A stretch of DNA of 64,000 bases from an uncultured virus (IMG/VR IMGVR_UViG_3300027708_001828) (IMGVR_UViG_3300027708_001828); one strand, 5' to 3'. Counted from the first letter of the stretch, positions 1 through 64,000 are shown. The notes: generated from the sequence alone by a model not told the origin. Numbers and translations: made by a program.

Positions 1-337
1 AGGCACTAGCGGATTTATTATGCAAATAGGCACTATCCCTCCACACCAAGATGCTACCTATGATATGACCGAGCCTCGCCGCTATATTATCTATATAACT
101 GATCCTGCATATAACACATTTCATCTTCTACACAAAGGTAAAAAGATTTGGCCGCAAATAGATCCTAAATATCGATGCTTTGCGTTCAACAATACAGACG
201 TTGAACATGCCGCAGACCCTACCAGTAGAACTAAAATATTGTTAAGTACTGTTGGTATAATGAATAAAGAAAAGCACGAAGCTTTATTAAAACGCAGTAT
301 AGAAAAATTTAAAGACAAGGTGATATATGGAGTTTGA
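1..337 (+). CDS. 2OG-Fe(II) oxygenase-like protein, C-terminal part (5' truncated by window edge)
   Basis: Frame is open back to base 2. HxD (PPHQD) and distal His (VEHAAD) have facial-triad-like spacing. Confidence 0.5.
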   Translation, partial: GTSGFIMQIGTIPPHQDATYDMTEPRRYIIYITDPAYNTFHLLHKGKKIWPQIDPKYRCFAFNNTDVEHAADPTSRTKILLSTVGIMNKEKHEALLKRSIEKFKDKVIYGV

Positions 338-1016
338 ATATTATTATAATCATGTACCCGGTGAAGAGCCTAGCAGGAATAATTTAATTTATACTAGTCT
401 TATAGATAAAAAGAAAAAGGTGTTTGTACAATGGTACTATAATGATACGGATTATCATCAAGGACAAAATGAAGTTGTTGATCCTAAACTGATGGAAGAA
501 AAGTTTCATAGAGAATTACATTTTTTGAGCAACATGGCTTGGCGCAATCCACATATGGTTCCAAAGATTATAGAAGTTAATGTTCCAGAGCGTAAAATAT
601 ATTTGGCTATCAATGGCGAGGATTTTTGGAATCAAGCAAAATGTAGCGTTGAAAATTATGACAACGTATTGCCTGACTGGCAAGAGCAAATGTTAGCAAT
701 ACTTCAAGCACACAAAGACAGAGGTTGGTATAAATTTAGTTTACATCCTAGCAGTTACTTTATTGTAGACGGTAAATTAAAAAGTATAAATTATTTTTTT
801 ACATACAGTAGCAATGAAGGCCCTATTAGCATCGCAGATCATGCAAGTCATATATACAGTGCAAGACAAGATATTATGCGAAAACAAGTTGACGCGATGG
901 GGTTAGACTGGGATGCTCCACAACCGCTAGATAAATTACAGCAGTTATGTTTTGAAAGTTTTAGAACAAATTATCCAGATGACTTTATAGCAAAGGCCAA
1001 AGCAATATATGATTAA
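327..1016 (+). CDS. Protein-kinase-like fold protein with degenerate catalytic motifs
   Basis: FHRELHFL..VPKIIE..IYL resembles an N-lobe. KFSLHPSS and KSINYF occupy the positions of HxDxxxxN and IDF. Confidence 0.45.
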   Translation: MEFEYYYNHVPGEEPSRNNLIYTSLIDKKKKVFVQWYYNDTDYHQGQNEVVDPKLMEEKFHRELHFLSNMAWRNPHMVPKIIEVNVPERKIYLAINGEDFWNQAKCSVENYDNVLPDWQEQMLAILQAHKDRGWYKFSLHPSSYFIVDGKLKSINYFFTYSSNEGPISIADHASHIYSARQDIMRKQVDAMGLDWDAPQPLDKLQQLCFESFRTNYPDDFIAKAKAIYD

Positions 1017-1803
1017 AGGAATTAATGGACAGCCGTATATAGACATGTCTCCATATATTGATATGTGTGCATTTGATCGTTTGCAACCTGAAATACTAAG
1101 AGGCTTTGCAGATGCACGTGAATATGCTAAAGAAGGCACTTGGATGAAACCTGCTTTTAAAATAGAGGATATGAGTTACATTCCAAATTGGAAACCTATC
1201 TATAAAGCAATTGAAGAATTTTTGGCATTGCCGGATGACAATCCGATTAAACAAGGCGGCATTGACTTGTACAGAGATTTCCAAGATTTTACAATACGCA
1301 ATAGATTTACGCGATATATCAAGATGGCTATGGGCGCATACGATCCTTACATCTATTATTTCCTATGGGAACAAGGTAGTTGGGACGATCGTGACTCACC
1401 GCGCAAACTCACACCCGAAGCTGAATATTTTCCGGGAGTAGTCAAATGGATTGAGGATATGATCGAACATCGTATTTTTGAAAGCATTGGCAGAGTTATT
1501 TTCTTTCACTGCGAAGCCGGTGGTATTCCGTTTGAACATAGAGATCTAGATGGCGAAAAAGGATTACAACAAGGGTATACCGATAATGTAAATGAATTCA
1601 TACACATACGCCCTAACACAAAGAAACCTTTTTACCTGTGGGATCCCGAAACACGTAATCACACATATATTAATAGTCGTGCCGCATGGTGGAATGACCA
1701 AGACTGGCATGGTGGTAATCCTATTATGGAGCAAAGTTACGGTTTACGTATTGACGGAAAATTTACAGAAGAATTTAAATTAACGATAGCCAGTAAAGGT
1801 TAG
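1009..1803 (+). CDS. 2OG-Fe(II) oxygenase-like protein
   Basis: FEHRD ... DWHGG ... LRIDG motif order. Confidence 0.55.
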   Translation: MIKGINGQPYIDMSPYIDMCAFDRLQPEILRGFADAREYAKEGTWMKPAFKIEDMSYIPNWKPIYKAIEEFLALPDDNPIKQGGIDLYRDFQDFTIRNRFTRYIKMAMGAYDPYIYYFLWEQGSWDDRDSPRKLTPEAEYFPGVVKWIEDMIEHRIFESIGRVIFFHCEAGGIPFEHRDLDGEKGLQQGYTDNVNEFIHIRPNTKKPFYLWDPETRNHTYINSRAAWWNDQDWHGGNPIMEQSYGLRIDGKFTEEFKLTIASKG

Positions 1804-2325
1804 CAAGTATTTGGGAACTAGTCCTATATTAGTTCCAGCATGCCAGCTGTGTATGTGGTTGTACTGATAGATGATTCCCTGCGGTTCATTATAATAAGCA
1901 TCCTGTTCGGTAACGAATACATGTCCCGGCGCAGGTTTACTTAAGAAACAAAAAAATCTCACTAGTTCGCCTAACTGCTTGTGCTCTTCTTCCCATGGAT
2001 TGATATCCCAATGCCATGGTGTACATTTACCAGGACGTAGCTCACTGACCCAACACATCAAAGGGTTGGCATTAACAGACATACTGATGGCAAGTTCATA
2101 GTTTTTATGGAAATGCAAACCAGATTGGTAATGTCGATATTCCACTGTATGTTCATTATATCCTGCAGAGGTCAGTGCGGCGGTTTGACTAATATACTCA
2201 TTGTAGTAAGGATTAGATTCTTCCAGTGTCATGTGACCGTGACTGGGTTCAACTTTGCGTGTTTTTATTTCAGCGATTAGACTTTCACACAAAGCCCCAG
2301 TGAGCGTAGCTACATATTTTTTCAT
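1780..2325 (-). CDS. 2OG-Fe(II) oxygenase, Asp/Asn beta-hydroxylase-like
   Basis: PGKCTPWHWD ... PGHVF ... WHAGTNIG; related to the paralogs at 14.9-18.5 kb. Confidence 0.65.
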   Translation of the reverse strand: MKKYVATLTGALCESLIAEIKTRKVEPSHGHMTLEESNPYYNEYISQTAALTSAGYNEHTVEYRHYQSGLHFHKNYELAISMSVNANPLMCWVSELRPGKCTPWHWDINPWEEEHKQLGELVRFFCFLSKPAPGHVFVTEQDAYYNEPQGIIYQYNHIHSWHAGTNIGLVPKYLLTFTGYR

Positions 2326-2987
2326 ATTATTTTAAACTCATTAGGTAAGATGCATTTCAACGAATTTAACTTGTCTTTTTCTATATTAAAATTTATTGTC
2401 ACATTGCCGTATGAAAATTTGTTTATAAATCCTAGTTTATTTGCTTTGTTAAGCCAGGTGCTTATAGTGTTATCAAAAATAAATCTAGCATCGTCGGCAT
2501 TTGCCACAGTTGAAGCTAAAGCCACGCTGACTGGATCTGTCAATTTATTCCTTTTTAGTAACTGTCTAACTACCAACTGTACTCTAGCACGACGACCAAA
2601 GTTAGTAGCAGTATGTAAAACTCCTGCATCCATGTCGTACCATATTCCGTCTTGTACTAATTTGTGTAGTTGTGGTGTCACTAGGTCGATCAAGTAACAT
2701 TGCTCGCCCAATATATTAAGATGATATCTATCATCTATATCTGCATGTGTTTGATAGCATTGATTAGGATCCAAAATAATAATCCTCGCTTCGCCCTTCG
2801 GTACTGGCAACGAGTCATACAAAGTTTGCCAAACTGTATCTTTGTACTCATCCTTTAATACCCACGAGTCGTAGAAGAAATCACCTGTTGACTGGTTAAT
2901 CGTAGTTTTCATACCACCAGTGGGCAACGAACTACAAGCCTCTTGAAATAACTTTGAATCTACTGTATAATCTGTTTGAGTAAGCAT
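2322..2987 (-). CDS. Asp/Asn beta-hydroxylase-like 2OG-Fe(II) oxygenase
   Basis: YQTHADIDDRYHLNI ... LHTATNFG..RVQLV. Start moved to ATG 2987, which avoids overlap with the divergent gene and follows TAAATA. Confidence 0.7.
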   Translation of the reverse strand: MLTQTDYTVDSKLFQEACSSLPTGGMKTTINQSTGDFFYDSWVLKDEYKDTVWQTLYDSLPVPKGEARIIILDPNQCYQTHADIDDRYHLNILGEQCYLIDLVTPQLHKLVQDGIWYDMDAGVLHTATNFGRRARVQLVVRQLLKRNKLTDPVSVALASTVANADDARFIFDNTISTWLNKANKLGFINKFSYGNVTINFNIEKDKLNSLKCILPNEFKII

Positions 2988-2991
2988 GAAA

Positions 2992-3021
2992 TATTTATGT
3001 GCTACTATTATAGTGTAAATA
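2992..3021. promoter_or_regulatory. Back-to-back TAAATA late-promoter-like motifs
   Basis: Minus-strand TAAATA at 2992-2997 is 4 nt from ATG 2987. Plus-strand TAAATA at 3016-3021 is 4 nt from ATG 3026. Confidence 0.6.
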
Positions 3022-3025
3022 AAAC

Positions 3026-3883
3026 ATGGAACGTATACGCATCGCAGAATCCTATGACGAAAAATGGCTAGAGTCCGAGCGGCCACAGCCGTTGATAGAT
3101 AATCATATCGAAGCATTAACTGCACAAGTTGTTAAGGGTGGAGTATTTAAGGATATTACAGATCAAGTATATATAGATTATAAAAAGGAAATGACCAGGT
3201 GGTTATTACAGTCTAAAATTAATACAGTTACAGGATTAGATGATTTTAATCGTGTAGATATTATAAACGGTTGTACACAGTTTATAGACACAGCATATAT
3301 GAACGGACCTGTACAAGTCTTAGCCGGTGACTATAGATATCATGCTAGACTAGGTAATTGTTATATACATCCTGGATTCCTAAGTGAAGAAAAGCAATTA
3401 GTAATTGCTTGGCCATTTCCTAGTACAGGTGACACTCACCCAAAGATGAAGGAGATATTAGATGAAGCGCAAGACAAGGGAATTGGTGTACATGTGGACG
3501 GTGCTTGGCTTACTTGCTGCCGCGGAATTGACTTTGATTTATCACATCCATCTATTAAGTCAGTTGCTATAAGTTTGAGCAAAGGACTGGGACTGGGATG
3601 GAACAGAATTGGCTTACGTTGGACTAAGAGTAAGGATGCTGATGCTGTTACAATACAAAATGACTTCAATATGAATCTTCGGGCTCCTGCTATGATCGGA
3701 CTACATTTTTTACGGAATCTAGAACCGGATTACTTATGGAACACCCACAGCGATAGATACTATAAAATATGTCATGACTTTGTACTCAAACCGACTAGAA
3801 GTATATACCTAGCACTACGCAACGGACAACCGGTTGGTGTTAGCCCATTGATAAGGTATTTAGAAAATGCAAACATTTCATGA
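3026..3883 (+). CDS. PLP-dependent enzyme (fold type I-like)
   Basis: VHVDGAW (PLP-binding Asp) and SLSKGLG (Schiff-base Lys). Confidence 0.65.
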   Translation: MERIRIAESYDEKWLESERPQPLIDNHIEALTAQVVKGGVFKDITDQVYIDYKKEMTRWLLQSKINTVTGLDDFNRVDIINGCTQFIDTAYMNGPVQVLAGDYRYHARLGNCYIHPGFLSEEKQLVIAWPFPSTGDTHPKMKEILDEAQDKGIGVHVDGAWLTCCRGIDFDLSHPSIKSVAISLSKGLGLGWNRIGLRWTKSKDADAVTIQNDFNMNLRAPAMIGLHFLRNLEPDYLWNTHSDRYYKICHDFVLKPTRSIYLALRNGQPVGVSPLIRYLENANIS

Positions 3884-4595
3884 TATAGACAGTGTGCGTA
3901 TTCATTTGCGCGACGACTGGAAAAATGTTGCTATCAGTGTAAGTGGGGGGGCAGACTCTGCGCTATTAGCATACCTAATATGTTCGTTAGTAACAGATCA
4001 AACTGTACATATAATTTCTCACAACCGAATGTGGAAGACTCGTCCATGGCAAAGCTATGATAGTTTTAATGTATATACTTGGCTGTTAACAAGATTTCCA
4101 AATATTAGATTTGTAAGACATATTAATTTTATAGCACCAGACATCGAGTACGGAAATATAGGCCCTAATCTAACTGACGAGTATGGCAAAAAGGTCAGCG
4201 GTGATAATATACAACAACGTGCTTACGCAGAATTTGTTTGTCACACTAACGACGTAGATGCATACTATAATGGTGTTACACGTAATCCTCGTCTAGCACA
4301 GTTCAATGGCATGCTAGAACGCGACATTGAACGTACCAACGATAATGAACATTTGGAATACATGATTCACATGGGAAGAGTTGCATGCCATCCGTTTCGA
4401 TTTGTAGACAAATCATGGGTTGTAAACAAATACAAAGAGTTAGGCATTATGGATTTGTTTGACATTACACGCAGTTGCGAGGGTGAGTTTGAAGATATAA
4501 ATTACACAAATTACAAAGCCGGGCAATACGTTCCCATATGTGGCGAATGTTTCTGGTGTAAAGAAAGGACCTGGGCAATTGAACAAAGCAAGTAA
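3867..4595 (+). CDS. QueC-like PP-loop ATPase with C-terminal Cys cluster
   Basis: SVSGGADS PP-loop; TRSC...CGECFWCKER zinc motif as in QueC. Confidence 0.7.
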   Translation: MQTFHDIDSVRIHLRDDWKNVAISVSGGADSALLAYLICSLVTDQTVHIISHNRMWKTRPWQSYDSFNVYTWLLTRFPNIRFVRHINFIAPDIEYGNIGPNLTDEYGKKVSGDNIQQRAYAEFVCHTNDVDAYYNGVTRNPRLAQFNGMLERDIERTNDNEHLEYMIHMGRVACHPFRFVDKSWVVNKYKELGIMDLFDITRSCEGEFEDINYTNYKAGQYVPICGECFWCKERTWAIEQSK

Positions 4596-5844
4596 AACAT
4601 TTTGTATGCACCCTTTTACAGGATTGGCTACTAGAGAAGACGGCGCCATACAGGCTTGCTGTCGTAGCCACCCTGTTGGTTTTATACAGCAGAACAGTTT
4701 GGAAGAAATTTGGAACAATGACACAATGAAACGTATACGTAAGTCAGTGCTTACTAACATACGTCCGCCAGAGTGCGAGCCATGTTTTAGACTAGAAGAT
4801 CAGGGCGTCGAATCCTTGCGAGAACGTCATATAAGCGGTGTAATCCCCGAAGCACGGGTCAACTTGTACCCCAATGCGTTAAATGCGTTAAAAGACGATT
4901 ACACTATGCCTTTTGAAATTCCTACGATGGAACTAAAGTTAAACAATCTGTGTAACCTCAAATGCCGCATGTGTCACCCAGGAGACAGCACTAGTTGGAA
5001 CGATTGGGATGTAGTAAAAAAGTACTATCAAGGTGAAGGTCAAGTTATTTTTAACATGGTTGAAGAACACGACTTAGAACGCAAGCCATTACTCGACAAG
5101 TTCAAAGATAATAAAGACTGGTGGACAAGTTTAGAAAAGAATTTGCCATATTTTAGACGTGTTGAGTTTGCCGGCGGCGAGCCTTTAATGGATCCACAGC
5201 ATTATCGTATATTGGACATGCTCAAGCCATACGGGCATCAAATTGAAATCAAGTATGCTACCAATGGCACAACATTGGGAATCAAAGGTGGAAGGAATAT
5301 ACATGACTATTGGCCTCATTTTAGAAGTGTTGCCGTTAACGTCAGCATTGACGGCATTGACAATGTTTACAATTACATTCGCGGCAACGGTGATTGGAAT
5401 CAGATTGTTACAAATATAAAAGAAATACAAACTATTCCAAATGTGAGTAGAGTAGTCGGCGCTGTAGCTGTACAAGTTGGTAATATTATGCATCTCGATA
5501 AAATGCTGAAATACTTTTTAGATGATTTAGGAATTGTATTTTATACCAATATGGTTAATCATCCCACGGTGCTGTCAACACAGGTACTACCTGCTCATCT
5601 CAAAGAACAAGCTACTATTAATTTAAATTTTGCTAAACTCTATGTACAAGATTACAAATTGGTAAAACAACATCCTATGTTATTAGATCTTACTCTAAAA
5701 CAGATAGACGGTGTTATTAATTATATGTGGGCAAATGATCATAGCGACCGATGGCAAGATTGCATAGCATTTAATCAAGCATTGGATAAAACACGCAATC
5801 AAAGTTTCTTTGATGTTATACCGGATTTTATAGATTATGCTTAA
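4540..5844 (+). CDS. Radical SAM protein with N-terminal SPASM/twitch-like domain
   Basis: CNLKCRMC, FAGGEP; N-terminal FCMHPF..CC..CEPC. Confidence 0.9.
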   Translation: MANVSGVKKGPGQLNKASKTFCMHPFTGLATREDGAIQACCRSHPVGFIQQNSLEEIWNNDTMKRIRKSVLTNIRPPECEPCFRLEDQGVESLRERHISGVIPEARVNLYPNALNALKDDYTMPFEIPTMELKLNNLCNLKCRMCHPGDSTSWNDWDVVKKYYQGEGQVIFNMVEEHDLERKPLLDKFKDNKDWWTSLEKNLPYFRRVEFAGGEPLMDPQHYRILDMLKPYGHQIEIKYATNGTTLGIKGGRNIHDYWPHFRSVAVNVSIDGIDNVYNYIRGNGDWNQIVTNIKEIQTIPNVSRVVGAVAVQVGNIMHLDKMLKYFLDDLGIVFYTNMVNHPTVLSTQVLPAHLKEQATINLNFAKLYVQDYKLVKQHPMLLDLTLKQIDGVINYMWANDHSDRWQDCIAFNQALDKTRNQSFFDVIPDFIDYA

Positions 5845-6733
5845 GGTAACTAGTCGCTGGCCTCATCAGAACTCTGTCAAGATTGAATGGAATCTTGGAA
5901 AACGTTGCAACTACGATTGCAGTTATTGCCCGAGTGAGATACACGACAACTCCAGTCAGCATACTGACATAGAAATACTTAAGAGTTCTGTGGATCAATT
6001 AATGAAACTAGGAAAACCTATTCGTATTAGTTTTACAGGAGGCGAGCCTACTGTGCATCCCAAGTTCGAAGAGTTGGTGAACTACTGTAAGAATCAAGGC
6101 GTAAGTTGGGTGAGCGTTACTACCAATGGCACACGCAAAGATGATTGGTATGCTAATCTACGTGCAGATCAGATTGTGTTTAGTGTACACATGGAGTACG
6201 ATGTCCGACGAGTTTTAAATACAATCGTAAATGTTAACGAATACTTTGCAGGAAAAGTAATGGTACATGTCATGGCGCATCAGGATCATATGAAGCGCAC
6301 TAGATATATTGCAGGTGCATTGGCCGCAAGTGCTGTTCCACACGCTGTCCGTAGAGTACGTTGGACACAAGGTGATCATGATCTGTTTGACGATATGCGG
6401 TATGGAGCGGACGACCTAGCATGGGTCAAAGAATACGAGACCACTGTAGAAGGTAATTGTATCATTGATGATACTAAAAAGATGCATGCCAACGATGTTA
6501 TTAAACTGCATCTAAACAAGTACAAAGATTGGACTTGTAACGCAGGTATAGAAAGTCTAATGATAAATTGGGATGGCGATGTACACAGAGCCACTTGTAG
6601 AGTTGGCGGTAGTTTGGGCAATATTTATGATGGTAGTTTTGTTGTGCCTAGTCAACCTGTAGTTTGTGATCGTAACTTCTGTACCTGTGCGGCAGACATT
6701 CCACTTACAAAATATGCGTCTAACAAATCTTAA
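5837..6733 (+). CDS. Radical SAM protein with C-terminal SPASM/twitch domain
   Basis: CNYDCSYC, FTGGEP, TTNG; CNAG...C...CDRNFCTC. Confidence 0.9.
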   Translation: MLKVTSRWPHQNSVKIEWNLGKRCNYDCSYCPSEIHDNSSQHTDIEILKSSVDQLMKLGKPIRISFTGGEPTVHPKFEELVNYCKNQGVSWVSVTTNGTRKDDWYANLRADQIVFSVHMEYDVRRVLNTIVNVNEYFAGKVMVHVMAHQDHMKRTRYIAGALAASAVPHAVRRVRWTQGDHDLFDDMRYGADDLAWVKEYETTVEGNCIIDDTKKMHANDVIKLHLNKYKDWTCNAGIESLMINWDGDVHRATCRVGGSLGNIYDGSFVVPSQPVVCDRNFCTCAADIPLTKYASNKS

Positions 6734-7523
6734 TCCTTCTAAGTACAAAAGGTTCTTTGCCTTTGGTTGTAGTTTTACGAAATATTCATGGCCAACTTGG
6801 GCAGATATTATAGGCCAAGATGTGCCTGTTTATCAAAATTGGGCTACACCCGGTGCTGGCAATCATTATATATTTAATAGCATTATGGAAGCCGATGCAC
6901 GATATAAATTTAATAACAATGACTTAGTGATAGTAATGTGGAGTTGTAAAGAGCGAGAAGATCGATACTCTAATAACAAATGGCTGAGTGACACAAATTT
7001 ATCACAAGAAAAAACTTACGGTAAAAAATGGGTTAAAAACTTTGGTACAGATTTGCGCGGCTTTCTAATTAGAGATCTCGGTTACATAGCAGGAGCACAA
7101 AGTACAATACAAAAAGCTAGTTGGGAACAGTTTTGTCTGAACCCGTTAACAAACATCGATGATACTAAAGCAGTATTAGATGGAGTTGACTTAGATTCTA
7201 TTACTGAAGAGATTGGAAGAGAATATTGGATTAAGGCATTTGATAAACTATGCACCGGCAGTGATATTGATCCATACCTTGATAATGCAGATGTTATAGA
7301 AACTTATAAGGATTTATTTTTAAATATTAACAAATCGCTTGAAGGTAGATGGACTTTTGAGTATGTTAAAAATCGTGTAGCACCAAACAATGATAACCAT
7401 CCCACTCCTTTAGAAGCATTGGAATTTTTAAATAATGTATGGCCTGGCAATTCGTTAAGTATTGAAGCACAGAACCATGCAAGACAATGGAACGTTAATC
7501 ATTCGTTAATTACAAGACTTTAG
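6714..7523 (+). CDS. SGNH/GDSL-like protein
   Basis: FAFGCSFT block I and DNHP block V; ATG 6714 chosen as start. Confidence 0.55.
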   Translation: MRLTNLNPSKYKRFFAFGCSFTKYSWPTWADIIGQDVPVYQNWATPGAGNHYIFNSIMEADARYKFNNNDLVIVMWSCKEREDRYSNNKWLSDTNLSQEKTYGKKWVKNFGTDLRGFLIRDLGYIAGAQSTIQKASWEQFCLNPLTNIDDTKAVLDGVDLDSITEEIGREYWIKAFDKLCTGSDIDPYLDNADVIETYKDLFLNINKSLEGRWTFEYVKNRVAPNNDNHPTPLEALEFLNNVWPGNSLSIEAQNHARQWNVNHSLITRL

Positions 7524-8496
7524 ATTTAGTAATATGAGTATCCGATTGACAACTACAATAATTTAATGGACAAATGATTTGCTCTGGGGTAACATCTGCA
7601 TCAAACCCTTCACTAAAAAGATTTAAAGTTTTGCCACCAAATGCGTTTAATTGGCAAGATCCTGCTAGTAAATCTCCGGACGCATTTATACTAATAGATT
7701 CGTAACCAACATTACATTTCCAGTCTTTAAATTTATTCCATCCATTAGTTATTAGTGTATGTGGACGAGCAGTTACCGCAGTATCATCATTAAATAAAAC
7801 AACACTTTCGTGAAATTTAATTTCATTTATTCTTTTAAATATCCAAGTACTGTCCGGTATGCGTTTAAGGCTGTTATTAACATAATCAAACTGTTCTGGA
7901 GTATATACATCTATACCGTGTCCTGGAGCATCGATAATTTCTTTAGTTTGTATGTACCAAGGATGTTTACTAGTCATCATTCGATCAACATAACTAATAC
8001 ATTTGTCCCATTGTTTGGCATCCATCAGCATTAACGCAGTTACTTTCAAACCTGCTTCAAATAATAAATCACCCACAGCAATATGATGATCAATATCCAC
8101 ATACTCGCTATGACAACTAAGAACTGCATCATCAAAATACGCAGAATTATCATTCCACCATCTTAAAGTTCTCGATGCGTTTGTAACAATAGTAATATAA
8201 ACATCGTGACTTTCTTTAAGTTCTTTGCAAAATTGTTCTATGTGTGGCCACATAGTGGGCTCGCCACCGCCCGCTATAGTAAGATGAAATTTCTGTTTAT
8301 TGAGCTTCTTTGTATATGCATCAAATAATTTTTTAAAATTTTTAATTACTAAATCTACATTTTTTGGGTATCGATAACGTTCATCATGCGATCCTGGAAA
8401 ACAATAGCTACAATTAAAATTACAGATATCTGTAGGGAAGAATACAACCTTTACTAAGTTTGTTTCTTGTGTAGAAATAACTTTAATAGGTATCAT
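7510..8496 (-). CDS. Radical SAM protein with C-terminal twitch domain
   Basis: CNFNCSYC, GGGEPT; CNVG...C...CPLNYCSC. Confidence 0.9.
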   Translation of the reverse strand: MIPIKVISTQETNLVKVVFFPTDICNFNCSYCFPGSHDERYRYPKNVDLVIKNFKKLFDAYTKKLNKQKFHLTIAGGGEPTMWPHIEQFCKELKESHDVYITIVTNASRTLRWWNDNSAYFDDAVLSCHSEYVDIDHHIAVGDLLFEAGLKVTALMLMDAKQWDKCISYVDRMMTSKHPWYIQTKEIIDAPGHGIDVYTPEQFDYVNNSLKRIPDSTWIFKRINEIKFHESVVLFNDDTAVTARPHTLITNGWNKFKDWKCNVGYESISINASGDLLAGSCQLNAFGGKTLNLFSEGFDADVTPEQIICPLNYCSCQSDTHITKSKVL

Positions 8497-9905
8497 AGTA
8501 GGTGTTCCAACTCAGGAAATACTTTCTTAGCCGTTAACTTGCGAATAGCATCCAAGTTAACAACATATTCTTTGAAATCTGGCAGCAAGTGTGTATGGTC
8601 TTCTGCTTGTATAAATTTTAAAATAGCTTCCCAGCGTTTCCATCCGTAAGGATTATCTTTCCAGAAGTTGTCGTCCTGTCGGTAGTTGTCCCAAAGCCAT
8701 TGTTTAAAGTCTGCAAACTGTTGCACGATTTCATCTTTGTCTGACTGTGGCAATATCCTAGCACTTAGAAATGTTGGAATATACAACAAGTGTAGGTTGA
8801 TAATGCCACCGCCGGTTTCATAGTCGTCTAGTTTAAACTTATTAATTTTCTTAAAGCCTTGTGATAATTTCCATTTAGCAAAATCGATGATGTGTTTTAC
8901 ATTAAACACCTGTACTGCACATGCAATAGCACAGTGTATGGTATCAGGGGCATTGTCCATTAACCATAAACTACGTTCAATGTCGGCCCAGTCGGTAGGA
9001 TATCGAATGTAATTGTTGCGTTCCATAACTGCATCTATACTAAAAGCATAACGTACTTGCTTGAACTGAGCCCATACTGCAATAATATCTTCGTTGACAA
9101 ATATACCATTGCTGTTGTATCGTAAACTAATGTTCTTAGCATAGCCGCGCTTGATAATTTCATCTAAAAATCTACGATGCTCTTTTATCATCAAAGGCTC
9201 GCCACCGGCAAAGTATAATTGTGTTATGTTAGGAATCTGTTCAAAAACATCGTCCCAAAACTCTGGCTTTTCGTACCACGTGTTATTGAATTCCTCTTTG
9301 TCAAAACCTACCTGCTTCAACACAATAGTACTTTTTGTTTTGGCAACTAGTTTATCATAATCTTGTAACCATCGACTGCTGTCATGTGGACTGCACATGA
9401 CACATTTTAAATTGCAAGTGTGTCCAAGTCTCAAGTCTAGATATCGGATAATAGGAGGCACAGCTCCAGTAGCATCGGTGTCAGCTACAAGTTTATTAAA
9501 ATCAAGGCCGTCATGATTCCACTCGTACATTTCCCATAAGCGTTTGCTTACAACACCGTTGGACTCTTCTTCAAAGCACTTTGTACAGCTGGCAGGTATC
9601 TTGCCTTCTAACATGGTTAACCTTACACTGCGCATGTATTGATTATTGAATGCCTCTAATGGTGTTTCACGTCCAAAGTTTGCAGGTTTGCCATCTTCTT
9701 TCTTAACTAGTCCCACTTCGTGATCACCTGTTGACGCTCCACTGGCATTAGTTACACAGCATAATCTAGCATCACCATTCGGTCGGGTAGCTACATGTAT
9801 CCAGGGCAATGCACAAAAACTATAGCTACCTGTTTTTTGTTTTATAAGTTGTTGACCTGCTCCGATACGTGTATGTTCAGGTTGTAGCCAATATATGTTA
9901 TTCAT
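8493..9905 (-). CDS. Radical SAM protein with N-terminal SPASM/twitch-like domain
   Basis: CNLKCVMC, FAGGEP; FCALPW..CC..CTKC. Confidence 0.9.
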   Translation of the reverse strand: MNNIYWLQPEHTRIGAGQQLIKQKTGSYSFCALPWIHVATRPNGDARLCCVTNASGASTGDHEVGLVKKEDGKPANFGRETPLEAFNNQYMRSVRLTMLEGKIPASCTKCFEEESNGVVSKRLWEMYEWNHDGLDFNKLVADTDATGAVPPIIRYLDLRLGHTCNLKCVMCSPHDSSRWLQDYDKLVAKTKSTIVLKQVGFDKEEFNNTWYEKPEFWDDVFEQIPNITQLYFAGGEPLMIKEHRRFLDEIIKRGYAKNISLRYNSNGIFVNEDIIAVWAQFKQVRYAFSIDAVMERNNYIRYPTDWADIERSLWLMDNAPDTIHCAIACAVQVFNVKHIIDFAKWKLSQGFKKINKFKLDDYETGGGIINLHLLYIPTFLSARILPQSDKDEIVQQFADFKQWLWDNYRQDDNFWKDNPYGWKRWEAILKFIQAEDHTHLLPDFKEYVVNLDAIRKLTAKKVFPELEHLL

Positions 9906-10989
9906 TAAACTCTCTAAGTTCTAAAAATTGATCTCTGCACTGGCTGACTTCTACTTCTGGAAATTTACCACATACCCTAGCGCACATTAGGATAGATTTG
10001 TCTTCAAATCTTTTGTTCCACATAGTTTGCCATGTTTCACTATCGACAATTTCTTGCATAGTATGGATTCGTAGATCCAGCCCATCTATCCCGCCAAACT
10101 CTGTAATTGCCGTCAACAGTGAAGCTGTACTGTCGTTCATAAAATTATACACTAACTTGTCCGGAGTGGCGTATTGATACGGCACACTGGCTAGGAAACA
10201 ACAAGGCCATAGGTGCCCTTGTGCATCTATGTATATACTGCGTTCATCTTCTACTTGACAACTGATAGTGGCAGTCTTGATAACTTCTCTATAGTTTTCT
10301 ACGGTCTTGCGATCAATAAAGGCGATCTTTTGCTCTCCAGGCGGCAATAGAGTATGCGTTACCGTGCCATCCTTACCAAATACTTTAAATTCTTTGCTAC
10401 CAATAAATCTACTAGTTTGCTTTTCGTGAAAACTTTCAAATCCCAAATCGTTAGCCATTTGTCTGCAAGTTTCTAATTGATGCTCGTTATGTTGGAATGT
10501 AATAAAGTTCCAACGTGCTCTTCCGCCTGCCTCGATAAATGCTTGAGCATTGCGTATGATCATATCAAAGTCTGTACCCACACGATATAAACTGTGTGTA
10601 TCTGCTAGTCCATCGATCCCAAACAATACCAAATGATTCTTTGGCAATACCTGAGCAAGCTCTTGCCACCACTTGACTGTCCTAGCACTGGCATTGGTAT
10701 GTATGTGAATGTCAATTTTGGGATTCTCTGCCACAGTGTATCTGAGCATGGGGATCAAATCATTGTTCATAATTGGATCACCAAAATTGCCACACATAGA
10801 GATACTACCTAATTGTGCTAGTAGACTAGGAATCATAGTATTCTTATAAAACTCTAAATCCATATTTCGTTCTATCAAATTTGGATTAGTCAATCCGCCG
10901 TGGTTATTCCTAGCACACATTGGGCATGATGCTTGGCATAGAGTTGATATCTCTAGGTGTATTTGACGAATCTCATTATATTTGTACAT
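9898..10989 (-). CDS. Radical SAM protein (SPASM-type)
   Basis: CQASCPMC, GNFGDP, HTNAS; C-terminal PCC...CARVC. Confidence 0.88.
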   Translation of the reverse strand: MYKYNEIRQIHLEISTLCQASCPMCARNNHGGLTNPNLIERNMDLEFYKNTMIPSLLAQLGSISMCGNFGDPIMNNDLIPMLRYTVAENPKIDIHIHTNASARTVKWWQELAQVLPKNHLVLFGIDGLADTHSLYRVGTDFDMIIRNAQAFIEAGGRARWNFITFQHNEHQLETCRQMANDLGFESFHEKQTSRFIGSKEFKVFGKDGTVTHTLLPPGEQKIAFIDRKTVENYREVIKTATISCQVEDERSIYIDAQGHLWPCCFLASVPYQYATPDKLVYNFMNDSTASLLTAITEFGGIDGLDLRIHTMQEIVDSETWQTMWNKRFEDKSILMCARVCGKFPEVEVSQCRDQFLELREFNE

Positions 10990-11013
10990 GTGTGCAGGGT
11001 GGTTAAATATACC

Positions 11014-12159
11014 ATGTATTTACAAAAACAAGATATTGCCTACTGCATTATAGACAACACTAATACTTACTCGTCAAATTGGGTTAAGTCATTAATGATC
11101 AACCAGGCCGACTATACTGTCACTAACATAGTGTCAAAAGGCTACAAGGTATTTTGGGAAACAAATGAAGACCGCGTGTTAAAACAAGTGGCAGATTTGG
11201 GATATAAACTTGCCATAGTGTTTAGCACAGGAACTGAATTTATCAATGGTGATGATTTCTTTGATCAAATACAAGTAAAAGCACTGGCTGACTTTTTCAT
11301 TGCAGGCCATGTACTAGACAGAGCCGATGCCTATTACGAACTGCATCACCAGTGCTACGCAATCAATTTAAAAATGTATGCAACATTGGGATATCCTACT
11401 ATTGGTAAATTTGAGCCCGGTAGACAACATACTGAATTCGAACCGTTGCGTAGTCAAGAAACATTCCATGATGCACACACTCCATTCTGGGTCAAACCTG
11501 GTACTAAAGAAAAATTGTATCAGCATTGCTGTCATGGCTGGAACATATTACGAACAGCATTTGAAAACAACTTGCCTGTAATAGTATTTGATACGCCTAT
11601 TAGAAATTCTAAGAAACATTTTTATCCAGAAAATTTACAAGAGTTTTACAAACATTTGCCCTGGGCATATAAGCGACAAGACTTTTGTCAAAATGAATTT
11701 ATACACACTGAAAGCACAGATACTGCTTTGCCCAAGTTGACAAATATTTTGCAAGTGTTTACTCCCGCAAGTGGCACAGCATGGACAGAAATAATTCATA
11801 AGACAGAACCTGTTAGTGTAGTATTTTATGACTACAGCGACAAAGCATTAGAATACTGGAAATCGCATGCTCCGCAGTTAGATAACGTTACATATTCATT
11901 TGCTAAAATAAATCTGTTACACGATGAGCTAGTGCTGTCTAGATATCTCGATACTAGCATCAAAGAAACATTTATTAATTTGACAAATGTATTTGCATAC
12001 GAAGGCACTGCTTTTTTTAATAGTTTAGGTTATAGGACCATTCGAGAAAAACAATTAATAGATAATATTAAACAAGTTTTACCTGATGCTGTTATCTATC
12101 AGTCAGTTACAGCTAGTACAGGATTTGACAACACTCCACCGTGGCATACATATGATTGA
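11014..12159 (+). CDS. Hypothetical protein
   Basis: Long ORF; ATG 11014 lies 4 nt after TAAATA (11004-11009). Confidence 0.6.
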   Translation: MYLQKQDIAYCIIDNTNTYSSNWVKSLMINQADYTVTNIVSKGYKVFWETNEDRVLKQVADLGYKLAIVFSTGTEFINGDDFFDQIQVKALADFFIAGHVLDRADAYYELHHQCYAINLKMYATLGYPTIGKFEPGRQHTEFEPLRSQETFHDAHTPFWVKPGTKEKLYQHCCHGWNILRTAFENNLPVIVFDTPIRNSKKHFYPENLQEFYKHLPWAYKRQDFCQNEFIHTESTDTALPKLTNILQVFTPASGTAWTEIIHKTEPVSVVFYDYSDKALEYWKSHAPQLDNVTYSFAKINLLHDELVLSRYLDTSIKETFINLTNVFAYEGTAFFNSLGYRTIREKQLIDNIKQVLPDAVIYQSVTASTGFDNTPPWHTYD

Positions 12160-12892
12160 TCAAGAAACATTAGACTTTTATAACCGCAACAAAAATCTCA
12201 TTTGGGAGTTGCCGCCTATTCCATATAATCTTACAACTGATTACGAAATAGCCTATTGGGCTATGCACAATCCTAAAATAGGATGGATTGAACTAGATTT
12301 AAATTTAGACTTACCGGCCTGGAAAGCAGACTGTCGAGTAGCCAATGACTATTTTGTAGATCATCGAGGTCTAGATCACCCCGGATGGAATAGCTGTTGC
12401 ATACACGGGATAGATGTAGATAAAACAGGTAGCTACGATACATACGGTTATACTGATGAATCGCAAGTAAATTATCACTGGACAGAACTAGCAGACAAAG
12501 TGCCAACTATTGCAAATTTCTGGCGCAACTTTCCAGTAGAGCAATATCGTAGAATACGCTTTATGGAGTTAGAGCCTAGAGGATATATTGCGCCACACAG
12601 TGACAACCCAGGCAACGTTGATGCACTAGAGCACGGCGCACCCTTAAACATAGCAGTTATTCACCCTAGTAATTGTCACATGGTTTTGGAAGGATTTGGA
12701 ACTGTTCCTTGGGCAGAAGGGAAAGCGTTTATTGTTAATATTAGAAATCGTCATAGCGTGATAAATTTTAGCAATCAGCAACGTATACACGTTATAGGGC
12801 ATGGAAAATACGGTAGTAGGCTAGCTGATTTTTGCAGTCTAGTAGCAAATAATTACAAGAAAAACTTTGATAAATACCATGATAGGAGTTGA
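12152..12892 (+). CDS. Aspartyl/asparaginyl beta-hydroxylase family 2OG-Fe(II) oxygenase
   Basis: RIRFMELEPRGYIAPHSD ... HSVINFS..RIH. Confidence 0.8.
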   Translation: MIDQETLDFYNRNKNLIWELPPIPYNLTTDYEIAYWAMHNPKIGWIELDLNLDLPAWKADCRVANDYFVDHRGLDHPGWNSCCIHGIDVDKTGSYDTYGYTDESQVNYHWTELADKVPTIANFWRNFPVEQYRRIRFMELEPRGYIAPHSDNPGNVDALEHGAPLNIAVIHPSNCHMVLEGFGTVPWAEGKAFIVNIRNRHSVINFSNQQRIHVIGHGKYGSRLADFCSLVANNYKKNFDKYHDRS

Positions 12893-12894
12893 AC

Positions 12895-13587
12895 ATGACA
12901 ACATTTACTGAAACAGATATTAAAAAAGCTATTATAAAAAGCCAGCATTGCCAGCGTAATTGGGATTTAACTAAAGAAATTCCCGAAGAACATTTAGAGT
13001 TACTAAAGACCTCAGTTACACAAGCCCCAAGTTTGCAGAATGTAGCATTTTATAGAGTACACTGGATTCAGGATCGTGAAACTATTGAGAAAGTTCACGC
13101 TTGTACACACGGTGCTCCTTACAAAAATACCGAGAAGGGCAAAATGGTTGATCCACATCCTAGAGAAGATGATCATCTTTACGAAATGGGAGATACTACC
13201 CAACCACAGACACTTGCTAATTTAGTAGTAGTGTTTGAAAAATATTTCAACCCAGAAGAATATTTTAAAGAAAAAAGAATCTTTAATACATCGTATGGCA
13301 GAACAGTAGAACATGGCGGAGAAGACTTTGATACAGTAACAGCACTAGGAATCGCATCTGGATACCTTAATTTAGTTTCTAGTTTATTGGGATATAAAAC
13401 AGGATGCTGTATTAGCTTTAAACATTCTGAATTAAAAGAAGCATTAAACTTAGAAGGTGAACCATTACTTATTATGGGTGTAGGATTTAAAGATCCCGAA
13501 GTAAATCGTCGCTTACATCAAACTGACCACGATATAGTGTTCCCAACAAACCCAAGGCAAGAGGTTCCGGTTGTTGAGTACAAATAA
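12895..13587 (+). CDS. Nitroreductase-family flavoprotein
   Basis: SQHCQRNWD, QAPSLQN, LGYKTGCC; GGAG RBS. Confidence 0.75.
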   Translation: MTTFTETDIKKAIIKSQHCQRNWDLTKEIPEEHLELLKTSVTQAPSLQNVAFYRVHWIQDRETIEKVHACTHGAPYKNTEKGKMVDPHPREDDHLYEMGDTTQPQTLANLVVVFEKYFNPEEYFKEKRIFNTSYGRTVEHGGEDFDTVTALGIASGYLNLVSSLLGYKTGCCISFKHSELKEALNLEGEPLLIMGVGFKDPEVNRRLHQTDHDIVFPTNPRQEVPVVEYK

Positions 13588-14155
13588 GTCTTATCACTCT
13601 CTAAATTTAAAAAACTGGGATAAGATAAAACAAAGATACTCGTCATACATTGCAGACGACATAACCGGTCAAGAGCTCATTATTTTTCAACAAGGTAATG
13701 AGGAACTTGACTGGTTAGAAGACAACATACTAGAAGATATCTGTAACTACACAGGTAAAGAACATAAAATAAAATTTGCCGCGCTTGGCGGCCTATGTGC
13801 TAACAATACTCTCAAAGAGCATATAGATGGTTTTTACCCTCCTCGACTAGGTTCGTCAAAATGGTCATTAAACATACCAATTAAAAATTACGACAATTTT
13901 GAAATGCTCTGGTATGATGGTGACTATGAACATCAAGAAAGAACAGACCCCCCTGATTTAACTTCACCGTTAAAAGCAGATGAAATGCAGGTTATTAGGC
14001 CAAAATGGATTGGTGCCAAAAATCTTAAAGATTCCAGACTCATTAAAGGACCAACGATTGTCCAAATAAATATCCCACACGTAGTACACAACTATAGCGA
14101 TAGCACAAGGGTAGTACTTGCTGTAAGGTTTACACCCGACGTAGAAATAAAATGA
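13571..14155 (+). CDS. 2OG-Fe(II) oxygenase-like protein
   Basis: EHIDG ... SLNIPI ... PHVVHN...RVVLAVRF. Confidence 0.65.
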   Translation: MLSTNKSYHSLNLKNWDKIKQRYSSYIADDITGQELIIFQQGNEELDWLEDNILEDICNYTGKEHKIKFAALGGLCANNTLKEHIDGFYPPRLGSSKWSLNIPIKNYDNFEMLWYDGDYEHQERTDPPDLTSPLKADEMQVIRPKWIGAKNLKDSRLIKGPTIVQINIPHVVHNYSDSTRVVLAVRFTPDVEIK

Positions 14156-14916
14156 AAACACTTTGGATATTTGGAGATTCTTTTAGCACTAGTAGAGACC
14201 CTGACGAACATGTTGCTTGGTCTAATCTTCTTTCCAACAAATTAAACGCACAAGTTAAAATCATAGCCGAAGGTGGTAGCTCTATTGGATGGTTAATGTA
14301 TCAATCATTTTTAATGAAAGATCAATTTAAAAAAGATGATTATGTTATCTTTCAAACGTCGACGCTAGTTAGAGCGTTCCTTAATAAAAATAAACCAGGA
14401 ATGACAGAGTTTTGGAAAGATTGTCCTTATTGGAACTCCTTGAGCAAAAGAGAAAAAGACGGGTATGCCTTTCATGTGACAAATATTCACGATGAAGAAA
14501 TATTGCAACAACAAATACAGCTCTGGATATGGGGGATGGCACACTACACCTCTCATTTAATTACTAAGCCTGTATTATCTAGAGGATGGGATATTGGCCC
14601 GTTAGAAGTGCCGGAAGACTGGACATTAAGCCAAGGATTCTTATTAGATGCTAGCCTTGACGAATTTGATAAATCAAGAGATGAAAGCATAGACTGGATG
14701 TTGCGTGTAGGAGGTGATCCAAGGAACAATCACCTTAGCGAGGTCAATCATTACATACTTGCAGAAATGTATTATGATGCGCTGGTAAACAACTCTGTTC
14801 CAGATTTTAAAAAATTAAAAACAAAACTGTACAAGACATATTCTGAATTAGGAAATGAAAATCAAATACGTAATGATATAGAAGATGAAAGTTTTGGTAA
14901 ACGTTGGATAGCATGA
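14152..14916 (+). CDS. SGNH/GDSL-like protein
   Basis: IFGDSFS block I and NNHLS block V. Confidence 0.55.
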   Translation: MKTLWIFGDSFSTSRDPDEHVAWSNLLSNKLNAQVKIIAEGGSSIGWLMYQSFLMKDQFKKDDYVIFQTSTLVRAFLNKNKPGMTEFWKDCPYWNSLSKREKDGYAFHVTNIHDEEILQQQIQLWIWGMAHYTSHLITKPVLSRGWDIGPLEVPEDWTLSQGFLLDASLDEFDKSRDESIDWMLRVGGDPRNNHLSEVNHYILAEMYYDALVNNSVPDFKKLKTKLYKTYSELGNENQIRNDIEDESFGKRWIA

Positions 14917-15620
14917 TAAAATACATTGGAAATTTTAAAGACTGGATCAAACCCGAGTGGATTGAGGAAGTCATGTCCAAACCGGGGTTTGATATGCCTA
15001 AACACGGTCTTAGAAATGAAGCAAGATTTAATCCAATACTATTTGACTACCTAGGCGGAGATGTAACTCGAGTACACACTAAAGAAGAATACTTGCAATT
15101 TGTCAAAGAACTGTCAGAGATGGATGAAATTGATCCTGTTGTAAAACATGCTAGAACACACGTTGCATATTTAGATCCAGACTTTCCAGTCGATGATGAA
15201 TATAACATGTATAGAAATTCAGGATACGACATATGGGGTGTGTATTTTAGATTGCTAGAAAAATTTGATGTTAGTTTTGATATACTAAAAGATCCACCAC
15301 CATTCTTAGATTATAAAGACAAACACATAACATGGTGGTTTAGTAAAATGAATCCTGGACAACGTATGCCAGTCCACGTTGATAGAGCTAAGCCGGAAAT
15401 AGAGATACACAAGTACTGGATGCCGTGGACCGATTACCAGCCCGGGCATATTTTTACCATAGGTGATAAAGTTATAACTGACTACAAACAAGGTGATGTA
15501 TATGAATTTGACTATGCTGGCGAATGGCATGGAGCATGCAACATAGGTCATACACCGAGAGTTGTGTTACAAATAACTGACTACAAACCATCGAGAAATA
15601 TAAATGAAACTTCTAGCTAA
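14913..15620 (+). CDS. 2OG-Fe(II) oxygenase, paralog array member 1
   Basis: YIGNFKDWIKPEW; MPVHVD; GHIF; WHGACNIG..PRVVLQ. Confidence 0.7.
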   Translation: MIKYIGNFKDWIKPEWIEEVMSKPGFDMPKHGLRNEARFNPILFDYLGGDVTRVHTKEEYLQFVKELSEMDEIDPVVKHARTHVAYLDPDFPVDDEYNMYRNSGYDIWGVYFRLLEKFDVSFDILKDPPPFLDYKDKHITWWFSKMNPGQRMPVHVDRAKPEIEIHKYWMPWTDYQPGHIFTIGDKVITDYKQGDVYEFDYAGEWHGACNIGHTPRVVLQITDYKPSRNINETSS

Positions 15621-16143
15621 TTATAAAGATTGGATTAAGCCTAAGTGGGTTGAGGAAGCCCTTGCATTAGATGGCTATAAAGTCCCACACGATTTTTTTA
15701 AAGATAATAAACTTACGCTTGAAGAACAAGCAGGATTGCGAGAAGCAATGGATCCTTCAGAACGTGAGATATATGATGTGTACGGTACTGATGGAGTGTT
15801 TTTTCATTTGCTTGAAAGCAGTTTGTTTAGCTTCGAAGTTGATCAACCACCATGGATTGCGCCCAGTGAAACATTCTGTTGGGAAGTAATAAAAATGCAC
15901 ACTGGAGAATTTATTCCAGTACACAGAGATATACTAAAACATCAAGATCCTAACTCAAAAAGATTTTGGGTTCCAATGCTAGATTGGAAGGAAGGACATA
16001 TTTTTATGTACGAAGACCTTTATGTACATAACTATAAAGCAGGTGATGTGTTTTTGTATGACGACCCTCGAGCATTACACAGCGCAATTAATATTGGAGC
16101 AGATATTAGGTTAATTATGCAAGTAACAACTTACAAGGAATGA
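15604..16143 (+). CDS. 2OG-Fe(II) oxygenase, paralog array member 2
   Basis: NYKDWIKPKW; IPVHRD; GHIF; LHSAINIG. Confidence 0.7.
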   Translation: MKLLANYKDWIKPKWVEEALALDGYKVPHDFFKDNKLTLEEQAGLREAMDPSEREIYDVYGTDGVFFHLLESSLFSFEVDQPPWIAPSETFCWEVIKMHTGEFIPVHRDILKHQDPNSKRFWVPMLDWKEGHIFMYEDLYVHNYKAGDVFLYDDPRALHSAINIGADIRLIMQVTTYKE

Positions 16144-16664
16144 TCATGGAGTATGTGGGAAATTTAAAAGACTTGATAGATACAAGTTGGGTGGAACCTT
16201 TATTAAAAGAAGTGTTAGGTAAGACTGGAATCTTAAGACCTAAAGAGGGAGGTAAACCTGACGGAGCAGAAGGCAATGCAGAATGGCAGAAAGCTATTGA
16301 TGCTGGGTACAGTCCCGATGCTGTGTATTTCCAAATGTTTAATCAATCTAATCTAACTACAGAAATACCCGAGTTTCATACTTGCGGAAGAGCAAGGCAC
16401 TGGTGGATTACAAAAATGATGCCAGGGGATTTTATGCCCATGCACATTGACCCGCATACTAAACAAGAAAAAAATGTAGATCGTTTTTGGATTCCATTAC
16501 AAGATTGGGAACAAGGACATATTTTTATGTACGAGGACGATGTTGTGACTAACTATAAAGCAGGTGACGTTTACAAGTATTCGTCTGCACAAGCATTACA
16601 TGGTGCGGCAAACATAGGACTAGTTCCTAGATTAGTTTTGCAAGTAACCCTTTACGAGGAATAA
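16140..16664 (+). CDS. 2OG-Fe(II) oxygenase, paralog array member 3
   Basis: YVGNLKD; MPMHID; GHIF; LHGAANIG..PRLVLQ. Confidence 0.7.
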   Translation: MIMEYVGNLKDLIDTSWVEPLLKEVLGKTGILRPKEGGKPDGAEGNAEWQKAIDAGYSPDAVYFQMFNQSNLTTEIPEFHTCGRARHWWITKMMPGDFMPMHIDPHTKQEKNVDRFWIPLQDWEQGHIFMYEDDVVTNYKAGDVYKYSSAQALHGAANIGLVPRLVLQVTLYEE

Positions 16665-16666
16665 AA

Positions 16667-17221
16667 ATGGAATTTATAGGAAACTACAAAGAATGGTTGA
16701 AGCCAGAGTGGGTTGAATATGTTCTAAATAATGATGGCTATGAAATGCCTAAATGGGAGTTTGAACAGAACGGAATACTTGAAGCCATCGAGCGAGGTGA
16801 TCGCGCAGAGTTTTGTGAGTTTCAAAAGAAGTATGAAGAAGTAGGATTCAAACACAATTCTCTACTTTACTATTTGTTTGAGGAAGATAATTTTCCGTTT
16901 GAAGTGCCCTTGCCCCCTTTTATAAATTTAAAAGAAGGGCAAGGATATTATTGGAATTTATTTAAATACAAACCAGGAAACTTACTACCAGTGCATAGTG
17001 ACCGAGTAACTAAGTTTGAAAAAAATTGTAAACGTTACTGGATGAGTTGGCTTGACTGGCAGGACGGCCATATTTTAATTTACGAAAATCAAATGATTGC
17101 ACCGTATAAGGCTGCTGATACTTACATCTTTACTAATCCATTCGGAACACACGGCGCCGCTAACATTGGCTTAACACCAAGAATATCATTTCAGATTACT
17201 ATCTACGATGAGCAACATTAA
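16667..17221 (+). CDS. 2OG-Fe(II) oxygenase, paralog array member 4
   Basis: FIGNYKEWLKPEW; LPVHSD; GHIL; THGAANIG..PRISFQ. Confidence 0.7.
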   Translation: MEFIGNYKEWLKPEWVEYVLNNDGYEMPKWEFEQNGILEAIERGDRAEFCEFQKKYEEVGFKHNSLLYYLFEEDNFPFEVPLPPFINLKEGQGYYWNLFKYKPGNLLPVHSDRVTKFEKNCKRYWMSWLDWQDGHILIYENQMIAPYKAADTYIFTNPFGTHGAANIGLTPRISFQITIYDEQH

Positions 17222-17999
17222 AAGAATAGTAGCGTTTGGATGCAGTTACACTGCCGGAGAAGAGTTGTTATACCATCAACTTGGAGACCTCGACGAATAT
17301 AGAAAAAGTACATCACACAATCCCCGATTATTTTTTCAAAAACTATCAAAGGATCCTGTTGCACAAGAAACTTTGAAAACCATACGATCTGATCAATTGA
17401 AATTAGCATGGCCGGCAAAACTTGCCGCATTATTGAATATTGACTATGTCAACTTTGCAGAAGCTGGCAACAGTATGGATAAAATACTATGGCAAGTAGA
17501 ACAGAAGAAATTAGAAAAATTCTTCCAACTCGGAGATGTAATATTTGTAGGTGCCACTAATCCTGATAGGAATATATTCTTTAAGGACACTGGTCCTATG
17601 TCGTTTCAATTACCATCATTACATTGGGCGTCTGAAGAATCGCTAATAGGTGTTGATAGTGTCGGCAACATCGATGTTGTTATAAGCAAAAATGCAGATA
17701 AAGAGTTACTCAACTGGTTTACTGATGATCGAATTGTTTGGGATTATCTTAAATCGTTAAGGTCGTTAGCATCTCTGGGTGCTGCCATTGTAAATGCTAT
17801 GTCGTGCGATATAAATTTAAATGTGCAATCATATAATGTTGAACTATTTAAAAACATAAAAGATAGCATACAATATCTTCAAAGTAATGATATGGATTCG
17901 TTCGCAGGAAAAGATGATTACTTGGCATGGGGTCACCCTAATGAGCAAGTGCATCAACGATTTGCGGAAAGCATATATGAAATACTGCGGAAATTATAA
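17208..17999 (+). CDS. SGNH/GDSL-like protein
   Basis: VAFGCSYT block I and WGHPN block V. Confidence 0.55.
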   Translation: MSNIKRIVAFGCSYTAGEELLYHQLGDLDEYRKSTSHNPRLFFQKLSKDPVAQETLKTIRSDQLKLAWPAKLAALLNIDYVNFAEAGNSMDKILWQVEQKKLEKFFQLGDVIFVGATNPDRNIFFKDTGPMSFQLPSLHWASEESLIGVDSVGNIDVVISKNADKELLNWFTDDRIVWDYLKSLRSLASLGAAIVNAMSCDINLNVQSYNVELFKNIKDSIQYLQSNDMDSFAGKDDYLAWGHPNEQVHQRFAESIYEILRKL

Positions 18000-18531
18000 A
18001 CACTTAATCAATCCAGAATGGATAGAGTTATTGTTATCAACAAAAGGTATCCCTATCAGCCCTTGGAAAGATCATAAAGTAGACGAGGTTAAAGAAGAAA
18101 TTGATTTTGATCAATTGTTGACATCTACACAAGATGAACGAGATTTGTTTGTGACTGGACCGTATGGGGAAAGTCTCATCATGGCTGAGATGTTCACTGA
18201 AGAGAATATACCGTTTGTACTAGATTTCAAAGAAGTTCAACATCTATTTGCAGGTGACTGGTGGATCATAAAACAACTGCCAGGGCAGTATATGCCGATA
18301 CATAGAGATACTGCATTATTCTACCAAGAAAATAATAGAATATGGATGCCGCTTATAGACTATCAACAAGGTCACATTTTTATTCATGAAGGTAATTTTA
18401 TAAAAGATTACAAGGCCGGTGACATGTTTAAATATTTCAAAGATAACGATTTGCATGGTAGTATAAATTTAAGCTCGACCCCCAGAATTGTTTTGCAAAT
18501 AAGCCAGAAACCTATACCATATGATCGTTAA
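17977..18531 (+). CDS. 2OG-Fe(II) oxygenase, paralog array member 5
   Basis: YCGNYKHLINPEW; MPIHRD; GHIF; LHGSINL..PRIVLQ. Confidence 0.7.
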   Translation: MKYCGNYKHLINPEWIELLLSTKGIPISPWKDHKVDEVKEEIDFDQLLTSTQDERDLFVTGPYGESLIMAEMFTEENIPFVLDFKEVQHLFAGDWWIIKQLPGQYMPIHRDTALFYQENNRIWMPLIDYQQGHIFIHEGNFIKDYKAGDMFKYFKDNDLHGSINLSSTPRIVLQISQKPIPYDR

Positions 18532-19030
18532 TAATTTAAAAGTTGCTATAACAGGGCATACCGGAGAGGTAGGTTCTGCGTTATCTAAAGTGTTTACCGA
18601 TGCTGGACATAGTATAGTCGGCATATCAAGATCTACTGGGTTTGATTTAAACAACAATGAAAACTACAAAGATATTATTTCCACAATTGATCAATGCGAT
18701 GTGTTTATCAATTGTTGTCAAATAGGTCAAGATGCACTACTACGGAATGTTTGGAATTTATGGCAGGGCTGTGAATACAAACGGATTATCAACATCAGTG
18801 CAATCAGCGCATCTGACCCTGCTGAGAATAAAGAGTATTATCAAAATAAAAGAAACTTAGAATCAACGTTCTGGGAATTACTTAAAATAAATCAGTTCCC
18901 ACCTATGACTATCGTTAGAGCAGGCCTAAGAGAACATGACCCTAGTTACGATAACTGGGCAAAGTTCTTAATGAAATTGCTAAATGAACCTGAATATCAT
19001 TTTTTAGAAGTGAGTTATTTTAAATTATGA
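18521..19030 (+). CDS. Short-chain dehydrogenase/reductase (Rossmann fold)
   Basis: AITGHTGEVG, DVFINC, IINIS, YxxxK (YYQNK). Confidence 0.75.
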   Translation: MIVNNLKVAITGHTGEVGSALSKVFTDAGHSIVGISRSTGFDLNNNENYKDIISTIDQCDVFINCCQIGQDALLRNVWNLWQGCEYKRIINISAISASDPAENKEYYQNKRNLESTFWELLKINQFPPMTIVRAGLREHDPSYDNWAKFLMKLLNEPEYHFLEVSYFKL

Positions 19031-19812
19031 TTACTAATTTAAAACTTATACTCGAAAATAAATGTGCAACATTTGAAAGTTGGACCAATACGTTTGACAA
19101 TTTTATAAACCATCAACCGAGAGATTCCGATAGTGTACTAGAAAAATATAAAAATTCTCCTGATTTCTGTACTTGGGAAATAGACGAAGACATTACAACT
19201 ATTAGCTATCGTTATGTACATAGATTATGCAGTAATGGGGACATGCATTGTTTACAATCATACACTGAAGAAAAATATCAATCGTTAATAAATTACAAAA
19301 CATTAGGTCTAGAACTTCCTATTTTAGAAATAATGTCTGTTGAGAATGATTTGTTGTATACAAAATTTACCAGCCCCACTGGGGACTTAGGATATCCACC
19401 ACCCTATGTGTTATTGAACATAATGTATAACAGCAGTAATGTTATAGAGGAATTCCGTAACTATATTACTGTTATAATTGATAATTATATAGAATTAACT
19501 AAGAAATGTATACAACACAATATACCATTTTTTAGCCCGGCTCGGACTATGACTAGCCATTACTTTGATAATATGTTTTATTTTAAAGATACTGTATTCT
19601 TTTCTAGCAACAAAGAGCTAACGGTTGAAGATATAGCAGATATCATTAGTAGTAACATTGACGGGTTTAGAAGAGCAAAAGGAATAATATCAGCATATCA
19701 AGGCAGAGCTGATTCACATCCGGATACTGTTGATTTGATTTATAAAGAAATAGAAAATCTAAAAAGTTATGCGAGGACGCAATGTCTAAATTTAAAGAAT
19801 GTAACTCTGTAA
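19027..19812 (+). CDS. Hypothetical protein
   Basis: 261-aa ORF translationally coupled to both neighbours. Confidence 0.6.
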   Translation: MITNLKLILENKCATFESWTNTFDNFINHQPRDSDSVLEKYKNSPDFCTWEIDEDITTISYRYVHRLCSNGDMHCLQSYTEEKYQSLINYKTLGLELPILEIMSVENDLLYTKFTSPTGDLGYPPPYVLLNIMYNSSNVIEEFRNYITVIIDNYIELTKKCIQHNIPFFSPARTMTSHYFDNMFYFKDTVFFSSNKELTVEDIADIISSNIDGFRRAKGIISAYQGRADSHPDTVDLIYKEIENLKSYARTQCLNLKNVTL

Positions 19813-19982
19813 TAGCACACTACAAACACAATAAAAAATACATAGAGCTTGTTACTAGCCTATATGTATTTTCTGAAGCACAATCTACAGGGTCACCTAC
19901 CCATTACGATGCAACTACTTGGCAATGGGGTGACAAAACTATTTTAATTCAAGAAGTAGGAATTCATCCTGAGATTGAATAA
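19782..19982 (+). CDS. Small hypothetical protein
   Basis: 66-aa ORF filling the gap at the end of the operon. Confidence 0.45.
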   Translation: MSKFKECNSVIAHYKHNKKYIELVTSLYVFSEAQSTGSPTHYDATTWQWGDKTILIQEVGIHPEIE

Positions 19983-20935
19983 GAAGGTATAGCTCTAGTT
20001 TGTCCGTTAATTGTAACTTTGATATATTTGACATCGTCAAAATTTACATTTTCTTTGCCTACTTCTTCTAACTCTAATTCTAGAGTCGATGAAATCTTAG
20101 CACCATAGTAAGCATACAGTTTTCCGCTATTGGAAATCTTAACTCTTACCTCTGGCATAGCACCCGGGGTAGTACGTGTCACCCAATTCATTGCAGTTGG
20201 TAGGAATTCCTCAGTCGGATTACCGTCAACTGTAGCTGTCTGAGCCATGCCCCATTCCCATGGATCGTCACCGGCTTTACCTAACCAATCAAACGCATAT
20301 ATAAAATCGCCATCTTGCAATGGTAACGGATTTTCTGGGGTTCCTCTAAATCTGTTAAACGCCGTCCAACCTGCTTTATAAGGATTATTATCATAGCTGT
20401 CAAATCTCAATGCTGGCTGTTTAAAATTACCTTGCTGAGTGATTAATATACCTGTTGATTTTGTATCAATTGTAAGAGGCACTGGGTAATCAAATCTACA
20501 TCCGCCCGACATCCACCAATCTTGCGATTTGTCTCGATCTTCAACAGCATTGTTATTGTTTACAATCTTTATACCTTTGGCAGATAAAACTCCTCTAGAG
20601 TCGATAGATACATACTCTTCTGTAAAGATTCCCTTAGTTGCTCCCAATATCAAACTAGCGTCTACGACGTCTTGACCATCAACAACATCTTGTGTTACAA
20701 TAGCACTTACAAATGCCGCATTAACATATGACGAATCGTTACCGCCTTTAGAGTATGCAGTAAATTTGAGCACACCGAGCTGATCCCCATTTTGGCAATT
20801 CTCAGGGGCATCAAGTGTTCCCCTTGAACTACCAATTTTAAGGCTAGGTTGGTTCTTTTTGAAGCCGCCGGTTATTCCACGAATGAATAGTGGAGTATCG
20901 AAGCCGTCTGTTTCAAGTATTTTCTCGTTGTTCAT
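19964..20935 (-). CDS. Putative virion/fibre-associated protein with two RGT..P...Q.GD repeats
   Basis: SRGTLDAPENCQNGD and FRGTPENPLPLQDGD; start ATG 20935 lies downstream of minus-strand TATAAATA (20955-20962). Confidence 0.55.
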   Translation of the reverse strand: MNNEKILETDGFDTPLFIRGITGGFKKNQPSLKIGSSRGTLDAPENCQNGDQLGVLKFTAYSKGGNDSSYVNAAFVSAIVTQDVVDGQDVVDASLILGATKGIFTEEYVSIDSRGVLSAKGIKIVNNNNAVEDRDKSQDWWMSGGCRFDYPVPLTIDTKSTGILITQQGNFKQPALRFDSYDNNPYKAGWTAFNRFRGTPENPLPLQDGDFIYAFDWLGKAGDDPWEWGMAQTATVDGNPTEEFLPTAMNWVTRTTPGAMPEVRVKISNSGKLYAYYGAKISSTLELELEEVGKENVNFDDVKYIKVTINGQTRAIPSYSISG

Positions 20936-20975
20936 AGTATAAGTAATGTAAGCATATTTATAGTGGAAATTAATA

Positions 20976-22544
20976 ATGAAAATTTTAATCATCGGTGGTG
21001 GAACAGCAGGATGGATGACTGCCGGATATTTGGCCAAATATCGGGGCGGTGAAAATATTACACTTGTAGAGTCAGCAACTATACCTAAAATTGGTGTTGG
21101 GGAAAGTGTAACTCCGCACGTTTGTAACTTTTTTAAAGAAATCGGAATTGACGAATTTGACTGGATGAAAGTTACAGGTGCTGTACACAAATATGCCAAT
21201 AAATTTGTCAATTGGCAGGGCACCGGTGATGAACAATATTTCAGTTTCAACTACACAGTACCTACCGAAAACTTTTATAAAGATATACCAGTGAACAAAA
21301 CGCAAGAAGATTTCACTAGAGTTGTTGATGCCCCTAGGAGCATTGACACAGTTAGCGAACTTTGCCAATCTAAAATTTTTAATAGATTTGACAAATATTT
21401 TAATCCACAGTTTCACTACATGGAACAAAATGTAATGCCCTATAAAGATGGTCAAGATTTGTTGAACCAGCCATTTAGCCATGCGCACCATATCAATGCA
21501 GAATTAGCAGGCCCTTACATTAAAGATAAAATAGCAATACCTGCAGGTGTAAAACACGTTGTCAACGATGTTGTTAAAGTAAATATTGAAGGTAATCGCA
21601 TAACATCAGTTTTGTTAGGTGATGGTACAGAATTAACCGCAGACTTGTACATAGACTGTTCTGGTTTTGCACGAGTACTTTCAAATGCGCTTGGGTGGAA
21701 ATTAGTAGAAAAAAATACACCAATTGACCGTGCATGGGTCTGTCAAACAGAGTATGTCGATCCAGAGACTGAGATGGTTAACTATACTCAAAGCATTGCT
21801 GAACCCTATGGCTGGCGATTTAAAATAGGTGTGTATCATCGTATGGGTAATGGCTATTGCTTTAGCAGTAAGCACACCACTGAAGAAGAAGCACTAGATC
21901 ACTTTATAAAACAAATTGGTCCGCAACGTAGACCACCTCGATTGATTAAATGGACTCCAACTAGATTAGAAAAATTCGGAGATGGTAACTGTGCGGCTAT
22001 CGGACTAAGTTGCGGATTCACTGAGCCGTTAGAAGCCAATGCACTCTACACTATTATTACAAGCATACGTAGGCTGAATAATGTACTAGATGAAAGTACG
22101 TTAGATTTCAGTACCTACAATGAAAAAATGGCGTATACTATTGACGACATATCAGATTTTATTCTAGTACACTATACATTGAGCAATAGATCAGATACTA
22201 AATTTTGGACTGACATGCAAGAATTAGGTAAAAAATTAAAACATCGAGAACTAGTTGTTAAAAAGATATACGAAGAAAAAAACACAATGAAATCAGCTGT
22301 TGAAGGCTACACAATGTTTCCGGACTATATGTGGGCACAATTAGCAGTATCATGGGGAATACCCTTTGACACGAAGTCAACAAGTGCTATAGAAAAAGAA
22401 TTGTCTAAACAATATTTTGAATACAGCGAACACAAGCACCGGCTAGTATCTTCAATATGCAAAAATAATTATCAATGGCATAAAGAAAATATCTTTAATA
22501 ACATGCCAAACACTGAATGGGAGAAACAATGGATTTCGAAATAA
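20976..22544 (+). CDS. Tryptophan halogenase family flavin-dependent enzyme
   Basis: GGGTAGW, IGVGES, conserved Lys (VHKYA), IDCSGF, GF.EPLEA. Confidence 0.9.
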   Translation: MKILIIGGGTAGWMTAGYLAKYRGGENITLVESATIPKIGVGESVTPHVCNFFKEIGIDEFDWMKVTGAVHKYANKFVNWQGTGDEQYFSFNYTVPTENFYKDIPVNKTQEDFTRVVDAPRSIDTVSELCQSKIFNRFDKYFNPQFHYMEQNVMPYKDGQDLLNQPFSHAHHINAELAGPYIKDKIAIPAGVKHVVNDVVKVNIEGNRITSVLLGDGTELTADLYIDCSGFARVLSNALGWKLVEKNTPIDRAWVCQTEYVDPETEMVNYTQSIAEPYGWRFKIGVYHRMGNGYCFSSKHTTEEEALDHFIKQIGPQRRPPRLIKWTPTRLEKFGDGNCAAIGLSCGFTEPLEANALYTIITSIRRLNNVLDESTLDFSTYNEKMAYTIDDISDFILVHYTLSNRSDTKFWTDMQELGKKLKHRELVVKKIYEEKNTMKSAVEGYTMFPDYMWAQLAVSWGIPFDTKSTSAIEKELSKQYFEYSEHKHRLVSSICKNNYQWHKENIFNNMPNTEWEKQWISK

Positions 22545-23137
22545 TCAAAGTCCGTAACAACTTATGTAAAATTAAGTTAACGACACCGTATAGTTACGCA
22601 CAGTTGTTAGCCGAATTTGAAAAAGAAGAATGGGTTAACCATGCTGACTATGAAGAACGTGCTGGTGATCCACACCTGTGCAGGTCGGCACTTCCTTATC
22701 CTAAAAGTATTATCTTACAGGAAATTGTAAACTACTTGTCGTCAGACGAAGTTAAAAGAAAGATCATAGACACTATGTATGAGCTATTTCCAGGAATACA
22801 AAATATGTGGGATGGTTGGTCGAACAATAAAATGTTTAATTCAACGCTTTGGGGAGGACAATTTCTCAAAGACGAACCTGGTTTTATAATTGAACCGCAT
22901 ATTGATACTAGACTACAAATATTAACATCACTAGTCTATTTTATAGAAGACAACGATCCTAAACAAGCAACTGTGTTTTACACAGACAAGAATCGTTCCG
23001 ATCCGTGGACAGCTGAAACAGGTGTTGGGGTGGGGACTTTGCATATTAACGATTATGATGTATGGCACGAAGGTTCTAACAGATCGGATAAAGATCGATA
23101 CCTCATGAGCTTAGGACTAATTGTAAATGTTAAATGA
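22529..23137 (+). CDS. 2OG-Fe(II) oxygenase
   Basis: IEPHID ... VWHEG...DRY. Confidence 0.7.
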   Translation: MDFEIIKVRNNLCKIKLTTPYSYAQLLAEFEKEEWVNHADYEERAGDPHLCRSALPYPKSIILQEIVNYLSSDEVKRKIIDTMYELFPGIQNMWDGWSNNKMFNSTLWGGQFLKDEPGFIIEPHIDTRLQILTSLVYFIEDNDPKQATVFYTDKNRSDPWTAETGVGVGTLHINDYDVWHEGSNRSDKDRYLMSLGLIVNVK

Positions 23138-23543
23138 ATGGATATCTAGAATTTCAACACCTAAGGAAGAACTAGGTGGAATGAGTGTGTGTCCTTATGC
23201 TAAAAGTGCAGAGTATGAATTAATCGAAACTGACGGTAGTGATATAAATCCCCCACCCTGGGACTTTGAACTTATTGTATATAAACTACCCGATAGTTAT
23301 TCTATAGAAGAGCTCAACGATATAGCAGTAGAATACAATAACTTATTTCCGGAGATGGTGTTTTTGCCCGATCATAAAGATAAAGCAACATTTATAAACG
23401 GCATTCCTACTAACAACGGTGTATATAATCTTATGCTATGTCAATGGCGTGATAATTTATCAAAGGCTCGAGAAAAATTATCTAATACTGCCTATTATAC
23501 CTACTGGGCAGAAGACTATTTGAAAGAAATATTAAACACATGA
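23127..23543 (+). CDS. Hypothetical protein (CPYAK motif, DUF1415-like)
   Basis: W...VCPYAK ... PDH ... LCQ. Confidence 0.5.
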   Translation: MLNEWISRISTPKEELGGMSVCPYAKSAEYELIETDGSDINPPPWDFELIVYKLPDSYSIEELNDIAVEYNNLFPEMVFLPDHKDKATFINGIPTNNGVYNLMLCQWRDNLSKAREKLSNTAYYTYWAEDYLKEILNT

Positions 23544-24544
23544 TCTGGACTGAATGGGATCCTTTAGAGTCAATTATTGTCGGTGACTGTTTTACCGATA
23601 GCGACCATCCTGGATTAAAAACGATCTTAAAAGAAACTAAAGAAGATCTAAATACTCTAGCAAATTACTTAACTAGTTTAGGTATAAAAGTCTATCGACC
23701 TAACGTTGCGCATAACTCTGCAATGGCTCCTATTGTTCCAAGAGATCAATACCTAGTGTATGGCGAAACAATATATCAAACATACACATCAATGCCTGAT
23801 AGATTCAATGATAGTTTAAACTACTTAGGCATATTTAGAGAGCTATTTCAACAAGGTCATAACTGGATCAGTCAACCGCCGCCTGTGCTTGCACCTTTAA
23901 ACTCTACAGACAAGTGGTGGAATGATGGTAAGCACATCTATCACGATCTAAACAAAGATAAAATACTGTGGCATACTGCCACCATGTTTAAATGTGGAGA
24001 TGCATTAATAACTAACAAACAAGGTCCAGGAACGCTACTTGGACTAGAATGGATGAAGCGTAACTTGCCCGGTACACGTATTATTGAAAACAATAAGTGG
24101 GGCCACATTGATCACGGGTTTTTTATGATTGACGATGATACTGTTATTTGTATCAACCAGTCTTGGGTTCCCGAAGTGTTACAATCTAAAACACTTATTG
24201 AAATTGAAGAATATATTGAAGTTTTAGATTATAGTAAAATTGTAGAATCTTTTTCTACTACCAGTGGTACACTAAGTCAAGAGTGGATAGACAAATGGCT
24301 CAACGAGTGGAAGGGGTATGTGCAAGATGTTGCGTTTGACAGTAATGTGCTGGTAATAGATTCTAAGAATATCTTGTTCTCTAGTGAACAACCTAAGCTG
24401 TTTAATTTTTTAAAACAAAAAGGTATTACATGCCACGTAGTAAACATGCGTCATAGCATGTTTTGGGAAGGCGGAATACATTGCCTAACACTAGATGTTA
24501 GTCGACGTGGAGAGAAGCGGCGAGTCGTTCCTGTAACTTTGTAA
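23540..24544 (+). CDS. Amidinotransferase (glycine/inosamine-phosphate amidinotransferase family)
   Basis: EWDPLE..IVG, PRD, HID, GGIHCLTLD with the catalytic Cys. Confidence 0.85.
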   Translation: MIWTEWDPLESIIVGDCFTDSDHPGLKTILKETKEDLNTLANYLTSLGIKVYRPNVAHNSAMAPIVPRDQYLVYGETIYQTYTSMPDRFNDSLNYLGIFRELFQQGHNWISQPPPVLAPLNSTDKWWNDGKHIYHDLNKDKILWHTATMFKCGDALITNKQGPGTLLGLEWMKRNLPGTRIIENNKWGHIDHGFFMIDDDTVICINQSWVPEVLQSKTLIEIEEYIEVLDYSKIVESFSTTSGTLSQEWIDKWLNEWKGYVQDVAFDSNVLVIDSKNILFSSEQPKLFNFLKQKGITCHVVNMRHSMFWEGGIHCLTLDVSRRGEKRRVVPVTL

Positions 24545-25652
24545 AATATTCTGTATCAGCAATCAAAGGCAGTACTAACATAAGGTTATCCTGCCCATTA
24601 TTCCATACTCCTATATGCAAACCGTTGTCATAGAATGTTTGTTCAGGAGTTGACTTAATATCTATATCAAACATTAATCCGTAGTTTCTAAAAGTTAACC
24701 CCATACTAGTAAAAAGTCTGGTCGCAGTATCGACAGTTGCAGTGTATTGATTTAATAAATCTTCTGTTTCTAATATTTCTAAATATTTTAAAGTTGAATA
24801 AATTCCACTTAATGAAAATGTATAGGTGAACCCGTGTCCCAAAAACTCATGCTTTACTACTTCGTTAACACGATCGCTTACTAGCGTAGCACTTAAAGGA
24901 AAGTATCCCCCAGTCAATGCCTTGCCCATGGTAAAAATATCAGGATCCAACTCAGTATCGAATCCAACAAACTTACCTGTCTTGCCACCACACATGGCAA
25001 TATCATCTAAAATAAAAATCACATCGTGATCTCTGCATGTTTGTCTAAGTTCTCGCCAAAAATCTTTAGTATACTGTTTAAGACCCTTATTCCACGAGCA
25101 TGTTTCCATAACTAGGCAACAGGCTGTTTTAGTTTTAACAGCGTCTATTAATTCTTCTTGATTCAAAGCAATACAATTTTCAACAGGATGTTTGGTCATA
25201 TACTCTAATTGGCCGATGCCGGATGTTAGGTAAGTACTTCCGTGGTAAGAATTTTTAACACCGAGTATAGTGTGCCTAGGGTTACCTTTAGCTTCGTGAT
25301 ATATTTTGGCTAATTTAATTGCACCCTCGACTGCGTCACTTCCACTTAGGGCAAATATACTTCTATAACCACCAGTGATATCATATAGTTTATTTGTTAG
25401 ATCTATAACTGCCTGATTAGTGGTCATGTATTCGCCGCCAGCGAATGGATTGTCTAACATTTTATCAGCAACATAGTGTATAATGTCTTTACGATCAAAT
25501 CCTAGTAAAAAACAGCCGCAGGATCCTAGACTTAAATCTATTAAATCTTTGCCGTTTTCTACAAATCCAAATCTTGTATAATTATCAATCTTTCTTGCGT
25601 TAGAATGATCGTAGTTGTAGTTAAAAGGGAACAAGAGCTTTAAATTTTTCAT
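24498..25652 (-). CDS. Class III PLP aminotransferase
   Basis: SGSDAVEGAIK, SYHGST, ILDDI..GGKTG, PDIFTMGKALTGGY. Confidence 0.9.
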   Translation of the reverse strand: MKNLKLLFPFNYNYDHSNARKIDNYTRFGFVENGKDLIDLSLGSCGCFLLGFDRKDIIHYVADKMLDNPFAGGEYMTTNQAVIDLTNKLYDITGGYRSIFALSGSDAVEGAIKLAKIYHEAKGNPRHTILGVKNSYHGSTYLTSGIGQLEYMTKHPVENCIALNQEELIDAVKTKTACCLVMETCSWNKGLKQYTKDFWRELRQTCRDHDVIFILDDIAMCGGKTGKFVGFDTELDPDIFTMGKALTGGYFPLSATLVSDRVNEVVKHEFLGHGFTYTFSLSGIYSTLKYLEILETEDLLNQYTATVDTATRLFTSMGLTFRNYGLMFDIDIKSTPEQTFYDNGLHIGVWNNGQDNLMLVLPLIADTEYFTKLQERLAASLHVD

Positions 25653-25656
25653 ACAG

Positions 25657-25674
25657 TATTTAACAAGGTAAATA
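25657..25674. promoter_or_regulatory. Back-to-back TAAATA late-promoter-like motifs
   Basis: Minus TAAATA at 25657-25662 is 4 nt from ATG 25652. Plus TAAATA at 25669-25674 is 7 nt from ATG 25682. Confidence 0.6.
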
Positions 25675-25681
25675 TGGTGTC

Positions 25682-27598
25682 ATGAAAAATGTCTATCTTA
25701 TACAAACTGAAATTACTTCCGGACCCTCTAATGAGCACTACCTACCATTCAGTGTAGGATGTATTTGGGCCTATGCAAACCAATTTGATTATGTGAAAAA
25801 TAACTATAAATTGCAAGATGTTATTTGGCGGAGAGATAGACAAAAAAATGTAATTGAAAAGATCATCGACCCTAGTATCATTGGATTTAGTTGCTACGTA
25901 TGGAATCATAAATGGAATCTAACCTTAGCTAAGAAATTAAAAGAACGTTTTCCAAACTGTCTAATAGTGTTTGGTGGTCCTAGTGTTAATGAAGAATGGC
26001 TCAAATACGATTTTATCGATGTTGCAATGTTTGGCGAGGGAGAAGTTGCATGGGCTAATCTTTTAAAGATGAATCTTAATAACGAGACTATTCCGAGATA
26101 TTGGAATAACCCGAGACAAACAGATATTGAAAATTATCCTAGCCCTTACACTACAGGGTTCTTTGATAAAATTATTGCAGACAATCCAGATATTAGTTGG
26201 TTTATGATGCTAGAAACTAACAGAGGATGTCCTTATCACTGTACGTTTTGCGGCTGGGGAGCCGACTATCTTAACAAACTAAAAAACTTTAACCTACATA
26301 GGGTTGAGGAAGAAATCAAATGGGCTATAACACATAACATACATTGGATGTTTGTGATCGATGCTAACTCAGGTATAATGAAAGAACGTGATGTCGAAGT
26401 AGCGTGGATGATCCGCAGAGCTATAGAAGCACCCAACAGCAAAATTAGACGTGTAACCTTTAACCATGCTAAAAATTTAAATGAGCATTGTTTTGAAATG
26501 GAAAAGATTATTCAAGCATGGACTTACGGTTTAGAAATGGCTATACAAAGCATGCACCAGCCCACACTAGATGCTGTGAAAAGAATTAACATGGGTATGA
26601 ACAATTTAGAACGTGCTTATGCCTTATGCCGTAAACACGGTATTAGATACTACACAGAGATGGTTTTAGGTTTACCTTTAGAAACCAAGGACACTTATAT
26701 TAATGGCCTAATGAGATTAATGGAATTAGGACAACACGACAGCGTTAAAACTTATCCTGCTACTGTTATTCCTAATAGTGAAATGGACAGTGAAGAGTAT
26801 AGAAACAAATACGGAATTAAGTTGATATATCCTAAAGATATGTATCGTAGTCCCGAAGAACGCATATGGGACGACGAAGATAGTAGTCATGAAAATATTG
26901 CCATGGTGTCGAGCACAAATACTGCTACCAGCCAAGATATTGCAGATTCATTAGCGTACAGTTGGATGATGAGTCAATTTCATTATTTAGGAATAACACA
27001 ACTTACTTCACGGTACTTGTATGAAATGCATAATGTTCCATACCGTCAATATTATGATGCATTATACAACGCAATTAAGAACGACATTATAGGCGGTCCT
27101 ATACTAAATGATGTAGAAGAAATATTTGTAAATTATTTCACTTACGGTGAAATGCCTGTAGGTGAAAAATGGAAGAACGTAGTTGCATTGACTATGCCCG
27201 AAAGTTACGGTATGGACGATATATTTGAAAACAAGAATCATTTTATAGACCTCGGAGTTACCGTTGGAAACTTATTTCATACTATAGATCCAAGTGTCAT
27301 AGAATTACAGTATGCTTTTATGTTGGATGAAAGCAAATCATATCCATTCATTCTAGAATCAGATATAGATATTGATAGATGGGAACGTTTATCATGCTCA
27401 TATTCGGTTAATAGGCGTTACATGGTTAGTCACATGCATGACCAAATGTATCAAAAATATTTGCTTAAAACTGATATTGCAAATATTAATAATCCTTATG
27501 TTGAAACCGACATAGAAGATTCATATAAAGGCAATAAGATCTCAGTCATTCCTATTTTACCTATACCTACAACTACCGCTAGTGGGAGAGTTATGTAA
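25682..27598 (+). CDS. Cobalamin (B12)-binding radical SAM protein
   Basis: N-terminal B12 domain (GFSCYVWN..FGGP..GEGE); ETNRGCPYHCTFC; GLPLET. Confidence 0.9.
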   Translation: MKNVYLIQTEITSGPSNEHYLPFSVGCIWAYANQFDYVKNNYKLQDVIWRRDRQKNVIEKIIDPSIIGFSCYVWNHKWNLTLAKKLKERFPNCLIVFGGPSVNEEWLKYDFIDVAMFGEGEVAWANLLKMNLNNETIPRYWNNPRQTDIENYPSPYTTGFFDKIIADNPDISWFMMLETNRGCPYHCTFCGWGADYLNKLKNFNLHRVEEEIKWAITHNIHWMFVIDANSGIMKERDVEVAWMIRRAIEAPNSKIRRVTFNHAKNLNEHCFEMEKIIQAWTYGLEMAIQSMHQPTLDAVKRINMGMNNLERAYALCRKHGIRYYTEMVLGLPLETKDTYINGLMRLMELGQHDSVKTYPATVIPNSEMDSEEYRNKYGIKLIYPKDMYRSPEERIWDDEDSSHENIAMVSSTNTATSQDIADSLAYSWMMSQFHYLGITQLTSRYLYEMHNVPYRQYYDALYNAIKNDIIGGPILNDVEEIFVNYFTYGEMPVGEKWKNVVALTMPESYGMDDIFENKNHFIDLGVTVGNLFHTIDPSVIELQYAFMLDESKSYPFILESDIDIDRWERLSCSYSVNRRYMVSHMHDQMYQKYLLKTDIANINNPYVETDIEDSYKGNKISVIPILPIPTTTASGRVM

Positions 27599-28758
27599 TG
27601 TTAATGGGCTTTAATCAAACTAACATAGACCGATTACTAGCAAGTATAAATGGTACAGTTTTAGATCCAACAGTAAGCCTATGCCATCATTGCCATAGAC
27701 ATATACCAGCATGGCGCTACCATAAAGATAATCAGGTGTTTATAGCCAAGTCATGTCCCATACATGGTATTAGCCATCATATGATCGAATCTGACTATGA
27801 GTTTTATGCTAATCTATATTACACCCAGGATAATCCAGATTTTAATTTTAATGGCGGAGTACTTATCGAAGGTAGTGACCGCTGTAATTTAGAATGCCCA
27901 CATTGTTACCATTTACCAGAAAACGATGCCCGCGACCCTTCTATAGAAGAATTGCTCGATCAAATACGAGATATGCCGGTAGGCGAGGATGGAGTACATA
28001 GAATCATCCTCGCCGGTGCTGAAAGTACCTTACGCAAAGACTTTCCAGAATTGATAACAGCTATCCGTGAGTTAGATCCCGAAATGGATGTTAGTGTAAT
28101 GACTAATGGCATACGTTTCAATGACAGCGATTTTATTCATAAATGTGTTGAAGCTGGACTTGCAGGTGTTAACATTGGGCTTAATCATCCAAGTTACATC
28201 GATCACGAAACTGTAAGACGTAAACAAGTTAGTGCTATTGAAAACATGCACCGTGAAGATATCAAGATAGGTTACATTAGTTATACTATGGTAGACTTCA
28301 GTGAGCTTGATTACATACTAACTGAGATTACTAGTAATCCTTGGACTCCTAAAAATTTCCGCATACGTAATGGTGCAGAAATAGGACGTAATGCCAGCAC
28401 CGAACAACCGTTTGTTAGCAACTTATACAAACGTGCGGAGCAATGGTGCAAGGATCATAGTAAACAGTTTGAACGAATCATAGAAGCAGACAATAATATC
28501 TATCATGTTATGGTTAAGATTGAAGATAAAATTGTGCGATTAATCAGCTGGTGCGATGAAACCAATATTGATATGGAAGAATTGCGTAGCGGACCTTGGT
28601 GTAACTTTGTACCCGACGGTATTACAAACTTCTTACATCAGATTATACGCAGAGATGTGTTTAAAAATAAAGGACTAGCCTTACCGGATAGCCCTCCTAG
28701 TCGATATAAATTTAATCGCACACCCGATAAGTCAAAACTTAATTTGCTAAATCTATAA
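27598..28758 (+). CDS. Radical SAM protein with N-terminal CxxC...CxxH metal site (Tes/MJ0619-like)
   Basis: TVSLCHHC...KSCPIHG; CNLECPHC; MTNG. Confidence 0.8.
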   Translation: MLMGFNQTNIDRLLASINGTVLDPTVSLCHHCHRHIPAWRYHKDNQVFIAKSCPIHGISHHMIESDYEFYANLYYTQDNPDFNFNGGVLIEGSDRCNLECPHCYHLPENDARDPSIEELLDQIRDMPVGEDGVHRIILAGAESTLRKDFPELITAIRELDPEMDVSVMTNGIRFNDSDFIHKCVEAGLAGVNIGLNHPSYIDHETVRRKQVSAIENMHREDIKIGYISYTMVDFSELDYILTEITSNPWTPKNFRIRNGAEIGRNASTEQPFVSNLYKRAEQWCKDHSKQFERIIEADNNIYHVMVKIEDKIVRLISWCDETNIDMEELRSGPWCNFVPDGITNFLHQIIRRDVFKNKGLALPDSPPSRYKFNRTPDKSKLNLLNL

Positions 28759-29095
28759 AGCCATTTGACCTATCAAGGAATTTAGTTTTAATATTTAAAA
28801 TATTAAACTTATTCAAAACTTTAACAACATCTGGTACATTAAATTTTTTACAACTATAAACATCTAGTTGTATTAGACCAGTATCCCAAGTGTGCATGAC
28901 AATATGACTAGTAGTTATAGCCATGAGTGCTGTGTATCCTTCGTTATCTAAAACTTCTGATCTATAGACATATGGCCCTCCTAGTATTTCCATGTCAATA
29001 GTTGATACAATATCTAGTAGAATGTTTTTAACATCTAATTCAGACAATTGTGTTTCAGCAGTACCTTGTATTAATAGGTGCAAATGATCTAACAC
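28739..29095 (-). CDS. speD: S-adenosylmethionine decarboxylase proenzyme
   Basis: HLHLLI; TSHIVMHTW pyruvoyl cleavage site; LDVYSCK. Confidence 0.85.
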   Translation of the reverse strand: MLDHLHLLIQGTAETQLSELDVKNILLDIVSTIDMEILGGPYVYRSEVLDNEGYTALMAITTSHIVMHTWDTGLIQLDVYSCKKFNVPDVVKVLNKFNILNIKTKFLDRSNGFIDLAN

Positions 29096-29689
29096 TTAAG
29101 GCTTCCTTCCTATGATCATGTAACGTGTGTACAGGGGTAATTTCATTTCGCCGCCCCAAAGAAAATGTAATCCACAAGTTTCCTTAAATTCATCAAATGA
29201 TTTATGCCACCGCACATGCTCGGGGATATTATAATCATTACTTTGGATAATAATCAAACTACCGTTAGGCATTCTATCCAACCATTTATCGTATTGTGCT
29301 TGTGTTAAGTGTTCACAGCTAGTATTAATAATAATATCTGCAACAGAAATTACATCGCACATATCTGCCGTATACGCTTTGAACCGACCTTCAATTTCTT
29401 CACCCTTGTTCATTAGCGTAGCAATAGGTTCGCAGGTTGGATCAATGTCAATACTGCGAATAGTAGTAATGGGAATGTTGCTCTGAAATAACATGCTGGC
29501 AAGTGTACCAACCCAGCCGCCGAAGATGTCTATGCTAGATGCAAAATGCACATGCTCATCTAGACAATCAATCAACCATTCTTTGCTTTTTAATTGCCCC
29601 GACCAAAAGGCATCCATAGTACGCATAGGGTCCGGGCTTTGACGGATGGCCTGCATCCAATGGTGTAAATGGTTTGTATCTATCTGCAT
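29096..29689 (-). CDS. Class I SAM-dependent methyltransferase-like protein
   Basis: IFGGWVG, SIDID, ADM, INTSCEH. Confidence 0.7.
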   Translation of the reverse strand: MQIDTNHLHHWMQAIRQSPDPMRTMDAFWSGQLKSKEWLIDCLDEHVHFASSIDIFGGWVGTLASMLFQSNIPITTIRSIDIDPTCEPIATLMNKGEEIEGRFKAYTADMCDVISVADIIINTSCEHLTQAQYDKWLDRMPNGSLIIIQSNDYNIPEHVRWHKSFDEFKETCGLHFLWGGEMKLPLYTRYMIIGRKP

Positions 29690-30636
29690 TTTGGTATCTT
29701 GCTGTCCGCACTACTAACACATCTAGTAGTCACGCATTTTTGTGGCACAGAAAACAAAGTAAATTTTTCTATCGTGCCCAGTGCGGCTTCGTGGCAACTG
29801 TAAGCACGTTTGACTTCCGTACCTTTTATTATAACACTCTGATAACCTGCATTACAAGTCCAATTGGCAAATTGATTAAACCCCAGTGCATTAAACCGTT
29901 CTGCTTGATCTATAAAATAATTTTTATCACCATCCATTAAACGGATTTGATAACCTTCCTGCTGTTCAAAATCGTTTTGCATTATATCAACCATCTCAGC
30001 TGTGTAGCCTTCCACTATGGCGGTGGCACTGTCATTGCTTTGTGGTTTAAGTGTTACATTAATTCCACGAGCTCGAAATCGTTCACAGCGTTCTAGTGTT
30101 TCAAAGAACAGTTCTGGCACCATAACTTGATTAACAGTTACATGAACCCGCTCGTTCATTAACTGTAAACACTTGTCACCGAACTCGTGCTCCTTGGCGA
30201 ACTCTGCATGAAAGCTGGCTGTAATACTGCGGCGCTGTAGACAATCAGTGATGCTACACCAGTTTTTCCACCAGCTGGGTCCCGGACTCAAATTGGTAGT
30301 CATATGTATACTTTGGTAGGGACTTTCTAATTCATCTATATGTTTGATCAATTCGGGCAACTGTTTGTACGCAGTAGGTTCACCTCCTGAGAAGCTCCAG
30401 TGAAATTGGGTGAATCCGTTCAAACGAGCTTGACGTTTTATCTCGTCGACTGTAGTCTTATAGACTTCTAAACTTTGGTAATCCAAATTGTCGCTTCGGG
30501 CATAGGGCCAACAATAGCTACATTTGTAATTACAAAATCTACCTAGGATCCAACTTATGTTAAATAATGGGCGATCCAACATTGTTTGTTGCCCAAAATG
30601 CGTTATGTCTTTGAAAGGAATGATTGCGAAGTTCAT
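29680..30636 (-). CDS. Radical SAM protein with C-terminal twitch domain
   Basis: CNYKCSYC, FSGGEPT, TTN; CNAG...C...C....C. Confidence 0.9.
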   Translation of the reverse strand: MNFAIIPFKDITHFGQQTMLDRPLFNISWILGRFCNYKCSYCWPYARSDNLDYQSLEVYKTTVDEIKRQARLNGFTQFHWSFSGGEPTAYKQLPELIKHIDELESPYQSIHMTTNLSPGPSWWKNWCSITDCLQRRSITASFHAEFAKEHEFGDKCLQLMNERVHVTVNQVMVPELFFETLERCERFRARGINVTLKPQSNDSATAIVEGYTAEMVDIMQNDFEQQEGYQIRLMDGDKNYFIDQAERFNALGFNQFANWTCNAGYQSVIIKGTEVKRAYSCHEAALGTIEKFTLFSVPQKCVTTRCVSSADSKIPKCR

Positions 30637-30664
30637 TGACAGTATTTACAAATGATAGTATAAT
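30636..30664 (+). promoter_or_regulatory. Consensus sigma70 promoter, with an embedded minus-strand TAAATA
   Basis: TTGACA(30636-41)-17 nt-TATAAT(30659-64); TATTTA at 30643-48. Confidence 0.85.
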
Positions 30665-30670
30665 ATACAT

Positions 30671-30766
30671 GTAGACGTGAGTGGAACTTGGTATACCTCC
30701 AGCTTGCTGGGACTGGGCCTGGCCCTTAGGGTGGCTTTGTAGGTTCGAATCCTACCGTCTACACCA
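30671..30766 (+). tRNA. Atypical type II tRNA / tRNA-like RNA (Leu-like body, possible GCT anticodon)
   Basis: 7-bp acceptor GTAGACG/CGTCTAC + A + encoded CCA; T-arm GTAGG-TTCGAAT-CCTAC; D-loop GGAACTTGGTA; long variable arm; irregular anticodon arm. Confidence 0.8.
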
Positions 30767-30795
30767 TTTTACAACTTAGGCAAAGAAAGAGGCAA

Positions 30796-31131
30796 GTGAT
30801 GAAGAAAGTACTTTTTATGTTGTTGTTAGCGGCATCTAGTGCTCAGGCAGAATATCGTGATGAGCCATTCAAAGAGTTCGATGCCACACGCAACCAAGTT
30901 AACCAGGCAACGATCATTTGGCGTCAAGAAGCCAATGTGACAGCGGCATGTGATTTTGAAAGCAAGCGCCGTGGTAACAGCGGATTTGGTTTCAACGTTT
31001 TGGGTTGTGAATTTCATTATGATGTGAACAAGACAAGAGTCTGTACTATAATTACACCACTAAACACCACTTTGACCAATCTAGGACACGAAGTGCGACA
31101 CTGCTTCCAGGGAAGCTGGCACGGCTTTTAA
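30796..31131 (+). CDS. Secreted small protein with HExxH motif
   Basis: Signal peptide MKKVLFMLLLAASSAQA; GHEVRHC. Confidence 0.6.
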   Translation: MMKKVLFMLLLAASSAQAEYRDEPFKEFDATRNQVNQATIIWRQEANVTAACDFESKRRGNSGFGFNVLGCEFHYDVNKTRVCTIITPLNTTLTNLGHEVRHCFQGSWHGF

Positions 31132-31132
31132 T

Positions 31133-31690
31133 ATGAATAAACCAGTAGCAAGTAGCCCTGATCGACATACCTTTCAAAAGGAACGTAGCATCAAACGGGC
31201 AGAAGAAGCGGGCGAAGAGCCTAATCAAGCATACATCGAAATGTGGGAACAGGTTAAAATTGATGATGCCAACAAGATCCACGATCCAGTTTGGCAACGA
31301 AACAATATGGAATACGATTTGCGCTCTAGTAAAGAACTATGCGATAAAGTCAAAGCCAGTGACAACTATGCTCAAAACTTATACGCCGCAATGTGCAACA
31401 TGACTTGGCAAAGCAGAGAGTTTTGGCAAGAGCTAAAAGGTGAAACTTGGAGTTGCAGTTGGCGTCACAGTGGTGGTATAATTGCTGATATGCGTGAACA
31501 AGGTGACTACATTGATTGGTACTGTAGCGGCATTGGTAATGCAGAATTGGGCAACGGATTAGACGGTACTGTGCCAGACACCACTGATGGTCGAGACTAT
31601 GTACCAGAAGGTGTAGTGACTGAAGAAATTGAACTGGATCTAAATCGATTGGGTTGGCGTCCAGTTCCTTGGAGTGATGATGAAGATTGA
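31133..31690 (+). CDS. Hypothetical phage protein
   Basis: 185-aa ORF with YAQNLYAAMCN and WSCSWR motifs. Confidence 0.65.
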   Translation: MNKPVASSPDRHTFQKERSIKRAEEAGEEPNQAYIEMWEQVKIDDANKIHDPVWQRNNMEYDLRSSKELCDKVKASDNYAQNLYAAMCNMTWQSREFWQELKGETWSCSWRHSGGIIADMREQGDYIDWYCSGIGNAELGNGLDGTVPDTTDGRDYVPEGVVTEEIELDLNRLGWRPVPWSDDED

Positions 31691-31704
31691 GATTAAATAG
31701 AATT

Positions 31705-31875
31705 ATGACACATTGGACTATAACAGTTGAAGAAGCAGATGACGGTAGCGGAGATCTAGTTCTCCCACTGCCGCAGGAGATGTTGGATTTGCAAGGATGG
31801 AAAGAAGGAGACACATTGGAATGGAACGATCTAGGTGACGGCTCGTGGACCATTTCAAAGGCAACAAATGGCTAA
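31705..31875 (+). CDS. AbrB/MazE-like swapped-hairpin small protein
   Basis: GDLVLPLPQEML...GWKEGDTLEW; TAAATA 5 nt upstream. Confidence 0.6.
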   Translation: MTHWTITVEEADDGSGDLVLPLPQEMLDLQGWKEGDTLEWNDLGDGSWTISKATNG

Positions 31876-32086
31876 AGACGATATTATAGAATTGACAGGT
31901 TCAGTAGAAGAAGTATTGCCAGGCAACATGTTTAGAGTTAAAGTTGAGAACATGCCCAACCCGTTGCTGTGTTACATGGGTGGCAAATTGAAGCAAAACA
32001 AAATTAGGATCATTCTGGGTGACAACGTTCGTTTAGAAGTTAGTCCATATGATCTTACCAAGGGCAGAGTAACGTATAGGTTGTAA
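31868..32086 (+). CDS. infA: Translation initiation factor IF-1
   Basis: MAKDDIIELTG.V.EVLP..MFRV...IRIILGD.V..EVSPYDLTKGRVTYR, 72 aa. Confidence 0.95.
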   Translation: MAKDDIIELTGSVEEVLPGNMFRVKVENMPNPLLCYMGGKLKQNKIRIILGDNVRLEVSPYDLTKGRVTYRL

Positions 32087-32088
32087 AT

Positions 32089-32751
32089 ATGAACATCATT
32101 CTCGAACGTGTGTATAATGTATGTAAAAAAGTTCGAGAAGATAGTCCCGAACAGACCAATTTTAGAAACCTTATAGGTCGCACCCGCAACACATTCAAAT
32201 TGCACAATTTTGATATTGCAATCAAAAGTAAAAAAGATAAAACTCTAGATCCAGACAAATGGTATGTTGTGGCTTACTATGACAGTGAGAACGACTTCAA
32301 TATGGACACTGCTATTGAAGTTGTGGTACAACACAATCTGCAAGGTACTGAACTATTTGGCCCACATCAAGTAACCAGTTTCCTCACTGAAATATTTGAT
32401 GCCACAGTGCATGAGTTCCGACATCAGTATCAAAGTATGCGCAGAGATCATAATCAGTACGGTGAGCATTTTGATACACCATATGAACTGTACCTTGCCG
32501 ACGATGATGAGTTAGATGCGTATGCGTTTAGCATAGCCATTGAACTGCTACGTACTATGGATGCTGAACGTGCCAAACGGCGTTTATCCAAAATCAGTGT
32601 GTTAAGTAAAATGCGTACAGGCGCCCAATATTCTAGCCCGCAGTTGAGAGCCTACATCGGACATTTTGGGCTCAGCACTCTAACTAAAAAGTTAGCCAAA
32701 AAGGTCTATTTGCACCTACAAACTATTGACAAGCGATTTGTTTTCATGTAA
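32089..32751 (+). CDS. HExxH metallopeptidase-like protein
   Basis: VHEFRHQYQ ... DELDAYA. Confidence 0.6.
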   Translation: MNIILERVYNVCKKVREDSPEQTNFRNLIGRTRNTFKLHNFDIAIKSKKDKTLDPDKWYVVAYYDSENDFNMDTAIEVVVQHNLQGTELFGPHQVTSFLTEIFDATVHEFRHQYQSMRRDHNQYGEHFDTPYELYLADDDELDAYAFSIAIELLRTMDAERAKRRLSKISVLSKMRTGAQYSSPQLRAYIGHFGLSTLTKKLAKKVYLHLQTIDKRFVFM

Positions 32752-32754
32752 AAT
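32726..32754 (+). promoter_or_regulatory. Sigma70 promoter
   Basis: TTGACA-17 nt-TAAAAT overlapping the 3' end of the upstream gene. Confidence 0.75.
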
Positions 32755-32780
32755 AACTGTACAATGAAAGGGCGACCACT

Positions 32781-33032
32781 ATGAGTAAAGCGAAACATAT
32801 TCCCAAACTATTTATTGACGGTGAAACTGCTGATCGTATTACAAGTTTAACGTTGAGAGACTACCGTGCGTATCTCAAGAAAGAATTAAAGCAGTGGAAG
32901 AAGAATCCCAAAAGTGATTCAAACCCAGACGGTTATTGGTTACATCCACACGATGTGGGACTCAATGTGCAAACCATTGCCGCATTGGATTTGATTATCA
33001 GTCATTATGCAGAAGTACCGGAGATCAACTGA
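32781..33032 (+). CDS. Hypothetical protein
   Basis: 83-aa ORF directly after the promoter. Confidence 0.6.
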   Translation: MSKAKHIPKLFIDGETADRITSLTLRDYRAYLKKELKQWKKNPKSDSNPDGYWLHPHDVGLNVQTIAALDLIISHYAEVPEIN

Positions 33033-33253
33033 TGTACAAAACAATTTACACCGAAGTAGAAGTTGATGTTGACTTGAGTGAGTTTGATACAGATGATTTG
33101 ATTGAAGAATTAGAGTCACGTGGGTCTGGTGTTATGGACTATGGTGACGGCAAGGAAGTGCTACAGTCCATATACGAAAAACGCAGGTTAGGGCAGGACT
33201 ATCAACTAGAATTAGAAACATTGATCTATTTGGGATTAGGACGTATCATATGA
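33032..33253 (+). CDS. Hypothetical acidic protein
   Basis: TGATG coupling; MYKTIYTEVEVDVDLSEFDTDDLIEELESRG. Confidence 0.6.
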   Translation: MYKTIYTEVEVDVDLSEFDTDDLIEELESRGSGVMDYGDGKEVLQSIYEKRRLGQDYQLELETLIYLGLGRII

Positions 33254-33465
33254 ATCAATGGATCCTGATCATTGCAATGTACAGCCCCGGCGGAGACTTT
33301 ATAGACAAAAACACTATTGAGTTTAGATCTAAAAAAGATTGTGAAGCAGTAAAAGTACAGTTGGTGCAATTGGATAGTCCAATGCGTGTAAAGCATAAAG
33401 GGCTGTGTGTGACACGAGATCATTGGGAAGGCAAAAAGAAAATGCCCGGTGTTGATTACGATTAA
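33250..33465 (+). CDS. Hypothetical protein
   Basis: ATGA-coupled 71-aa ORF. Confidence 0.55.
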   Translation: MNQWILIIAMYSPGGDFIDKNTIEFRSKKDCEAVKVQLVQLDSPMRVKHKGLCVTRDHWEGKKKMPGVDYD

Positions 33466-33473
33466 GGAACGAT

Positions 33474-34079
33474 ATGAAACAAGAAAACGACGAGTACCTG
33501 TGCAAGGTTTACCCAAAGATGATGGTGAACCGCAACCGGGATATGAAAGAAACTTGCATGTGTTGGGGGTTTGAATGTGGTGATGGCTGGTTCCAAATCC
33601 TAAATCAACTTATGGGTAATATTCAGCATCACATTGATTGGAAGATTAGACAGCGTGAAGTCGCTATCAAATTTAATCAGATGGCTGAACAACTCAAAGC
33701 TGGTGACTCTACACTGTTCGATGAAGATATGAAAGACATGCTAAATCGAGATTACGTAGAAAAACGCAAGCAAGAACTTATTGAAGATCCCCTGCGTGAA
33801 ATTCCTGCAGAGATTCCGCAAGTAACATTGGATCAGGTTAAAGAGAAGTTTGGTACGCTACGCTTCTACTACACAGGTGGTGATGAATATATCTCTGGGC
33901 TGGTTAGCATGGCAGAATCTATGTCAGGTGTAACATGTGAAGAGTGTGGCAAGCCTGGCACACAGACTTCAGGTGGATGGATCAAGACAGTGTGCAAAGA
34001 GCACGGTGGTGTAGATTATGACACTCCGGAAGATGAACTGACAGAAGACCAATTAATTAAACAAGGATTTGAACAATGA
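33474..34079 (+). CDS. Conserved phage hypothetical protein
   Basis: ECGDGW...QVKEKFGTLRFY...CEECG motif, a common phage family. Confidence 0.7.
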   Translation: MKQENDEYLCKVYPKMMVNRNRDMKETCMCWGFECGDGWFQILNQLMGNIQHHIDWKIRQREVAIKFNQMAEQLKAGDSTLFDEDMKDMLNRDYVEKRKQELIEDPLREIPAEIPQVTLDQVKEKFGTLRFYYTGGDEYISGLVSMAESMSGVTCEECGKPGTQTSGGWIKTVCKEHGGVDYDTPEDELTEDQLIKQGFEQ

Positions 34080-34708
34080 TTACACTTAAAGAATGGATGG
34101 AACTAGTCGACTATAAGATTACCGAAGGTAGTGATTATGGTTGGGGTTGCTATGGCCCAAACAGCTTTACACTAGATTCATGGAATGGCGTTCATGGCAA
34201 AGGTGGATACAGTTTCAGTATTGTATTCTCAACCAAAAGCCAAAAGATTTATGAAGTCACTATGTGCGACTATACCAACGACCGTGCGTACAGAATGATC
34301 AATCCCAAGTTCCAAGAAAAACATCGCAAAGAAGCAGAGACTCGCGGTGTCAATCTGAACGAAGCATGGGATAGTGTTGACTACGTTGATTTGGATGTGT
34401 TAGACGACTTTGTCCAAAAAGCCCTAGCCATTCGGGCAGGGGAATCTTATGATACCCGTGTGCAAGTACAGGTTGACTTTTCGGATGAAGATCTGTTACA
34501 ATATATGAAACTGGCACATGAACGTGACGTTACTTTCAATCAATTGATTGAAGAAGCACTGCGCAATGCTATTGAAGAAGTTGAGGCAGGACAGCTTACC
34601 AAAGAAGATGCCAAAAATTGGTTAGCAAGAAACGACTTGCCAAAATTTCCAACCGACTATAAAATAGTAGACTACAAGATAGTAGACGACGATTCAACAG
34701 AGGACTAA
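34076..34708 (+). CDS. Hypothetical protein, possible C-terminal ribbon-helix-helix
   Basis: VQVDFSDEDL..YMKLAHERDVTFNQLIEEAL. Confidence 0.55.
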   Translation: MITLKEWMELVDYKITEGSDYGWGCYGPNSFTLDSWNGVHGKGGYSFSIVFSTKSQKIYEVTMCDYTNDRAYRMINPKFQEKHRKEAETRGVNLNEAWDSVDYVDLDVLDDFVQKALAIRAGESYDTRVQVQVDFSDEDLLQYMKLAHERDVTFNQLIEEALRNAIEEVEAGQLTKEDAKNWLARNDLPKFPTDYKIVDYKIVDDDSTED

Positions 34709-35569
34709 ATGAAAATTAAATTGGTGTCAGATCTCCATTTAGAGTTTGACGACATTAACATTCAAAATGATCAAGACTATGATGTGTTGATCCTAGGTGG
34801 CGATATTATGATCGCCCAGGATCTTCACGATCATCCAGAGTCAACTAATACTAGTGATCAAGCGGCAATTGCCAACGGTACTGGCTTGGGCAAGCGTCAG
34901 CAACGAGCACAGCGATTCCGTGATTTTTTCAAGCGTTGTAGTTTTCAATTTCCTCATGTGATCTACATCATGGGCAATCACGAATTTTACAATGGCAAGT
35001 TCTACGCCAGCGTTGATCATATGCGTGAAGAATGTGCCAAGCATCCCAACGTGTATATGTTGGAACAAGATACAAAGATCATCGATGATGTTGTGTTTGT
35101 AGGCGGAACACTTTGGACCAACATGAACCGGCGTGATCCGCTGACCATGCATGCCATTGAAGGTATGATGAACGACTTCCGTATCATCCGCAACGACTTT
35201 AGAAGTTATGCTACTATGAGTGCGTTGGATGTGGCTATCCGCCACGACAAAACTTTGGCTTACATCAAGCACATTATCCAAGAACACAAGGACAAGAAGT
35301 GCGTTGTGGTGGGACATCATAGTCCCAGTTTCCAAAGTGTACACCCAATGTATGCTCACGAAACTTTGATGAACGGTGGATATCACAGCGACTTGAGTGA
35401 GTTCATTTTAGATCACCCACAGATTAAATTGTGGACACATGGTCACACGCATCATCCGTTTGATTATCAAATCGGTGAAACAAGAGTTGTATGTAACCCA
35501 CGTGGTTACGAAAGTCCAGGCTACAGTGAAGACACTGGCTGGAACCCTAACATTTTATTGGAGATTTAA
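34709..35569 (+). CDS. Calcineurin-like metallophosphoesterase
   Basis: SDLH, GGDI, GNHE, HH.P, HGHTH, NPRGY. Confidence 0.9.
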   Translation: MKIKLVSDLHLEFDDINIQNDQDYDVLILGGDIMIAQDLHDHPESTNTSDQAAIANGTGLGKRQQRAQRFRDFFKRCSFQFPHVIYIMGNHEFYNGKFYASVDHMREECAKHPNVYMLEQDTKIIDDVVFVGGTLWTNMNRRDPLTMHAIEGMMNDFRIIRNDFRSYATMSALDVAIRHDKTLAYIKHIIQEHKDKKCVVVGHHSPSFQSVHPMYAHETLMNGGYHSDLSEFILDHPQIKLWTHGHTHHPFDYQIGETRVVCNPRGYESPGYSEDTGWNPNILLEI

Positions 35570-35743
35570 ATGACTGAAGAACTTAAAAACACAGTAACCG
35601 TTGCAGAAATGCTACGAACCACTGGCAAAAACACAGCCGAGTTTATGGAACAAGTGGCTTCCCATATTGAGAAATTAGAGGAAGGCATTGTACAGTTGCA
35701 GGCTCGAGTGTCTGGATTAGAGAACGCATCCAAATCAGAATGA
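35570..35743 (+). CDS. Small coiled-coil protein (57 aa, not in ORF track)
   Basis: MTEELKNTVTVAEMLRTTGKNTAEFMEQVASHIEKLEEGIVQLQARVSGLENASKSE; GGAG RBS; ATGA-coupled to the next gene. Confidence 0.65.
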   Translation: MTEELKNTVTVAEMLRTTGKNTAEFMEQVASHIEKLEEGIVQLQARVSGLENASKSE

Positions 35744-36150
35744 AGTTCTTTGAACCTCTTCGTGACGATCTGATGGTGCAACAACAGATCAACAATGCCT
35801 GGGAACATATGGTGGGTGTCATCATGCTTAACCAAACTGGTCGCAAACCAGTCAAGATGACCTTACCAGAATTCCTTTATTGGTTTCCTACCCCGCAGGC
35901 CTTGCTCAACGCTGACGAGGACTTTGTCAAAACGATTTTGGCTCCTTTGGGCATGCTGAATGTGCGTTATCAAAGATTGATTGGAATGAGTCGAGATTAC
36001 TTGACTTGGGACGGAGAAGATGCTACAATGTTGTATGGCATTGGCAAGTACGGCAGTGACAGTTATGAAATATTTTTTAAACGCAACTATGCGGTCGAGC
36101 CCAAAGACAAAGAGCTTGTCCGTTATCTACGGGAGGAAGTAAATGTTTGA
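35740..36150 (+). CDS. HhH-GPD DNA glycosylase (MBD4-like)
   Basis: IMLNQT, FPTP, PLG, LYGIGKYGSDSYEIF, PKDKEL. Confidence 0.8.
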   Translation: MKFFEPLRDDLMVQQQINNAWEHMVGVIMLNQTGRKPVKMTLPEFLYWFPTPQALLNADEDFVKTILAPLGMLNVRYQRLIGMSRDYLTWDGEDATMLYGIGKYGSDSYEIFFKRNYAVEPKDKELVRYLREEVNV

Positions 36151-36544
36151 CTGTTTAATTGTAGGAGATAGTATTGGAGTTGGCGTTGCCAACATTCGCA
36201 AAGAATGTGTAGCCTATGTTAAAGGTGGAATCAATTCTAAGCAGTGGTTGGATAAGAATATCCAAAATACTCCGCTGATTGCTAGCCATGTGATCATATC
36301 GCTTGGCTCAAATGATCATCAGTATATTAAAACTGAACAAGAGTTACGCACTATTAGACAGCTGACCAAAGCTGATCGAGTTTACTGGGTTATGCCCAGT
36401 AACAAGTTTCCAGTACAGCGTGATGCTATTTGGCGAATCGCAAATGAATATCACGATACCGTACTTAAAACTGAACGTATGCAAGCAGACAACGTTCATC
36501 CAAGTTGGGCAGGTTATAAAGAAATTGCAGAGGCATCAAAATGA
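36143..36544 (+). CDS. SGNH/GDSL hydrolase
   Basis: GDSI, SLGSND, DNVHP...GY. Confidence 0.8.
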   Translation: MFDCLIVGDSIGVGVANIRKECVAYVKGGINSKQWLDKNIQNTPLIASHVIISLGSNDHQYIKTEQELRTIRQLTKADRVYWVMPSNKFPVQRDAIWRIANEYHDTVLKTERMQADNVHPSWAGYKEIAEASK

Positions 36545-36981
36545 AAATCGGACTAAGTTATAGTCGTTGTGTTCGAGATATTGTAGACGGCAAGGTAGAC
36601 ATCGACGATGTGCTAGTCTTAATTACTCGTACGGATTTTGATCCGCACGATGACGAACAATGGTCGGGCATTTGGATTGGATACGGTGGCGGTACTGACA
36701 ATGCTTACAGTAGCGGCTTCTTTAGCCAATCCAATCCAGAATGGGCAGGTTACCACGACGAGGATCAATTCCGTAGTGTCAGCATTGAACTTTGGGAGTC
36801 TGGCAAGATGCATCAGCCCCGTAAGTTTGGCGCACACCCAAAACGCCGTCCAGAAATTTGGCTAGAAGCTGTGTTGCCCAGCAGTGAATTGGCAAACAAT
36901 CCTGCCGCAAAGACCGCTTGGGATAAATTCCAAACAGTGGCAGGCCTCACTAATGTAGAACTTAATGACAAATACCAATGA
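36541..36981 (+). CDS. Hypothetical protein
   Basis: 146-aa coupled ORF. Confidence 0.6.
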   Translation: MKIGLSYSRCVRDIVDGKVDIDDVLVLITRTDFDPHDDEQWSGIWIGYGGGTDNAYSSGFFSQSNPEWAGYHDEDQFRSVSIELWESGKMHQPRKFGAHPKRRPEIWLEAVLPSSELANNPAAKTAWDKFQTVAGLTNVELNDKYQ

Positions 36982-37382
36982 AACTTTTACCTGCACTTTT
37001 GGTTATCTTGCTGGCGGGTTGCAATAACTCGCCCATTCCTGTGGCTACAGCAGAGCCCATTCAAGAAGCACGGGTAGACAAGCCGCAAGGTTGCGTTATA
37101 GATACCAGCACTCGTTTGGTTACTCAACACCGAGTTGGCAACATCACAAACTTAACCAAAGAAGAAGTAGCCAACGGTTGGGAAAACTCATGCACTGTGC
37201 ATTTTGATATAGAAGTCAATGGTGTTGTGCATCATTTGGACGAAACCGAAAAGGGACTTGAACAAATGGCCAGTATCTGCTACTATGCCAAACAAAAGGC
37301 AAGAGAGAATCTATTGCTGGGATTGGGTGGTGAATTCAAGAGTGAAGCCAAAATCGATTGTGTTATTAAAGATCGAGGTTGA
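36978..37382 (+). CDS. Putative lipoprotein
   Basis: Lipobox LLAGC after a hydrophobic signal. Confidence 0.7.
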   Translation: MKLLPALLVILLAGCNNSPIPVATAEPIQEARVDKPQGCVIDTSTRLVTQHRVGNITNLTKEEVANGWENSCTVHFDIEVNGVVHHLDETEKGLEQMASICYYAKQKARENLLLGLGGEFKSEAKIDCVIKDRG

Positions 37383-37407
37383 CATTCCAGTCTAACTGCT
37401 GTATAAT
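37379..37407 (+). promoter_or_regulatory. Consensus sigma70 promoter
   Basis: TTGACA-17 nt-TATAAT. Confidence 0.85.
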
Positions 37408-37445
37408 AGTAACATGTTCAACAAACACACACAGAAAGGTTTAAT

Positions 37446-37574
37446 ATGTTGAAGTACATTGTGGTTTTTATCGCAGGCGGTATTTTCTTTACAGTTGGGT
37501 TTGGCGGTGTTGCTCGCATGCTGGACAAAGGCGTAGACACAGTTAAAACACAATCAGTGGAGTTGGCAAAATGA
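37446..37574 (+). CDS. Small membrane protein (42 aa, not in ORF track)
   Basis: MLKYIVVFIAGGIFFTVGFGGVARMLDKGVDTVKTQSVELAK; AAAGGT RBS. Confidence 0.65.
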   Translation: MLKYIVVFIAGGIFFTVGFGGVARMLDKGVDTVKTQSVELAK

Positions 37575-37720
37575 ACCAATACAGAATCAAAAATATCATG
37601 TGGACAGTTATCATTATGACATTCTTGATGCTGTTCCTACTCAGTGGTTGTAGCACAGTTTCAGGTATTGGCAAAGACATTTCGTCAACTGCCGAATGGA
37701 CTAAGGAAAAAATGAAATGA
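37571..37720 (+). CDS. Entericidin A/B-like small lipoprotein (49 aa, not in ORF track)
   Basis: ...FLLSGC-STVSGIGKDISS, matching the EcnA/B consensus C-NTxxGxGKD. Confidence 0.7.
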   Translation: MNQYRIKNIMWTVIIMTFLMLFLLSGCSTVSGIGKDISSTAEWTKEKMK

Positions 37721-38268
37721 AAAAGACTCTATTACTATTACCCATTGTTGCTGTCTTAGCCGCTTGTGGTACAACTGATGTGTATCAAAAACGTGCTGAT
37801 CAAGAACGTGAACGCCAAGAACGATATGTTGAACGTGCTATCGACAAGGCTCCGGATTGGATGACCAAAGTTCCATTGAGTAACAGTGCAGTGTTTGAAG
37901 CTGGCTCTGCGGTAAGTGGAGACTTTAGCATGGCAGACATCAAAGCCAAAGCAGATGCCTATGGCAAGATCTGTATGCTGGCAGGTGGTACTGCAACGCA
38001 ACAAACCAAGATCTATCGTACAGACTCGGCCGTTGCCAGCACTGAAATGAGCGAAATGGCTCTGCGTACAAACTGCAAGGAAGTTGACCTTACTGGTGTA
38101 GAAGTACGTGACATCAAGCGCATCGCAGAAGGTGGACGCTTTCGTGTGTTCGTTCTAGTTGCTTTGCCCACAGGTGATGCCAATCTTTTGAAGAAGGCCA
38201 AACTGGCACAGGCTCAACAAGATTTTGCTACTAAACGTGCTCCGGAAGCATTTAAAGAACTTAACTAA
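37717..38268 (+). CDS. Putative lipoprotein (LPP20-like)
   Basis: Lipobox VLAAC; APDW motif. Confidence 0.7.
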   Translation: MKKTLLLLPIVAVLAACGTTDVYQKRADQERERQERYVERAIDKAPDWMTKVPLSNSAVFEAGSAVSGDFSMADIKAKADAYGKICMLAGGTATQQTKIYRTDSAVASTEMSEMALRTNCKEVDLTGVEVRDIKRIAEGGRFRVFVLVALPTGDANLLKKAKLAQAQQDFATKRAPEAFKELN

Positions 38269-38279
38269 AAGGAAAAAAT

Positions 38280-38978
38280 ATGTTTGGAACAAATTATTCA
38301 GCTGACGGAATCGTTAGTTATCGTTCGGCAGGCGAAGTCAATCAAGCTATGGGCCGTGTGTACGGTTACATGGGGCTTGCCACACTGGTAAGTATGCTGG
38401 TCAGTTTCTTCGTAGGAACTGATCCAGAACTTGTGAAGTTTTTCTTTACAGGTGCAATGCATTGGGTAGTAATTTTTGCCCCACTAGTTGCTGTATTTGG
38501 AATTAGCATTGCACTCAACGCTAATCCTCCAAAAGAAACTGCTGTACTATTGTTGGCAGGCTTTGCGGCCATTATGGGATTGAGCTTTGCTGTAATCTTT
38601 GCTGTCTATACTATGGCTAGTATCTTTAGTGCGTTCATGGGTGCCAGTGTGTTGTTTGGAACTATGAGCTTCTATGGATACTTTACCAAGAAAGATTTGG
38701 ACAGTCTAGGTAAGTTTATGTTTGTGGGATTGATTGCTATTATCATTGCCAGCATTATCAATATCTTTATCGGTAGCTCAGTAATGCAGATGGTTATCTC
38801 AGCCCTGGCTATCGTAATCTTCATGGGTCTAACTGCTTACGACACACAGCAGATTCGTGAAATGGTCAGTACCGATTCTAGCCCTGCCGCAGAAGTGATA
38901 GGTGCGTTAACTCTGTACTTGGATTTTATCAATATCTTCCTCAGTTTGCTACAGTTGTTCGGAGACAAGAAAGACTAA
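38280..38978 (+). CDS. Bax inhibitor-1/YccA family membrane protein
   Basis: About 7 TM segments; TKKDL, AYDTQ, ALTLYLDFINIF. Confidence 0.92.
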   Translation: MFGTNYSADGIVSYRSAGEVNQAMGRVYGYMGLATLVSMLVSFFVGTDPELVKFFFTGAMHWVVIFAPLVAVFGISIALNANPPKETAVLLLAGFAAIMGLSFAVIFAVYTMASIFSAFMGASVLFGTMSFYGYFTKKDLDSLGKFMFVGLIAIIIASIINIFIGSSVMQMVISALAIVIFMGLTAYDTQQIREMVSTDSSPAAEVIGALTLYLDFINIFLSLLQLFGDKKD

Positions 38979-38979
38979 T

Positions 38980-39432
38980 ATGAAGTTGTTTGAACGCTCA
39001 GGCGGGTATTGGTTGTTTTGGTGGAGTGCTGTTTACTTCATCATTGGCATGCTAGATCTCTTTGTGCTCAAAACAGATTTGTTTCCATTGACACAGTTAG
39101 CATGGTTATGTATAATTGCATTACCGTTGGTTTGTAATCCGCTGGCTCGCTGGCTCAATATGAAAGAAAATACCATGTTTGATTTGTTTAAGAAAAATAA
39201 AATGCCAAAAAATGTAGTACCGTTTCCTGCTCCTCGAGCCGTAGCACCAGTTGAACCGCCTGCTCCTAAAGAAAAGGATCCAACTACATACTACGAAATT
39301 GGGCATACCTCTGACAACCGTGTATCTCTAAAAATGGGTTATACCACACTTACTATGAACTATCAAGGTGTTCAAAATCTTATAGATCAGCTGGAGTTAT
39401 ATCAAAGCCAATTACACCAGGAAACAGAATGA
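38980..39432 (+). CDS. Hypothetical membrane protein
   Basis: Two N-terminal hydrophobic segments and a Pro-rich linker. Confidence 0.55.
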   Translation: MKLFERSGGYWLFWWSAVYFIIGMLDLFVLKTDLFPLTQLAWLCIIALPLVCNPLARWLNMKENTMFDLFKKNKMPKNVVPFPAPRAVAPVEPPAPKEKDPTTYYEIGHTSDNRVSLKMGYTTLTMNYQGVQNLIDQLELYQSQLHQETE

Positions 39433-39716
39433 AATTTAGAAAAAAACCCGTAGTGATCGAAGCAGTTCGATTTATCTATGATGAACAGGGAATGATTGCT
39501 GTCAAATCTTTTTGTGGCACAGCATTGGGTAATGTGAGCAAGGATCGTCATCCTAGCGCACTAGCAGAAGCAGAAATTGGAACATTGGAAGATGGTGTTC
39601 ATTTGACTGTGAAACACATTGCCACAGAAGGGGATTGGATTATCAAAGGTGTGCAGGGCGAGTTCTATGCTTGCAAGCCAGACATCTTTGAACAAACATA
39701 CGAGCCAGCAGAATGA
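39429..39716 (+). CDS. Conserved phage protein
   Basis: KFRKKPVVIEA...GDWIIKGVQGEFYACKPDIFEQTY. Confidence 0.75.
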   Translation: MKFRKKPVVIEAVRFIYDEQGMIAVKSFCGTALGNVSKDRHPSALAEAEIGTLEDGVHLTVKHIATEGDWIIKGVQGEFYACKPDIFEQTYEPAE

Positions 39717-40090
39717 CCAATCCATTTAGAGATCAAGAAAAGTTTATGAAAGCCTGTGATCAAGTCGCAGGTGGTGAGTTTAATCGAGATCAGTTTGCAA
39801 TGTATCTCAGACTCATTGAAGAAGAATACAAAGAGCTTTGGGAAGCTGTCAACAACAATAATCAGTTAGAAACGTTAGATGCACTTATAGATATTCTAGT
39901 AGTCACTATCGGTGCCATTCATAGTACAGGTAGCGATGCCGAGGGTGCATGGAAAGAAGTTATGCGCACTAACTTTGCCAAGATCGATCACGAAACAGGC
40001 AAGGTGCGCAAGCGTGAAGACGGCAAGGTTCTAAAGCCAATTGGCTGGACTCCGCCAGAATTAAAACAATTTATTAAGGAACAATTATGA
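39713..40090 (+). CDS. MazG-like nucleoside triphosphate pyrophosphohydrolase
   Basis: LIEEEYKEL...ETLDALIDI...N..K...REDGKVLKP. Confidence 0.85.
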   Translation: MTNPFRDQEKFMKACDQVAGGEFNRDQFAMYLRLIEEEYKELWEAVNNNNQLETLDALIDILVVTIGAIHSTGSDAEGAWKEVMRTNFAKIDHETGKVRKREDGKVLKPIGWTPPELKQFIKEQL

Positions 40091-40614
40091 CACAACTAGT
40101 ACCAAATGTAACATTTGCATTTCGCCAAGGCGATCTAGCACCCGAGGGCGGTGGTTGCCCAATCGGTGGAGAATTTGTATTCAAGACTACAGCAGAGCTG
40201 TTTGACAACAAGCGAGTAGTGGTATTCAGCTTGCCGGGAGCATTTACCCCAACTTGTTCAACATACCAACTACCCGGCTTTGAAGAGCAGTATGAAGACT
40301 TTAGAGCACAAGGTATTGATGATATCTATTGTGTCAGTGTTAATGATGCGTTCGTTATGAACGAGTGGGCTCGTAGTTTGAACATTCAAAATGTACATCC
40401 TATTCCAGACGGAGCAGGAGTGTTTACAGAAGGTATGGGCATGTTGATAGATATGAGTGCAATTGGTTTTGGAAAACGCAGTCGCCGTTATGCGGCCATC
40501 ATCGATAATGGGCAAGTACAGCACATGTTCATCGAACCCGAAGCTAGCGACACTGATCCAGATCCCTACGGCGTATCAAGCCCAGAAAACGTAATGAAGC
40601 ATCTTAAAGGATAA
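40087..40614 (+). CDS. Peroxiredoxin (Prx5/PGdx-like)
   Basis: [25 protein letters not shown]. Confidence 0.92.
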
Positions 40615-40616
40615 AA

Positions 40617-41207
40617 ATGCCAAACCTAGTACCAATGGTGATCGAGCAAGAAGCTCGTGGAGAACGTAGTTATGATATTTACAGTCGCTTGCTCAAGGAC
40701 CGTATTGTTATGCTGGACACAGATGTTAATGAACATTCGGCAAGTTTGCTGGTAGCACAGCTACTATTTTTAGAAAGTCAAGGAAATGAAGACATTACTT
40801 TTTTCATCAATAGTCCTGGGGGTGTGGTTACTGCCGGCATGGCTATCTATGACACAATGCAATTTATTAAACCAGACGTCTGTACCGTCGTTATGGGTCA
40901 GGCTTGCAGTATGGGTTCCTTGCTCGCTACTGCTGGGGCTCCTGGCAAACGCAAAATGCTTCCAAACGCTCGCCACATGATTCACCAGCCAAGCGGTGGT
41001 GCAGGTGGACAAGCTACAGACATGGAAATCCAAGTAAACGAAATCATTAAAATGAAAAAGAACTTGACCCAAATTTATGTAGACCATAACAGCAAGGGCA
41101 AGACGTTTGAGCAGTTCCACTCTGCTATGGAACGTGATAACTTTATGAGTGCGCAAGAAGCACTAGATTTTGGATTAATTGACGAGATCATAACAAAACG
41201 CCCATAA
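40617..41207 (+). CDS. clpP: ATP-dependent Clp protease proteolytic subunit
   Basis: [27 protein letters not shown] (Ser), MIHQP (His), ERDNFM (Asp). Confidence 0.97.
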
Positions 41208-41238
41208 AGTGCGTATATAATTGGTTGCTGTAGTAAAC

Positions 41239-41246
41239 TATAAATA
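41239..41246 (+). promoter_or_regulatory. T4-type late promoter TATAAATA
   Basis: Exact TATAAATA upstream of GGAG RBS and ATG 41267. Confidence 0.6.
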
Positions 41247-41266
41247 GCTATGTCTAGGAGTTTACT

Positions 41267-41992
41267 ATGGCCCAACTACCATTCGATTGGTCGGAATTAA
41301 CCCGCAGTAATCTGTACTCTATGTTCTATTCGCTCAACAGCGAAATAGTGGGCAAAGAGCTATCTCCCAGTCAAATCCAAAAACGCATTATTCGCCACAT
41401 TAAGGCGCACCTGCCTGTTAAACTCAAAAAGTGTTTGTATGCTCCTACTACACCTGGATTTGTATTCATGGGCGGAGTTTACTACAGCGATTTGGATCAC
41501 AAAGGCAAGCCTGCGATTGAAGTCAATTTCAACTACAATCCAAACGATCGAAAGTTACGATTAACCAATCATCGTTTTAAACGTATGGCTATCCGATTTG
41601 CTGATGTAGTACTGCATGAAATTGTACATCAGCGCCAATTCCGTGCCCGTAACTTTAAAAACATTCCCGGATACGAAAGCACTGCCTATTATGCTACTGA
41701 TCGTAAAAAGCAAGAGTACTATGGTGACAGAGACGAAATGGGCGCACATGCGTTCAATTGTGCCTGTGAATTGATTGATCGATTTGGATACGATCCTACA
41801 ACAATTGGACGATACCTAGATTCAAATCAATGCCGTAGACATAAAAATTCAACTTGGAATGATTATTTGAAGTCATTTGATTGGAATCACAATCATCCAA
41901 TTATACGCAGAATGCGTAATTTGATCTTGCGCCAATTGGAAAATGCCTATTACGGCAAGCCATTTAAGACCACAAACCACTTGACATACTAG
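41267..41992 (+). CDS. HExxH metallopeptidase-like protein
   Basis: LHEIVHQRQ ... YY...DEMGAHA; resembles 32089-32751. Confidence 0.6.
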   Translation: MAQLPFDWSELTRSNLYSMFYSLNSEIVGKELSPSQIQKRIIRHIKAHLPVKLKKCLYAPTTPGFVFMGGVYYSDLDHKGKPAIEVNFNYNPNDRKLRLTNHRFKRMAIRFADVVLHEIVHQRQFRARNFKNIPGYESTAYYATDRKKQEYYGDRDEMGAHAFNCACELIDRFGYDPTTIGRYLDSNQCRRHKNSTWNDYLKSFDWNHNHPIIRRMRNLILRQLENAYYGKPFKTTNHLTY

Positions 41993-42009
41993 CAGTTAGG
42001 CTGTATAAT
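41981..42009 (+). promoter_or_regulatory. Consensus sigma70 promoter
   Basis: TTGACA-17 nt-TATAAT upstream of the DNA ligase. Confidence 0.85.
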
Positions 42010-42042
42010 ATAAACTTATACAGCAACTTATAGGAGTCAAAC

Positions 42043-43368
42043 ATGAGCGTTTGTGCCAGTCACATTTGGGCCCTAGAAACCCATCCAAGCCGTTTAAACA
42101 AAGAAGCCATAATCCTAGCCATAGCTGAAGAAGGCAATAAAGAATTCTTTGAAGGTTGTCGTCTTGCGCTAGATCCAATGATCACTTTTGGACTCAAACA
42201 GATACCTGAGAAAACAGATGCGGATGGTGCTGGCTTACCTTGGGACAGTTTTACTCTCGCTCTTACTGGTTTTGTTACACGTCAAGTTACTGGTAATACA
42301 GCACGTGATATGATTGCCGCCATGATGAAGTCAGCAACCAAAGCAGAATGGAATGGTTGGTATCGTAGGATTTTAATCAAAGACTTGCGCTGTGGTGTAA
42401 GCGAAAAAACAATTAACAAAGTAGTGGAGAAGAAGTATGCTGACTATGCTATTCCTGTATTCGGTTGTCAGCTTGCTCATGATAGTGCTAATCATGAGTC
42501 GAAGGTATCGGGCAAAAAACTTATTGAAGTTAAACTCGACGGAGTTAGAGTTATTACTATTGTACGTAGTGACGGTCGGGTGGATATGTTCAGTCGCAAT
42601 GGTAAAGAACTTGCTAACTTTCCTCACATAGCACAACAGATTTCAAACGTGATTCAACTCAAAGGCGCCAGCAAGAGTATGGACATTGTACTGGATGGAG
42701 AAATTATGTCCAGCAGTTTCCAAGACTTGATGAAGCAAGTACATCGCAAGGACAATGTAGAAGCGGGTGATGCTGTGCTTAACCTGTTTGATGTGGTGCC
42801 ATTGGAAGATTTTGAAAAAGGCATTTACAACAAGGATCAAACTACTCGAAGTAGCATGGTCAAATTTTGGGTTGAACAAAATCAAGACATGATGCCCAAT
42901 GTGACTTATGTGGCCAATGAGCTTGTTGATTTGGACACTGAAGCAGGACAAGTTCGCTACAAAGAGATCAATGCAAAAGCGATTGCAGGCGGATACGAAG
43001 GCATCATGCTTAAGGATCCTGCCGCTGGATATGAGTGTAAACGCAGTGTTGCATGGTTGAAGCTCAAGCCATTCATTGAAGTTAGTCTTACTGTGGTTGC
43101 CACAGAAGAAGGTACAGGTCGTAACGTAGGTAAATTAGGTGCATTAGTTTGCGAAGGAGAAGATGATGGAAAAAGTATTAAAGTTAACGTGGGCAGTGGT
43201 TTCAGCGACAGCGACCGCGATAGTTATTGGAGTGGCCGCGATCATGTTGTCGGAACTGTTGTTGAAGTAAGGGCAGACGCTGTAACGCAAAATCAAGACG
43301 GTACTTATTCGTTGAGATTTCCTAGATTCTTAAAATTTAGAGGATTCGAAGCGGGTGAAAAGATTTAA
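42043..43368 (+). CDS. ATP-dependent DNA ligase
   Basis: EVKLDGVR, SRNG, LDGE, FD, EGIMLK, WLKLK, VGSG, SLRFPRF. Confidence 0.95.
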   Translation: MSVCASHIWALETHPSRLNKEAIILAIAEEGNKEFFEGCRLALDPMITFGLKQIPEKTDADGAGLPWDSFTLALTGFVTRQVTGNTARDMIAAMMKSATKAEWNGWYRRILIKDLRCGVSEKTINKVVEKKYADYAIPVFGCQLAHDSANHESKVSGKKLIEVKLDGVRVITIVRSDGRVDMFSRNGKELANFPHIAQQISNVIQLKGASKSMDIVLDGEIMSSSFQDLMKQVHRKDNVEAGDAVLNLFDVVPLEDFEKGIYNKDQTTRSSMVKFWVEQNQDMMPNVTYVANELVDLDTEAGQVRYKEINAKAIAGGYEGIMLKDPAAGYECKRSVAWLKLKPFIEVSLTVVATEEGTGRNVGKLGALVCEGEDDGKSIKVNVGSGFSDSDRDSYWSGRDHVVGTVVEVRADAVTQNQDGTYSLRFPRFLKFRGFEAGEKI

Positions 43369-43612
43369 GAACACTGTACTGTTTGTTATATTAACGATAC
43401 TCATTATGGCCTTGTGGCCATTCCGCAACCTGCTAAGTATTGAGGAAGATGTTCATACACGCAGATTCTGTGCTTATGGACAGGTGTATGTAGAGTTTGA
43501 ACATGCAGGTAAGACCTGGGGTACTACTTTTTTAGGTGTAAGTGGTAAACCTGTAGCATGTAATGAAAATGACACACTATCAACACCAGCATTACACAAG
43601 GAAATTATATGA
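43355..43612 (+). CDS. Small membrane-anchored hypothetical protein
   Basis: N-terminal TM segment. Confidence 0.5.
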   Translation: MKRFKNTVLFVILTILIMALWPFRNLLSIEEDVHTRRFCAYGQVYVEFEHAGKTWGTTFLGVSGKPVACNENDTLSTPALHKEII

Positions 43613-44445
43613 GATCACACTATTGGACATGTTCGAAATTTGCAGACTGGTTACGTGGCACACCAAAACCAGGAGCCCAAACCAGTGAAGGCTGGGATGA
43701 GTGGACTGAAAAAGCCAAGTCAGCACATCCTGTTCGTTGGTGGATTGCCGAAGAAGGATTAGATCACCTTCAAAAATTTGTTTATTATATTCCGGATCGA
43801 CTAAATGACATACGCTATTATATTAACAATCGCTGGGTTAGTTACAGCCATGCTCTTACCGCACATCCTCGAGACATACAACCGGGTAACTGGAGTGATG
43901 TTGGCAATCGCTTTCTTCCTTGTATGTTCAATGAGCTTGTGGACTTTGTTGAAATAGAACAAGCATGGCATCACTGCATGTGGAGTGATGAAGCCAAAAC
44001 CAAATTTGATGTGCCTTGGTGGCGCAGTGGCTGGCTACGTTTGCGTACATGGCGCAATGCCGAAGCAGGTATGGAATATCTCAAATGGGCTAGCGAGCTT
44101 GTCGTTGGTGAAGACATGGGTGCTACTCCTGGGGACAAAGGATTCGGCGAGCCCACCTATCAAGCCAAATCCGCTAAAGAAATCATCGAGCTTTACACTT
44201 GGTGGACTGTTACATATCGCAATCGTCCTGACCCATACGAAGCAAGTGGCTGGACTGCGGCATGCGAAGCCAGTCGTTTGGCCAACGGTGGCCGACTGAG
44301 TTTCAGCGGTGAGAAAGATCCTACACTTAAAAAAGCCAGCGACAAGGCTCACAAGCTACTTCAAAAGATTGAAAAGGCTTATGAAGCAGAAGACGAAGCT
44401 ATGATGATTCGCCTTATCAAAATCCGTCAGAGTCTATGGACATAA
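43609..44445 (+). CDS. Hypothetical Trp-rich phage protein
   Basis: 278-aa ORF ending MIRLIKIRQSLWT. Confidence 0.65.
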   Translation: MRSHYWTCSKFADWLRGTPKPGAQTSEGWDEWTEKAKSAHPVRWWIAEEGLDHLQKFVYYIPDRLNDIRYYINNRWVSYSHALTAHPRDIQPGNWSDVGNRFLPCMFNELVDFVEIEQAWHHCMWSDEAKTKFDVPWWRSGWLRLRTWRNAEAGMEYLKWASELVVGEDMGATPGDKGFGEPTYQAKSAKEIIELYTWWTVTYRNRPDPYEASGWTAACEASRLANGGRLSFSGEKDPTLKKASDKAHKLLQKIEKAYEAEDEAMMIRLIKIRQSLWT

Positions 44446-45797
44446 ACAAGTTTAGAGATGAACTTAATAGTGTCAGTCCATCATTTTGTGCCGCTAAGTG
44501 GAAGCAGGTAACGCTTCATCTCCAAACTGGGCATAACCATAGTTGCCATCATCCGGCACCTCACAAGATACCGTTAGAAGAACTGTCAGCCAATCCATCA
44601 GCGTTACACAATACCAAGTTTAAAAAACTACAACGTAAGATGATGCTGAGTGGCGAACGTCCGGCAGAGTGTGACTACTGCTGGCGTGTTGAAGACAACA
44701 GTAACTCACTAAGTGATAGAATTTTTAAAAGTGCCGACAAGTGGGCGGCACCTCATATTCAAGACATAGCCAGTAAACCCTGGGACCATGATGTTGTACC
44801 CAGCTACGTAGAAGTTAGCTTTGGTAATGTGTGTAATTTTAAATGCAGTTATTGTGCGCCCAATGTCAGCTCACGTTGGATGGAAGAAATTGAAAAGTTT
44901 GGACCATATCCCACATCGGGCAAGTTCAACAACCTGGAGTGGCTGAAACAAACAGATCAGATGCCCATACCACACAAGGACGACAATCCCTATGTTGATG
45001 CATTTTGGGAATGGTGGCCTACTGCTTATCGTGAGCTAGAGCATTTTCGTATCACTGGCGGTGAACCTTTACTGAACAAAAATACATTTAAGATTCTAGA
45101 TTACATAATTGCTAATCCCAATCCAAACTTGGACTTTAGTATTAATGCCAACATGTGTCCACCGAGTGACATACTAGATAAGTTTATTGAAAAGATTAAA
45201 CTGTTGGAAGGCAAAGTAAAAAGATTCAAAATCTTTACTAGTGCAGAGGCATATGGCGCTCAGGCAGAGTATATACGCAATGGTATGGACTATGCTCAAT
45301 GGATCGATAATATTGAACGTGTGCTAAAAGAAGTACCAAGTGTAGGGTTTACAATCATGAGCACCTACAATGCCCTAAGCGTTCCCAGCTATACCAAATT
45401 CTTGCAAGATGTATTGAGACTCAAAACACAATATTACAAACCAGAATATAAGCAAACTGCTGTACTATTAGACATACCGTATCTGCGGTGGCCTCCACAT
45501 CAGTCAATCTTTATTCTAACAAAGGACTTTGCCACAACAATCAAAGAGCATGTGGACTTTGTGCAGTCTTATGCAGAAGGCACTGCAACAGAAACATACC
45601 AAGGATTTGATCGTCTTGAAGTCGAACGTATGAAACGAATATACGAAATATTTCAATCACACGATGAACCAGATACTGTAAAGAATCAAAAAGACTTTGT
45701 AGCGTTTGTTGACGAGCATGATCGCAGACGTGGCACAAACTTCTCGGCTACATTTCCCGAGATGGTAAAATTTTACAATTACTGTCAACAGCTATGA
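44436..45797 (+). CDS. Radical SAM protein with N-terminal twitch-like domain
   Basis: FCAAKW..SCHH..CDYC; CNFKCSYC; ITGGEP. Confidence 0.9.
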   Translation: MDINKFRDELNSVSPSFCAAKWKQVTLHLQTGHNHSCHHPAPHKIPLEELSANPSALHNTKFKKLQRKMMLSGERPAECDYCWRVEDNSNSLSDRIFKSADKWAAPHIQDIASKPWDHDVVPSYVEVSFGNVCNFKCSYCAPNVSSRWMEEIEKFGPYPTSGKFNNLEWLKQTDQMPIPHKDDNPYVDAFWEWWPTAYRELEHFRITGGEPLLNKNTFKILDYIIANPNPNLDFSINANMCPPSDILDKFIEKIKLLEGKVKRFKIFTSAEAYGAQAEYIRNGMDYAQWIDNIERVLKEVPSVGFTIMSTYNALSVPSYTKFLQDVLRLKTQYYKPEYKQTAVLLDIPYLRWPPHQSIFILTKDFATTIKEHVDFVQSYAEGTATETYQGFDRLEVERMKRIYEIFQSHDEPDTVKNQKDFVAFVDEHDRRRGTNFSATFPEMVKFYNYCQQL

Positions 45798-47203
45798 AAT
45801 ATCAATTGCATTTTTTCTACGACTACGTATTTCCTAACTACATCTTGCCAAATGCATTGATGCCAGAATACGCTATCTTAAATTACTTTAACAGTCAATA
45901 TTCAAACAAAGACAGAGAAAATTGTTTTACAGATCCAGGTGCCAGTGATGTAACACGATCTGTCTTTAATAAAAAATTCGGTGATTGGCCAAACAGTATT
46001 AGACACAACGGCTCGCATCTTGATAGGGGAGTATACTCTAATAAGGTACAAATAATTGAAAACTCTTTGTACCTTGGCAAGCATCAGGTCAATCGATATA
46101 TCTACCCTATAAAACTAGGGCCGCATCTGCATGAATTTGTAGGAGTTAATTTAAGGCCAGGCAACAAACTAAATGGCGAATACTTTTGGAAACACATGAG
46201 TGAAGAAGCCTTACAAGATGCACAATCAAGAAGAGCTATCATATTCATAGATTATGGACAAGAGAACTTTATAGAAAAAGAAACTTATATAAATTTACAT
46301 GAAGTTCTTAGATACAGCGGAATACCTAAGGAACAAGTTATCCTAGCGTTTAACACGTTCAATGGTCGAGAAGTATACGAATCATGGTTTAGACCCGACG
46401 AACGTAGACTAGAAGTACACAACTGGTGCTATGTAATGAGCGAAGCATCTATGTTTTACTTTGAGAACCCTAGCTTCCGTCTGAGCGTTGAGCAATTTAG
46501 AAACAGCAGATATTTTAAAAGACCAAATCATTTCTTATTTAAAATTAGAAACTCTCGAAATCATAGACTGGCTCTGCTGTATAAGATGGCCACAGATGGA
46601 TTATTAAGTCAGGGAGATTGGTCTTGCTTGACTAAACTACAAGTTAATGATCGTATGCTAGATTATTATAGGAATCTTTATCAGTTTGACATAAACACTG
46701 ACACAGTAAAAGAGCTATGCAATTCAACGCCGCATGTCCTACAAAGTGAAAGAGACAATCGTCATGAGCTAGTAAGCGCATGGACTGACAAAGATGCCAA
46801 GCCACATGCTGACAGTTATTTCTATATCTGCACAGAAACTTTTGTACACGGAGAGCACAAGTCACTTACTGAAAAAGTGTTTAAGCCAATTGCAAATTTC
46901 CAACCGTTTTTATTTGTAGCATATCCAGGCGCATTAGCTTTGTTAAGAAGTTTGGGATTCAAAACCTTTAGTCCGTTTATAGACGAAAGCTACGATATTG
47001 AATCTGACGAAGGTCGTCGTGTACATATGATCTATAAAGAAATTGCCAGACTATGTGCTATGACTCAAGACCAACTGCATGATTGGTATTGGCAGATGGA
47101 GTCTATATTAGAACACAATCATAATCTGTTGTTGACACTACACAAGAACGATCCTAGCAGTATTGAATTAATAAAATATCTGCACCAACGAACCAACGAA
47201 TAA
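45794..47203 (+). CDS. Putative glycosyltransferase-like protein (TEK..KP family)
   Basis: ET....LTEKVFKPIANFQPF...LRSLGFKTF..IDESYD; sits in the sugar cluster. Confidence 0.5.
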   Translation: MKYQLHFFYDYVFPNYILPNALMPEYAILNYFNSQYSNKDRENCFTDPGASDVTRSVFNKKFGDWPNSIRHNGSHLDRGVYSNKVQIIENSLYLGKHQVNRYIYPIKLGPHLHEFVGVNLRPGNKLNGEYFWKHMSEEALQDAQSRRAIIFIDYGQENFIEKETYINLHEVLRYSGIPKEQVILAFNTFNGREVYESWFRPDERRLEVHNWCYVMSEASMFYFENPSFRLSVEQFRNSRYFKRPNHFLFKIRNSRNHRLALLYKMATDGLLSQGDWSCLTKLQVNDRMLDYYRNLYQFDINTDTVKELCNSTPHVLQSERDNRHELVSAWTDKDAKPHADSYFYICTETFVHGEHKSLTEKVFKPIANFQPFLFVAYPGALALLRSLGFKTFSPFIDESYDIESDEGRRVHMIYKEIARLCAMTQDQLHDWYWQMESILEHNHNLLLTLHKNDPSSIELIKYLHQRTNE

Positions 47204-47211
47204 ATATTTCC

Positions 47212-47757
47212 ATGAATTACAAAGACAGTAACTGGCAAACAGTAGACACAGCATATCTAAATACCTTTGGTAAAGAAGTCCCTGTGTACTCGCCTGCTGT
47301 TTATAGAGAGTACAGGGGAGAGATATTTACTACCTATCATTCTACTGCGCACCCTGTTAACCAAATATTACCAAACGATGTGCAAGTTCATACTAGATTT
47401 TCAAAATCATATCAAGGTGTACTGCGTGGACTACACTATGATGACAAAACTTGGAAGCTGGTTCAAGCTCTAGTCGGCGATATCTATCTAGTAGTGCTTG
47501 ATGTAAGACAAGACAGCGATACATTTGGCAAATGGGAATCTTACATCATAAGTGAAAAGACCAGAGACCAAGTACTGGTACCCCCGGGATTTGCTAACGG
47601 GCACTATGCACTGACAGATTGCATTTTTCACTACAGCCTATTTTATCAAGGCGACTATGTTAATGAAAATAATCAGGGTGTAATAAAATGGAATGACCCG
47701 GCTTACAATATAGAATGGCCTACTAAAGATCCTATAATACAAGGGCGTGACAAATGA
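47212..47757 (+). CDS. rmlC: dTDP-4-dehydrorhamnose 3,5-epimerase family
   Basis: RG, GVLRGLHY, KLV, VLDVR, VPPGFANGH, WNDP...I.WP. Confidence 0.88.
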   Translation: MNYKDSNWQTVDTAYLNTFGKEVPVYSPAVYREYRGEIFTTYHSTAHPVNQILPNDVQVHTRFSKSYQGVLRGLHYDDKTWKLVQALVGDIYLVVLDVRQDSDTFGKWESYIISEKTRDQVLVPPGFANGHYALTDCIFHYSLFYQGDYVNENNQGVIKWNDPAYNIEWPTKDPIIQGRDK

Positions 47758-48383
47758 TAACTAATTTAGACCAGTATCCCGTCGTGCGAGATATCGATCA
47801 TACACCAGATAGTTTGATCAAGTTTGAAGATTCGATCATAGCTCTATGGGAAGGTGCTCGAGTTCGAGGACCTATACACTTGTCAAACGGCAATGAACAC
47901 AGTTTGATCGAAATATTTAAACGTGTTAATACAACTGATTGGGTGTTCAGTACCTGGCGCAGTCATTATCATGCACTGCTTAAAGGCCTAGATCCTCAAT
48001 GGATAACTGCAGAAATTCTCAAAGGAAAGTCAATTAGTATTTGCAATGTTGATGAAAAATTTTACAGCAGTGCCATAGTTGGCGGAACACTGCCCGTTGC
48101 ACTGGGTGTTGCTCAGCAAATCAAACGTGCAGGTTCTACAGATAAAGTATGGTGCTTTATTGGTGACATGAGTTTTGAAAGCGGTATATTCTACGAGATA
48201 CACAAGTATGCTAGAAACTTTGATTTACCATTATACTTTGTAGTGGAAGACAATGCAGTATCAACATATACTCCAACAGATACCACATGGAATGGTAAAC
48301 GTAGCGTACCCCATGATGTAGTACACTACCATTACAAATCTAAGTATCCGCATTACGGCACAGGCAAATGGATAGTATTCTAA
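47754..48383 (+). CDS. ThDP-dependent dehydrogenase E1-alpha-like subunit (short)
   Basis: HLSNGNE, STWRSHYHAL, AIVGG, GDMSFESG...EDN ThDP-binding motif. Confidence 0.85.
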   Translation: MITNLDQYPVVRDIDHTPDSLIKFEDSIIALWEGARVRGPIHLSNGNEHSLIEIFKRVNTTDWVFSTWRSHYHALLKGLDPQWITAEILKGKSISICNVDEKFYSSAIVGGTLPVALGVAQQIKRAGSTDKVWCFIGDMSFESGIFYEIHKYARNFDLPLYFVVEDNAVSTYTPTDTTWNGKRSVPHDVVHYHYKSKYPHYGTGKWIVF

Positions 48384-49726
48384 AAATAGTTTATGACAAT
48401 TGGTATCAATCTGTACCGCTGTCCAACGGACTTCATCCCATACTGGCCAATCATATCAAAAGTTCTATACCAAGTATCGATTCTGTAGAAAGTACAGCTA
48501 CTAGTCTAATGAATAGTGACATGTTCCCATTCAGGTGGCATAACAACTTTTTTAAATATTTTAAAAATCATGCTATGGTTGATCCGGATCAAATTGTGGA
48601 CGATGCTGATATCTACATCTACCCGATTGAAATACGCACTTCACTAAATTCACTATTTCAAGATCACTCATTTAACATAGGAGGAAATAGTTGTACTTAC
48701 AATATCAGCGATACCATCTCCCCCAAAGTGTTAAACCATCTGCGATCTGGCAAAGTAAAACTGGTTATAAATTACATTCATGATCCTGTCTCCAACGAAG
48801 AAGACCTACTGAAGTTTGATTCATTATTGCAATCAATAGGTATCAACGGCAAGAATGTAATAGTAGTTGCGGGAAACGAATTCGCTGTGTCTGGTTGTAG
48901 TATAAGAGTAGTTGGTGGACCTTTGTTATTTCCTAGAGAAGATGCTGAAAGAATAACATCAAGGCCTCGACCAGGTCGACTTGGCTACATGAACGATTTT
49001 GTCAAACAGCATGAGTTGAATCCTGATAAAATACGCCCTCACAAATTCATGTGCTTCAATAGACAATTAAGTAATCGCGCACACAGAATATCACTGGCAT
49101 ACCTAGCATTGAAATACAATCTGCTAGATCATAATGTGTTCAGTTTCCTTGAACAGATAACTGAGCGACAGGTGCTGGACAGTTCCAGGGCGTGGAGTAC
49201 CTATTACAAAGATGTAGACCTGTCAGAAATGGCTAGACAAATTGTAAAGATACTGCCTTGGGAAGTTGACACGCATCTTTTGAGTCAGTCTGAAAAAACT
49301 AACTTTTCAACACACAACAACAAAAAAGAACTTTATCTCAACACTTATATTCATATTGTATCTGAAACAAGATTTCACGATGGTGATAGTCCCTTTATGT
49401 CGGAAAAGACATATAGGCCTATAGCAAACTTTCAACCGTTTTTATATGTAGGTAATTATAATTCTTTGAAAGACCTGCATGAATTAGGGTTTAGAACATT
49501 TCATCCTTATATTAACGAGGAATACGATCTTGAACAAGATCCCGAATTGCGCATGGCGCTGATAGAACACGAATTAAAAAAATTAAATGATTTAACACTT
49601 GAACAAATTCACGAATTGTATTTTAGTGTAAAAGATATATTGATCCATAATCGAAACCATCTGACTACATTTATCAATGCACAACCTTACCAAAATTTAA
49701 TAAGAGACCTTCAACATGGAATTTAA
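48368..49726 (+). CDS. Putative glycosyltransferase-like protein (paralog of 45794-47203)
   Basis: FNR...HR; SET....SEKTYRPIANFQPF...LGFRTF..INEEYD. Confidence 0.5.
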   Translation: MDSILKIVYDNWYQSVPLSNGLHPILANHIKSSIPSIDSVESTATSLMNSDMFPFRWHNNFFKYFKNHAMVDPDQIVDDADIYIYPIEIRTSLNSLFQDHSFNIGGNSCTYNISDTISPKVLNHLRSGKVKLVINYIHDPVSNEEDLLKFDSLLQSIGINGKNVIVVAGNEFAVSGCSIRVVGGPLLFPREDAERITSRPRPGRLGYMNDFVKQHELNPDKIRPHKFMCFNRQLSNRAHRISLAYLALKYNLLDHNVFSFLEQITERQVLDSSRAWSTYYKDVDLSEMARQIVKILPWEVDTHLLSQSEKTNFSTHNNKKELYLNTYIHIVSETRFHDGDSPFMSEKTYRPIANFQPFLYVGNYNSLKDLHELGFRTFHPYINEEYDLEQDPELRMALIEHELKKLNDLTLEQIHELYFSVKDILIHNRNHLTTFINAQPYQNLIRDLQHGI

Positions 49727-50699
49727 AAATAAAAATATAGTCGTTACAGGTGCCAACGGACTAGTGGGATTACCTGCGGTTCGCAAGTGCTTAGAAGAAG
49801 GTGCTCATGCAGTTTATGCAGTGGACATTAATATAGGAGAAGGATTGATTTCCTTAAGAGAACAATACTCTAATCTAATACTGGTAATGAAAGACCTAAC
49901 ATATTTGGACAACTGCGAGTCACTGTTTGAAGAACAACCGATTGATATTGTACTGCATATTGCAGGAATAAAAGGATCGCCAGCACGTAGTAGCAAACAA
50001 CCTGCAGACTACTTGTTTCCTATGTTGATGTTCAATACCAACATGATCAAGGCCGCATTTGATGCCAAGGTCGGTTGGTTTGTTTATCTTTCAAGTGTAG
50101 GTGTTTACCAACCTACAGAGATCATGCGTGAAGAAGATGTATGGGTCACTGTGCCCAGTAAGAATGATTGGTATCCGGGGTGGACCAAACGTATGGGTGA
50201 AGCTACATTAGAAAGCCTACAAGTACAGTATGGATGGGACAACTGGACTGTGATACGTCCCAGCAACATCTACGGACTCAATGACAACTTTGCACAAGAC
50301 GCTACTGTGATCAGTAGCAACGTCTGGAAGTTGTACAACGTTGAGGGCAAAGATATAGTGTGTTGGGGTAACGGCAGTGCAAGGCGTGACTTTGTGTTCG
50401 GCGATGATGTTGCACAGGCTAGTGTTGATGTGGTCAAGAAAGAAGTAAAAGATATTATCAACTTTGGTTGTGCAGAAGCCATCACTATCAAAGAAACCAT
50501 TGAGACTATAGTTGACTGCTATAAAGAAATATCAGGTGAAACTAAGAACATTGTCTGGGACGAAACAAAAATGAATGGAGATCCTGTTCGTTGTCTAAGT
50601 CCAGATCGTCAAAAGAAATACGGTATACTTCCGCAAACAACCTTGCGTGATGGTATCAAGCAGACCATCCTAGCATACAAACAAAGGTTAGGCCAATGA
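49716..50699 (+). CDS. NAD-dependent NDP-sugar epimerase/reductase (GDP-fucose synthase-like)
   Basis: TGANGLVG, SSVGVY, RPSNIYG, WGNGSARRDF. Confidence 0.85.
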   Translation: MEFKNKNIVVTGANGLVGLPAVRKCLEEGAHAVYAVDINIGEGLISLREQYSNLILVMKDLTYLDNCESLFEEQPIDIVLHIAGIKGSPARSSKQPADYLFPMLMFNTNMIKAAFDAKVGWFVYLSSVGVYQPTEIMREEDVWVTVPSKNDWYPGWTKRMGEATLESLQVQYGWDNWTVIRPSNIYGLNDNFAQDATVISSNVWKLYNVEGKDIVCWGNGSARRDFVFGDDVAQASVDVVKKEVKDIINFGCAEAITIKETIETIVDCYKEISGETKNIVWDETKMNGDPVRCLSPDRQKKYGILPQTTLRDGIKQTILAYKQRLGQ

Positions 50700-51688
50700 A
50701 AACTACAGATAAGATTTTGGTAACAGGGGCAAGCGGATTCATTGGCTCCAATGTGCTTCGAGTGCTGTATCAACAAGGGTTCACTAATCTACGTGCTAGC
50801 ACACTACAGAGAGGCTTACGGAATGACTTTAACGGATCGGAAACTATCGAACTAGTTAAGGGTGATCTGCGTGATGCAGACTTTGCTAAATTTGTGTCGC
50901 AAGACATTGATGTGGTAATACACTGCGCGGCTAACACTAGTAATGCACTGGATACTAAGTTCAATCCGTTATTACATGTTACTCCCAATGTTGAGATGAA
51001 TAACAACATAATGGAACAAAGCTGGAAGAACAAGGTGCGTAAATTTATCTTTATCAGCACAGCAAACGTCAATGGCGACCTTGGTTCAGTGTATGCTGTA
51101 GAAGACGCCAACTTTATGAACTTGCCGCTAGTACCTGTGTACAAAGCAGTGGGTGCTATGAAACGCTTTGGCGAGATGATGTGCGACTTCTTTAGTAATC
51201 AAATACATGATCCAATGCAGTGCGTCATTATTCGTCCAAGCAACGCATTTGGGCCCAATGACAAGTATGACTTTGAGAAATGCCATGTTACACCTGCAAA
51301 CATTCGCAAAGTGGCGGACAGGCTGAATCCAATTCCTGTTTGGGGTGATGGTACAGAAATACGTGATGTGCTACACGCAGACGACATGGCCGGAGGCATT
51401 GTGTATGTTGCAGAGCATGTGGACACCTATGATATCTACAATGTGTGCTACGGTCAAGGCTACAGCGTTAACCAATTACTTGAGTGGATGAAAGAAGCCG
51501 ACGGCAATACTAACCCAATTGAGTACGTTAACAATCGAGCACCTATGATTCCAGTTCGTCTAGTATCTAGTGAAAAGATTAATGCGCTAGGCTGGAAACC
51601 AAAGCGTGAGATTAAACAAGCACTAAAGGATACTATCGAATGGTATCGTGCGCACAAAGAACAATTTGATCCAAATAGCAAGCCATGA
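50696..51688 (+). CDS. NAD-dependent NDP-sugar epimerase/reductase (GDP-fucose synthase-like)
   Basis: TGASGFIG, RPSNAFGPND, HV.P, WGDGTEIRD. Confidence 0.85.
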   Translation: MKTTDKILVTGASGFIGSNVLRVLYQQGFTNLRASTLQRGLRNDFNGSETIELVKGDLRDADFAKFVSQDIDVVIHCAANTSNALDTKFNPLLHVTPNVEMNNNIMEQSWKNKVRKFIFISTANVNGDLGSVYAVEDANFMNLPLVPVYKAVGAMKRFGEMMCDFFSNQIHDPMQCVIIRPSNAFGPNDKYDFEKCHVTPANIRKVADRLNPIPVWGDGTEIRDVLHADDMAGGIVYVAEHVDTYDIYNVCYGQGYSVNQLLEWMKEADGNTNPIEYVNNRAPMIPVRLVSSEKINALGWKPKREIKQALKDTIEWYRAHKEQFDPNSKP

Positions 51689-52623
51689 AGCGAGTACTAA
51701 TCACAGGCGGTGCTGGCTACCTAGGCTCTACACTAGCTGAACATTTACTAACACAGGGCTACAGTGTAACTGTATTTGATAACTTGTTGTACAAACAGTT
51801 ATCCTTGTTGCATCTATTTAACAGACAGGGCTTTAAATTTGTCTTAGGTGATGTTAGAGATACTAGACAACTACAGGCATTGGTTAAAGAACATGATATC
51901 ATTATTCCCCTAGCCGCAATCGTGGGAATGCCTGCTTGCCGAGCCAATCCCGAACTGGCCAGAGATGTAAACTACAAGCATATAAGATACATAGTGGAAG
52001 TACTGGCCAGTGATCAAAAGCTGATCATTCCCAACACCAACAGCCAATACGGATCAAGTGACGAAATCATTACCGAAGATAGTCCATTCAAACCTTTGAG
52101 TTTATATGCCGAAACCAAATGCGATGCAGAAGATGCTGTGCTGTATCATGGCAACGGTGTTGCACTAAGACTGGCCACAGTGTTTGGTGTCAGTCCACGT
52201 ATGCGTCAAGACTTGCTGGTAAATGACTTTGTTTATAAAGCAGTTACTGATGGATACTTGGTATTGTTTGAAGCGCACTTTAAACGCAATTACATTCATG
52301 TACAGGACATTGCCCAAACGTTTCAGTTTATAATTGAAAACTACGACCAGTGTCGAGGGCAGGCTTATAATGTAGGATTGTCTACTGCTAACCTAAGCAA
52401 GCTGGAACTTGCAGAGTGCATTAAAAAGTATGTGCCTAAACTGGCAATCAAGCAGGACGAGTTTGCCAAAGACTTTGATCAGCGCAATTACATAGTGAGC
52501 AATGCCAAATTGGAAGCATTAGGATGGAATCCCACTTTTAGTTTAGACTACGGCATTGAACAACTAATTACAGCATATCAGATGACAATAGTCCACAACA
52601 ACCGGAACTTTACAAACCTATGA
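51685..52623 (+). CDS. NAD-dependent epimerase/dehydratase
   Basis: TGGAGYLG, LAAIVG, YAETK, RLATVFGVSPRMR. Confidence 0.9.
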   Translation: MKRVLITGGAGYLGSTLAEHLLTQGYSVTVFDNLLYKQLSLLHLFNRQGFKFVLGDVRDTRQLQALVKEHDIIIPLAAIVGMPACRANPELARDVNYKHIRYIVEVLASDQKLIIPNTNSQYGSSDEIITEDSPFKPLSLYAETKCDAEDAVLYHGNGVALRLATVFGVSPRMRQDLLVNDFVYKAVTDGYLVLFEAHFKRNYIHVQDIAQTFQFIIENYDQCRGQAYNVGLSTANLSKLELAECIKKYVPKLAIKQDEFAKDFDQRNYIVSNAKLEALGWNPTFSLDYGIEQLITAYQMTIVHNNRNFTNL

Positions 52624-53066
52624 CCGAACGCAGATACCTACAGACATTTAGCGAGCTGATCGATAGATTGAGCATCGTACAGCTTAAAGAAGTATTCATT
52701 ACAGATTACAAAAAAGAGTACGGTGAAGAGATCGCCGATATCGTGCATGACATACAGTTGATTATGGACCAGCATCCGGATGCCAAAGTGGATGCAGAAA
52801 CTATTCGAGCCATTGTGGTGTTGGCTCAAATGAACTTGCATATTTGGCACAACGAATCAAACTACCGCAGAGGAATCAAAGACGGCAACAATTTGGAATT
52901 GACACACGGCTTGAACGGAATCCGCAACACTAGCAAAAATATCATTCAAGAAGTTGTGGGCGGACGCAAAGACTACAAAGTTGATTGTTTGGCTGCAGAC
53001 TTCCAGGGTTGGGAAATCAGCTGGAACAAAGATGTTTCACAAGACAACAAGCCATCAGTGCCATGA
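52620..53066 (+). CDS. Hypothetical helical protein (DUF4254-like)
   Basis: ELIDRLSI..LK...N..IW..E...R...N..RN..K. Confidence 0.55.
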   Translation: MTERRYLQTFSELIDRLSIVQLKEVFITDYKKEYGEEIADIVHDIQLIMDQHPDAKVDAETIRAIVVLAQMNLHIWHNESNYRRGIKDGNNLELTHGLNGIRNTSKNIIQEVVGGRKDYKVDCLAADFQGWEISWNKDVSQDNKPSVP

Positions 53067-53602
53067 CCAAACCACAAACATCAATTTACAAAGACGCTTT
53101 GACTGAAGCTATGACCTATTTGGGTGAGCAAATCGATACTGTATTCATTGGACAGCAGATTGTGTATCCGGGTAACCCGATGAGTACTACTTTAGTAAAC
53201 GTAGCCAAAGACAAGATGATCGAAGTTCCAGTAATGGAAGAAACACAAATGGGCATGAGTTTGGGCATGAGTATGATGGGCCAAACTGTGATCAGCTTTT
53301 ATCCTCGCTGGAACTTTTTGATCTGCGCGGCTAATCAATTGATCAATCATGTGGACAAGTACGAGGAAATGACTGGCAAACAAGCCAATATAATCATTCG
53401 AGTGGCCAAAGGTGCAGACGAGCCGTTGGATCCGGGTCCACAGCACAAAGCCAATTTCATTGCAGAGTTTACCAGCATGTGTCCAAATACTCGATTTTAC
53501 GATCTAAAATCTGCAGATAGCATTTTGGACACTTATAAAAATGCTTACAAAACGGGCGGAATCCACATTGTGGCAGAATACCCACAGTTATATATTGCTT
53601 GA
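53063..53602 (+). CDS. ThDP-dependent E1-beta/transketolase pyrimidine-binding subunit (short)
   Basis: FIGQ, EVPVMEE..MG...G, NQLINH, GPQH. Confidence 0.82.
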   Translation: MTKPQTSIYKDALTEAMTYLGEQIDTVFIGQQIVYPGNPMSTTLVNVAKDKMIEVPVMEETQMGMSLGMSMMGQTVISFYPRWNFLICAANQLINHVDKYEEMTGKQANIIIRVAKGADEPLDPGPQHKANFIAEFTSMCPNTRFYDLKSADSILDTYKNAYKTGGIHIVAEYPQLYIA

Positions 53603-53627
53603 CATAGCATCAATTTGGTGCTATAAT
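53599..53627 (+). promoter_or_regulatory. Consensus sigma70 promoter with extended -10
   Basis: TTGACA-17 nt-(TGc)TATAAT. Confidence 0.85.
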
Positions 53628-53659
53628 ATAAGTATTGTTTAACTAGTTAGGAGCATGAA

Positions 53660-54859
53660 TTGGCTAAAGTCGCTACAAAACCCCGTGTTACAAAAAAGCA
53701 GGTAATTGCACATCGTACACGAGCTGTAAAAGATCACAGCCCAGTTTGGGAAGGTTGTGAGTCTTGGGACGCAGATACATTCCACCGCTTCTTTAAGAAG
53801 GCAATGGACTACTACCGCTTAGAAAGCGATATCAAAACTTACAAGCCCGCTGTGATTCGTTGGATGGAATCAGTTGGCTGTACTAAAGCAGACATTACAG
53901 CGTTTAAGAAAGTCAAAGATTCGCGTATTGGTACCACAATGGGTGCTGTGGCTTGCTGTTTGAATCGCGGAATGACAGCTAATCGTGCAGACTTCAATCA
54001 AGGTCGTGACACTGCCGCTTGGTTGCGATCAGAGATTGTCAAAGTTATTGCGGCAGGCAAGCATGACGTTGATCCAGAAGAAACAAAATTGCTGGAAGCA
54101 AGCAAACCTGTAGTGATTCAACCCACTATCCAAGAGCGTGTGCGTGAAACTGCCATGAAGATGACAGAAGAAATTGAAGACGCAATTGAAGGCTTCCAAA
54201 CTGACCCAGACACATTTGATCCAAAAGCATTCAAGATGCTGAACTTGCTCAAAGGCAAAGAAGTCAAAGCCGCACATGCTAGAATCATCAAAACGTTTTA
54301 TGCTCGAGATTTAGCAGAACTTGAAGAACTTGCAAGCGGTAGCAAAGATGAGCAGTTGATCGAAGGCTACAGTCATCGTACTAAGAAGCAGATTCGTAAT
54401 TTGATTGCGTTTTATCAAGAGATCATGAGTGCGTGTGACATGCTAGCGCAAGAAGCTAAAGTTAATCGTGCGCCACGTGCTAAGAAAGCACAACCTAAAG
54501 AAAAGGTTGTGGCCAAGTTGAAGTATAAGAAGAGTGACGAGCCCATGAAGCTAGTGTCTATCAATCCTGTAGACATCATTGGTGCTAAGGAACTTTGGAT
54601 CTACAATACCAAGACTCGTAAGTTAGGCAAGTACGTGGCTAACGAGTACATGGAACTTGGAGTCAAGGGTACTACTATTACAGGCTTCAACGAAAATACT
54701 AGCGTTTGCAAAACACTACGCAAGCCCGAAGACAAGCTAAAAGAGTTCAAAGCCGCTGGTAAGGTACAACTACGCAAGTTCTTAGAAGACATTAATGCTA
54801 CAGACACTAAGATGAATGGACGCATTAACGAAGAAACTATCCTAGTTAAAGTAGCTTAA
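53660..54859 (+). CDS. Conserved large-phage hypothetical protein (basic)
   Basis: TTG start with AGGAG RBS; C-terminal SINP..I.GA..LW.YNTK.RKL...GTT..GF...KTLRKP...NGRINE. Confidence 0.7.
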   Translation: MAKVATKPRVTKKQVIAHRTRAVKDHSPVWEGCESWDADTFHRFFKKAMDYYRLESDIKTYKPAVIRWMESVGCTKADITAFKKVKDSRIGTTMGAVACCLNRGMTANRADFNQGRDTAAWLRSEIVKVIAAGKHDVDPEETKLLEASKPVVIQPTIQERVRETAMKMTEEIEDAIEGFQTDPDTFDPKAFKMLNLLKGKEVKAAHARIIKTFYARDLAELEELASGSKDEQLIEGYSHRTKKQIRNLIAFYQEIMSACDMLAQEAKVNRAPRAKKAQPKEKVVAKLKYKKSDEPMKLVSINPVDIIGAKELWIYNTKTRKLGKYVANEYMELGVKGTTITGFNENTSVCKTLRKPEDKLKEFKAAGKVQLRKFLEDINATDTKMNGRINEETILVKVA

Positions 54860-57099
54860 TTGATGTTAACGGTTGTCCCCGATGTAGCAGTTGGGGCAAT
54901 CCTAACAGCATTAAATGTTGGAATACCGTTAGCATCAGTATTGTTTAGCCCCTGTGCATCTGCGGCGCTAGATTGTACTTGTATATAAATTGTATAAGGA
55001 TAAGTTTGTCCAGTAGGCATGTTTACTATCCATTCTGGCGCACATAATAAATTGAAAAAACTTTGTCCACTAGTCTGCGCAATACGTTCAACTAACATTC
55101 TTTCTTGAGCCACACCACTGTTCAAAAGTTCCCCAGTTCCTGATGTACCGCTACTGAATAGTCCGCATTTAATGAATTCTGCGGCACCGCTTGCCCTAAT
55201 ACGTAAATTAGCCCACACACGCCATATACCCGAGCTTGGTATTACTATACTACCTAAACTGACCCAAGTTGTTGAAGTAAATGCCACAGCGGACAAGTTA
55301 GCGGTTACATAGGACAAGTTAGGTGTATAGTTGTTGATAGTAGTAGCACCACCGCCTGTACTTGAACCAATAGTAATGTTTGTAGTTGATCCGCTTACAC
55401 CTCCAGTACCAATGTTTATGGCTTTGGTGGTCGCTGAAAGTGTTGCACCTGTGGCAAAATTATATGTACTTGCACCAGTTGATGCTGTAAACATGTTTAC
55501 AGTTTGAGCACCTGTTGCTGTATTTGCCAAACTGTATGTTGTTGCCGCGCCAAATTCAGCAACAGTTGTTGCCGCATTTGCTAAGTTAAGAGTAGTTGCG
55601 GCTCCTAATAATGCTACAGTGCCATTCGGAGTAGCAAATGCGCTAGTCAATCCTGTAGTACCATCTATACTTGTTAGTCCAGCTAAGGTAGTTGATGATC
55701 CACCTAACGAAACCGCAGTGCTACCAAATGTCACTGAGCTATTGGCCAACATGGTGTTTGATACTGTGCCTGTATCACCAGTGCCAATTAGTGTGCCTGT
55801 TGTGATTGGTAAGGATAAAGTTGGAGTACCTGCTGTAGCTGTTGCTTGTACTGTTACCGTACCGCTGGTACTGCCGGGAAACGCTACTGAACTGATACCG
55901 GTCAAAGCCAGATTGGCCGTAGCTCTATTGATAGCCACACTGGTTGTACCTATGAACATTGTTTGATTATTCAAAGGCACAGTACCAGTTGTGCTTGGTA
56001 ATGTAATTGTTGTTGAATCAGTACCGGCTAGCGTAATAGTGTTACTAACTGAAAATGTTTTACCATCTGCCACTGCCAGTGTTGAACCGGTAGCTGGTGC
56101 AGTAATTGCCATCTTGTTGACACTGGTAGCAGTAGCTACTCCTAGTGTGGGAGTGGTCAATGATGGACTTGTTGCCAGTACCACATTACCTGTACCAGTT
56201 GAACTGGTCAATGTAGGCGCTTGAGCAACAGAACCAGTACCAGTTGATGTTAAGAACTGCGGTGTTGTTGATGTGTTGCCAGTAACAAACAATGTGGTAT
56301 TTGCGGCTGACTGATATGGAATATAGCCGACTGCTCCGCCAGTTATGCCCGCGGCATAGCCATCAATACTGGTAATACCAGTCAATGCCAAACTTGCACT
56401 GGCACGATTGATAGCCACACTGGTTGAACCTATGAAAAATGTTTGGTTGTTTAACGGCACTGTACCAGTTGTGCCGGGCAATGTTATTGTTGTTGAATCA
56501 GTGCCAGCTAAGGTAATTGTGTTTTGCACTGCAAATGTTTTAAGATTGGTCAGTGTAAATGTACCTGTACTAGATGTAATTGTTAGTCCGTTCAAACTGG
56601 TAGCAGTTGCAACACCTAATGTAGGAGTTACTAGCGAAGGACTTGTTCCAAATACTACGTTACCTGTTCCGGTAACACCGGTTGATGTTATTCCATCTAG
56701 AGAAAATGTACCGGCTGCACCTAGCACCAAGTTGTTTACATTAAGTGTACCAGTTCCCGGATTATAACTCAACGGAGTAGTTGTGCTTTCATAGTAGAGT
56801 GTACTACTAGTATAGGTGCCTGTAGCAGGATTAAATGTTCCAGGTGCTGTGGTGAACACAGGGTAATAAGTACCAGCTGAGTTCTGTGCTGTAATCGTTG
56901 TTAGTGCGCCTGTACCGTTACCAGTGTTTGTAATGGTGATTTTACGGTTTGCAGTATCTGAAGTAAGCGTAATACCGAACCCGCCCACTATGGTAAGTGT
57001 ACCGCCCACGCCGGGTGCTGTTAATGTTCCGTCAACTTCCCCTGCGTTTGTGCCGCTGGTTGCGACATAACGGAAAGCATCTGCAATGGCTACTGACAT
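54856..57099 (-). CDS. Thr/Gly-rich tail fibre-like virion protein
   Basis: 747 aa, T/G/S/A-rich beta repeats with an internal duplication and a globular C-terminus; GAGG RBS and TAAATA upstream. Confidence 0.75.
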   Translation of the reverse strand: MSVAIADAFRYVATSGTNAGEVDGTLTAPGVGGTLTIVGGFGITLTSDTANRKITITNTGNGTGALTTITAQNSAGTYYPVFTTAPGTFNPATGTYTSSTLYYESTTTPLSYNPGTGTLNVNNLVLGAAGTFSLDGITSTGVTGTGNVVFGTSPSLVTPTLGVATATSLNGLTITSSTGTFTLTNLKTFAVQNTITLAGTDSTTITLPGTTGTVPLNNQTFFIGSTSVAINRASASLALTGITSIDGYAAGITGGAVGYIPYQSAANTTLFVTGNTSTTPQFLTSTGTGSVAQAPTLTSSTGTGNVVLATSPSLTTPTLGVATATSVNKMAITAPATGSTLAVADGKTFSVSNTITLAGTDSTTITLPSTTGTVPLNNQTMFIGTTSVAINRATANLALTGISSVAFPGSTSGTVTVQATATAGTPTLSLPITTGTLIGTGDTGTVSNTMLANSSVTFGSTAVSLGGSSTTLAGLTSIDGTTGLTSAFATPNGTVALLGAATTLNLANAATTVAEFGAATTYSLANTATGAQTVNMFTASTGASTYNFATGATLSATTKAINIGTGGVSGSTTNITIGSSTGGGATTINNYTPNLSYVTANLSAVAFTSTTWVSLGSIVIPSSGIWRVWANLRIRASGAAEFIKCGLFSSGTSGTGELLNSGVAQERMLVERIAQTSGQSFFNLLCAPEWIVNMPTGQTYPYTIYIQVQSSAADAQGLNNTDANGIPTFNAVRIAPTATSGTTVNIN
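55885..56675 (-). repeat. Internal ~105-aa duplication in the fibre gene (480-nt offset in its best-conserved part)
   Basis: TGTGNVV..SPSL.TPTLGVATATS...NTITLAGTDSTTITLP.TTGTVPLNNQT.FIG.TSVAINRA occurs twice; DNA at 55928-56043 aligns to 56408-56523. Confidence 0.85.
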
Positions 57100-57119
57100 A
57101 AAAAGTCCTCTTTATATGA

Positions 57120-57150
57120 TATTTAGTGTAATTTGGGCTTAAGATAAATA
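57120..57150. promoter_or_regulatory. Divergent TAAATA late-promoter-like motifs
   Basis: Minus 57120-57125 and plus 57145-57150, between two structural genes. Confidence 0.6.
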
Positions 57151-57168
57151 CTTGAAAGAGAACCCTAT

Positions 57169-58620
57169 ATGGCCCAACTATTAAATGTAACAGAAGACGG
57201 CACCGTCATAATGGACAAAGTAGCCCTGAAATACACATCAGGGAGCATAATCCATTCTGGAAGTCTTGAAGTAATCAACTCTGTACAGATCGACAACAAT
57301 CTAGTTGTTGCTGGAACCATCACGGCCGACACGTTCAATGTTAAGAATTTAATCACAGAAAACGGCAGTCTAGCATCTGTAGGCAATTGGATTTACAACT
57401 CAGAAGCTGAACTAAACGGCAAAGGTTTTACCTGGAGCTGGGGTACTGGACAAACACAACTGGTGTATCGTTCGGGTAGCAGAATTTGGGCCAACGCTAG
57501 TTTTGACATCACAGCAGAATCCAGTTACCGTATTGACAACATTGCTGTGCTTACCAGTAACAGTTTGGGTGCCACTATTACCAACAGTAGCCTGACCAGT
57601 ATAGGCACTCTAAATTCACTTGCAGTGTCCGGCAGTAGCACATTTGCAGACTTTGTTTACATTGACAGCGACAGTAATAGAATTGGTATAGGCACACCCG
57701 AGCCCAACAGTTCGCTCAGTATTTTAGACAACAACGTGGAACTCACTATAGGCAGTCCGCAGATCAGTCTAGGTGCCATTGGTACACACAGCAGTCACGA
57801 TCTTGCTATTGTTACAGACAATATTCCACGTATCACAGTCAAGAATATGGGCGAAGTGCAGATAGGCAACGCTCAAAGCAACGGTGCTGTGCTACGTGTT
57901 TACGGTACTATCTATGCTGATCGTATCGAATCAGCTGGCAGCACAGGCATACCAAAAAGCGTAGAATTCGTATCCACGCAAGAATCCAGTATGTTTGGTA
58001 CAGGTCTAGTATGGACCAGTGGTGCTTTATCACATCAGTTGGTCATGATGGATCATCCTCGCAGACTTTGGACTACAGAAAACTTTGATCTTGACAAAGA
58101 TCGCTCGTATCATATCAACGGTGAAGTGGCCCTTAGCGCCGGCACCCTGGGATCATCTATCACTATCAGCAATTTGACCAAATTAGGCATACTGAGTGAT
58201 CTGCACGTGAGCGGTCCTGCAGTGGTAAAATCAATCACAGCTGGATCTCTAACAGTGGATAACACAGTGTATGGATCCGGTGGCTTCTCATATGAAGGAC
58301 AACCAGTGATCACAGCCTATGGCAATCAAACTATCATAGGCAATAGAGATGTACAAACTGCTCCGGTCAAGATATTTGGACCGTTGAGCGTGAATGTAAA
58401 CAATCCAGAACCGGGTGTACAGTTCAGCGTCAACGGTGATGTCAGTATCGGCGGCAAAAAGTTTACCAATGGTATAGGTGTTCCAAGTAGTGGTACATTT
58501 ACACAGGGCGACATTTGCTGGAACATAGGACCGCAGCCAGGCGGATATGCGGGTTGGATTTGTACAGCCAGTGGAACCCCAGGAGCATGGGCGCCGTTTG
58601 GATTGATTGCTAGCCAATAG
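57169..58620 (+). CDS. Virion structural protein (fibre/baseplate-associated)
   Basis: RIGIGT..P motif; repeated S.LT..G.L..L.VSG; C-terminal GDICWN..P..GG..GWIC...GTPG.W. Confidence 0.7.
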   Translation: MAQLLNVTEDGTVIMDKVALKYTSGSIIHSGSLEVINSVQIDNNLVVAGTITADTFNVKNLITENGSLASVGNWIYNSEAELNGKGFTWSWGTGQTQLVYRSGSRIWANASFDITAESSYRIDNIAVLTSNSLGATITNSSLTSIGTLNSLAVSGSSTFADFVYIDSDSNRIGIGTPEPNSSLSILDNNVELTIGSPQISLGAIGTHSSHDLAIVTDNIPRITVKNMGEVQIGNAQSNGAVLRVYGTIYADRIESAGSTGIPKSVEFVSTQESSMFGTGLVWTSGALSHQLVMMDHPRRLWTTENFDLDKDRSYHINGEVALSAGTLGSSITISNLTKLGILSDLHVSGPAVVKSITAGSLTVDNTVYGSGGFSYEGQPVITAYGNQTIIGNRDVQTAPVKIFGPLSVNVNNPEPGVQFSVNGDVSIGGKKFTNGIGVPSSGTFTQGDICWNIGPQPGGYAGWICTASGTPGAWAPFGLIASQ

Positions 58621-58622
58621 AG

Positions 58623-58650
58623 TTGACCTTTACAGTTAAATCTGTATAAT
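58623..58650 (+). promoter_or_regulatory. Sigma70 promoter for the queD operon
   Basis: TTGACC-16 nt-TATAAT. Confidence 0.7.
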
Positions 58651-58657
58651 TACTATA

Positions 58658-58700
58658 TGCGGACTTAGGCATTCATCCCGCAATATAAACTCTGCATGCC
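58658..58700 (+). ncRNA. Candidate H-type pseudoknot leader RNA upstream of queD
   Basis: TGCGG(58658-62)/CCGCA(58678-82) stem; loop GGCAT(58668-72) complementary to ATGCC(58696-700); A-rich linker. Confidence 0.45.
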
Positions 58701-58723
58701 ATTGCTTAATCAAGGAGATTACA

Positions 58724-59209
58724 ATGGCAAAATTTTACTCAACAAAAACTTACGGAAACGACCGCGGCTTATCATGCTGTTTTAGACAATGGCGTGCCAC
58801 ACACAGCCACTGCTCGACACTACATGGTTACTCAATCGGCATCAAGCTAATCTTTGAATGCGATACACTAGATGACAAAAACTGGTGTATGGACTTTGGT
58901 GGGCTTAAAGAATTTAAAGCGTGGGCAGACTATATGTTTGATCACACGTTAGTAATCGCAGAAGATGATCCTCACTTAGAAACATTCCAAAAACTAAATG
59001 CAATTAAGGGCGGTTTTGAAGACAGCGGAATATGTGATCTACGCATTGTGCCCGGAGTAGGCTGTGAAATGTTTGCTAAAATAGCCTACGATAAAATGGC
59101 TGAACTTTTGGCAAGTGGTGATATGCGTTATCCAATTAATCCAACAGTAAGAATCAAATCGGTCGAGGTGTTCGAACATGGCGCAAATTCGGCTACCTAC
59201 GAAGGTTGA
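58724..59209 (+). CDS. queD: 6-carboxy-5,6,7,8-tetrahydropterin synthase (QueD/PTPS family)
   Basis: HCSTLHGYS, MDFGGLK, FDH, GCE, V.EH..NSA. Confidence 0.85.
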   Translation: MAKFYSTKTYGNDRGLSCCFRQWRATHSHCSTLHGYSIGIKLIFECDTLDDKNWCMDFGGLKEFKAWADYMFDHTLVIAEDDPHLETFQKLNAIKGGFEDSGICDLRIVPGVGCEMFAKIAYDKMAELLASGDMRYPINPTVRIKSVEVFEHGANSATYEG

Positions 59210-59423
59210 TTTTTATATTGAGTGGCTCGCTACTGTATCATTTTTATGTTCAGTGGCGTTGACCTCTCTTAACTACTATCCAACTTATCTATATATCAGT
59301 CTATTAACCAATGTACTTTGGTTAATAGTAGGTATTATCTGGCGCAAATGGTCGCTCATAACAGTTGAATTTGTCGTCTGTTTCATGTATACTATAGGTA
59401 TTATAAACTACTGGCTACACTAA
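59178..59423 (+). CDS. Small multi-pass membrane protein
   Basis: Three hydrophobic segments in 81 aa. Confidence 0.55.
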   Translation: MAQIRLPTKVDFYIEWLATVSFLCSVALTSLNYYPTYLYISLLTNVLWLIVGIIWRKWSLITVEFVVCFMYTIGIINYWLH

Positions 59424-60448
59424 TGAAACGTCTCGGCTTTGCCTGCAAGTGGATCGATCGTCCAGATCAAGTGGACGGTATCAGTCCAAAAGACGATGCA
59501 AAAAAATACAACACTGGTTCGACTACAGTTTCTTGGTTAAATAGACAATCGAGAGATCAAGCGGAACAAAAGTTATGGGACCTAATGGTAGGCAATATCG
59601 AGGCAACTCGAAAGTTGGTAGAACGTGTCAGCACACTTGACCCTCATCTTAGGATGGTTAGGATTAGCAGTGACATTCTCCCTGTTTATACTCACGCTGA
59701 CTTTGCTGATTATTGGCGTAAACCTGACGTGGTTTCATACGCCGAAACCGCGTTTAAAAGAGTGGGCGATCTTGCTCGCAATAGCAATGTTCGGTTGTCT
59801 ATGCATCCTGGGCAGTTTACTGTCCTGGCAAGCGATAACCCAGGCATTGTCGAACGCTCAATCGCAGAGTTCGAATATCACACAGACATGGCCCGCTGGA
59901 TGGGCTATGGAAAGTCGTTTCAAGACTTTAAAATCAATGTACACATATCAGGTAAACAAGGTCCCGAAGGTATCAGACGAGCCTACGGAAAACTAACACC
60001 CGAAGCTCGAAACTGTATTACAATCGAAAACGAAGAAAACTCATGGGGGCTAGATGATTGTCTCACTATTAGCGATATTATACCTATTGTTCTTGACGTT
60101 CATCATTTTTGGATTCGAGAAGGAAGTTACTTAGATCCTAGCGATATCCGAGTTACACGGGTTGTTGACAGCTGGCGCGGCCTTCGTCCTACTATGCATT
60201 ACTCCATATCAAGAGAAGACTATCTTGTTGGACACGATCCAATGGTTCCACCAGACCATAAACAGCTTCTTTTAGACGGTTACAAAAAGCAAAAGCTCAG
60301 AGCCCACTCTGACTTTTATTGGAATACAAAAGTTAGTGAATGGGCCTTGAGCTTTTTAGAAACACACGATATTATGTGCGAATCTAAGGGTAAGAACTTG
60401 GCTAGCTTTGCTCTATACGAGCAAGCTAAACTACTTAAACTGCTTTAG
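59423..60448 (+). CDS. uvsE: UV damage endonuclease UvsE/UVDE
   Basis: RLGFAC, RISSD, RLSMHPGQF..L.S, NVH, IENE, VLDVHH, HYS, AHSD, MCESKGK. Confidence 0.92.
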   Translation: MKRLGFACKWIDRPDQVDGISPKDDAKKYNTGSTTVSWLNRQSRDQAEQKLWDLMVGNIEATRKLVERVSTLDPHLRMVRISSDILPVYTHADFADYWRKPDVVSYAETAFKRVGDLARNSNVRLSMHPGQFTVLASDNPGIVERSIAEFEYHTDMARWMGYGKSFQDFKINVHISGKQGPEGIRRAYGKLTPEARNCITIENEENSWGLDDCLTISDIIPIVLDVHHFWIREGSYLDPSDIRVTRVVDSWRGLRPTMHYSISREDYLVGHDPMVPPDHKQLLLDGYKKQKLRAHSDFYWNTKVSEWALSFLETHDIMCESKGKNLASFALYEQAKLLKLL

Positions 60449-60650
60449 GCTTACGTGGAGCACGTGGCTTTTTAACAGCTGGTGCTTTCTTAGCCGCTGG
60501 CTTTTTCTTAGCTGGTGCCATAGATTCTACAACTGCTTGTGTAGCTTGTTCAGCAACTGCTGTAGGTGCAGGAGTTTCCACTTTATAAGGAACTTCTGCT
60601 TCTACTGCTTTAGGCTTAATACCAAATAGTTTTTTAATGTGATGTAACAT
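60435..60650 (-). CDS. Small protein with Lys/Ala/Pro-rich histone-like tail
   Basis: PAKKKPAAKKAPAVKKPRAPRKPK; GGAG RBS and TATAAATA upstream. Confidence 0.65.
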   Translation of the reverse strand: MLHHIKKLFGIKPKAVEAEVPYKVETPAPTAVAEQATQAVVESMAPAKKKPAAKKAPAVKKPRAPRKPKAV

Positions 60651-60670
60651 AGTTAAATCTCCTAGTCCAA

Positions 60671-60685
60671 TATTTATAATAAATA
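60671..60685. promoter_or_regulatory. Back-to-back late-promoter-like motifs
   Basis: Minus TATAAATA at 60671-60678; plus TAAATA at 60680-60685, 5 nt from ATG 60691. Confidence 0.6.
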
Positions 60686-60690
60686 TCATT

Positions 60691-61251
60691 ATGTATAACT
60701 TTATTAGGTACGTTAGTTTAAATGAGGGCTACTCTCCCAAAACATTGGAGCAATCTCCCTTGCCATACGCCAAGGATGATTTAGAGCCAGTCAAAAGTGA
60801 AGATACTATAAACTATCATTATGGAACACTGTACAAAGGATATGTAGATCGCTACAACAAAGGTGAAGGAGATCCCGACTTCAACGAAGCAGGTGCTTTT
60901 TTACATGACATTTATTTCAAACAGTTTCATAAACCCACAGGTAACAATCATCCCGATCACATAGCTTTGAATTTTATCAACAAACACTTTAAGACTTTTG
61001 AAAATTTCCGAGACAAAGTGCAAAAGTCAGCTATGGGTATACAGGGGTCTGGTTGGGTATACCTGGCTCGTGATGGGTCAATCAAAACTATCAAGAATCA
61101 TGAGATTCGAATGGATATCATACTGCTGATTGACTGGTGGGAACATGCTTGGGCTTTGGATTATCAAGCTGACAAAAAAGCCTACTTGCGAAACATCTAC
61201 AAAATAATCAACTGGAATGTGATTGGCTCTAGAGTTGGTCGAGTGTCTTAA
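60691..61251 (+). CDS. Fe/Mn superoxide dismutase
   Basis: LPY....LEP..S..T..YHY, FN..G..LH, GSGW, DWWEHAW..DY. Confidence 0.9.
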   Translation: MYNFIRYVSLNEGYSPKTLEQSPLPYAKDDLEPVKSEDTINYHYGTLYKGYVDRYNKGEGDPDFNEAGAFLHDIYFKQFHKPTGNNHPDHIALNFINKHFKTFENFRDKVQKSAMGIQGSGWVYLARDGSIKTIKNHEIRMDIILLIDWWEHAWALDYQADKKAYLRNIYKIINWNVIGSRVGRVS

Positions 61252-61516
61252 GACTGCTGGCCGGCATTGACCATACTTTTCTAGCTTCCACGCCCTTGAG
61301 CTGGGCAAACTTTTTAGCGTCACAATCACCACACACATGGTATACATTGTTGCTTAGTCGCTTGGGATCCATTGATCCCCTATCTCGTGTAAACACTTCC
61401 TGACAACAGTCGCATCTGAACACAAGTACTTGCTTTTCTCGCACATAGGTGTGAGTAAATCCCCGATTACTGGTTCTTACATAGTGGTTTTGTCGCTGTT
61501 CTGTTCTGATATACAT
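61229..61516 (-). CDS. Small zinc-finger-like protein
   Basis: CDCC...CGDC; ATG 61516 is 5 nt after minus-strand TAAATA. Confidence 0.6.
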   Translation of the reverse strand: MYIRTEQRQNHYVRTSNRGFTHTYVREKQVLVFRCDCCQEVFTRDRGSMDPKRLSNNVYHVCGDCDAKKFAQLKGVEARKVWSMPASSLKTLDQL

Positions 61517-61574
61517 TAATGTATTTACATTAAGGTTATAAAATTCTATGCTAAATATTACAACAAGGGACAAC

Positions 61575-61898
61575 ATGATCACTATTTCTGCTTCGGCCAA
61601 GACTAAAATTAAAGATTTGATCTACGAAGAGGGCAATCCTAACCTAGCACTGCGTACATTTGTACAGGGCGGCGGGTGTAGCGGATTCAGCTATGGCTTC
61701 ACATTCGATGAAATAGCAAATGAAGATGATTTTACAATTCCCTTAGACGAATTTCGAGTACTTGTAGATGCAATGAGTATGCAGTATCTTACAGGTGCAG
61801 AGATAGATTATAAAGAAGATTTACAGGGCAGTTCATTCAGCATAAAGAATCCCAACGCACAAACAACATGCGGTTGCGGTTCTAGCTTTGGAGTTTAA
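61575..61898 (+). CDS. erpA: A-type Fe-S cluster carrier (ErpA/IscA)
   Basis: [38 protein letters not shown]. Confidence 0.92.
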
Positions 61899-61901
61899 TA
61901 A

Positions 61902-64000
61902 ATGACACAACAAGTAATTAATACAGGTATACAGGGCAACGACGGTACTGGCGACAGTATTCGCCAATCGTTCAACAAAGTTAATGCAAACTTTAGCGAA
62001 CTTTATGCTATTTTTGGACTGGGCGGCAAATTGGGATTCGGGGGACTCAGTGACGGTACTGCATATTCTGCTAATCAACTTATCACTGCCAATGCCACTG
62101 GAACCAGTTTGTCAGCGAGAACGCTTACCAACAGCGATGGCAACATCACTATTACCTACACTTCAAACAGCATCGATCTCAAAACCACAGCATCGAGATT
62201 GATCAATGATCCTAGCCCTACACTAAATCAAAGTGTCAATGCTGTGTCTTTATACACCGTTGGCAACTTGCAAGATCCCAGTGTTGGACTAGTTACTGCG
62301 TTTAATAATTTTTATTCCGGAGCGCCAACCACTCTGGGACGATTGCCTGTTACTGTCAACTACGGTGTCAGTAATTTCATCGCAGCCGATGGCAATAATT
62401 TTACCAATGTTGGACAAACCACCACTGCAAAGATCGCAGGTACCTATACTGTCTCTGCCGCTATCAAGTCACGAGCACAACCAGTAGTTGCTACCAGTGC
62501 TGTAACAGCAGGATTATTTAGTGTAGGGTATTCTTATACAATCGTCACTGTAGGATCTACCGATTTTACTTTGATAGGTGCTGTTAGTAATACAGTTGGA
62601 GTAAAATTCACTGCAACTGGCGTTGGGTCAGGCACTGGCACTGCAATCGATTCTGATTATGATTCTGGGTTAACTGGAAATTATTTAAGCACTGAGGTCA
62701 TGCAACGTAAAGACGTGGTCTATCGCGGCGGCGACACTATGACTGGTTCGCTAACATTAGGTGATCATCCGAGCCCACTTGCAGGATATGGCACTCCAAA
62801 TTCCAGTACAGATCTACAAGCCGCTAGCAAATTCTATGTTGACAACAACACATTTTACAGCAGTATAAATCTGTATGTGTCAACTACTGGCGACGACAAT
62901 CAGACGCTTACTCCTCCGGGACGCAATGGTCGTGCATGGCATTATGCATACAAAACCGTAGGGGCAGCCGCGCTACAGGCCGACAGTCTTATATCTCTAA
63001 GCCAGCTAGAACCAGGACCATATCGTCAAACCATTGCCTACACGCAAAATGCTGTACAAACCCAATCAACTATCTATTCAGCTGGGTTAGGTACCAGCGG
63101 TAACAATAATAATCCTGTGTATTATCAAGCTCAGAATCTATTGGAACTTAACAAAACATTCATTCAAACAGAAACTGTTGCTTACATTAATCAAAAATAC
63201 ATCTCACAGTTTAACAATACCGGGTTTTACAATATACTTGTTAATCTAACTCAAGGTATTGGATATGACGTTATTCTAGGGTCAAACTACAACAGTATCA
63301 CGGCAGCTACTAGTCTGTTTAATCCCAACAGCGCAATCAATCTAAATATTGTTACCAATCAATTGGCCCAGGTCAAAGATGCTATTAATCAAATACAGAC
63401 TCAGATCGCCAGCTATTCTTACAATACTGCATTGTTAACTCAATATGTTGGTCAAATTGTCACTGCATTAGAATACGATCTTTTGTTGGGATCAACACTG
63501 CAGACCACACTGGCTGGATTGAACTTTAGCCATTATGGTATTGGTATAACCAGTGCTGAAATGAACTATGAGTTGGATCGATTGCAAGCCAGCATACTGG
63601 CTACTATAGGAACTAGTGCTGGTCAGGCGTCTTTGATAGGTCCCTACATAACCAATCTACAGTCAATTATTTCAAGTGGCATTGCCCCTACACCAACTTT
63701 CCCCAGTATCGGTTCAACCACTGCTGAACAAACTCATGCTAAGACCCTACTGTTGAACAACATTACATTTATGCAGGCAGAGATTATAGCCTACCTAACT
63801 AGTAAATATCCTTCTCTAGTATACAACAAAACCACTTGCCAACGAGATGTTAAATTTATTGTCTGGTCACTAGTTTATGATTTAATGTACGGTGGCAATA
63901 GTCAAAGCGTCTATGCTGGATTACAATATTGGGCCGCTAGTTATAATATTAACACATTCCAAGATCAAGAAAAAGATGCTACTGTAGCGGCTGTAATTTA
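61902..64000 (+). CDS. Large virion structural protein with a T4 gp9/gp10-like N-terminus (3' truncated; not in ORF track)
   Basis: MTQQVINTGIQGNDGTGDSIRQSFNKVNANFSELY; a segment near the window end reads open in the same frame, with C.RD...YD...GGN repeats. Confidence 0.85.
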   Translation, partial: MTQQVINTGIQGNDGTGDSIRQSFNKVNANFSELYAIFGLGGKLGFGGLSDGTAYSANQLITANATGTSLSARTLTNSDGNITITYTSNSIDLKTTASRLINDPSPTLNQSVNAVSLYTVGNLQDPSVGLVTAFNNFYSGAPTTLGRLPVTVNYGVSNFIAADGNNFTNVGQTTTAKIAGTYTVSAAIKSRAQPVVATSAVTAGLFSVGYSYTIVTVGSTDFTLIGAVSNTVGVKFTATGVGSGTGTAIDSDYDSGLTGNYLSTEVMQRKDVVYRGGDTMTGSLTLGDHPSPLAGYGTPNSSTDLQAASKFYVDNNTFYSSINLYVSTTGDDNQTLTPPGRNGRAWHYAYKTVGAAALQADSLISLSQLEPGPYRQTIAYTQNAVQTQSTIYSAGLGTSGNNNNPVYYQAQNLLELNKTFIQTETVAYINQKYISQFNNTGFYNILVNLTQGIGYDVILGSNYNSITAATSLFNPNSAINLNIVTNQLAQVKDAINQIQTQIASYSYNTALLTQYVGQIVTALEYDLLLGSTLQTTLAGLNFSHYGIGITSAEMNYELDRLQASILATIGTSAGQASLIGPYITNLQSIISSGIAPTPTFPSIGSTTAEQTHAKTLLLNNITFMQAEIIAYLTSKYPSLVYNKTTCQRDVKFIVWSLVYDLMYGGNSQSVYAGLQYWAASYNINTFQDQEKDATVAAVI

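Follow-up and report, generated by a model that had tools for sequence, protein, structure and literature searches.

We report an island of about 30 kb in a virus genome that is given over to intact modifying enzymes, and tentatively read it as a phage-encoded, multi-step tailoring pathway that was assembled from conserved gene blocks, acts on a sugar- or aminocyclitol-type substrate and sends its product to a surface. Coordinates refer to the window, the whole 64,000-nucleotide stretch of DNA that we analysed; the island extends about 3 kb past window position 1. It has three parts: module A, module B, and a variable array of oxygenases and esterases.

The island sits in a true myovirus, a large freshwater phage that is uncultured and exceeds 265 kb. 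Four separate IMG/VR records encode proteins identical to those of the window, and a 265.7-kb record (72% complete) with an identical island also has genes for sheath, tube, terminase, head closure and UvsX/Y as well as for giant tail fibres, so the contig is neither bacterial nor chimeric, a possibility named in an earlier note on this DNA. That note saw no NRPS/PKS, transporter or clear precursor peptide, and we agree: family and profile searches of 37 island ORFs found no NRPS, PKS or transporter family, and the island holds neither a precursor-sized gap nor a precursor-like small ORF, its intergenic space being almost nil.

All eight radical SAM ORFs recognised earlier have CxxxCxxC, and seven exceed the Pfam cut-off; the eighth falls short (25.6 against 29.5), yet has a B12-binding domain. 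Six belong to module A, whose 13 genes keep their order and are each present in between 19 and 30 of the 30 related loci with complete flanks. Module A would supply the pathway with these six enzymes, a PP-loop ATPase, a PLP-fold and a methyltransferase-fold protein, three cupin/2OG oxygenases and a kinase-fold protein. Two of the six match NF033640 (“N_Twi,” with an N-terminal twitch/SPASM-like Cys cluster): 4540-5844 (+; 334 bits, cut-off 170; CNLKCRMC) and 8493-9905 (-; 378 bits), the latter with at least 87 viral and 149 bacterial relatives and 1022 representative clusters at E<=1e-30. We know of no N_Twi family member with a known reaction. Three are small radical SAM proteins, 5837-6733 (+; Pfam 54.8 bits; 30/30 loci), 7510-8496 (-; 48.5 bits) and 29680-30636 (-; 48.3 bits; TAAATA at its head, 30643-30648), and the sixth, 9898-10989 (-; 31.1 bits), is homologous to gp080, gp083 and gp084 of Campylobacter phage CP220 (tblastn E 1e-13 to 3e-17). 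Fe-S enzymes could draw support from further genes of the phage: NifU, two IscA genes, SOD and a peroxiredoxin.

The small kinase-like protein of module A, 327-1016 (+; 26/30 loci), has the protein-kinase fold that had been suggested for it, by profile against the PDB (TTK, 3.5e-4), model (pLDDT 91), Foldseek (kinases, E 2e-6) and VIA (Z 12.6), with an invariant K-x-S-x-H-P-x-S at the expected position of HxD. An Fe/2OG-oxygenase fold (HRD...H) is modelled for 1009-1803 (+; pLDDT 79; 25/30 loci), whose top Foldseek matches are all 2OG oxygenases (VIA Z 10.8, 141 residues aligned); it is followed by a small cupin, 1780-2325 (-; HWD), which is a BLAST paralogue of the 14904-18531 array, and by a cupin-like protein with weak AspH likeness, 2322-3125 (-; Pfam Asp_Arg_Hydrox E 0.13; HAD; 24/30 loci). 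Three further assignments are leads from weak matches. By alignment, 3026-3883 (+; 26/30 loci) is PLP-fold, aminotransferase-like, with invariant SLSK..G..R.G and Atlas neighbours of which some have Aminotran_1_2 in 17% of their members and others bear the name class V; 3867-4595 (+; 21/30 loci) is a PP-loop ATPase, weakly QueC/NAD-synthase-like (phrog_1550 1e-4; NCBIfam NAD synthase/TilS 1e-3; Pfam QueC 0.032, below cut-off); and 29096-29689 (-; 22/30 loci) is Rossmann methyltransferase-fold-like by its A1 alignment motif, with Atlas neighbours Methyltransf_31/PCMT/NAS.

Module B recurs in 20 other, non-identical contigs and would contribute a pentein/amidinotransferase-like enzyme, an omega-aminotransferase, a B12-dependent radical SAM enzyme that is probably a C-methylase, and a radical SAM enzyme with a zinc ribbon. 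Among these 20 loci a methyltransferase-like gene plus a radical SAM gene lie downstream in 18, and the aminotransferase is present in 17 and the pentein in 15. The amidinotransferase likeness of 23540-24544 (+; C-terminal GGIHCLT) comes from homology to CP220 gp086, annotated Pentein (tblastn 24.8% over 88%, E 3e-15). Class-III aminotransferase 24498-25652 (-) matches Aminotran_3 (152 bits); 25682-27598 (+; Pfam B12-binding 35.8 bits) is nearest to KedN5-type C-methyltransferases, scoring 155 bits against NF033712, under the cut-off of 700; and 27598-28758 (+; Pfam 65.4 and 48.8 bits) has an N-terminal HMPTM-type zinc ribbon. At the module's edge lies a cupin/2OG-like gene that recurs beside it, 22517-23137 (+; HID...H); 23127-23543 (+) encodes a small phrog_10325 protein.

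In this phage a variable array would join the modules, adding small oxygenases, SGNH-type esterases, a halogenase-family flavoprotein, a nitroreductase and a SAM decarboxylase. The count of about 12 2OG oxygenases stands for candidates with HxD...H, but only 12086-12892 (+), of the Asp/Asn beta-hydroxylase family (PF05118, 1.1e-9, 38.7 bits against 22.6), passes a Pfam cut-off. HxD is intact in 9/9 cupins tested. Six of the 12 are BLAST paralogues, including four in tandem (14904-15620, 15604-16143, 16140-16664 and 16667-17221, all +; pairwise 1e-25 to 1e-40; H..D..GH..H..N invariant) and a fifth of the array, 17887-18531 (+); these paralogues are tied to the AspH-like group only by hhalign at probability 50% (E 1.6e-4). 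Candidates by motif are 13571-14155 (+; HID...H) and 2-337 (+; HQD...H), the C-terminal part of an ORF that starts upstream of the window and continues in L001:3-305(-). Three SGNH-like proteins have their motifs, 6666-7523 (+; FGCS...GAGN; 6/30 loci), 14152-14916 (+; FGDS at the N-terminus) and 17208-17999 (+; FGCS), but family support is limited to one Pfam match, of the last to Lipase_GDSL (E 0.022). Pfam places the halogenase 20976-22544 (+; Trp_halogenase, 313.6 bits, 3e-93; phrog_2928), the nitroreductase 12889-13587 (+; 31.6 bits against 23.5) and the SAM decarboxylase 28739-29095 (-; AdoMet_dc, 47.8 bits; phrog_3125) in their families, as it does the class-III aminotransferase, all as first proposed; the halogenase belongs to the flavin-dependent (tryptophan) family and keeps GGGTAG, with WxWxIP degenerate (GWRFKIG). 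The supposed SDR, 18521-19030 (+), matches Pfam Epimerase (26.8 bits, N-terminal part only) but is just a 169-aa Rossmann fragment. Family and profile searches left 19027-19812 (+) without a match, as is 10957-12159 (+; likely true start ATG 11014, behind TAAATA 11004-11009), which shows no kinship to the A1 methyltransferase-like family.

Purifying selection acts on the island genes, which are intact: pN is 0.05-0.25 against a saturated pS of 0.57-0.83, and pairwise dN/dS, where dS was computable (7 of 12 pairs), is 0.04-0.12. Homologues are not scattered. Both modules keep their gene order although protein identity among the relatives is just 58-92%, and chromosomes of Bdellovibrionota, which are predatory bacteria, carry N_Twi arrays with homologues of the PLP-like protein 3026-3883, the AspH-like oxygenase 12086-12892 and the pentein; most of the annotated arrays lie amid housekeeping genes, not sugar genes. 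Because the modules recur as ordered blocks, with co-occurrence in bacteria, we favour one pathway over a grab-bag. An unusual size for a phage, as had been claimed, holds against cultured phages but not against uncultured jumbo phages (at least 87 relatives) or CP220, which carries 11 radical SAM genes.

Several operons of the island were said to start at TAAATA motifs shared with virion genes, and this is so. The motif is not enriched overall (56 observed against 82 expected); it lies within 40 nt upstream of 11/24 transcription-unit heads, two phrog_6002 virion structural genes among them, against 2/50 internal genes (background 1.5%; P ~2e-14). The motif is T4-late-like, and island units would be transcribed from such promoters, from which we infer late timing. 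Contigs from RNA libraries match the island, with DNA carry-over a possible source.

It is conceivable, though unlikely, that the radical SAM, AspH-type, halogenase-family and kinase-fold enzymes instead hypermodify virion or late proteins, in RiPP-like fashion but on a full-length protein. Twitch/SPASM-type auxiliary clusters are a common mark of peptide maturases, and the AspH family is represented. Many NCBIfam RiPP maturase models match weakly, but every such match is far under its cut-off. A TPR-fused N_Twi relative would suit a protein partner, and an Mtd_N fibre gene lies at the island's flank. A candidate substrate would be the conserved family of 19964-20935 (-; 25 homologues, all unnamed), headed by a full TATAAATA at 20955-20962; it is near module B in 4/20 loci, but with module A in 0/30. 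We drop its “fibre-like” label: 19964-20935 has no phage or PDB match, and 1/20 family members gives a weak tail-fibre PHROG match. In cyanophage S-SCSM2R the pentein and a 2OG oxygenase are reported from purified virions. Against protein as substrate stand the lack of any precursor-like small ORF in nearly gapless DNA, and an aminotransferase, amidinotransferase, SAM decarboxylase and B12 C-methylase that would better suit small-molecule chemistry.

A non-carbohydrate small molecule, diffusible or intracellular, such as a modified polyamine, guanidino compound or antibiotic-like metabolite, serving to condition the host or to suppress competitors, seems improbable to us. The SAM decarboxylase adjoins the methyltransferase/NAS-like protein, and an omega-aminotransferase and pentein are at hand; comparable genes in S-SCSM2R were interpreted by the authors of that study as “antibiotic synthesis genes,” and speD is common in cyanomyoviruses. 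However, the decarboxylase accompanies the modules in just 2/20 module-B and 0/30 module-A loci, no exporter is present, and Pfam and NCBIfam find no island gene for a decarboxylase or synthase that belongs to a known polyamine route.

We consider it rather improbable that the island is no pathway at all but a hypervariable, low-GC collection of auxiliary genes, each useful by itself, like the variable islands of cyanomyoviruses and pelagimyoviruses, which are described as containing radical SAM cassettes, 2OG oxygenases and halogenases. GC runs at 0.34-0.39 in the island and at 0.40-0.44 in its flanks, the middle genes 12889-14916 and 19027-19812 turned up in no record other than those identical to this phage, and a possible tRNA-Pro marks the right edge (30671-30766, +; ARAGORN, without an Rfam match at gathering score). 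Against this stand the conserved order and bacterial co-recurrence of the key genes, their tight overlap within shared operons, and strong purifying selection. Hypermodification of DNA or RNA bases, 7-deazaguanine- or thymidine-type, through kinase, PLP, radical SAM and PP-loop chemistry is very improbable, despite the weak QueC-like matches, a PTPS/QueD-like gene found by profile search (58724-59209) and an enzyme mix reminiscent of thymidine hypermodification pathways, because no TGT/DpdA, ThyA-family or ThyX gene is found in the 265.7-kb record, 72% complete (with control searches succeeding in 14, 10 and 5 of 14 genomes), the QueC match is under cut-off, and the oxygenases are AspH-like, not TET/JBP-like; decoration of nucleic acid, left open earlier, is thus disfavoured.

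For the tailoring pathway that we favour, the substrate would be a low-molecular-weight carbohydrate-type compound (nucleotide-sugar, aminosugar or aminocyclitol) that undergoes C-methylation, amination or amidination, hydroxylation and (de)acylation, and the product would go to a structure on the surface of the virion or infected cell. The combination of twitch radical SAM, B12 radical SAM C-methylase, amidinotransferase, kinase, aminotransferase and 2OG oxygenase resembles aminoglycoside and aminocyclitol pathways. Counting against carbohydrate are the TPR-fused relative, the protein and lipid substrates known for AspH-family enzymes, and the glycosyltransferases: family and profile searches find none in the island, nor a nucleotidyltransferase or scaffold-forming cyclase, and BLAST with nine sugar queries finds GT-like genes in 0/80 module-A viral and 0/24 module-B loci. 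The same queries, without a background control, find one in 19/78 bacterial loci.

We prefer sugar or aminocyclitol tailoring because of several associations. Outside the island, a third N_Twi radical SAM gene (44436-45797, +; NF033640 346 bits) heads a nucleotide-sugar operon (47212-53602, +; Pfam, NCBIfam) with an RmlC-like epimerase, three NDP-sugar SDRs, a split TPP E1 alpha/beta-like pair and an unassigned paralogue. In CP220, a distantly related module that shares the 9898-type radical SAM, small radical SAMs and pentein with the island is followed by two nucleotide-diphospho-sugar-transferase-fold (glycosyltransferase-fold) genes and a PAP2 phosphatase. One Bacteriovoracaceae array (L149) contains two GT2 genes, and an E1beta-like gene is near module B in 6/24 loci. 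The pentein/2OG pair of S-SCSM2R lies directly behind KdsB, KdsA and a GT24 gene.

The enzyme island at 1..30636 is a conserved, chemically rich system carried by a real large myovirus. The window is the reverse strand of 13076-77075 in a 133,387-bp virus record, which in turn corresponds approximately to 132,013-265,402 of a 265,680-bp IMG/VR record (G001; match checked at the end) that is linear and has a CheckV completeness of 72%. In its additional 132 kb, G001 has genes for the sheath and tube of the tail, the large terminase, head closure, UvsX/UvsY, SSB, a helicase, a primase and two giant tail fibres (2925 and 2706 aa). Four separate IMG/VR records contain proteins identical to those of the window, and freshwater metagenomes of 14 studies contain the stretch or part of it, mostly in small shares. 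From these virion and replication genes, identical records and metagenomes we conclude that the contig is neither bacterial nor chimeric, an origin that the earlier note had named as fatal to its proposal. A search for the major capsid family PF07068 (Gp23) was uninformative, with no match in the 265.7-kb record and none in control genomes either, and megablast of 25 kb found no nucleotide relatives among 50,697 deposited phage records.

Radical SAM enzymes (rSAMs) dominate the island. Family calls with Pfam, PHROGs and NCBIfam on 37 island ORFs bore out the eight previously claimed as members of this superfamily: CxxxCxxC is present in all eight, and PF04055 passes the Pfam cut-off in seven. 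The eighth, 25682-27598, scores 25.6 against a cut-off of 29.5, yet has a B12-binding domain. Three window proteins belong to NF033640 (N_Twi_rSAM, twitch domain-containing radical SAM protein), two in the island at 334 and 378 bits and one outside it (44436-45797) at 346 bits, against a curated cut-off of 170. Their twitch domain has N-terminal Cys residues that are invariant in our alignment, and Pfam places SPASM at residues 22-82, before the rSAM core. It is a large family, with 8588 representative clusters at E<=0.001 and 1022 at E<=1e-30, and has no assigned reaction; our literature search found no publication on N-terminal twitch radical SAM proteins. A close homologue is absent from cultured phages, where just four records match, at 22-31% identity. 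Some relatives are fused forms of 640-1400 aa (P0074, P0077, P0137, P0196, P0206 and P0214), and P0137 carries TPR repeats between two N_Twi-like stretches; a Rosetta-stone search for fusion partners found nothing in the PDB for P0077, P0196 or P0206.

We found that the island is built from two recurrent modules. Searching IMG/VR with one N_Twi protein returned 87 relatives (58-100% identity), and in the 30 loci with full 10-kb flanks, together with synteny maps, each gene of module A is present in 19-30 loci. Module A runs as four blocks separated by strand switches: an rSAM (29680-30636), a methyltransferase-like gene (29096-29689), an rSAM (9898-10989), an N_Twi gene (8493-9905) and an rSAM (7510-8496); an rSAM (5837-6733), an N_Twi gene (4540-5844), a PP-loop gene (3867-4595) and a PLP-like gene (3026-3883); two cupins (2322-3125 and 1780-2325); and a 2OG-oxygenase gene (1009-1803) with a kinase-like gene (327-1016). 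In relatives the pair 29096-30636 abuts 9898-10989; in this phage about 18 kb separates them. Accessory genes scored 0 of 30 in the first count, a figure that reflects only the 10-kb flanks around N_Twi, and module B was later met in 20 other loci. A search with the B12 rSAM gave 24 loci, four of them identical to this phage; in the other 20 the B12 rSAM and a Zn-ribbon rSAM are adjacent, accompanied by an aminotransferase in 17 and a pentein in 15, and the methyltransferase-like and rSAM pair lies downstream in 18. Because module B recurs in this way, the 18 kb between the parts of module A is not random. Members of the 19964-20935 family lie a few kb upstream of module B in four of the 20 loci, and 12889-14916 and 19027-19812 were seen only in records identical to this phage.

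Orthologue comparisons gave saturated pS (0.57-0.83), pN of 0.05-0.25 and, where dS was computable, dN/dS of 0.04-0.12, and purifying selection maintains the core blocks across dozens of uncultured phages. The earlier note had allowed that the genes might be catalytically dead, which these ratios and the CxxxCxxC of all eight rSAMs speak against, or that homologues might be scattered without co-occurrence, which the recurrence of both modules as blocks rules out.

The remaining enzymes were confirmed to varying degrees. Nitroreductase and AdoMet decarboxylase are secure by family match, and the amidinotransferase (23540-24544, the pentein of module B) aligns over 88% of its length, with 24.8% identity, to gp086 of Campylobacter phage CP220, which carries the annotation Pentein/amidinotransferase. 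The kinase-like protein 327-1016 adopts a small protein kinase fold in its model (pLDDT 91, Z 12.6), with an invariant Ser where protein kinases are expected to have the Asp of HxD. All 12 candidate 2OG-Fe(II) oxygenases contain HxD...H, although only the AspH-family member 12086-12892 passes its Pfam cut-off. The model of 1009-1803 has a 2OG-oxygenase fold (pLDDT 79; VIA, Z 10.8 over 141 residues), and six cupin ORFs are mutual BLAST paralogues that hhalign relates to the AspH-like group at a probability of 50%; for alignment A3 against that group the value was 5.9%, and a fold search was used instead.

The claimed halogenase (20976-22544) is a member of the Trp_halogenase family, with 313.6 bits to PF04820 and GGGTAG at residue 7 satisfying GxGxxG. 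Flavin-dependent tryptophan halogenases are marked by the motif WxWxIP; here GWRFKIG occupies its expected place and no W.W occurs anywhere in the protein, and we therefore file it as halogenase family only, its halogenating activity being putative. One of two PLP enzymes is a class-III aminotransferase; the second (3026-3883), like the methyltransferase (29096-29689), is a lead from motifs and the ESM Atlas. The QueC-like ATPase is a weak PP-loop protein whose QueC match (E 0.032) lies below cut-off, and the three SGNH-like proteins rest on GDS/GCS motifs. For 19964-20935, formerly called fibre-like, nothing supports a fibre: its family of 25 is entirely unnamed. Profiles run against PDB sequences gave nothing useful for the methyltransferase-like and PLP-like alignments or for A3, A9 and A10, and hhalign found no relation between 10957-12159 and the methyltransferase-like alignment. 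Weak Pfam hits to Diphtheria_R (0.051), Ntox27 (0.039) and COBRA do not exceed chance and were set aside.

The promoter-like motif TAAATA is rarer than expected in the whole window (56 seen, 82 expected), and stands within 40 nt upstream of the start codon in 11 of the 24 genes that head a transcription unit and in 2 of the 50 internal ones (background 1.5% of 40-nt windows; binomial P ~2e-14 for heads). As had been noticed, it precedes both island operons and virion genes: seven island heads, or eight if 10957-12159 starts at the ATG at 11014, and both phrog_6002 virion structural genes, 57099(-) and 57169(+). Upstream of 19964-20935 it takes the form TATAAATA, the full T4 late consensus. This placement fits late expression but does not prove it. 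Two lake metatranscriptome runs yielded 17 and 30 short contigs, all but one of these 47 at >=99% identity, covering 17 and 24 of 30 bins of window 1001-21000; since these are Logan contigs, with DNA carry-over possible and no silent stretch as control, we do not count them as evidence of transcription. Two independent DNA metagenome runs, X7 and X9, cover flanking parts of the island and lack ~11.0-16.3 kb, with no contig bridging that gap (X9 has nothing beyond 11,005, X7 a trace to ~11.7 kb), while the probable source lake runs and the RNA libraries cover 11000-16300; the absence may be a strain-level presence/absence difference.

GC is lower in the island (0.34-0.39) than in its flanks (0.40-0.44). 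The island extends about 3 kb past window position 1, through an AspH-like gene, a fatty-acid desaturase and a weak sulfotransferase-like ORF, to end at an Mtd_N fibre gene; this gene and a tRNA array flank it. The array comprises 22 genes ~7-12 kb upstream of the window start (L001:7195-11862), and five further tRNAs with a permuted tmRNA lie at L003:475-2930. At the right island edge ARAGORN calls a 96-nt tRNA-Pro(ggg) at 30671-30766 that has no Rfam tRNA match at gathering score and could represent an atypical tRNA, one with an intron, or a spurious prediction. No Rfam family reached gathering score in the window, leaving no riboswitch clue.

Elsewhere, two paralogues (45794-47203, 469 aa; 48368-49726, 452 aa) sit inside a nucleotide-sugar operon of the window and belong to a 41-member family without Pfam domain, homologues of which occur close to module A in 6 of the 80 viral loci; they show a motif likeness to glycosyltransferases, and we do not claim them as such. 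A gp9/10-type baseplate ORF (gp9/10 N-terminal; 61902-63998) runs off the window end and appears to continue into a 3709-aa frame (L002:1924-13053(-)), probably forming one protein of ~4400 aa. Genes for Fe-S assembly (two IscA-type and one NifU/IscU-type; window 61548-61898 and L004:6322-7003) are accompanied in the window by SOD (60691-61251) and peroxiredoxin (40087-40614), and together these could supply and protect many Fe-S enzymes. A curli-type secretion set lies at L003:10696-15414 (~100.7-105.4 kb of the 133,387-bp record) and comprises CsgG, CsgF, two curlin-repeat proteins and a FecR-like protein. A row of host-like genes (L003:17059-19998) encodes bilin reductase, heme oxygenase, ClpS, Hsp20 and the C-terminal part of DnaK; elsewhere the phage encodes ClpP (window 40617-41207), UvdE, an ATP-dependent DNA ligase and, at window 38280-38978, a Bax1-I membrane protein. 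At L003:5743-9690 a CHASE2-sensor nucleotide cyclase (680 aa) stands beside a GT4 glycosyltransferase and a RimK-type ATP-grasp ligase.

The N_Twi family reaches beyond phages. Its profile found 149 bacterial relatives in contigs of one genome per species, 78 loci of which were kept; most are Bdellovibrionota MAGs (24-47% identity), several on contigs of 0.8-3 Mb, and one is in Reichenbachiella faecimaris DSM 26133. At some loci N_Twi forms part of an array with homologues of the PLP-like, AspH-like, pentein and other rSAM genes. Annotated surroundings of the arrays are mostly housekeeping genes (rpoD, dnaG, lon, nuo), and one array, L149, contains two GT2 genes.

We tentatively favour carbohydrate-type tailoring as the island's activity. 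The third N_Twi gene heads a window operon (44436-45797 with 47212-53602) holding an RmlC-like epimerase, three NDP-sugar SDRs and a split TPP E1 alpha/beta pair, and 6 of the 24 module-B loci have an E1beta-like gene nearby. A role of PDH-E1-like pairs in making C-branched sugars was not confirmed by the literature we found. In CP220 the rSAM and pentein block is directly followed by two genes of nucleotide-diphospho-sugar-transferase fold and a PAP2 phosphatase, in cyanophage S-SCSM2R a pentein/2OG pair follows KdsB, KdsA and a GT24 gene, and the enzyme mix recalls aminoglycoside and aminocyclitol tailoring. However, the island has no glycosyltransferase, BLAST detects none in any of 80 module-A and 24 module-B viral loci, and most bacterial contexts are not sugar clusters. 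Protein modification is distinctly less likely: AspH-type enzymes and twitch/SPASM domains would suit a protein target, one N_Twi relative is fused to TPR repeats, and the S-SCSM2R authors report a pentein and a 2OG oxygenase in purified virions. Against a classical RiPP, the island has no room for a precursor gene, its only gaps of at least 40 nt being 19813-19963, 20936-20975 and 30637-30795, with no support for the ORFs of 20 aa or more that overlap the first of these; a precursor may be encoded elsewhere in the genome. Some other small molecule is a somewhat poorer candidate than protein, and a grab-bag of unrelated genes slightly poorer again. Nucleic-acid modification, which had been proposed as an alternative target, is very improbable, as the 265.7-kb record (72% complete) has no TGT/DpdA gene (PF01702; control positive in 14/14 genomes) and no ThyA-family or ThyX gene (PF00303, PF02511; positive controls worked), and the island thus belongs with neither the 7-deazaguanine (Dpd/Que) nor the thymidine hypermodification systems.

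Taking the carbohydrate reading further, we offer as a long shot that modules A and B constitute an undescribed rSAM-driven pathway common to large aquatic phages and predatory Bdellovibrionota, both attackers of Gram-negative cells. Its product would be a heavily C-methylated, amidinated, hydroxylated aminosugar/aminocyclitol-like compound, or else the corresponding modifications of a late protein, and would serve where attacker meets prey, perhaps by decorating a surface or as an effector that alters the envelope. If so, the N_Twi family would form a new class of radical SAM enzymes that act on carbohydrates. Radical SAM enzymes catalyse some of the hardest reactions in biology, and this phage gives about a tenth of its recovered genome to eight of them and some 20 helper enzymes. 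Identifying the product would provide chemistry for a large orphan family and reveal which compounds large aquatic phages, and predators of the Bdellovibrio type, produce when they attack; with CP220 and S-SCSM2R as distant relatives that can be cultured, the question is open to laboratory experiments. The two-module architecture, a role for N_Twi and the Bdellovibrionota link were not found in print.

Aminoglycoside and aminocyclitol clusters mix twitch-type rSAMs, B12-rSAM C-methylases, amidinotransferases, kinases, aminotransferases, SDRs and 2OG oxygenases, and the island resembles them in this mix of enzyme classes. As a cluster of that type it falls short: Pfam results for the 133 ORFs scanned in the window and the 133,387-bp record include neither a scaffold-forming cyclase (DOI synthase, inositol-phosphate synthase) nor a glycosyltransferase, a GT4 gene existing elsewhere (L003:7793-8794), and island sequences are not members of the characterised families, 25682-27598 scoring 155 bits against the KedN5 cut-off of 700.

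Parts of this repertoire were known before. Cyanomyovirus islands are poorly conserved and rich in 2OG oxygenases, with a prnA-type halogenase, speD and LPS/sugar genes (Sullivan 2010, PMC3037559); the studied island is instead dominated by rSAM families, and "Radical SAM" is absent from the text of that source. Pelagimyophage islands are described as holding radical SAM cassettes, LPS genes, a curli operon and AspH, and their host recognition cluster as a variable island in the structural region, from VrlC to the neck gene gp14, with tail fibres (Zaragoza-Solas 2020, PMC7029224). Our phage shares with such phages the curli operon, AspH-like genes, ho1 and bilin reductase. A second enzyme island in G001 (~32.5-48.4 kb; L164:12553 to L165:8430), directly after the giant tail fibres, holds four Trp-halogenase-family genes (five in the whole genome), at least six phrog_81 2OG oxygenases, three phrog_1644 proteins, ferrochelatase and NUDIX. 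It is of the classical cyanomyovirus/pelagimyovirus type and lies ~140 kb from the rSAM island; its region (~32-48 kb), after the fibres and before sheath-stabiliser and neck genes, is different from the studied island, VrlC and gp14 not being identified as such.

The cultured Campylobacter myoviruses CP220 and CPt10 carry 11-12 rSAM genes, and an interchangeable module to which no role is assigned accounts for five (Timms et al. 2010, PMC2853527). CP220 yielded no homologue of N_Twi, and in the 25 kb examined, island and sugar-operon queries for B12 rSAM, cupins and halogenase had no match at E 1e-3; its module continues into two glycosyltransferase-fold genes and a PAP2 phosphatase, which the studied island is without. 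The likeness lies in the enzymes themselves: 9898-10989 has homologues in gp080, gp083 and gp084 (22-25% identity, E 1e-13 to 3e-17), the small rSAMs in gp081 and gp099, and the pentein 23540-24544 in gp086. The island and CP220 thus share rSAM families and a pentein in one block, at low identities of 22-34%.
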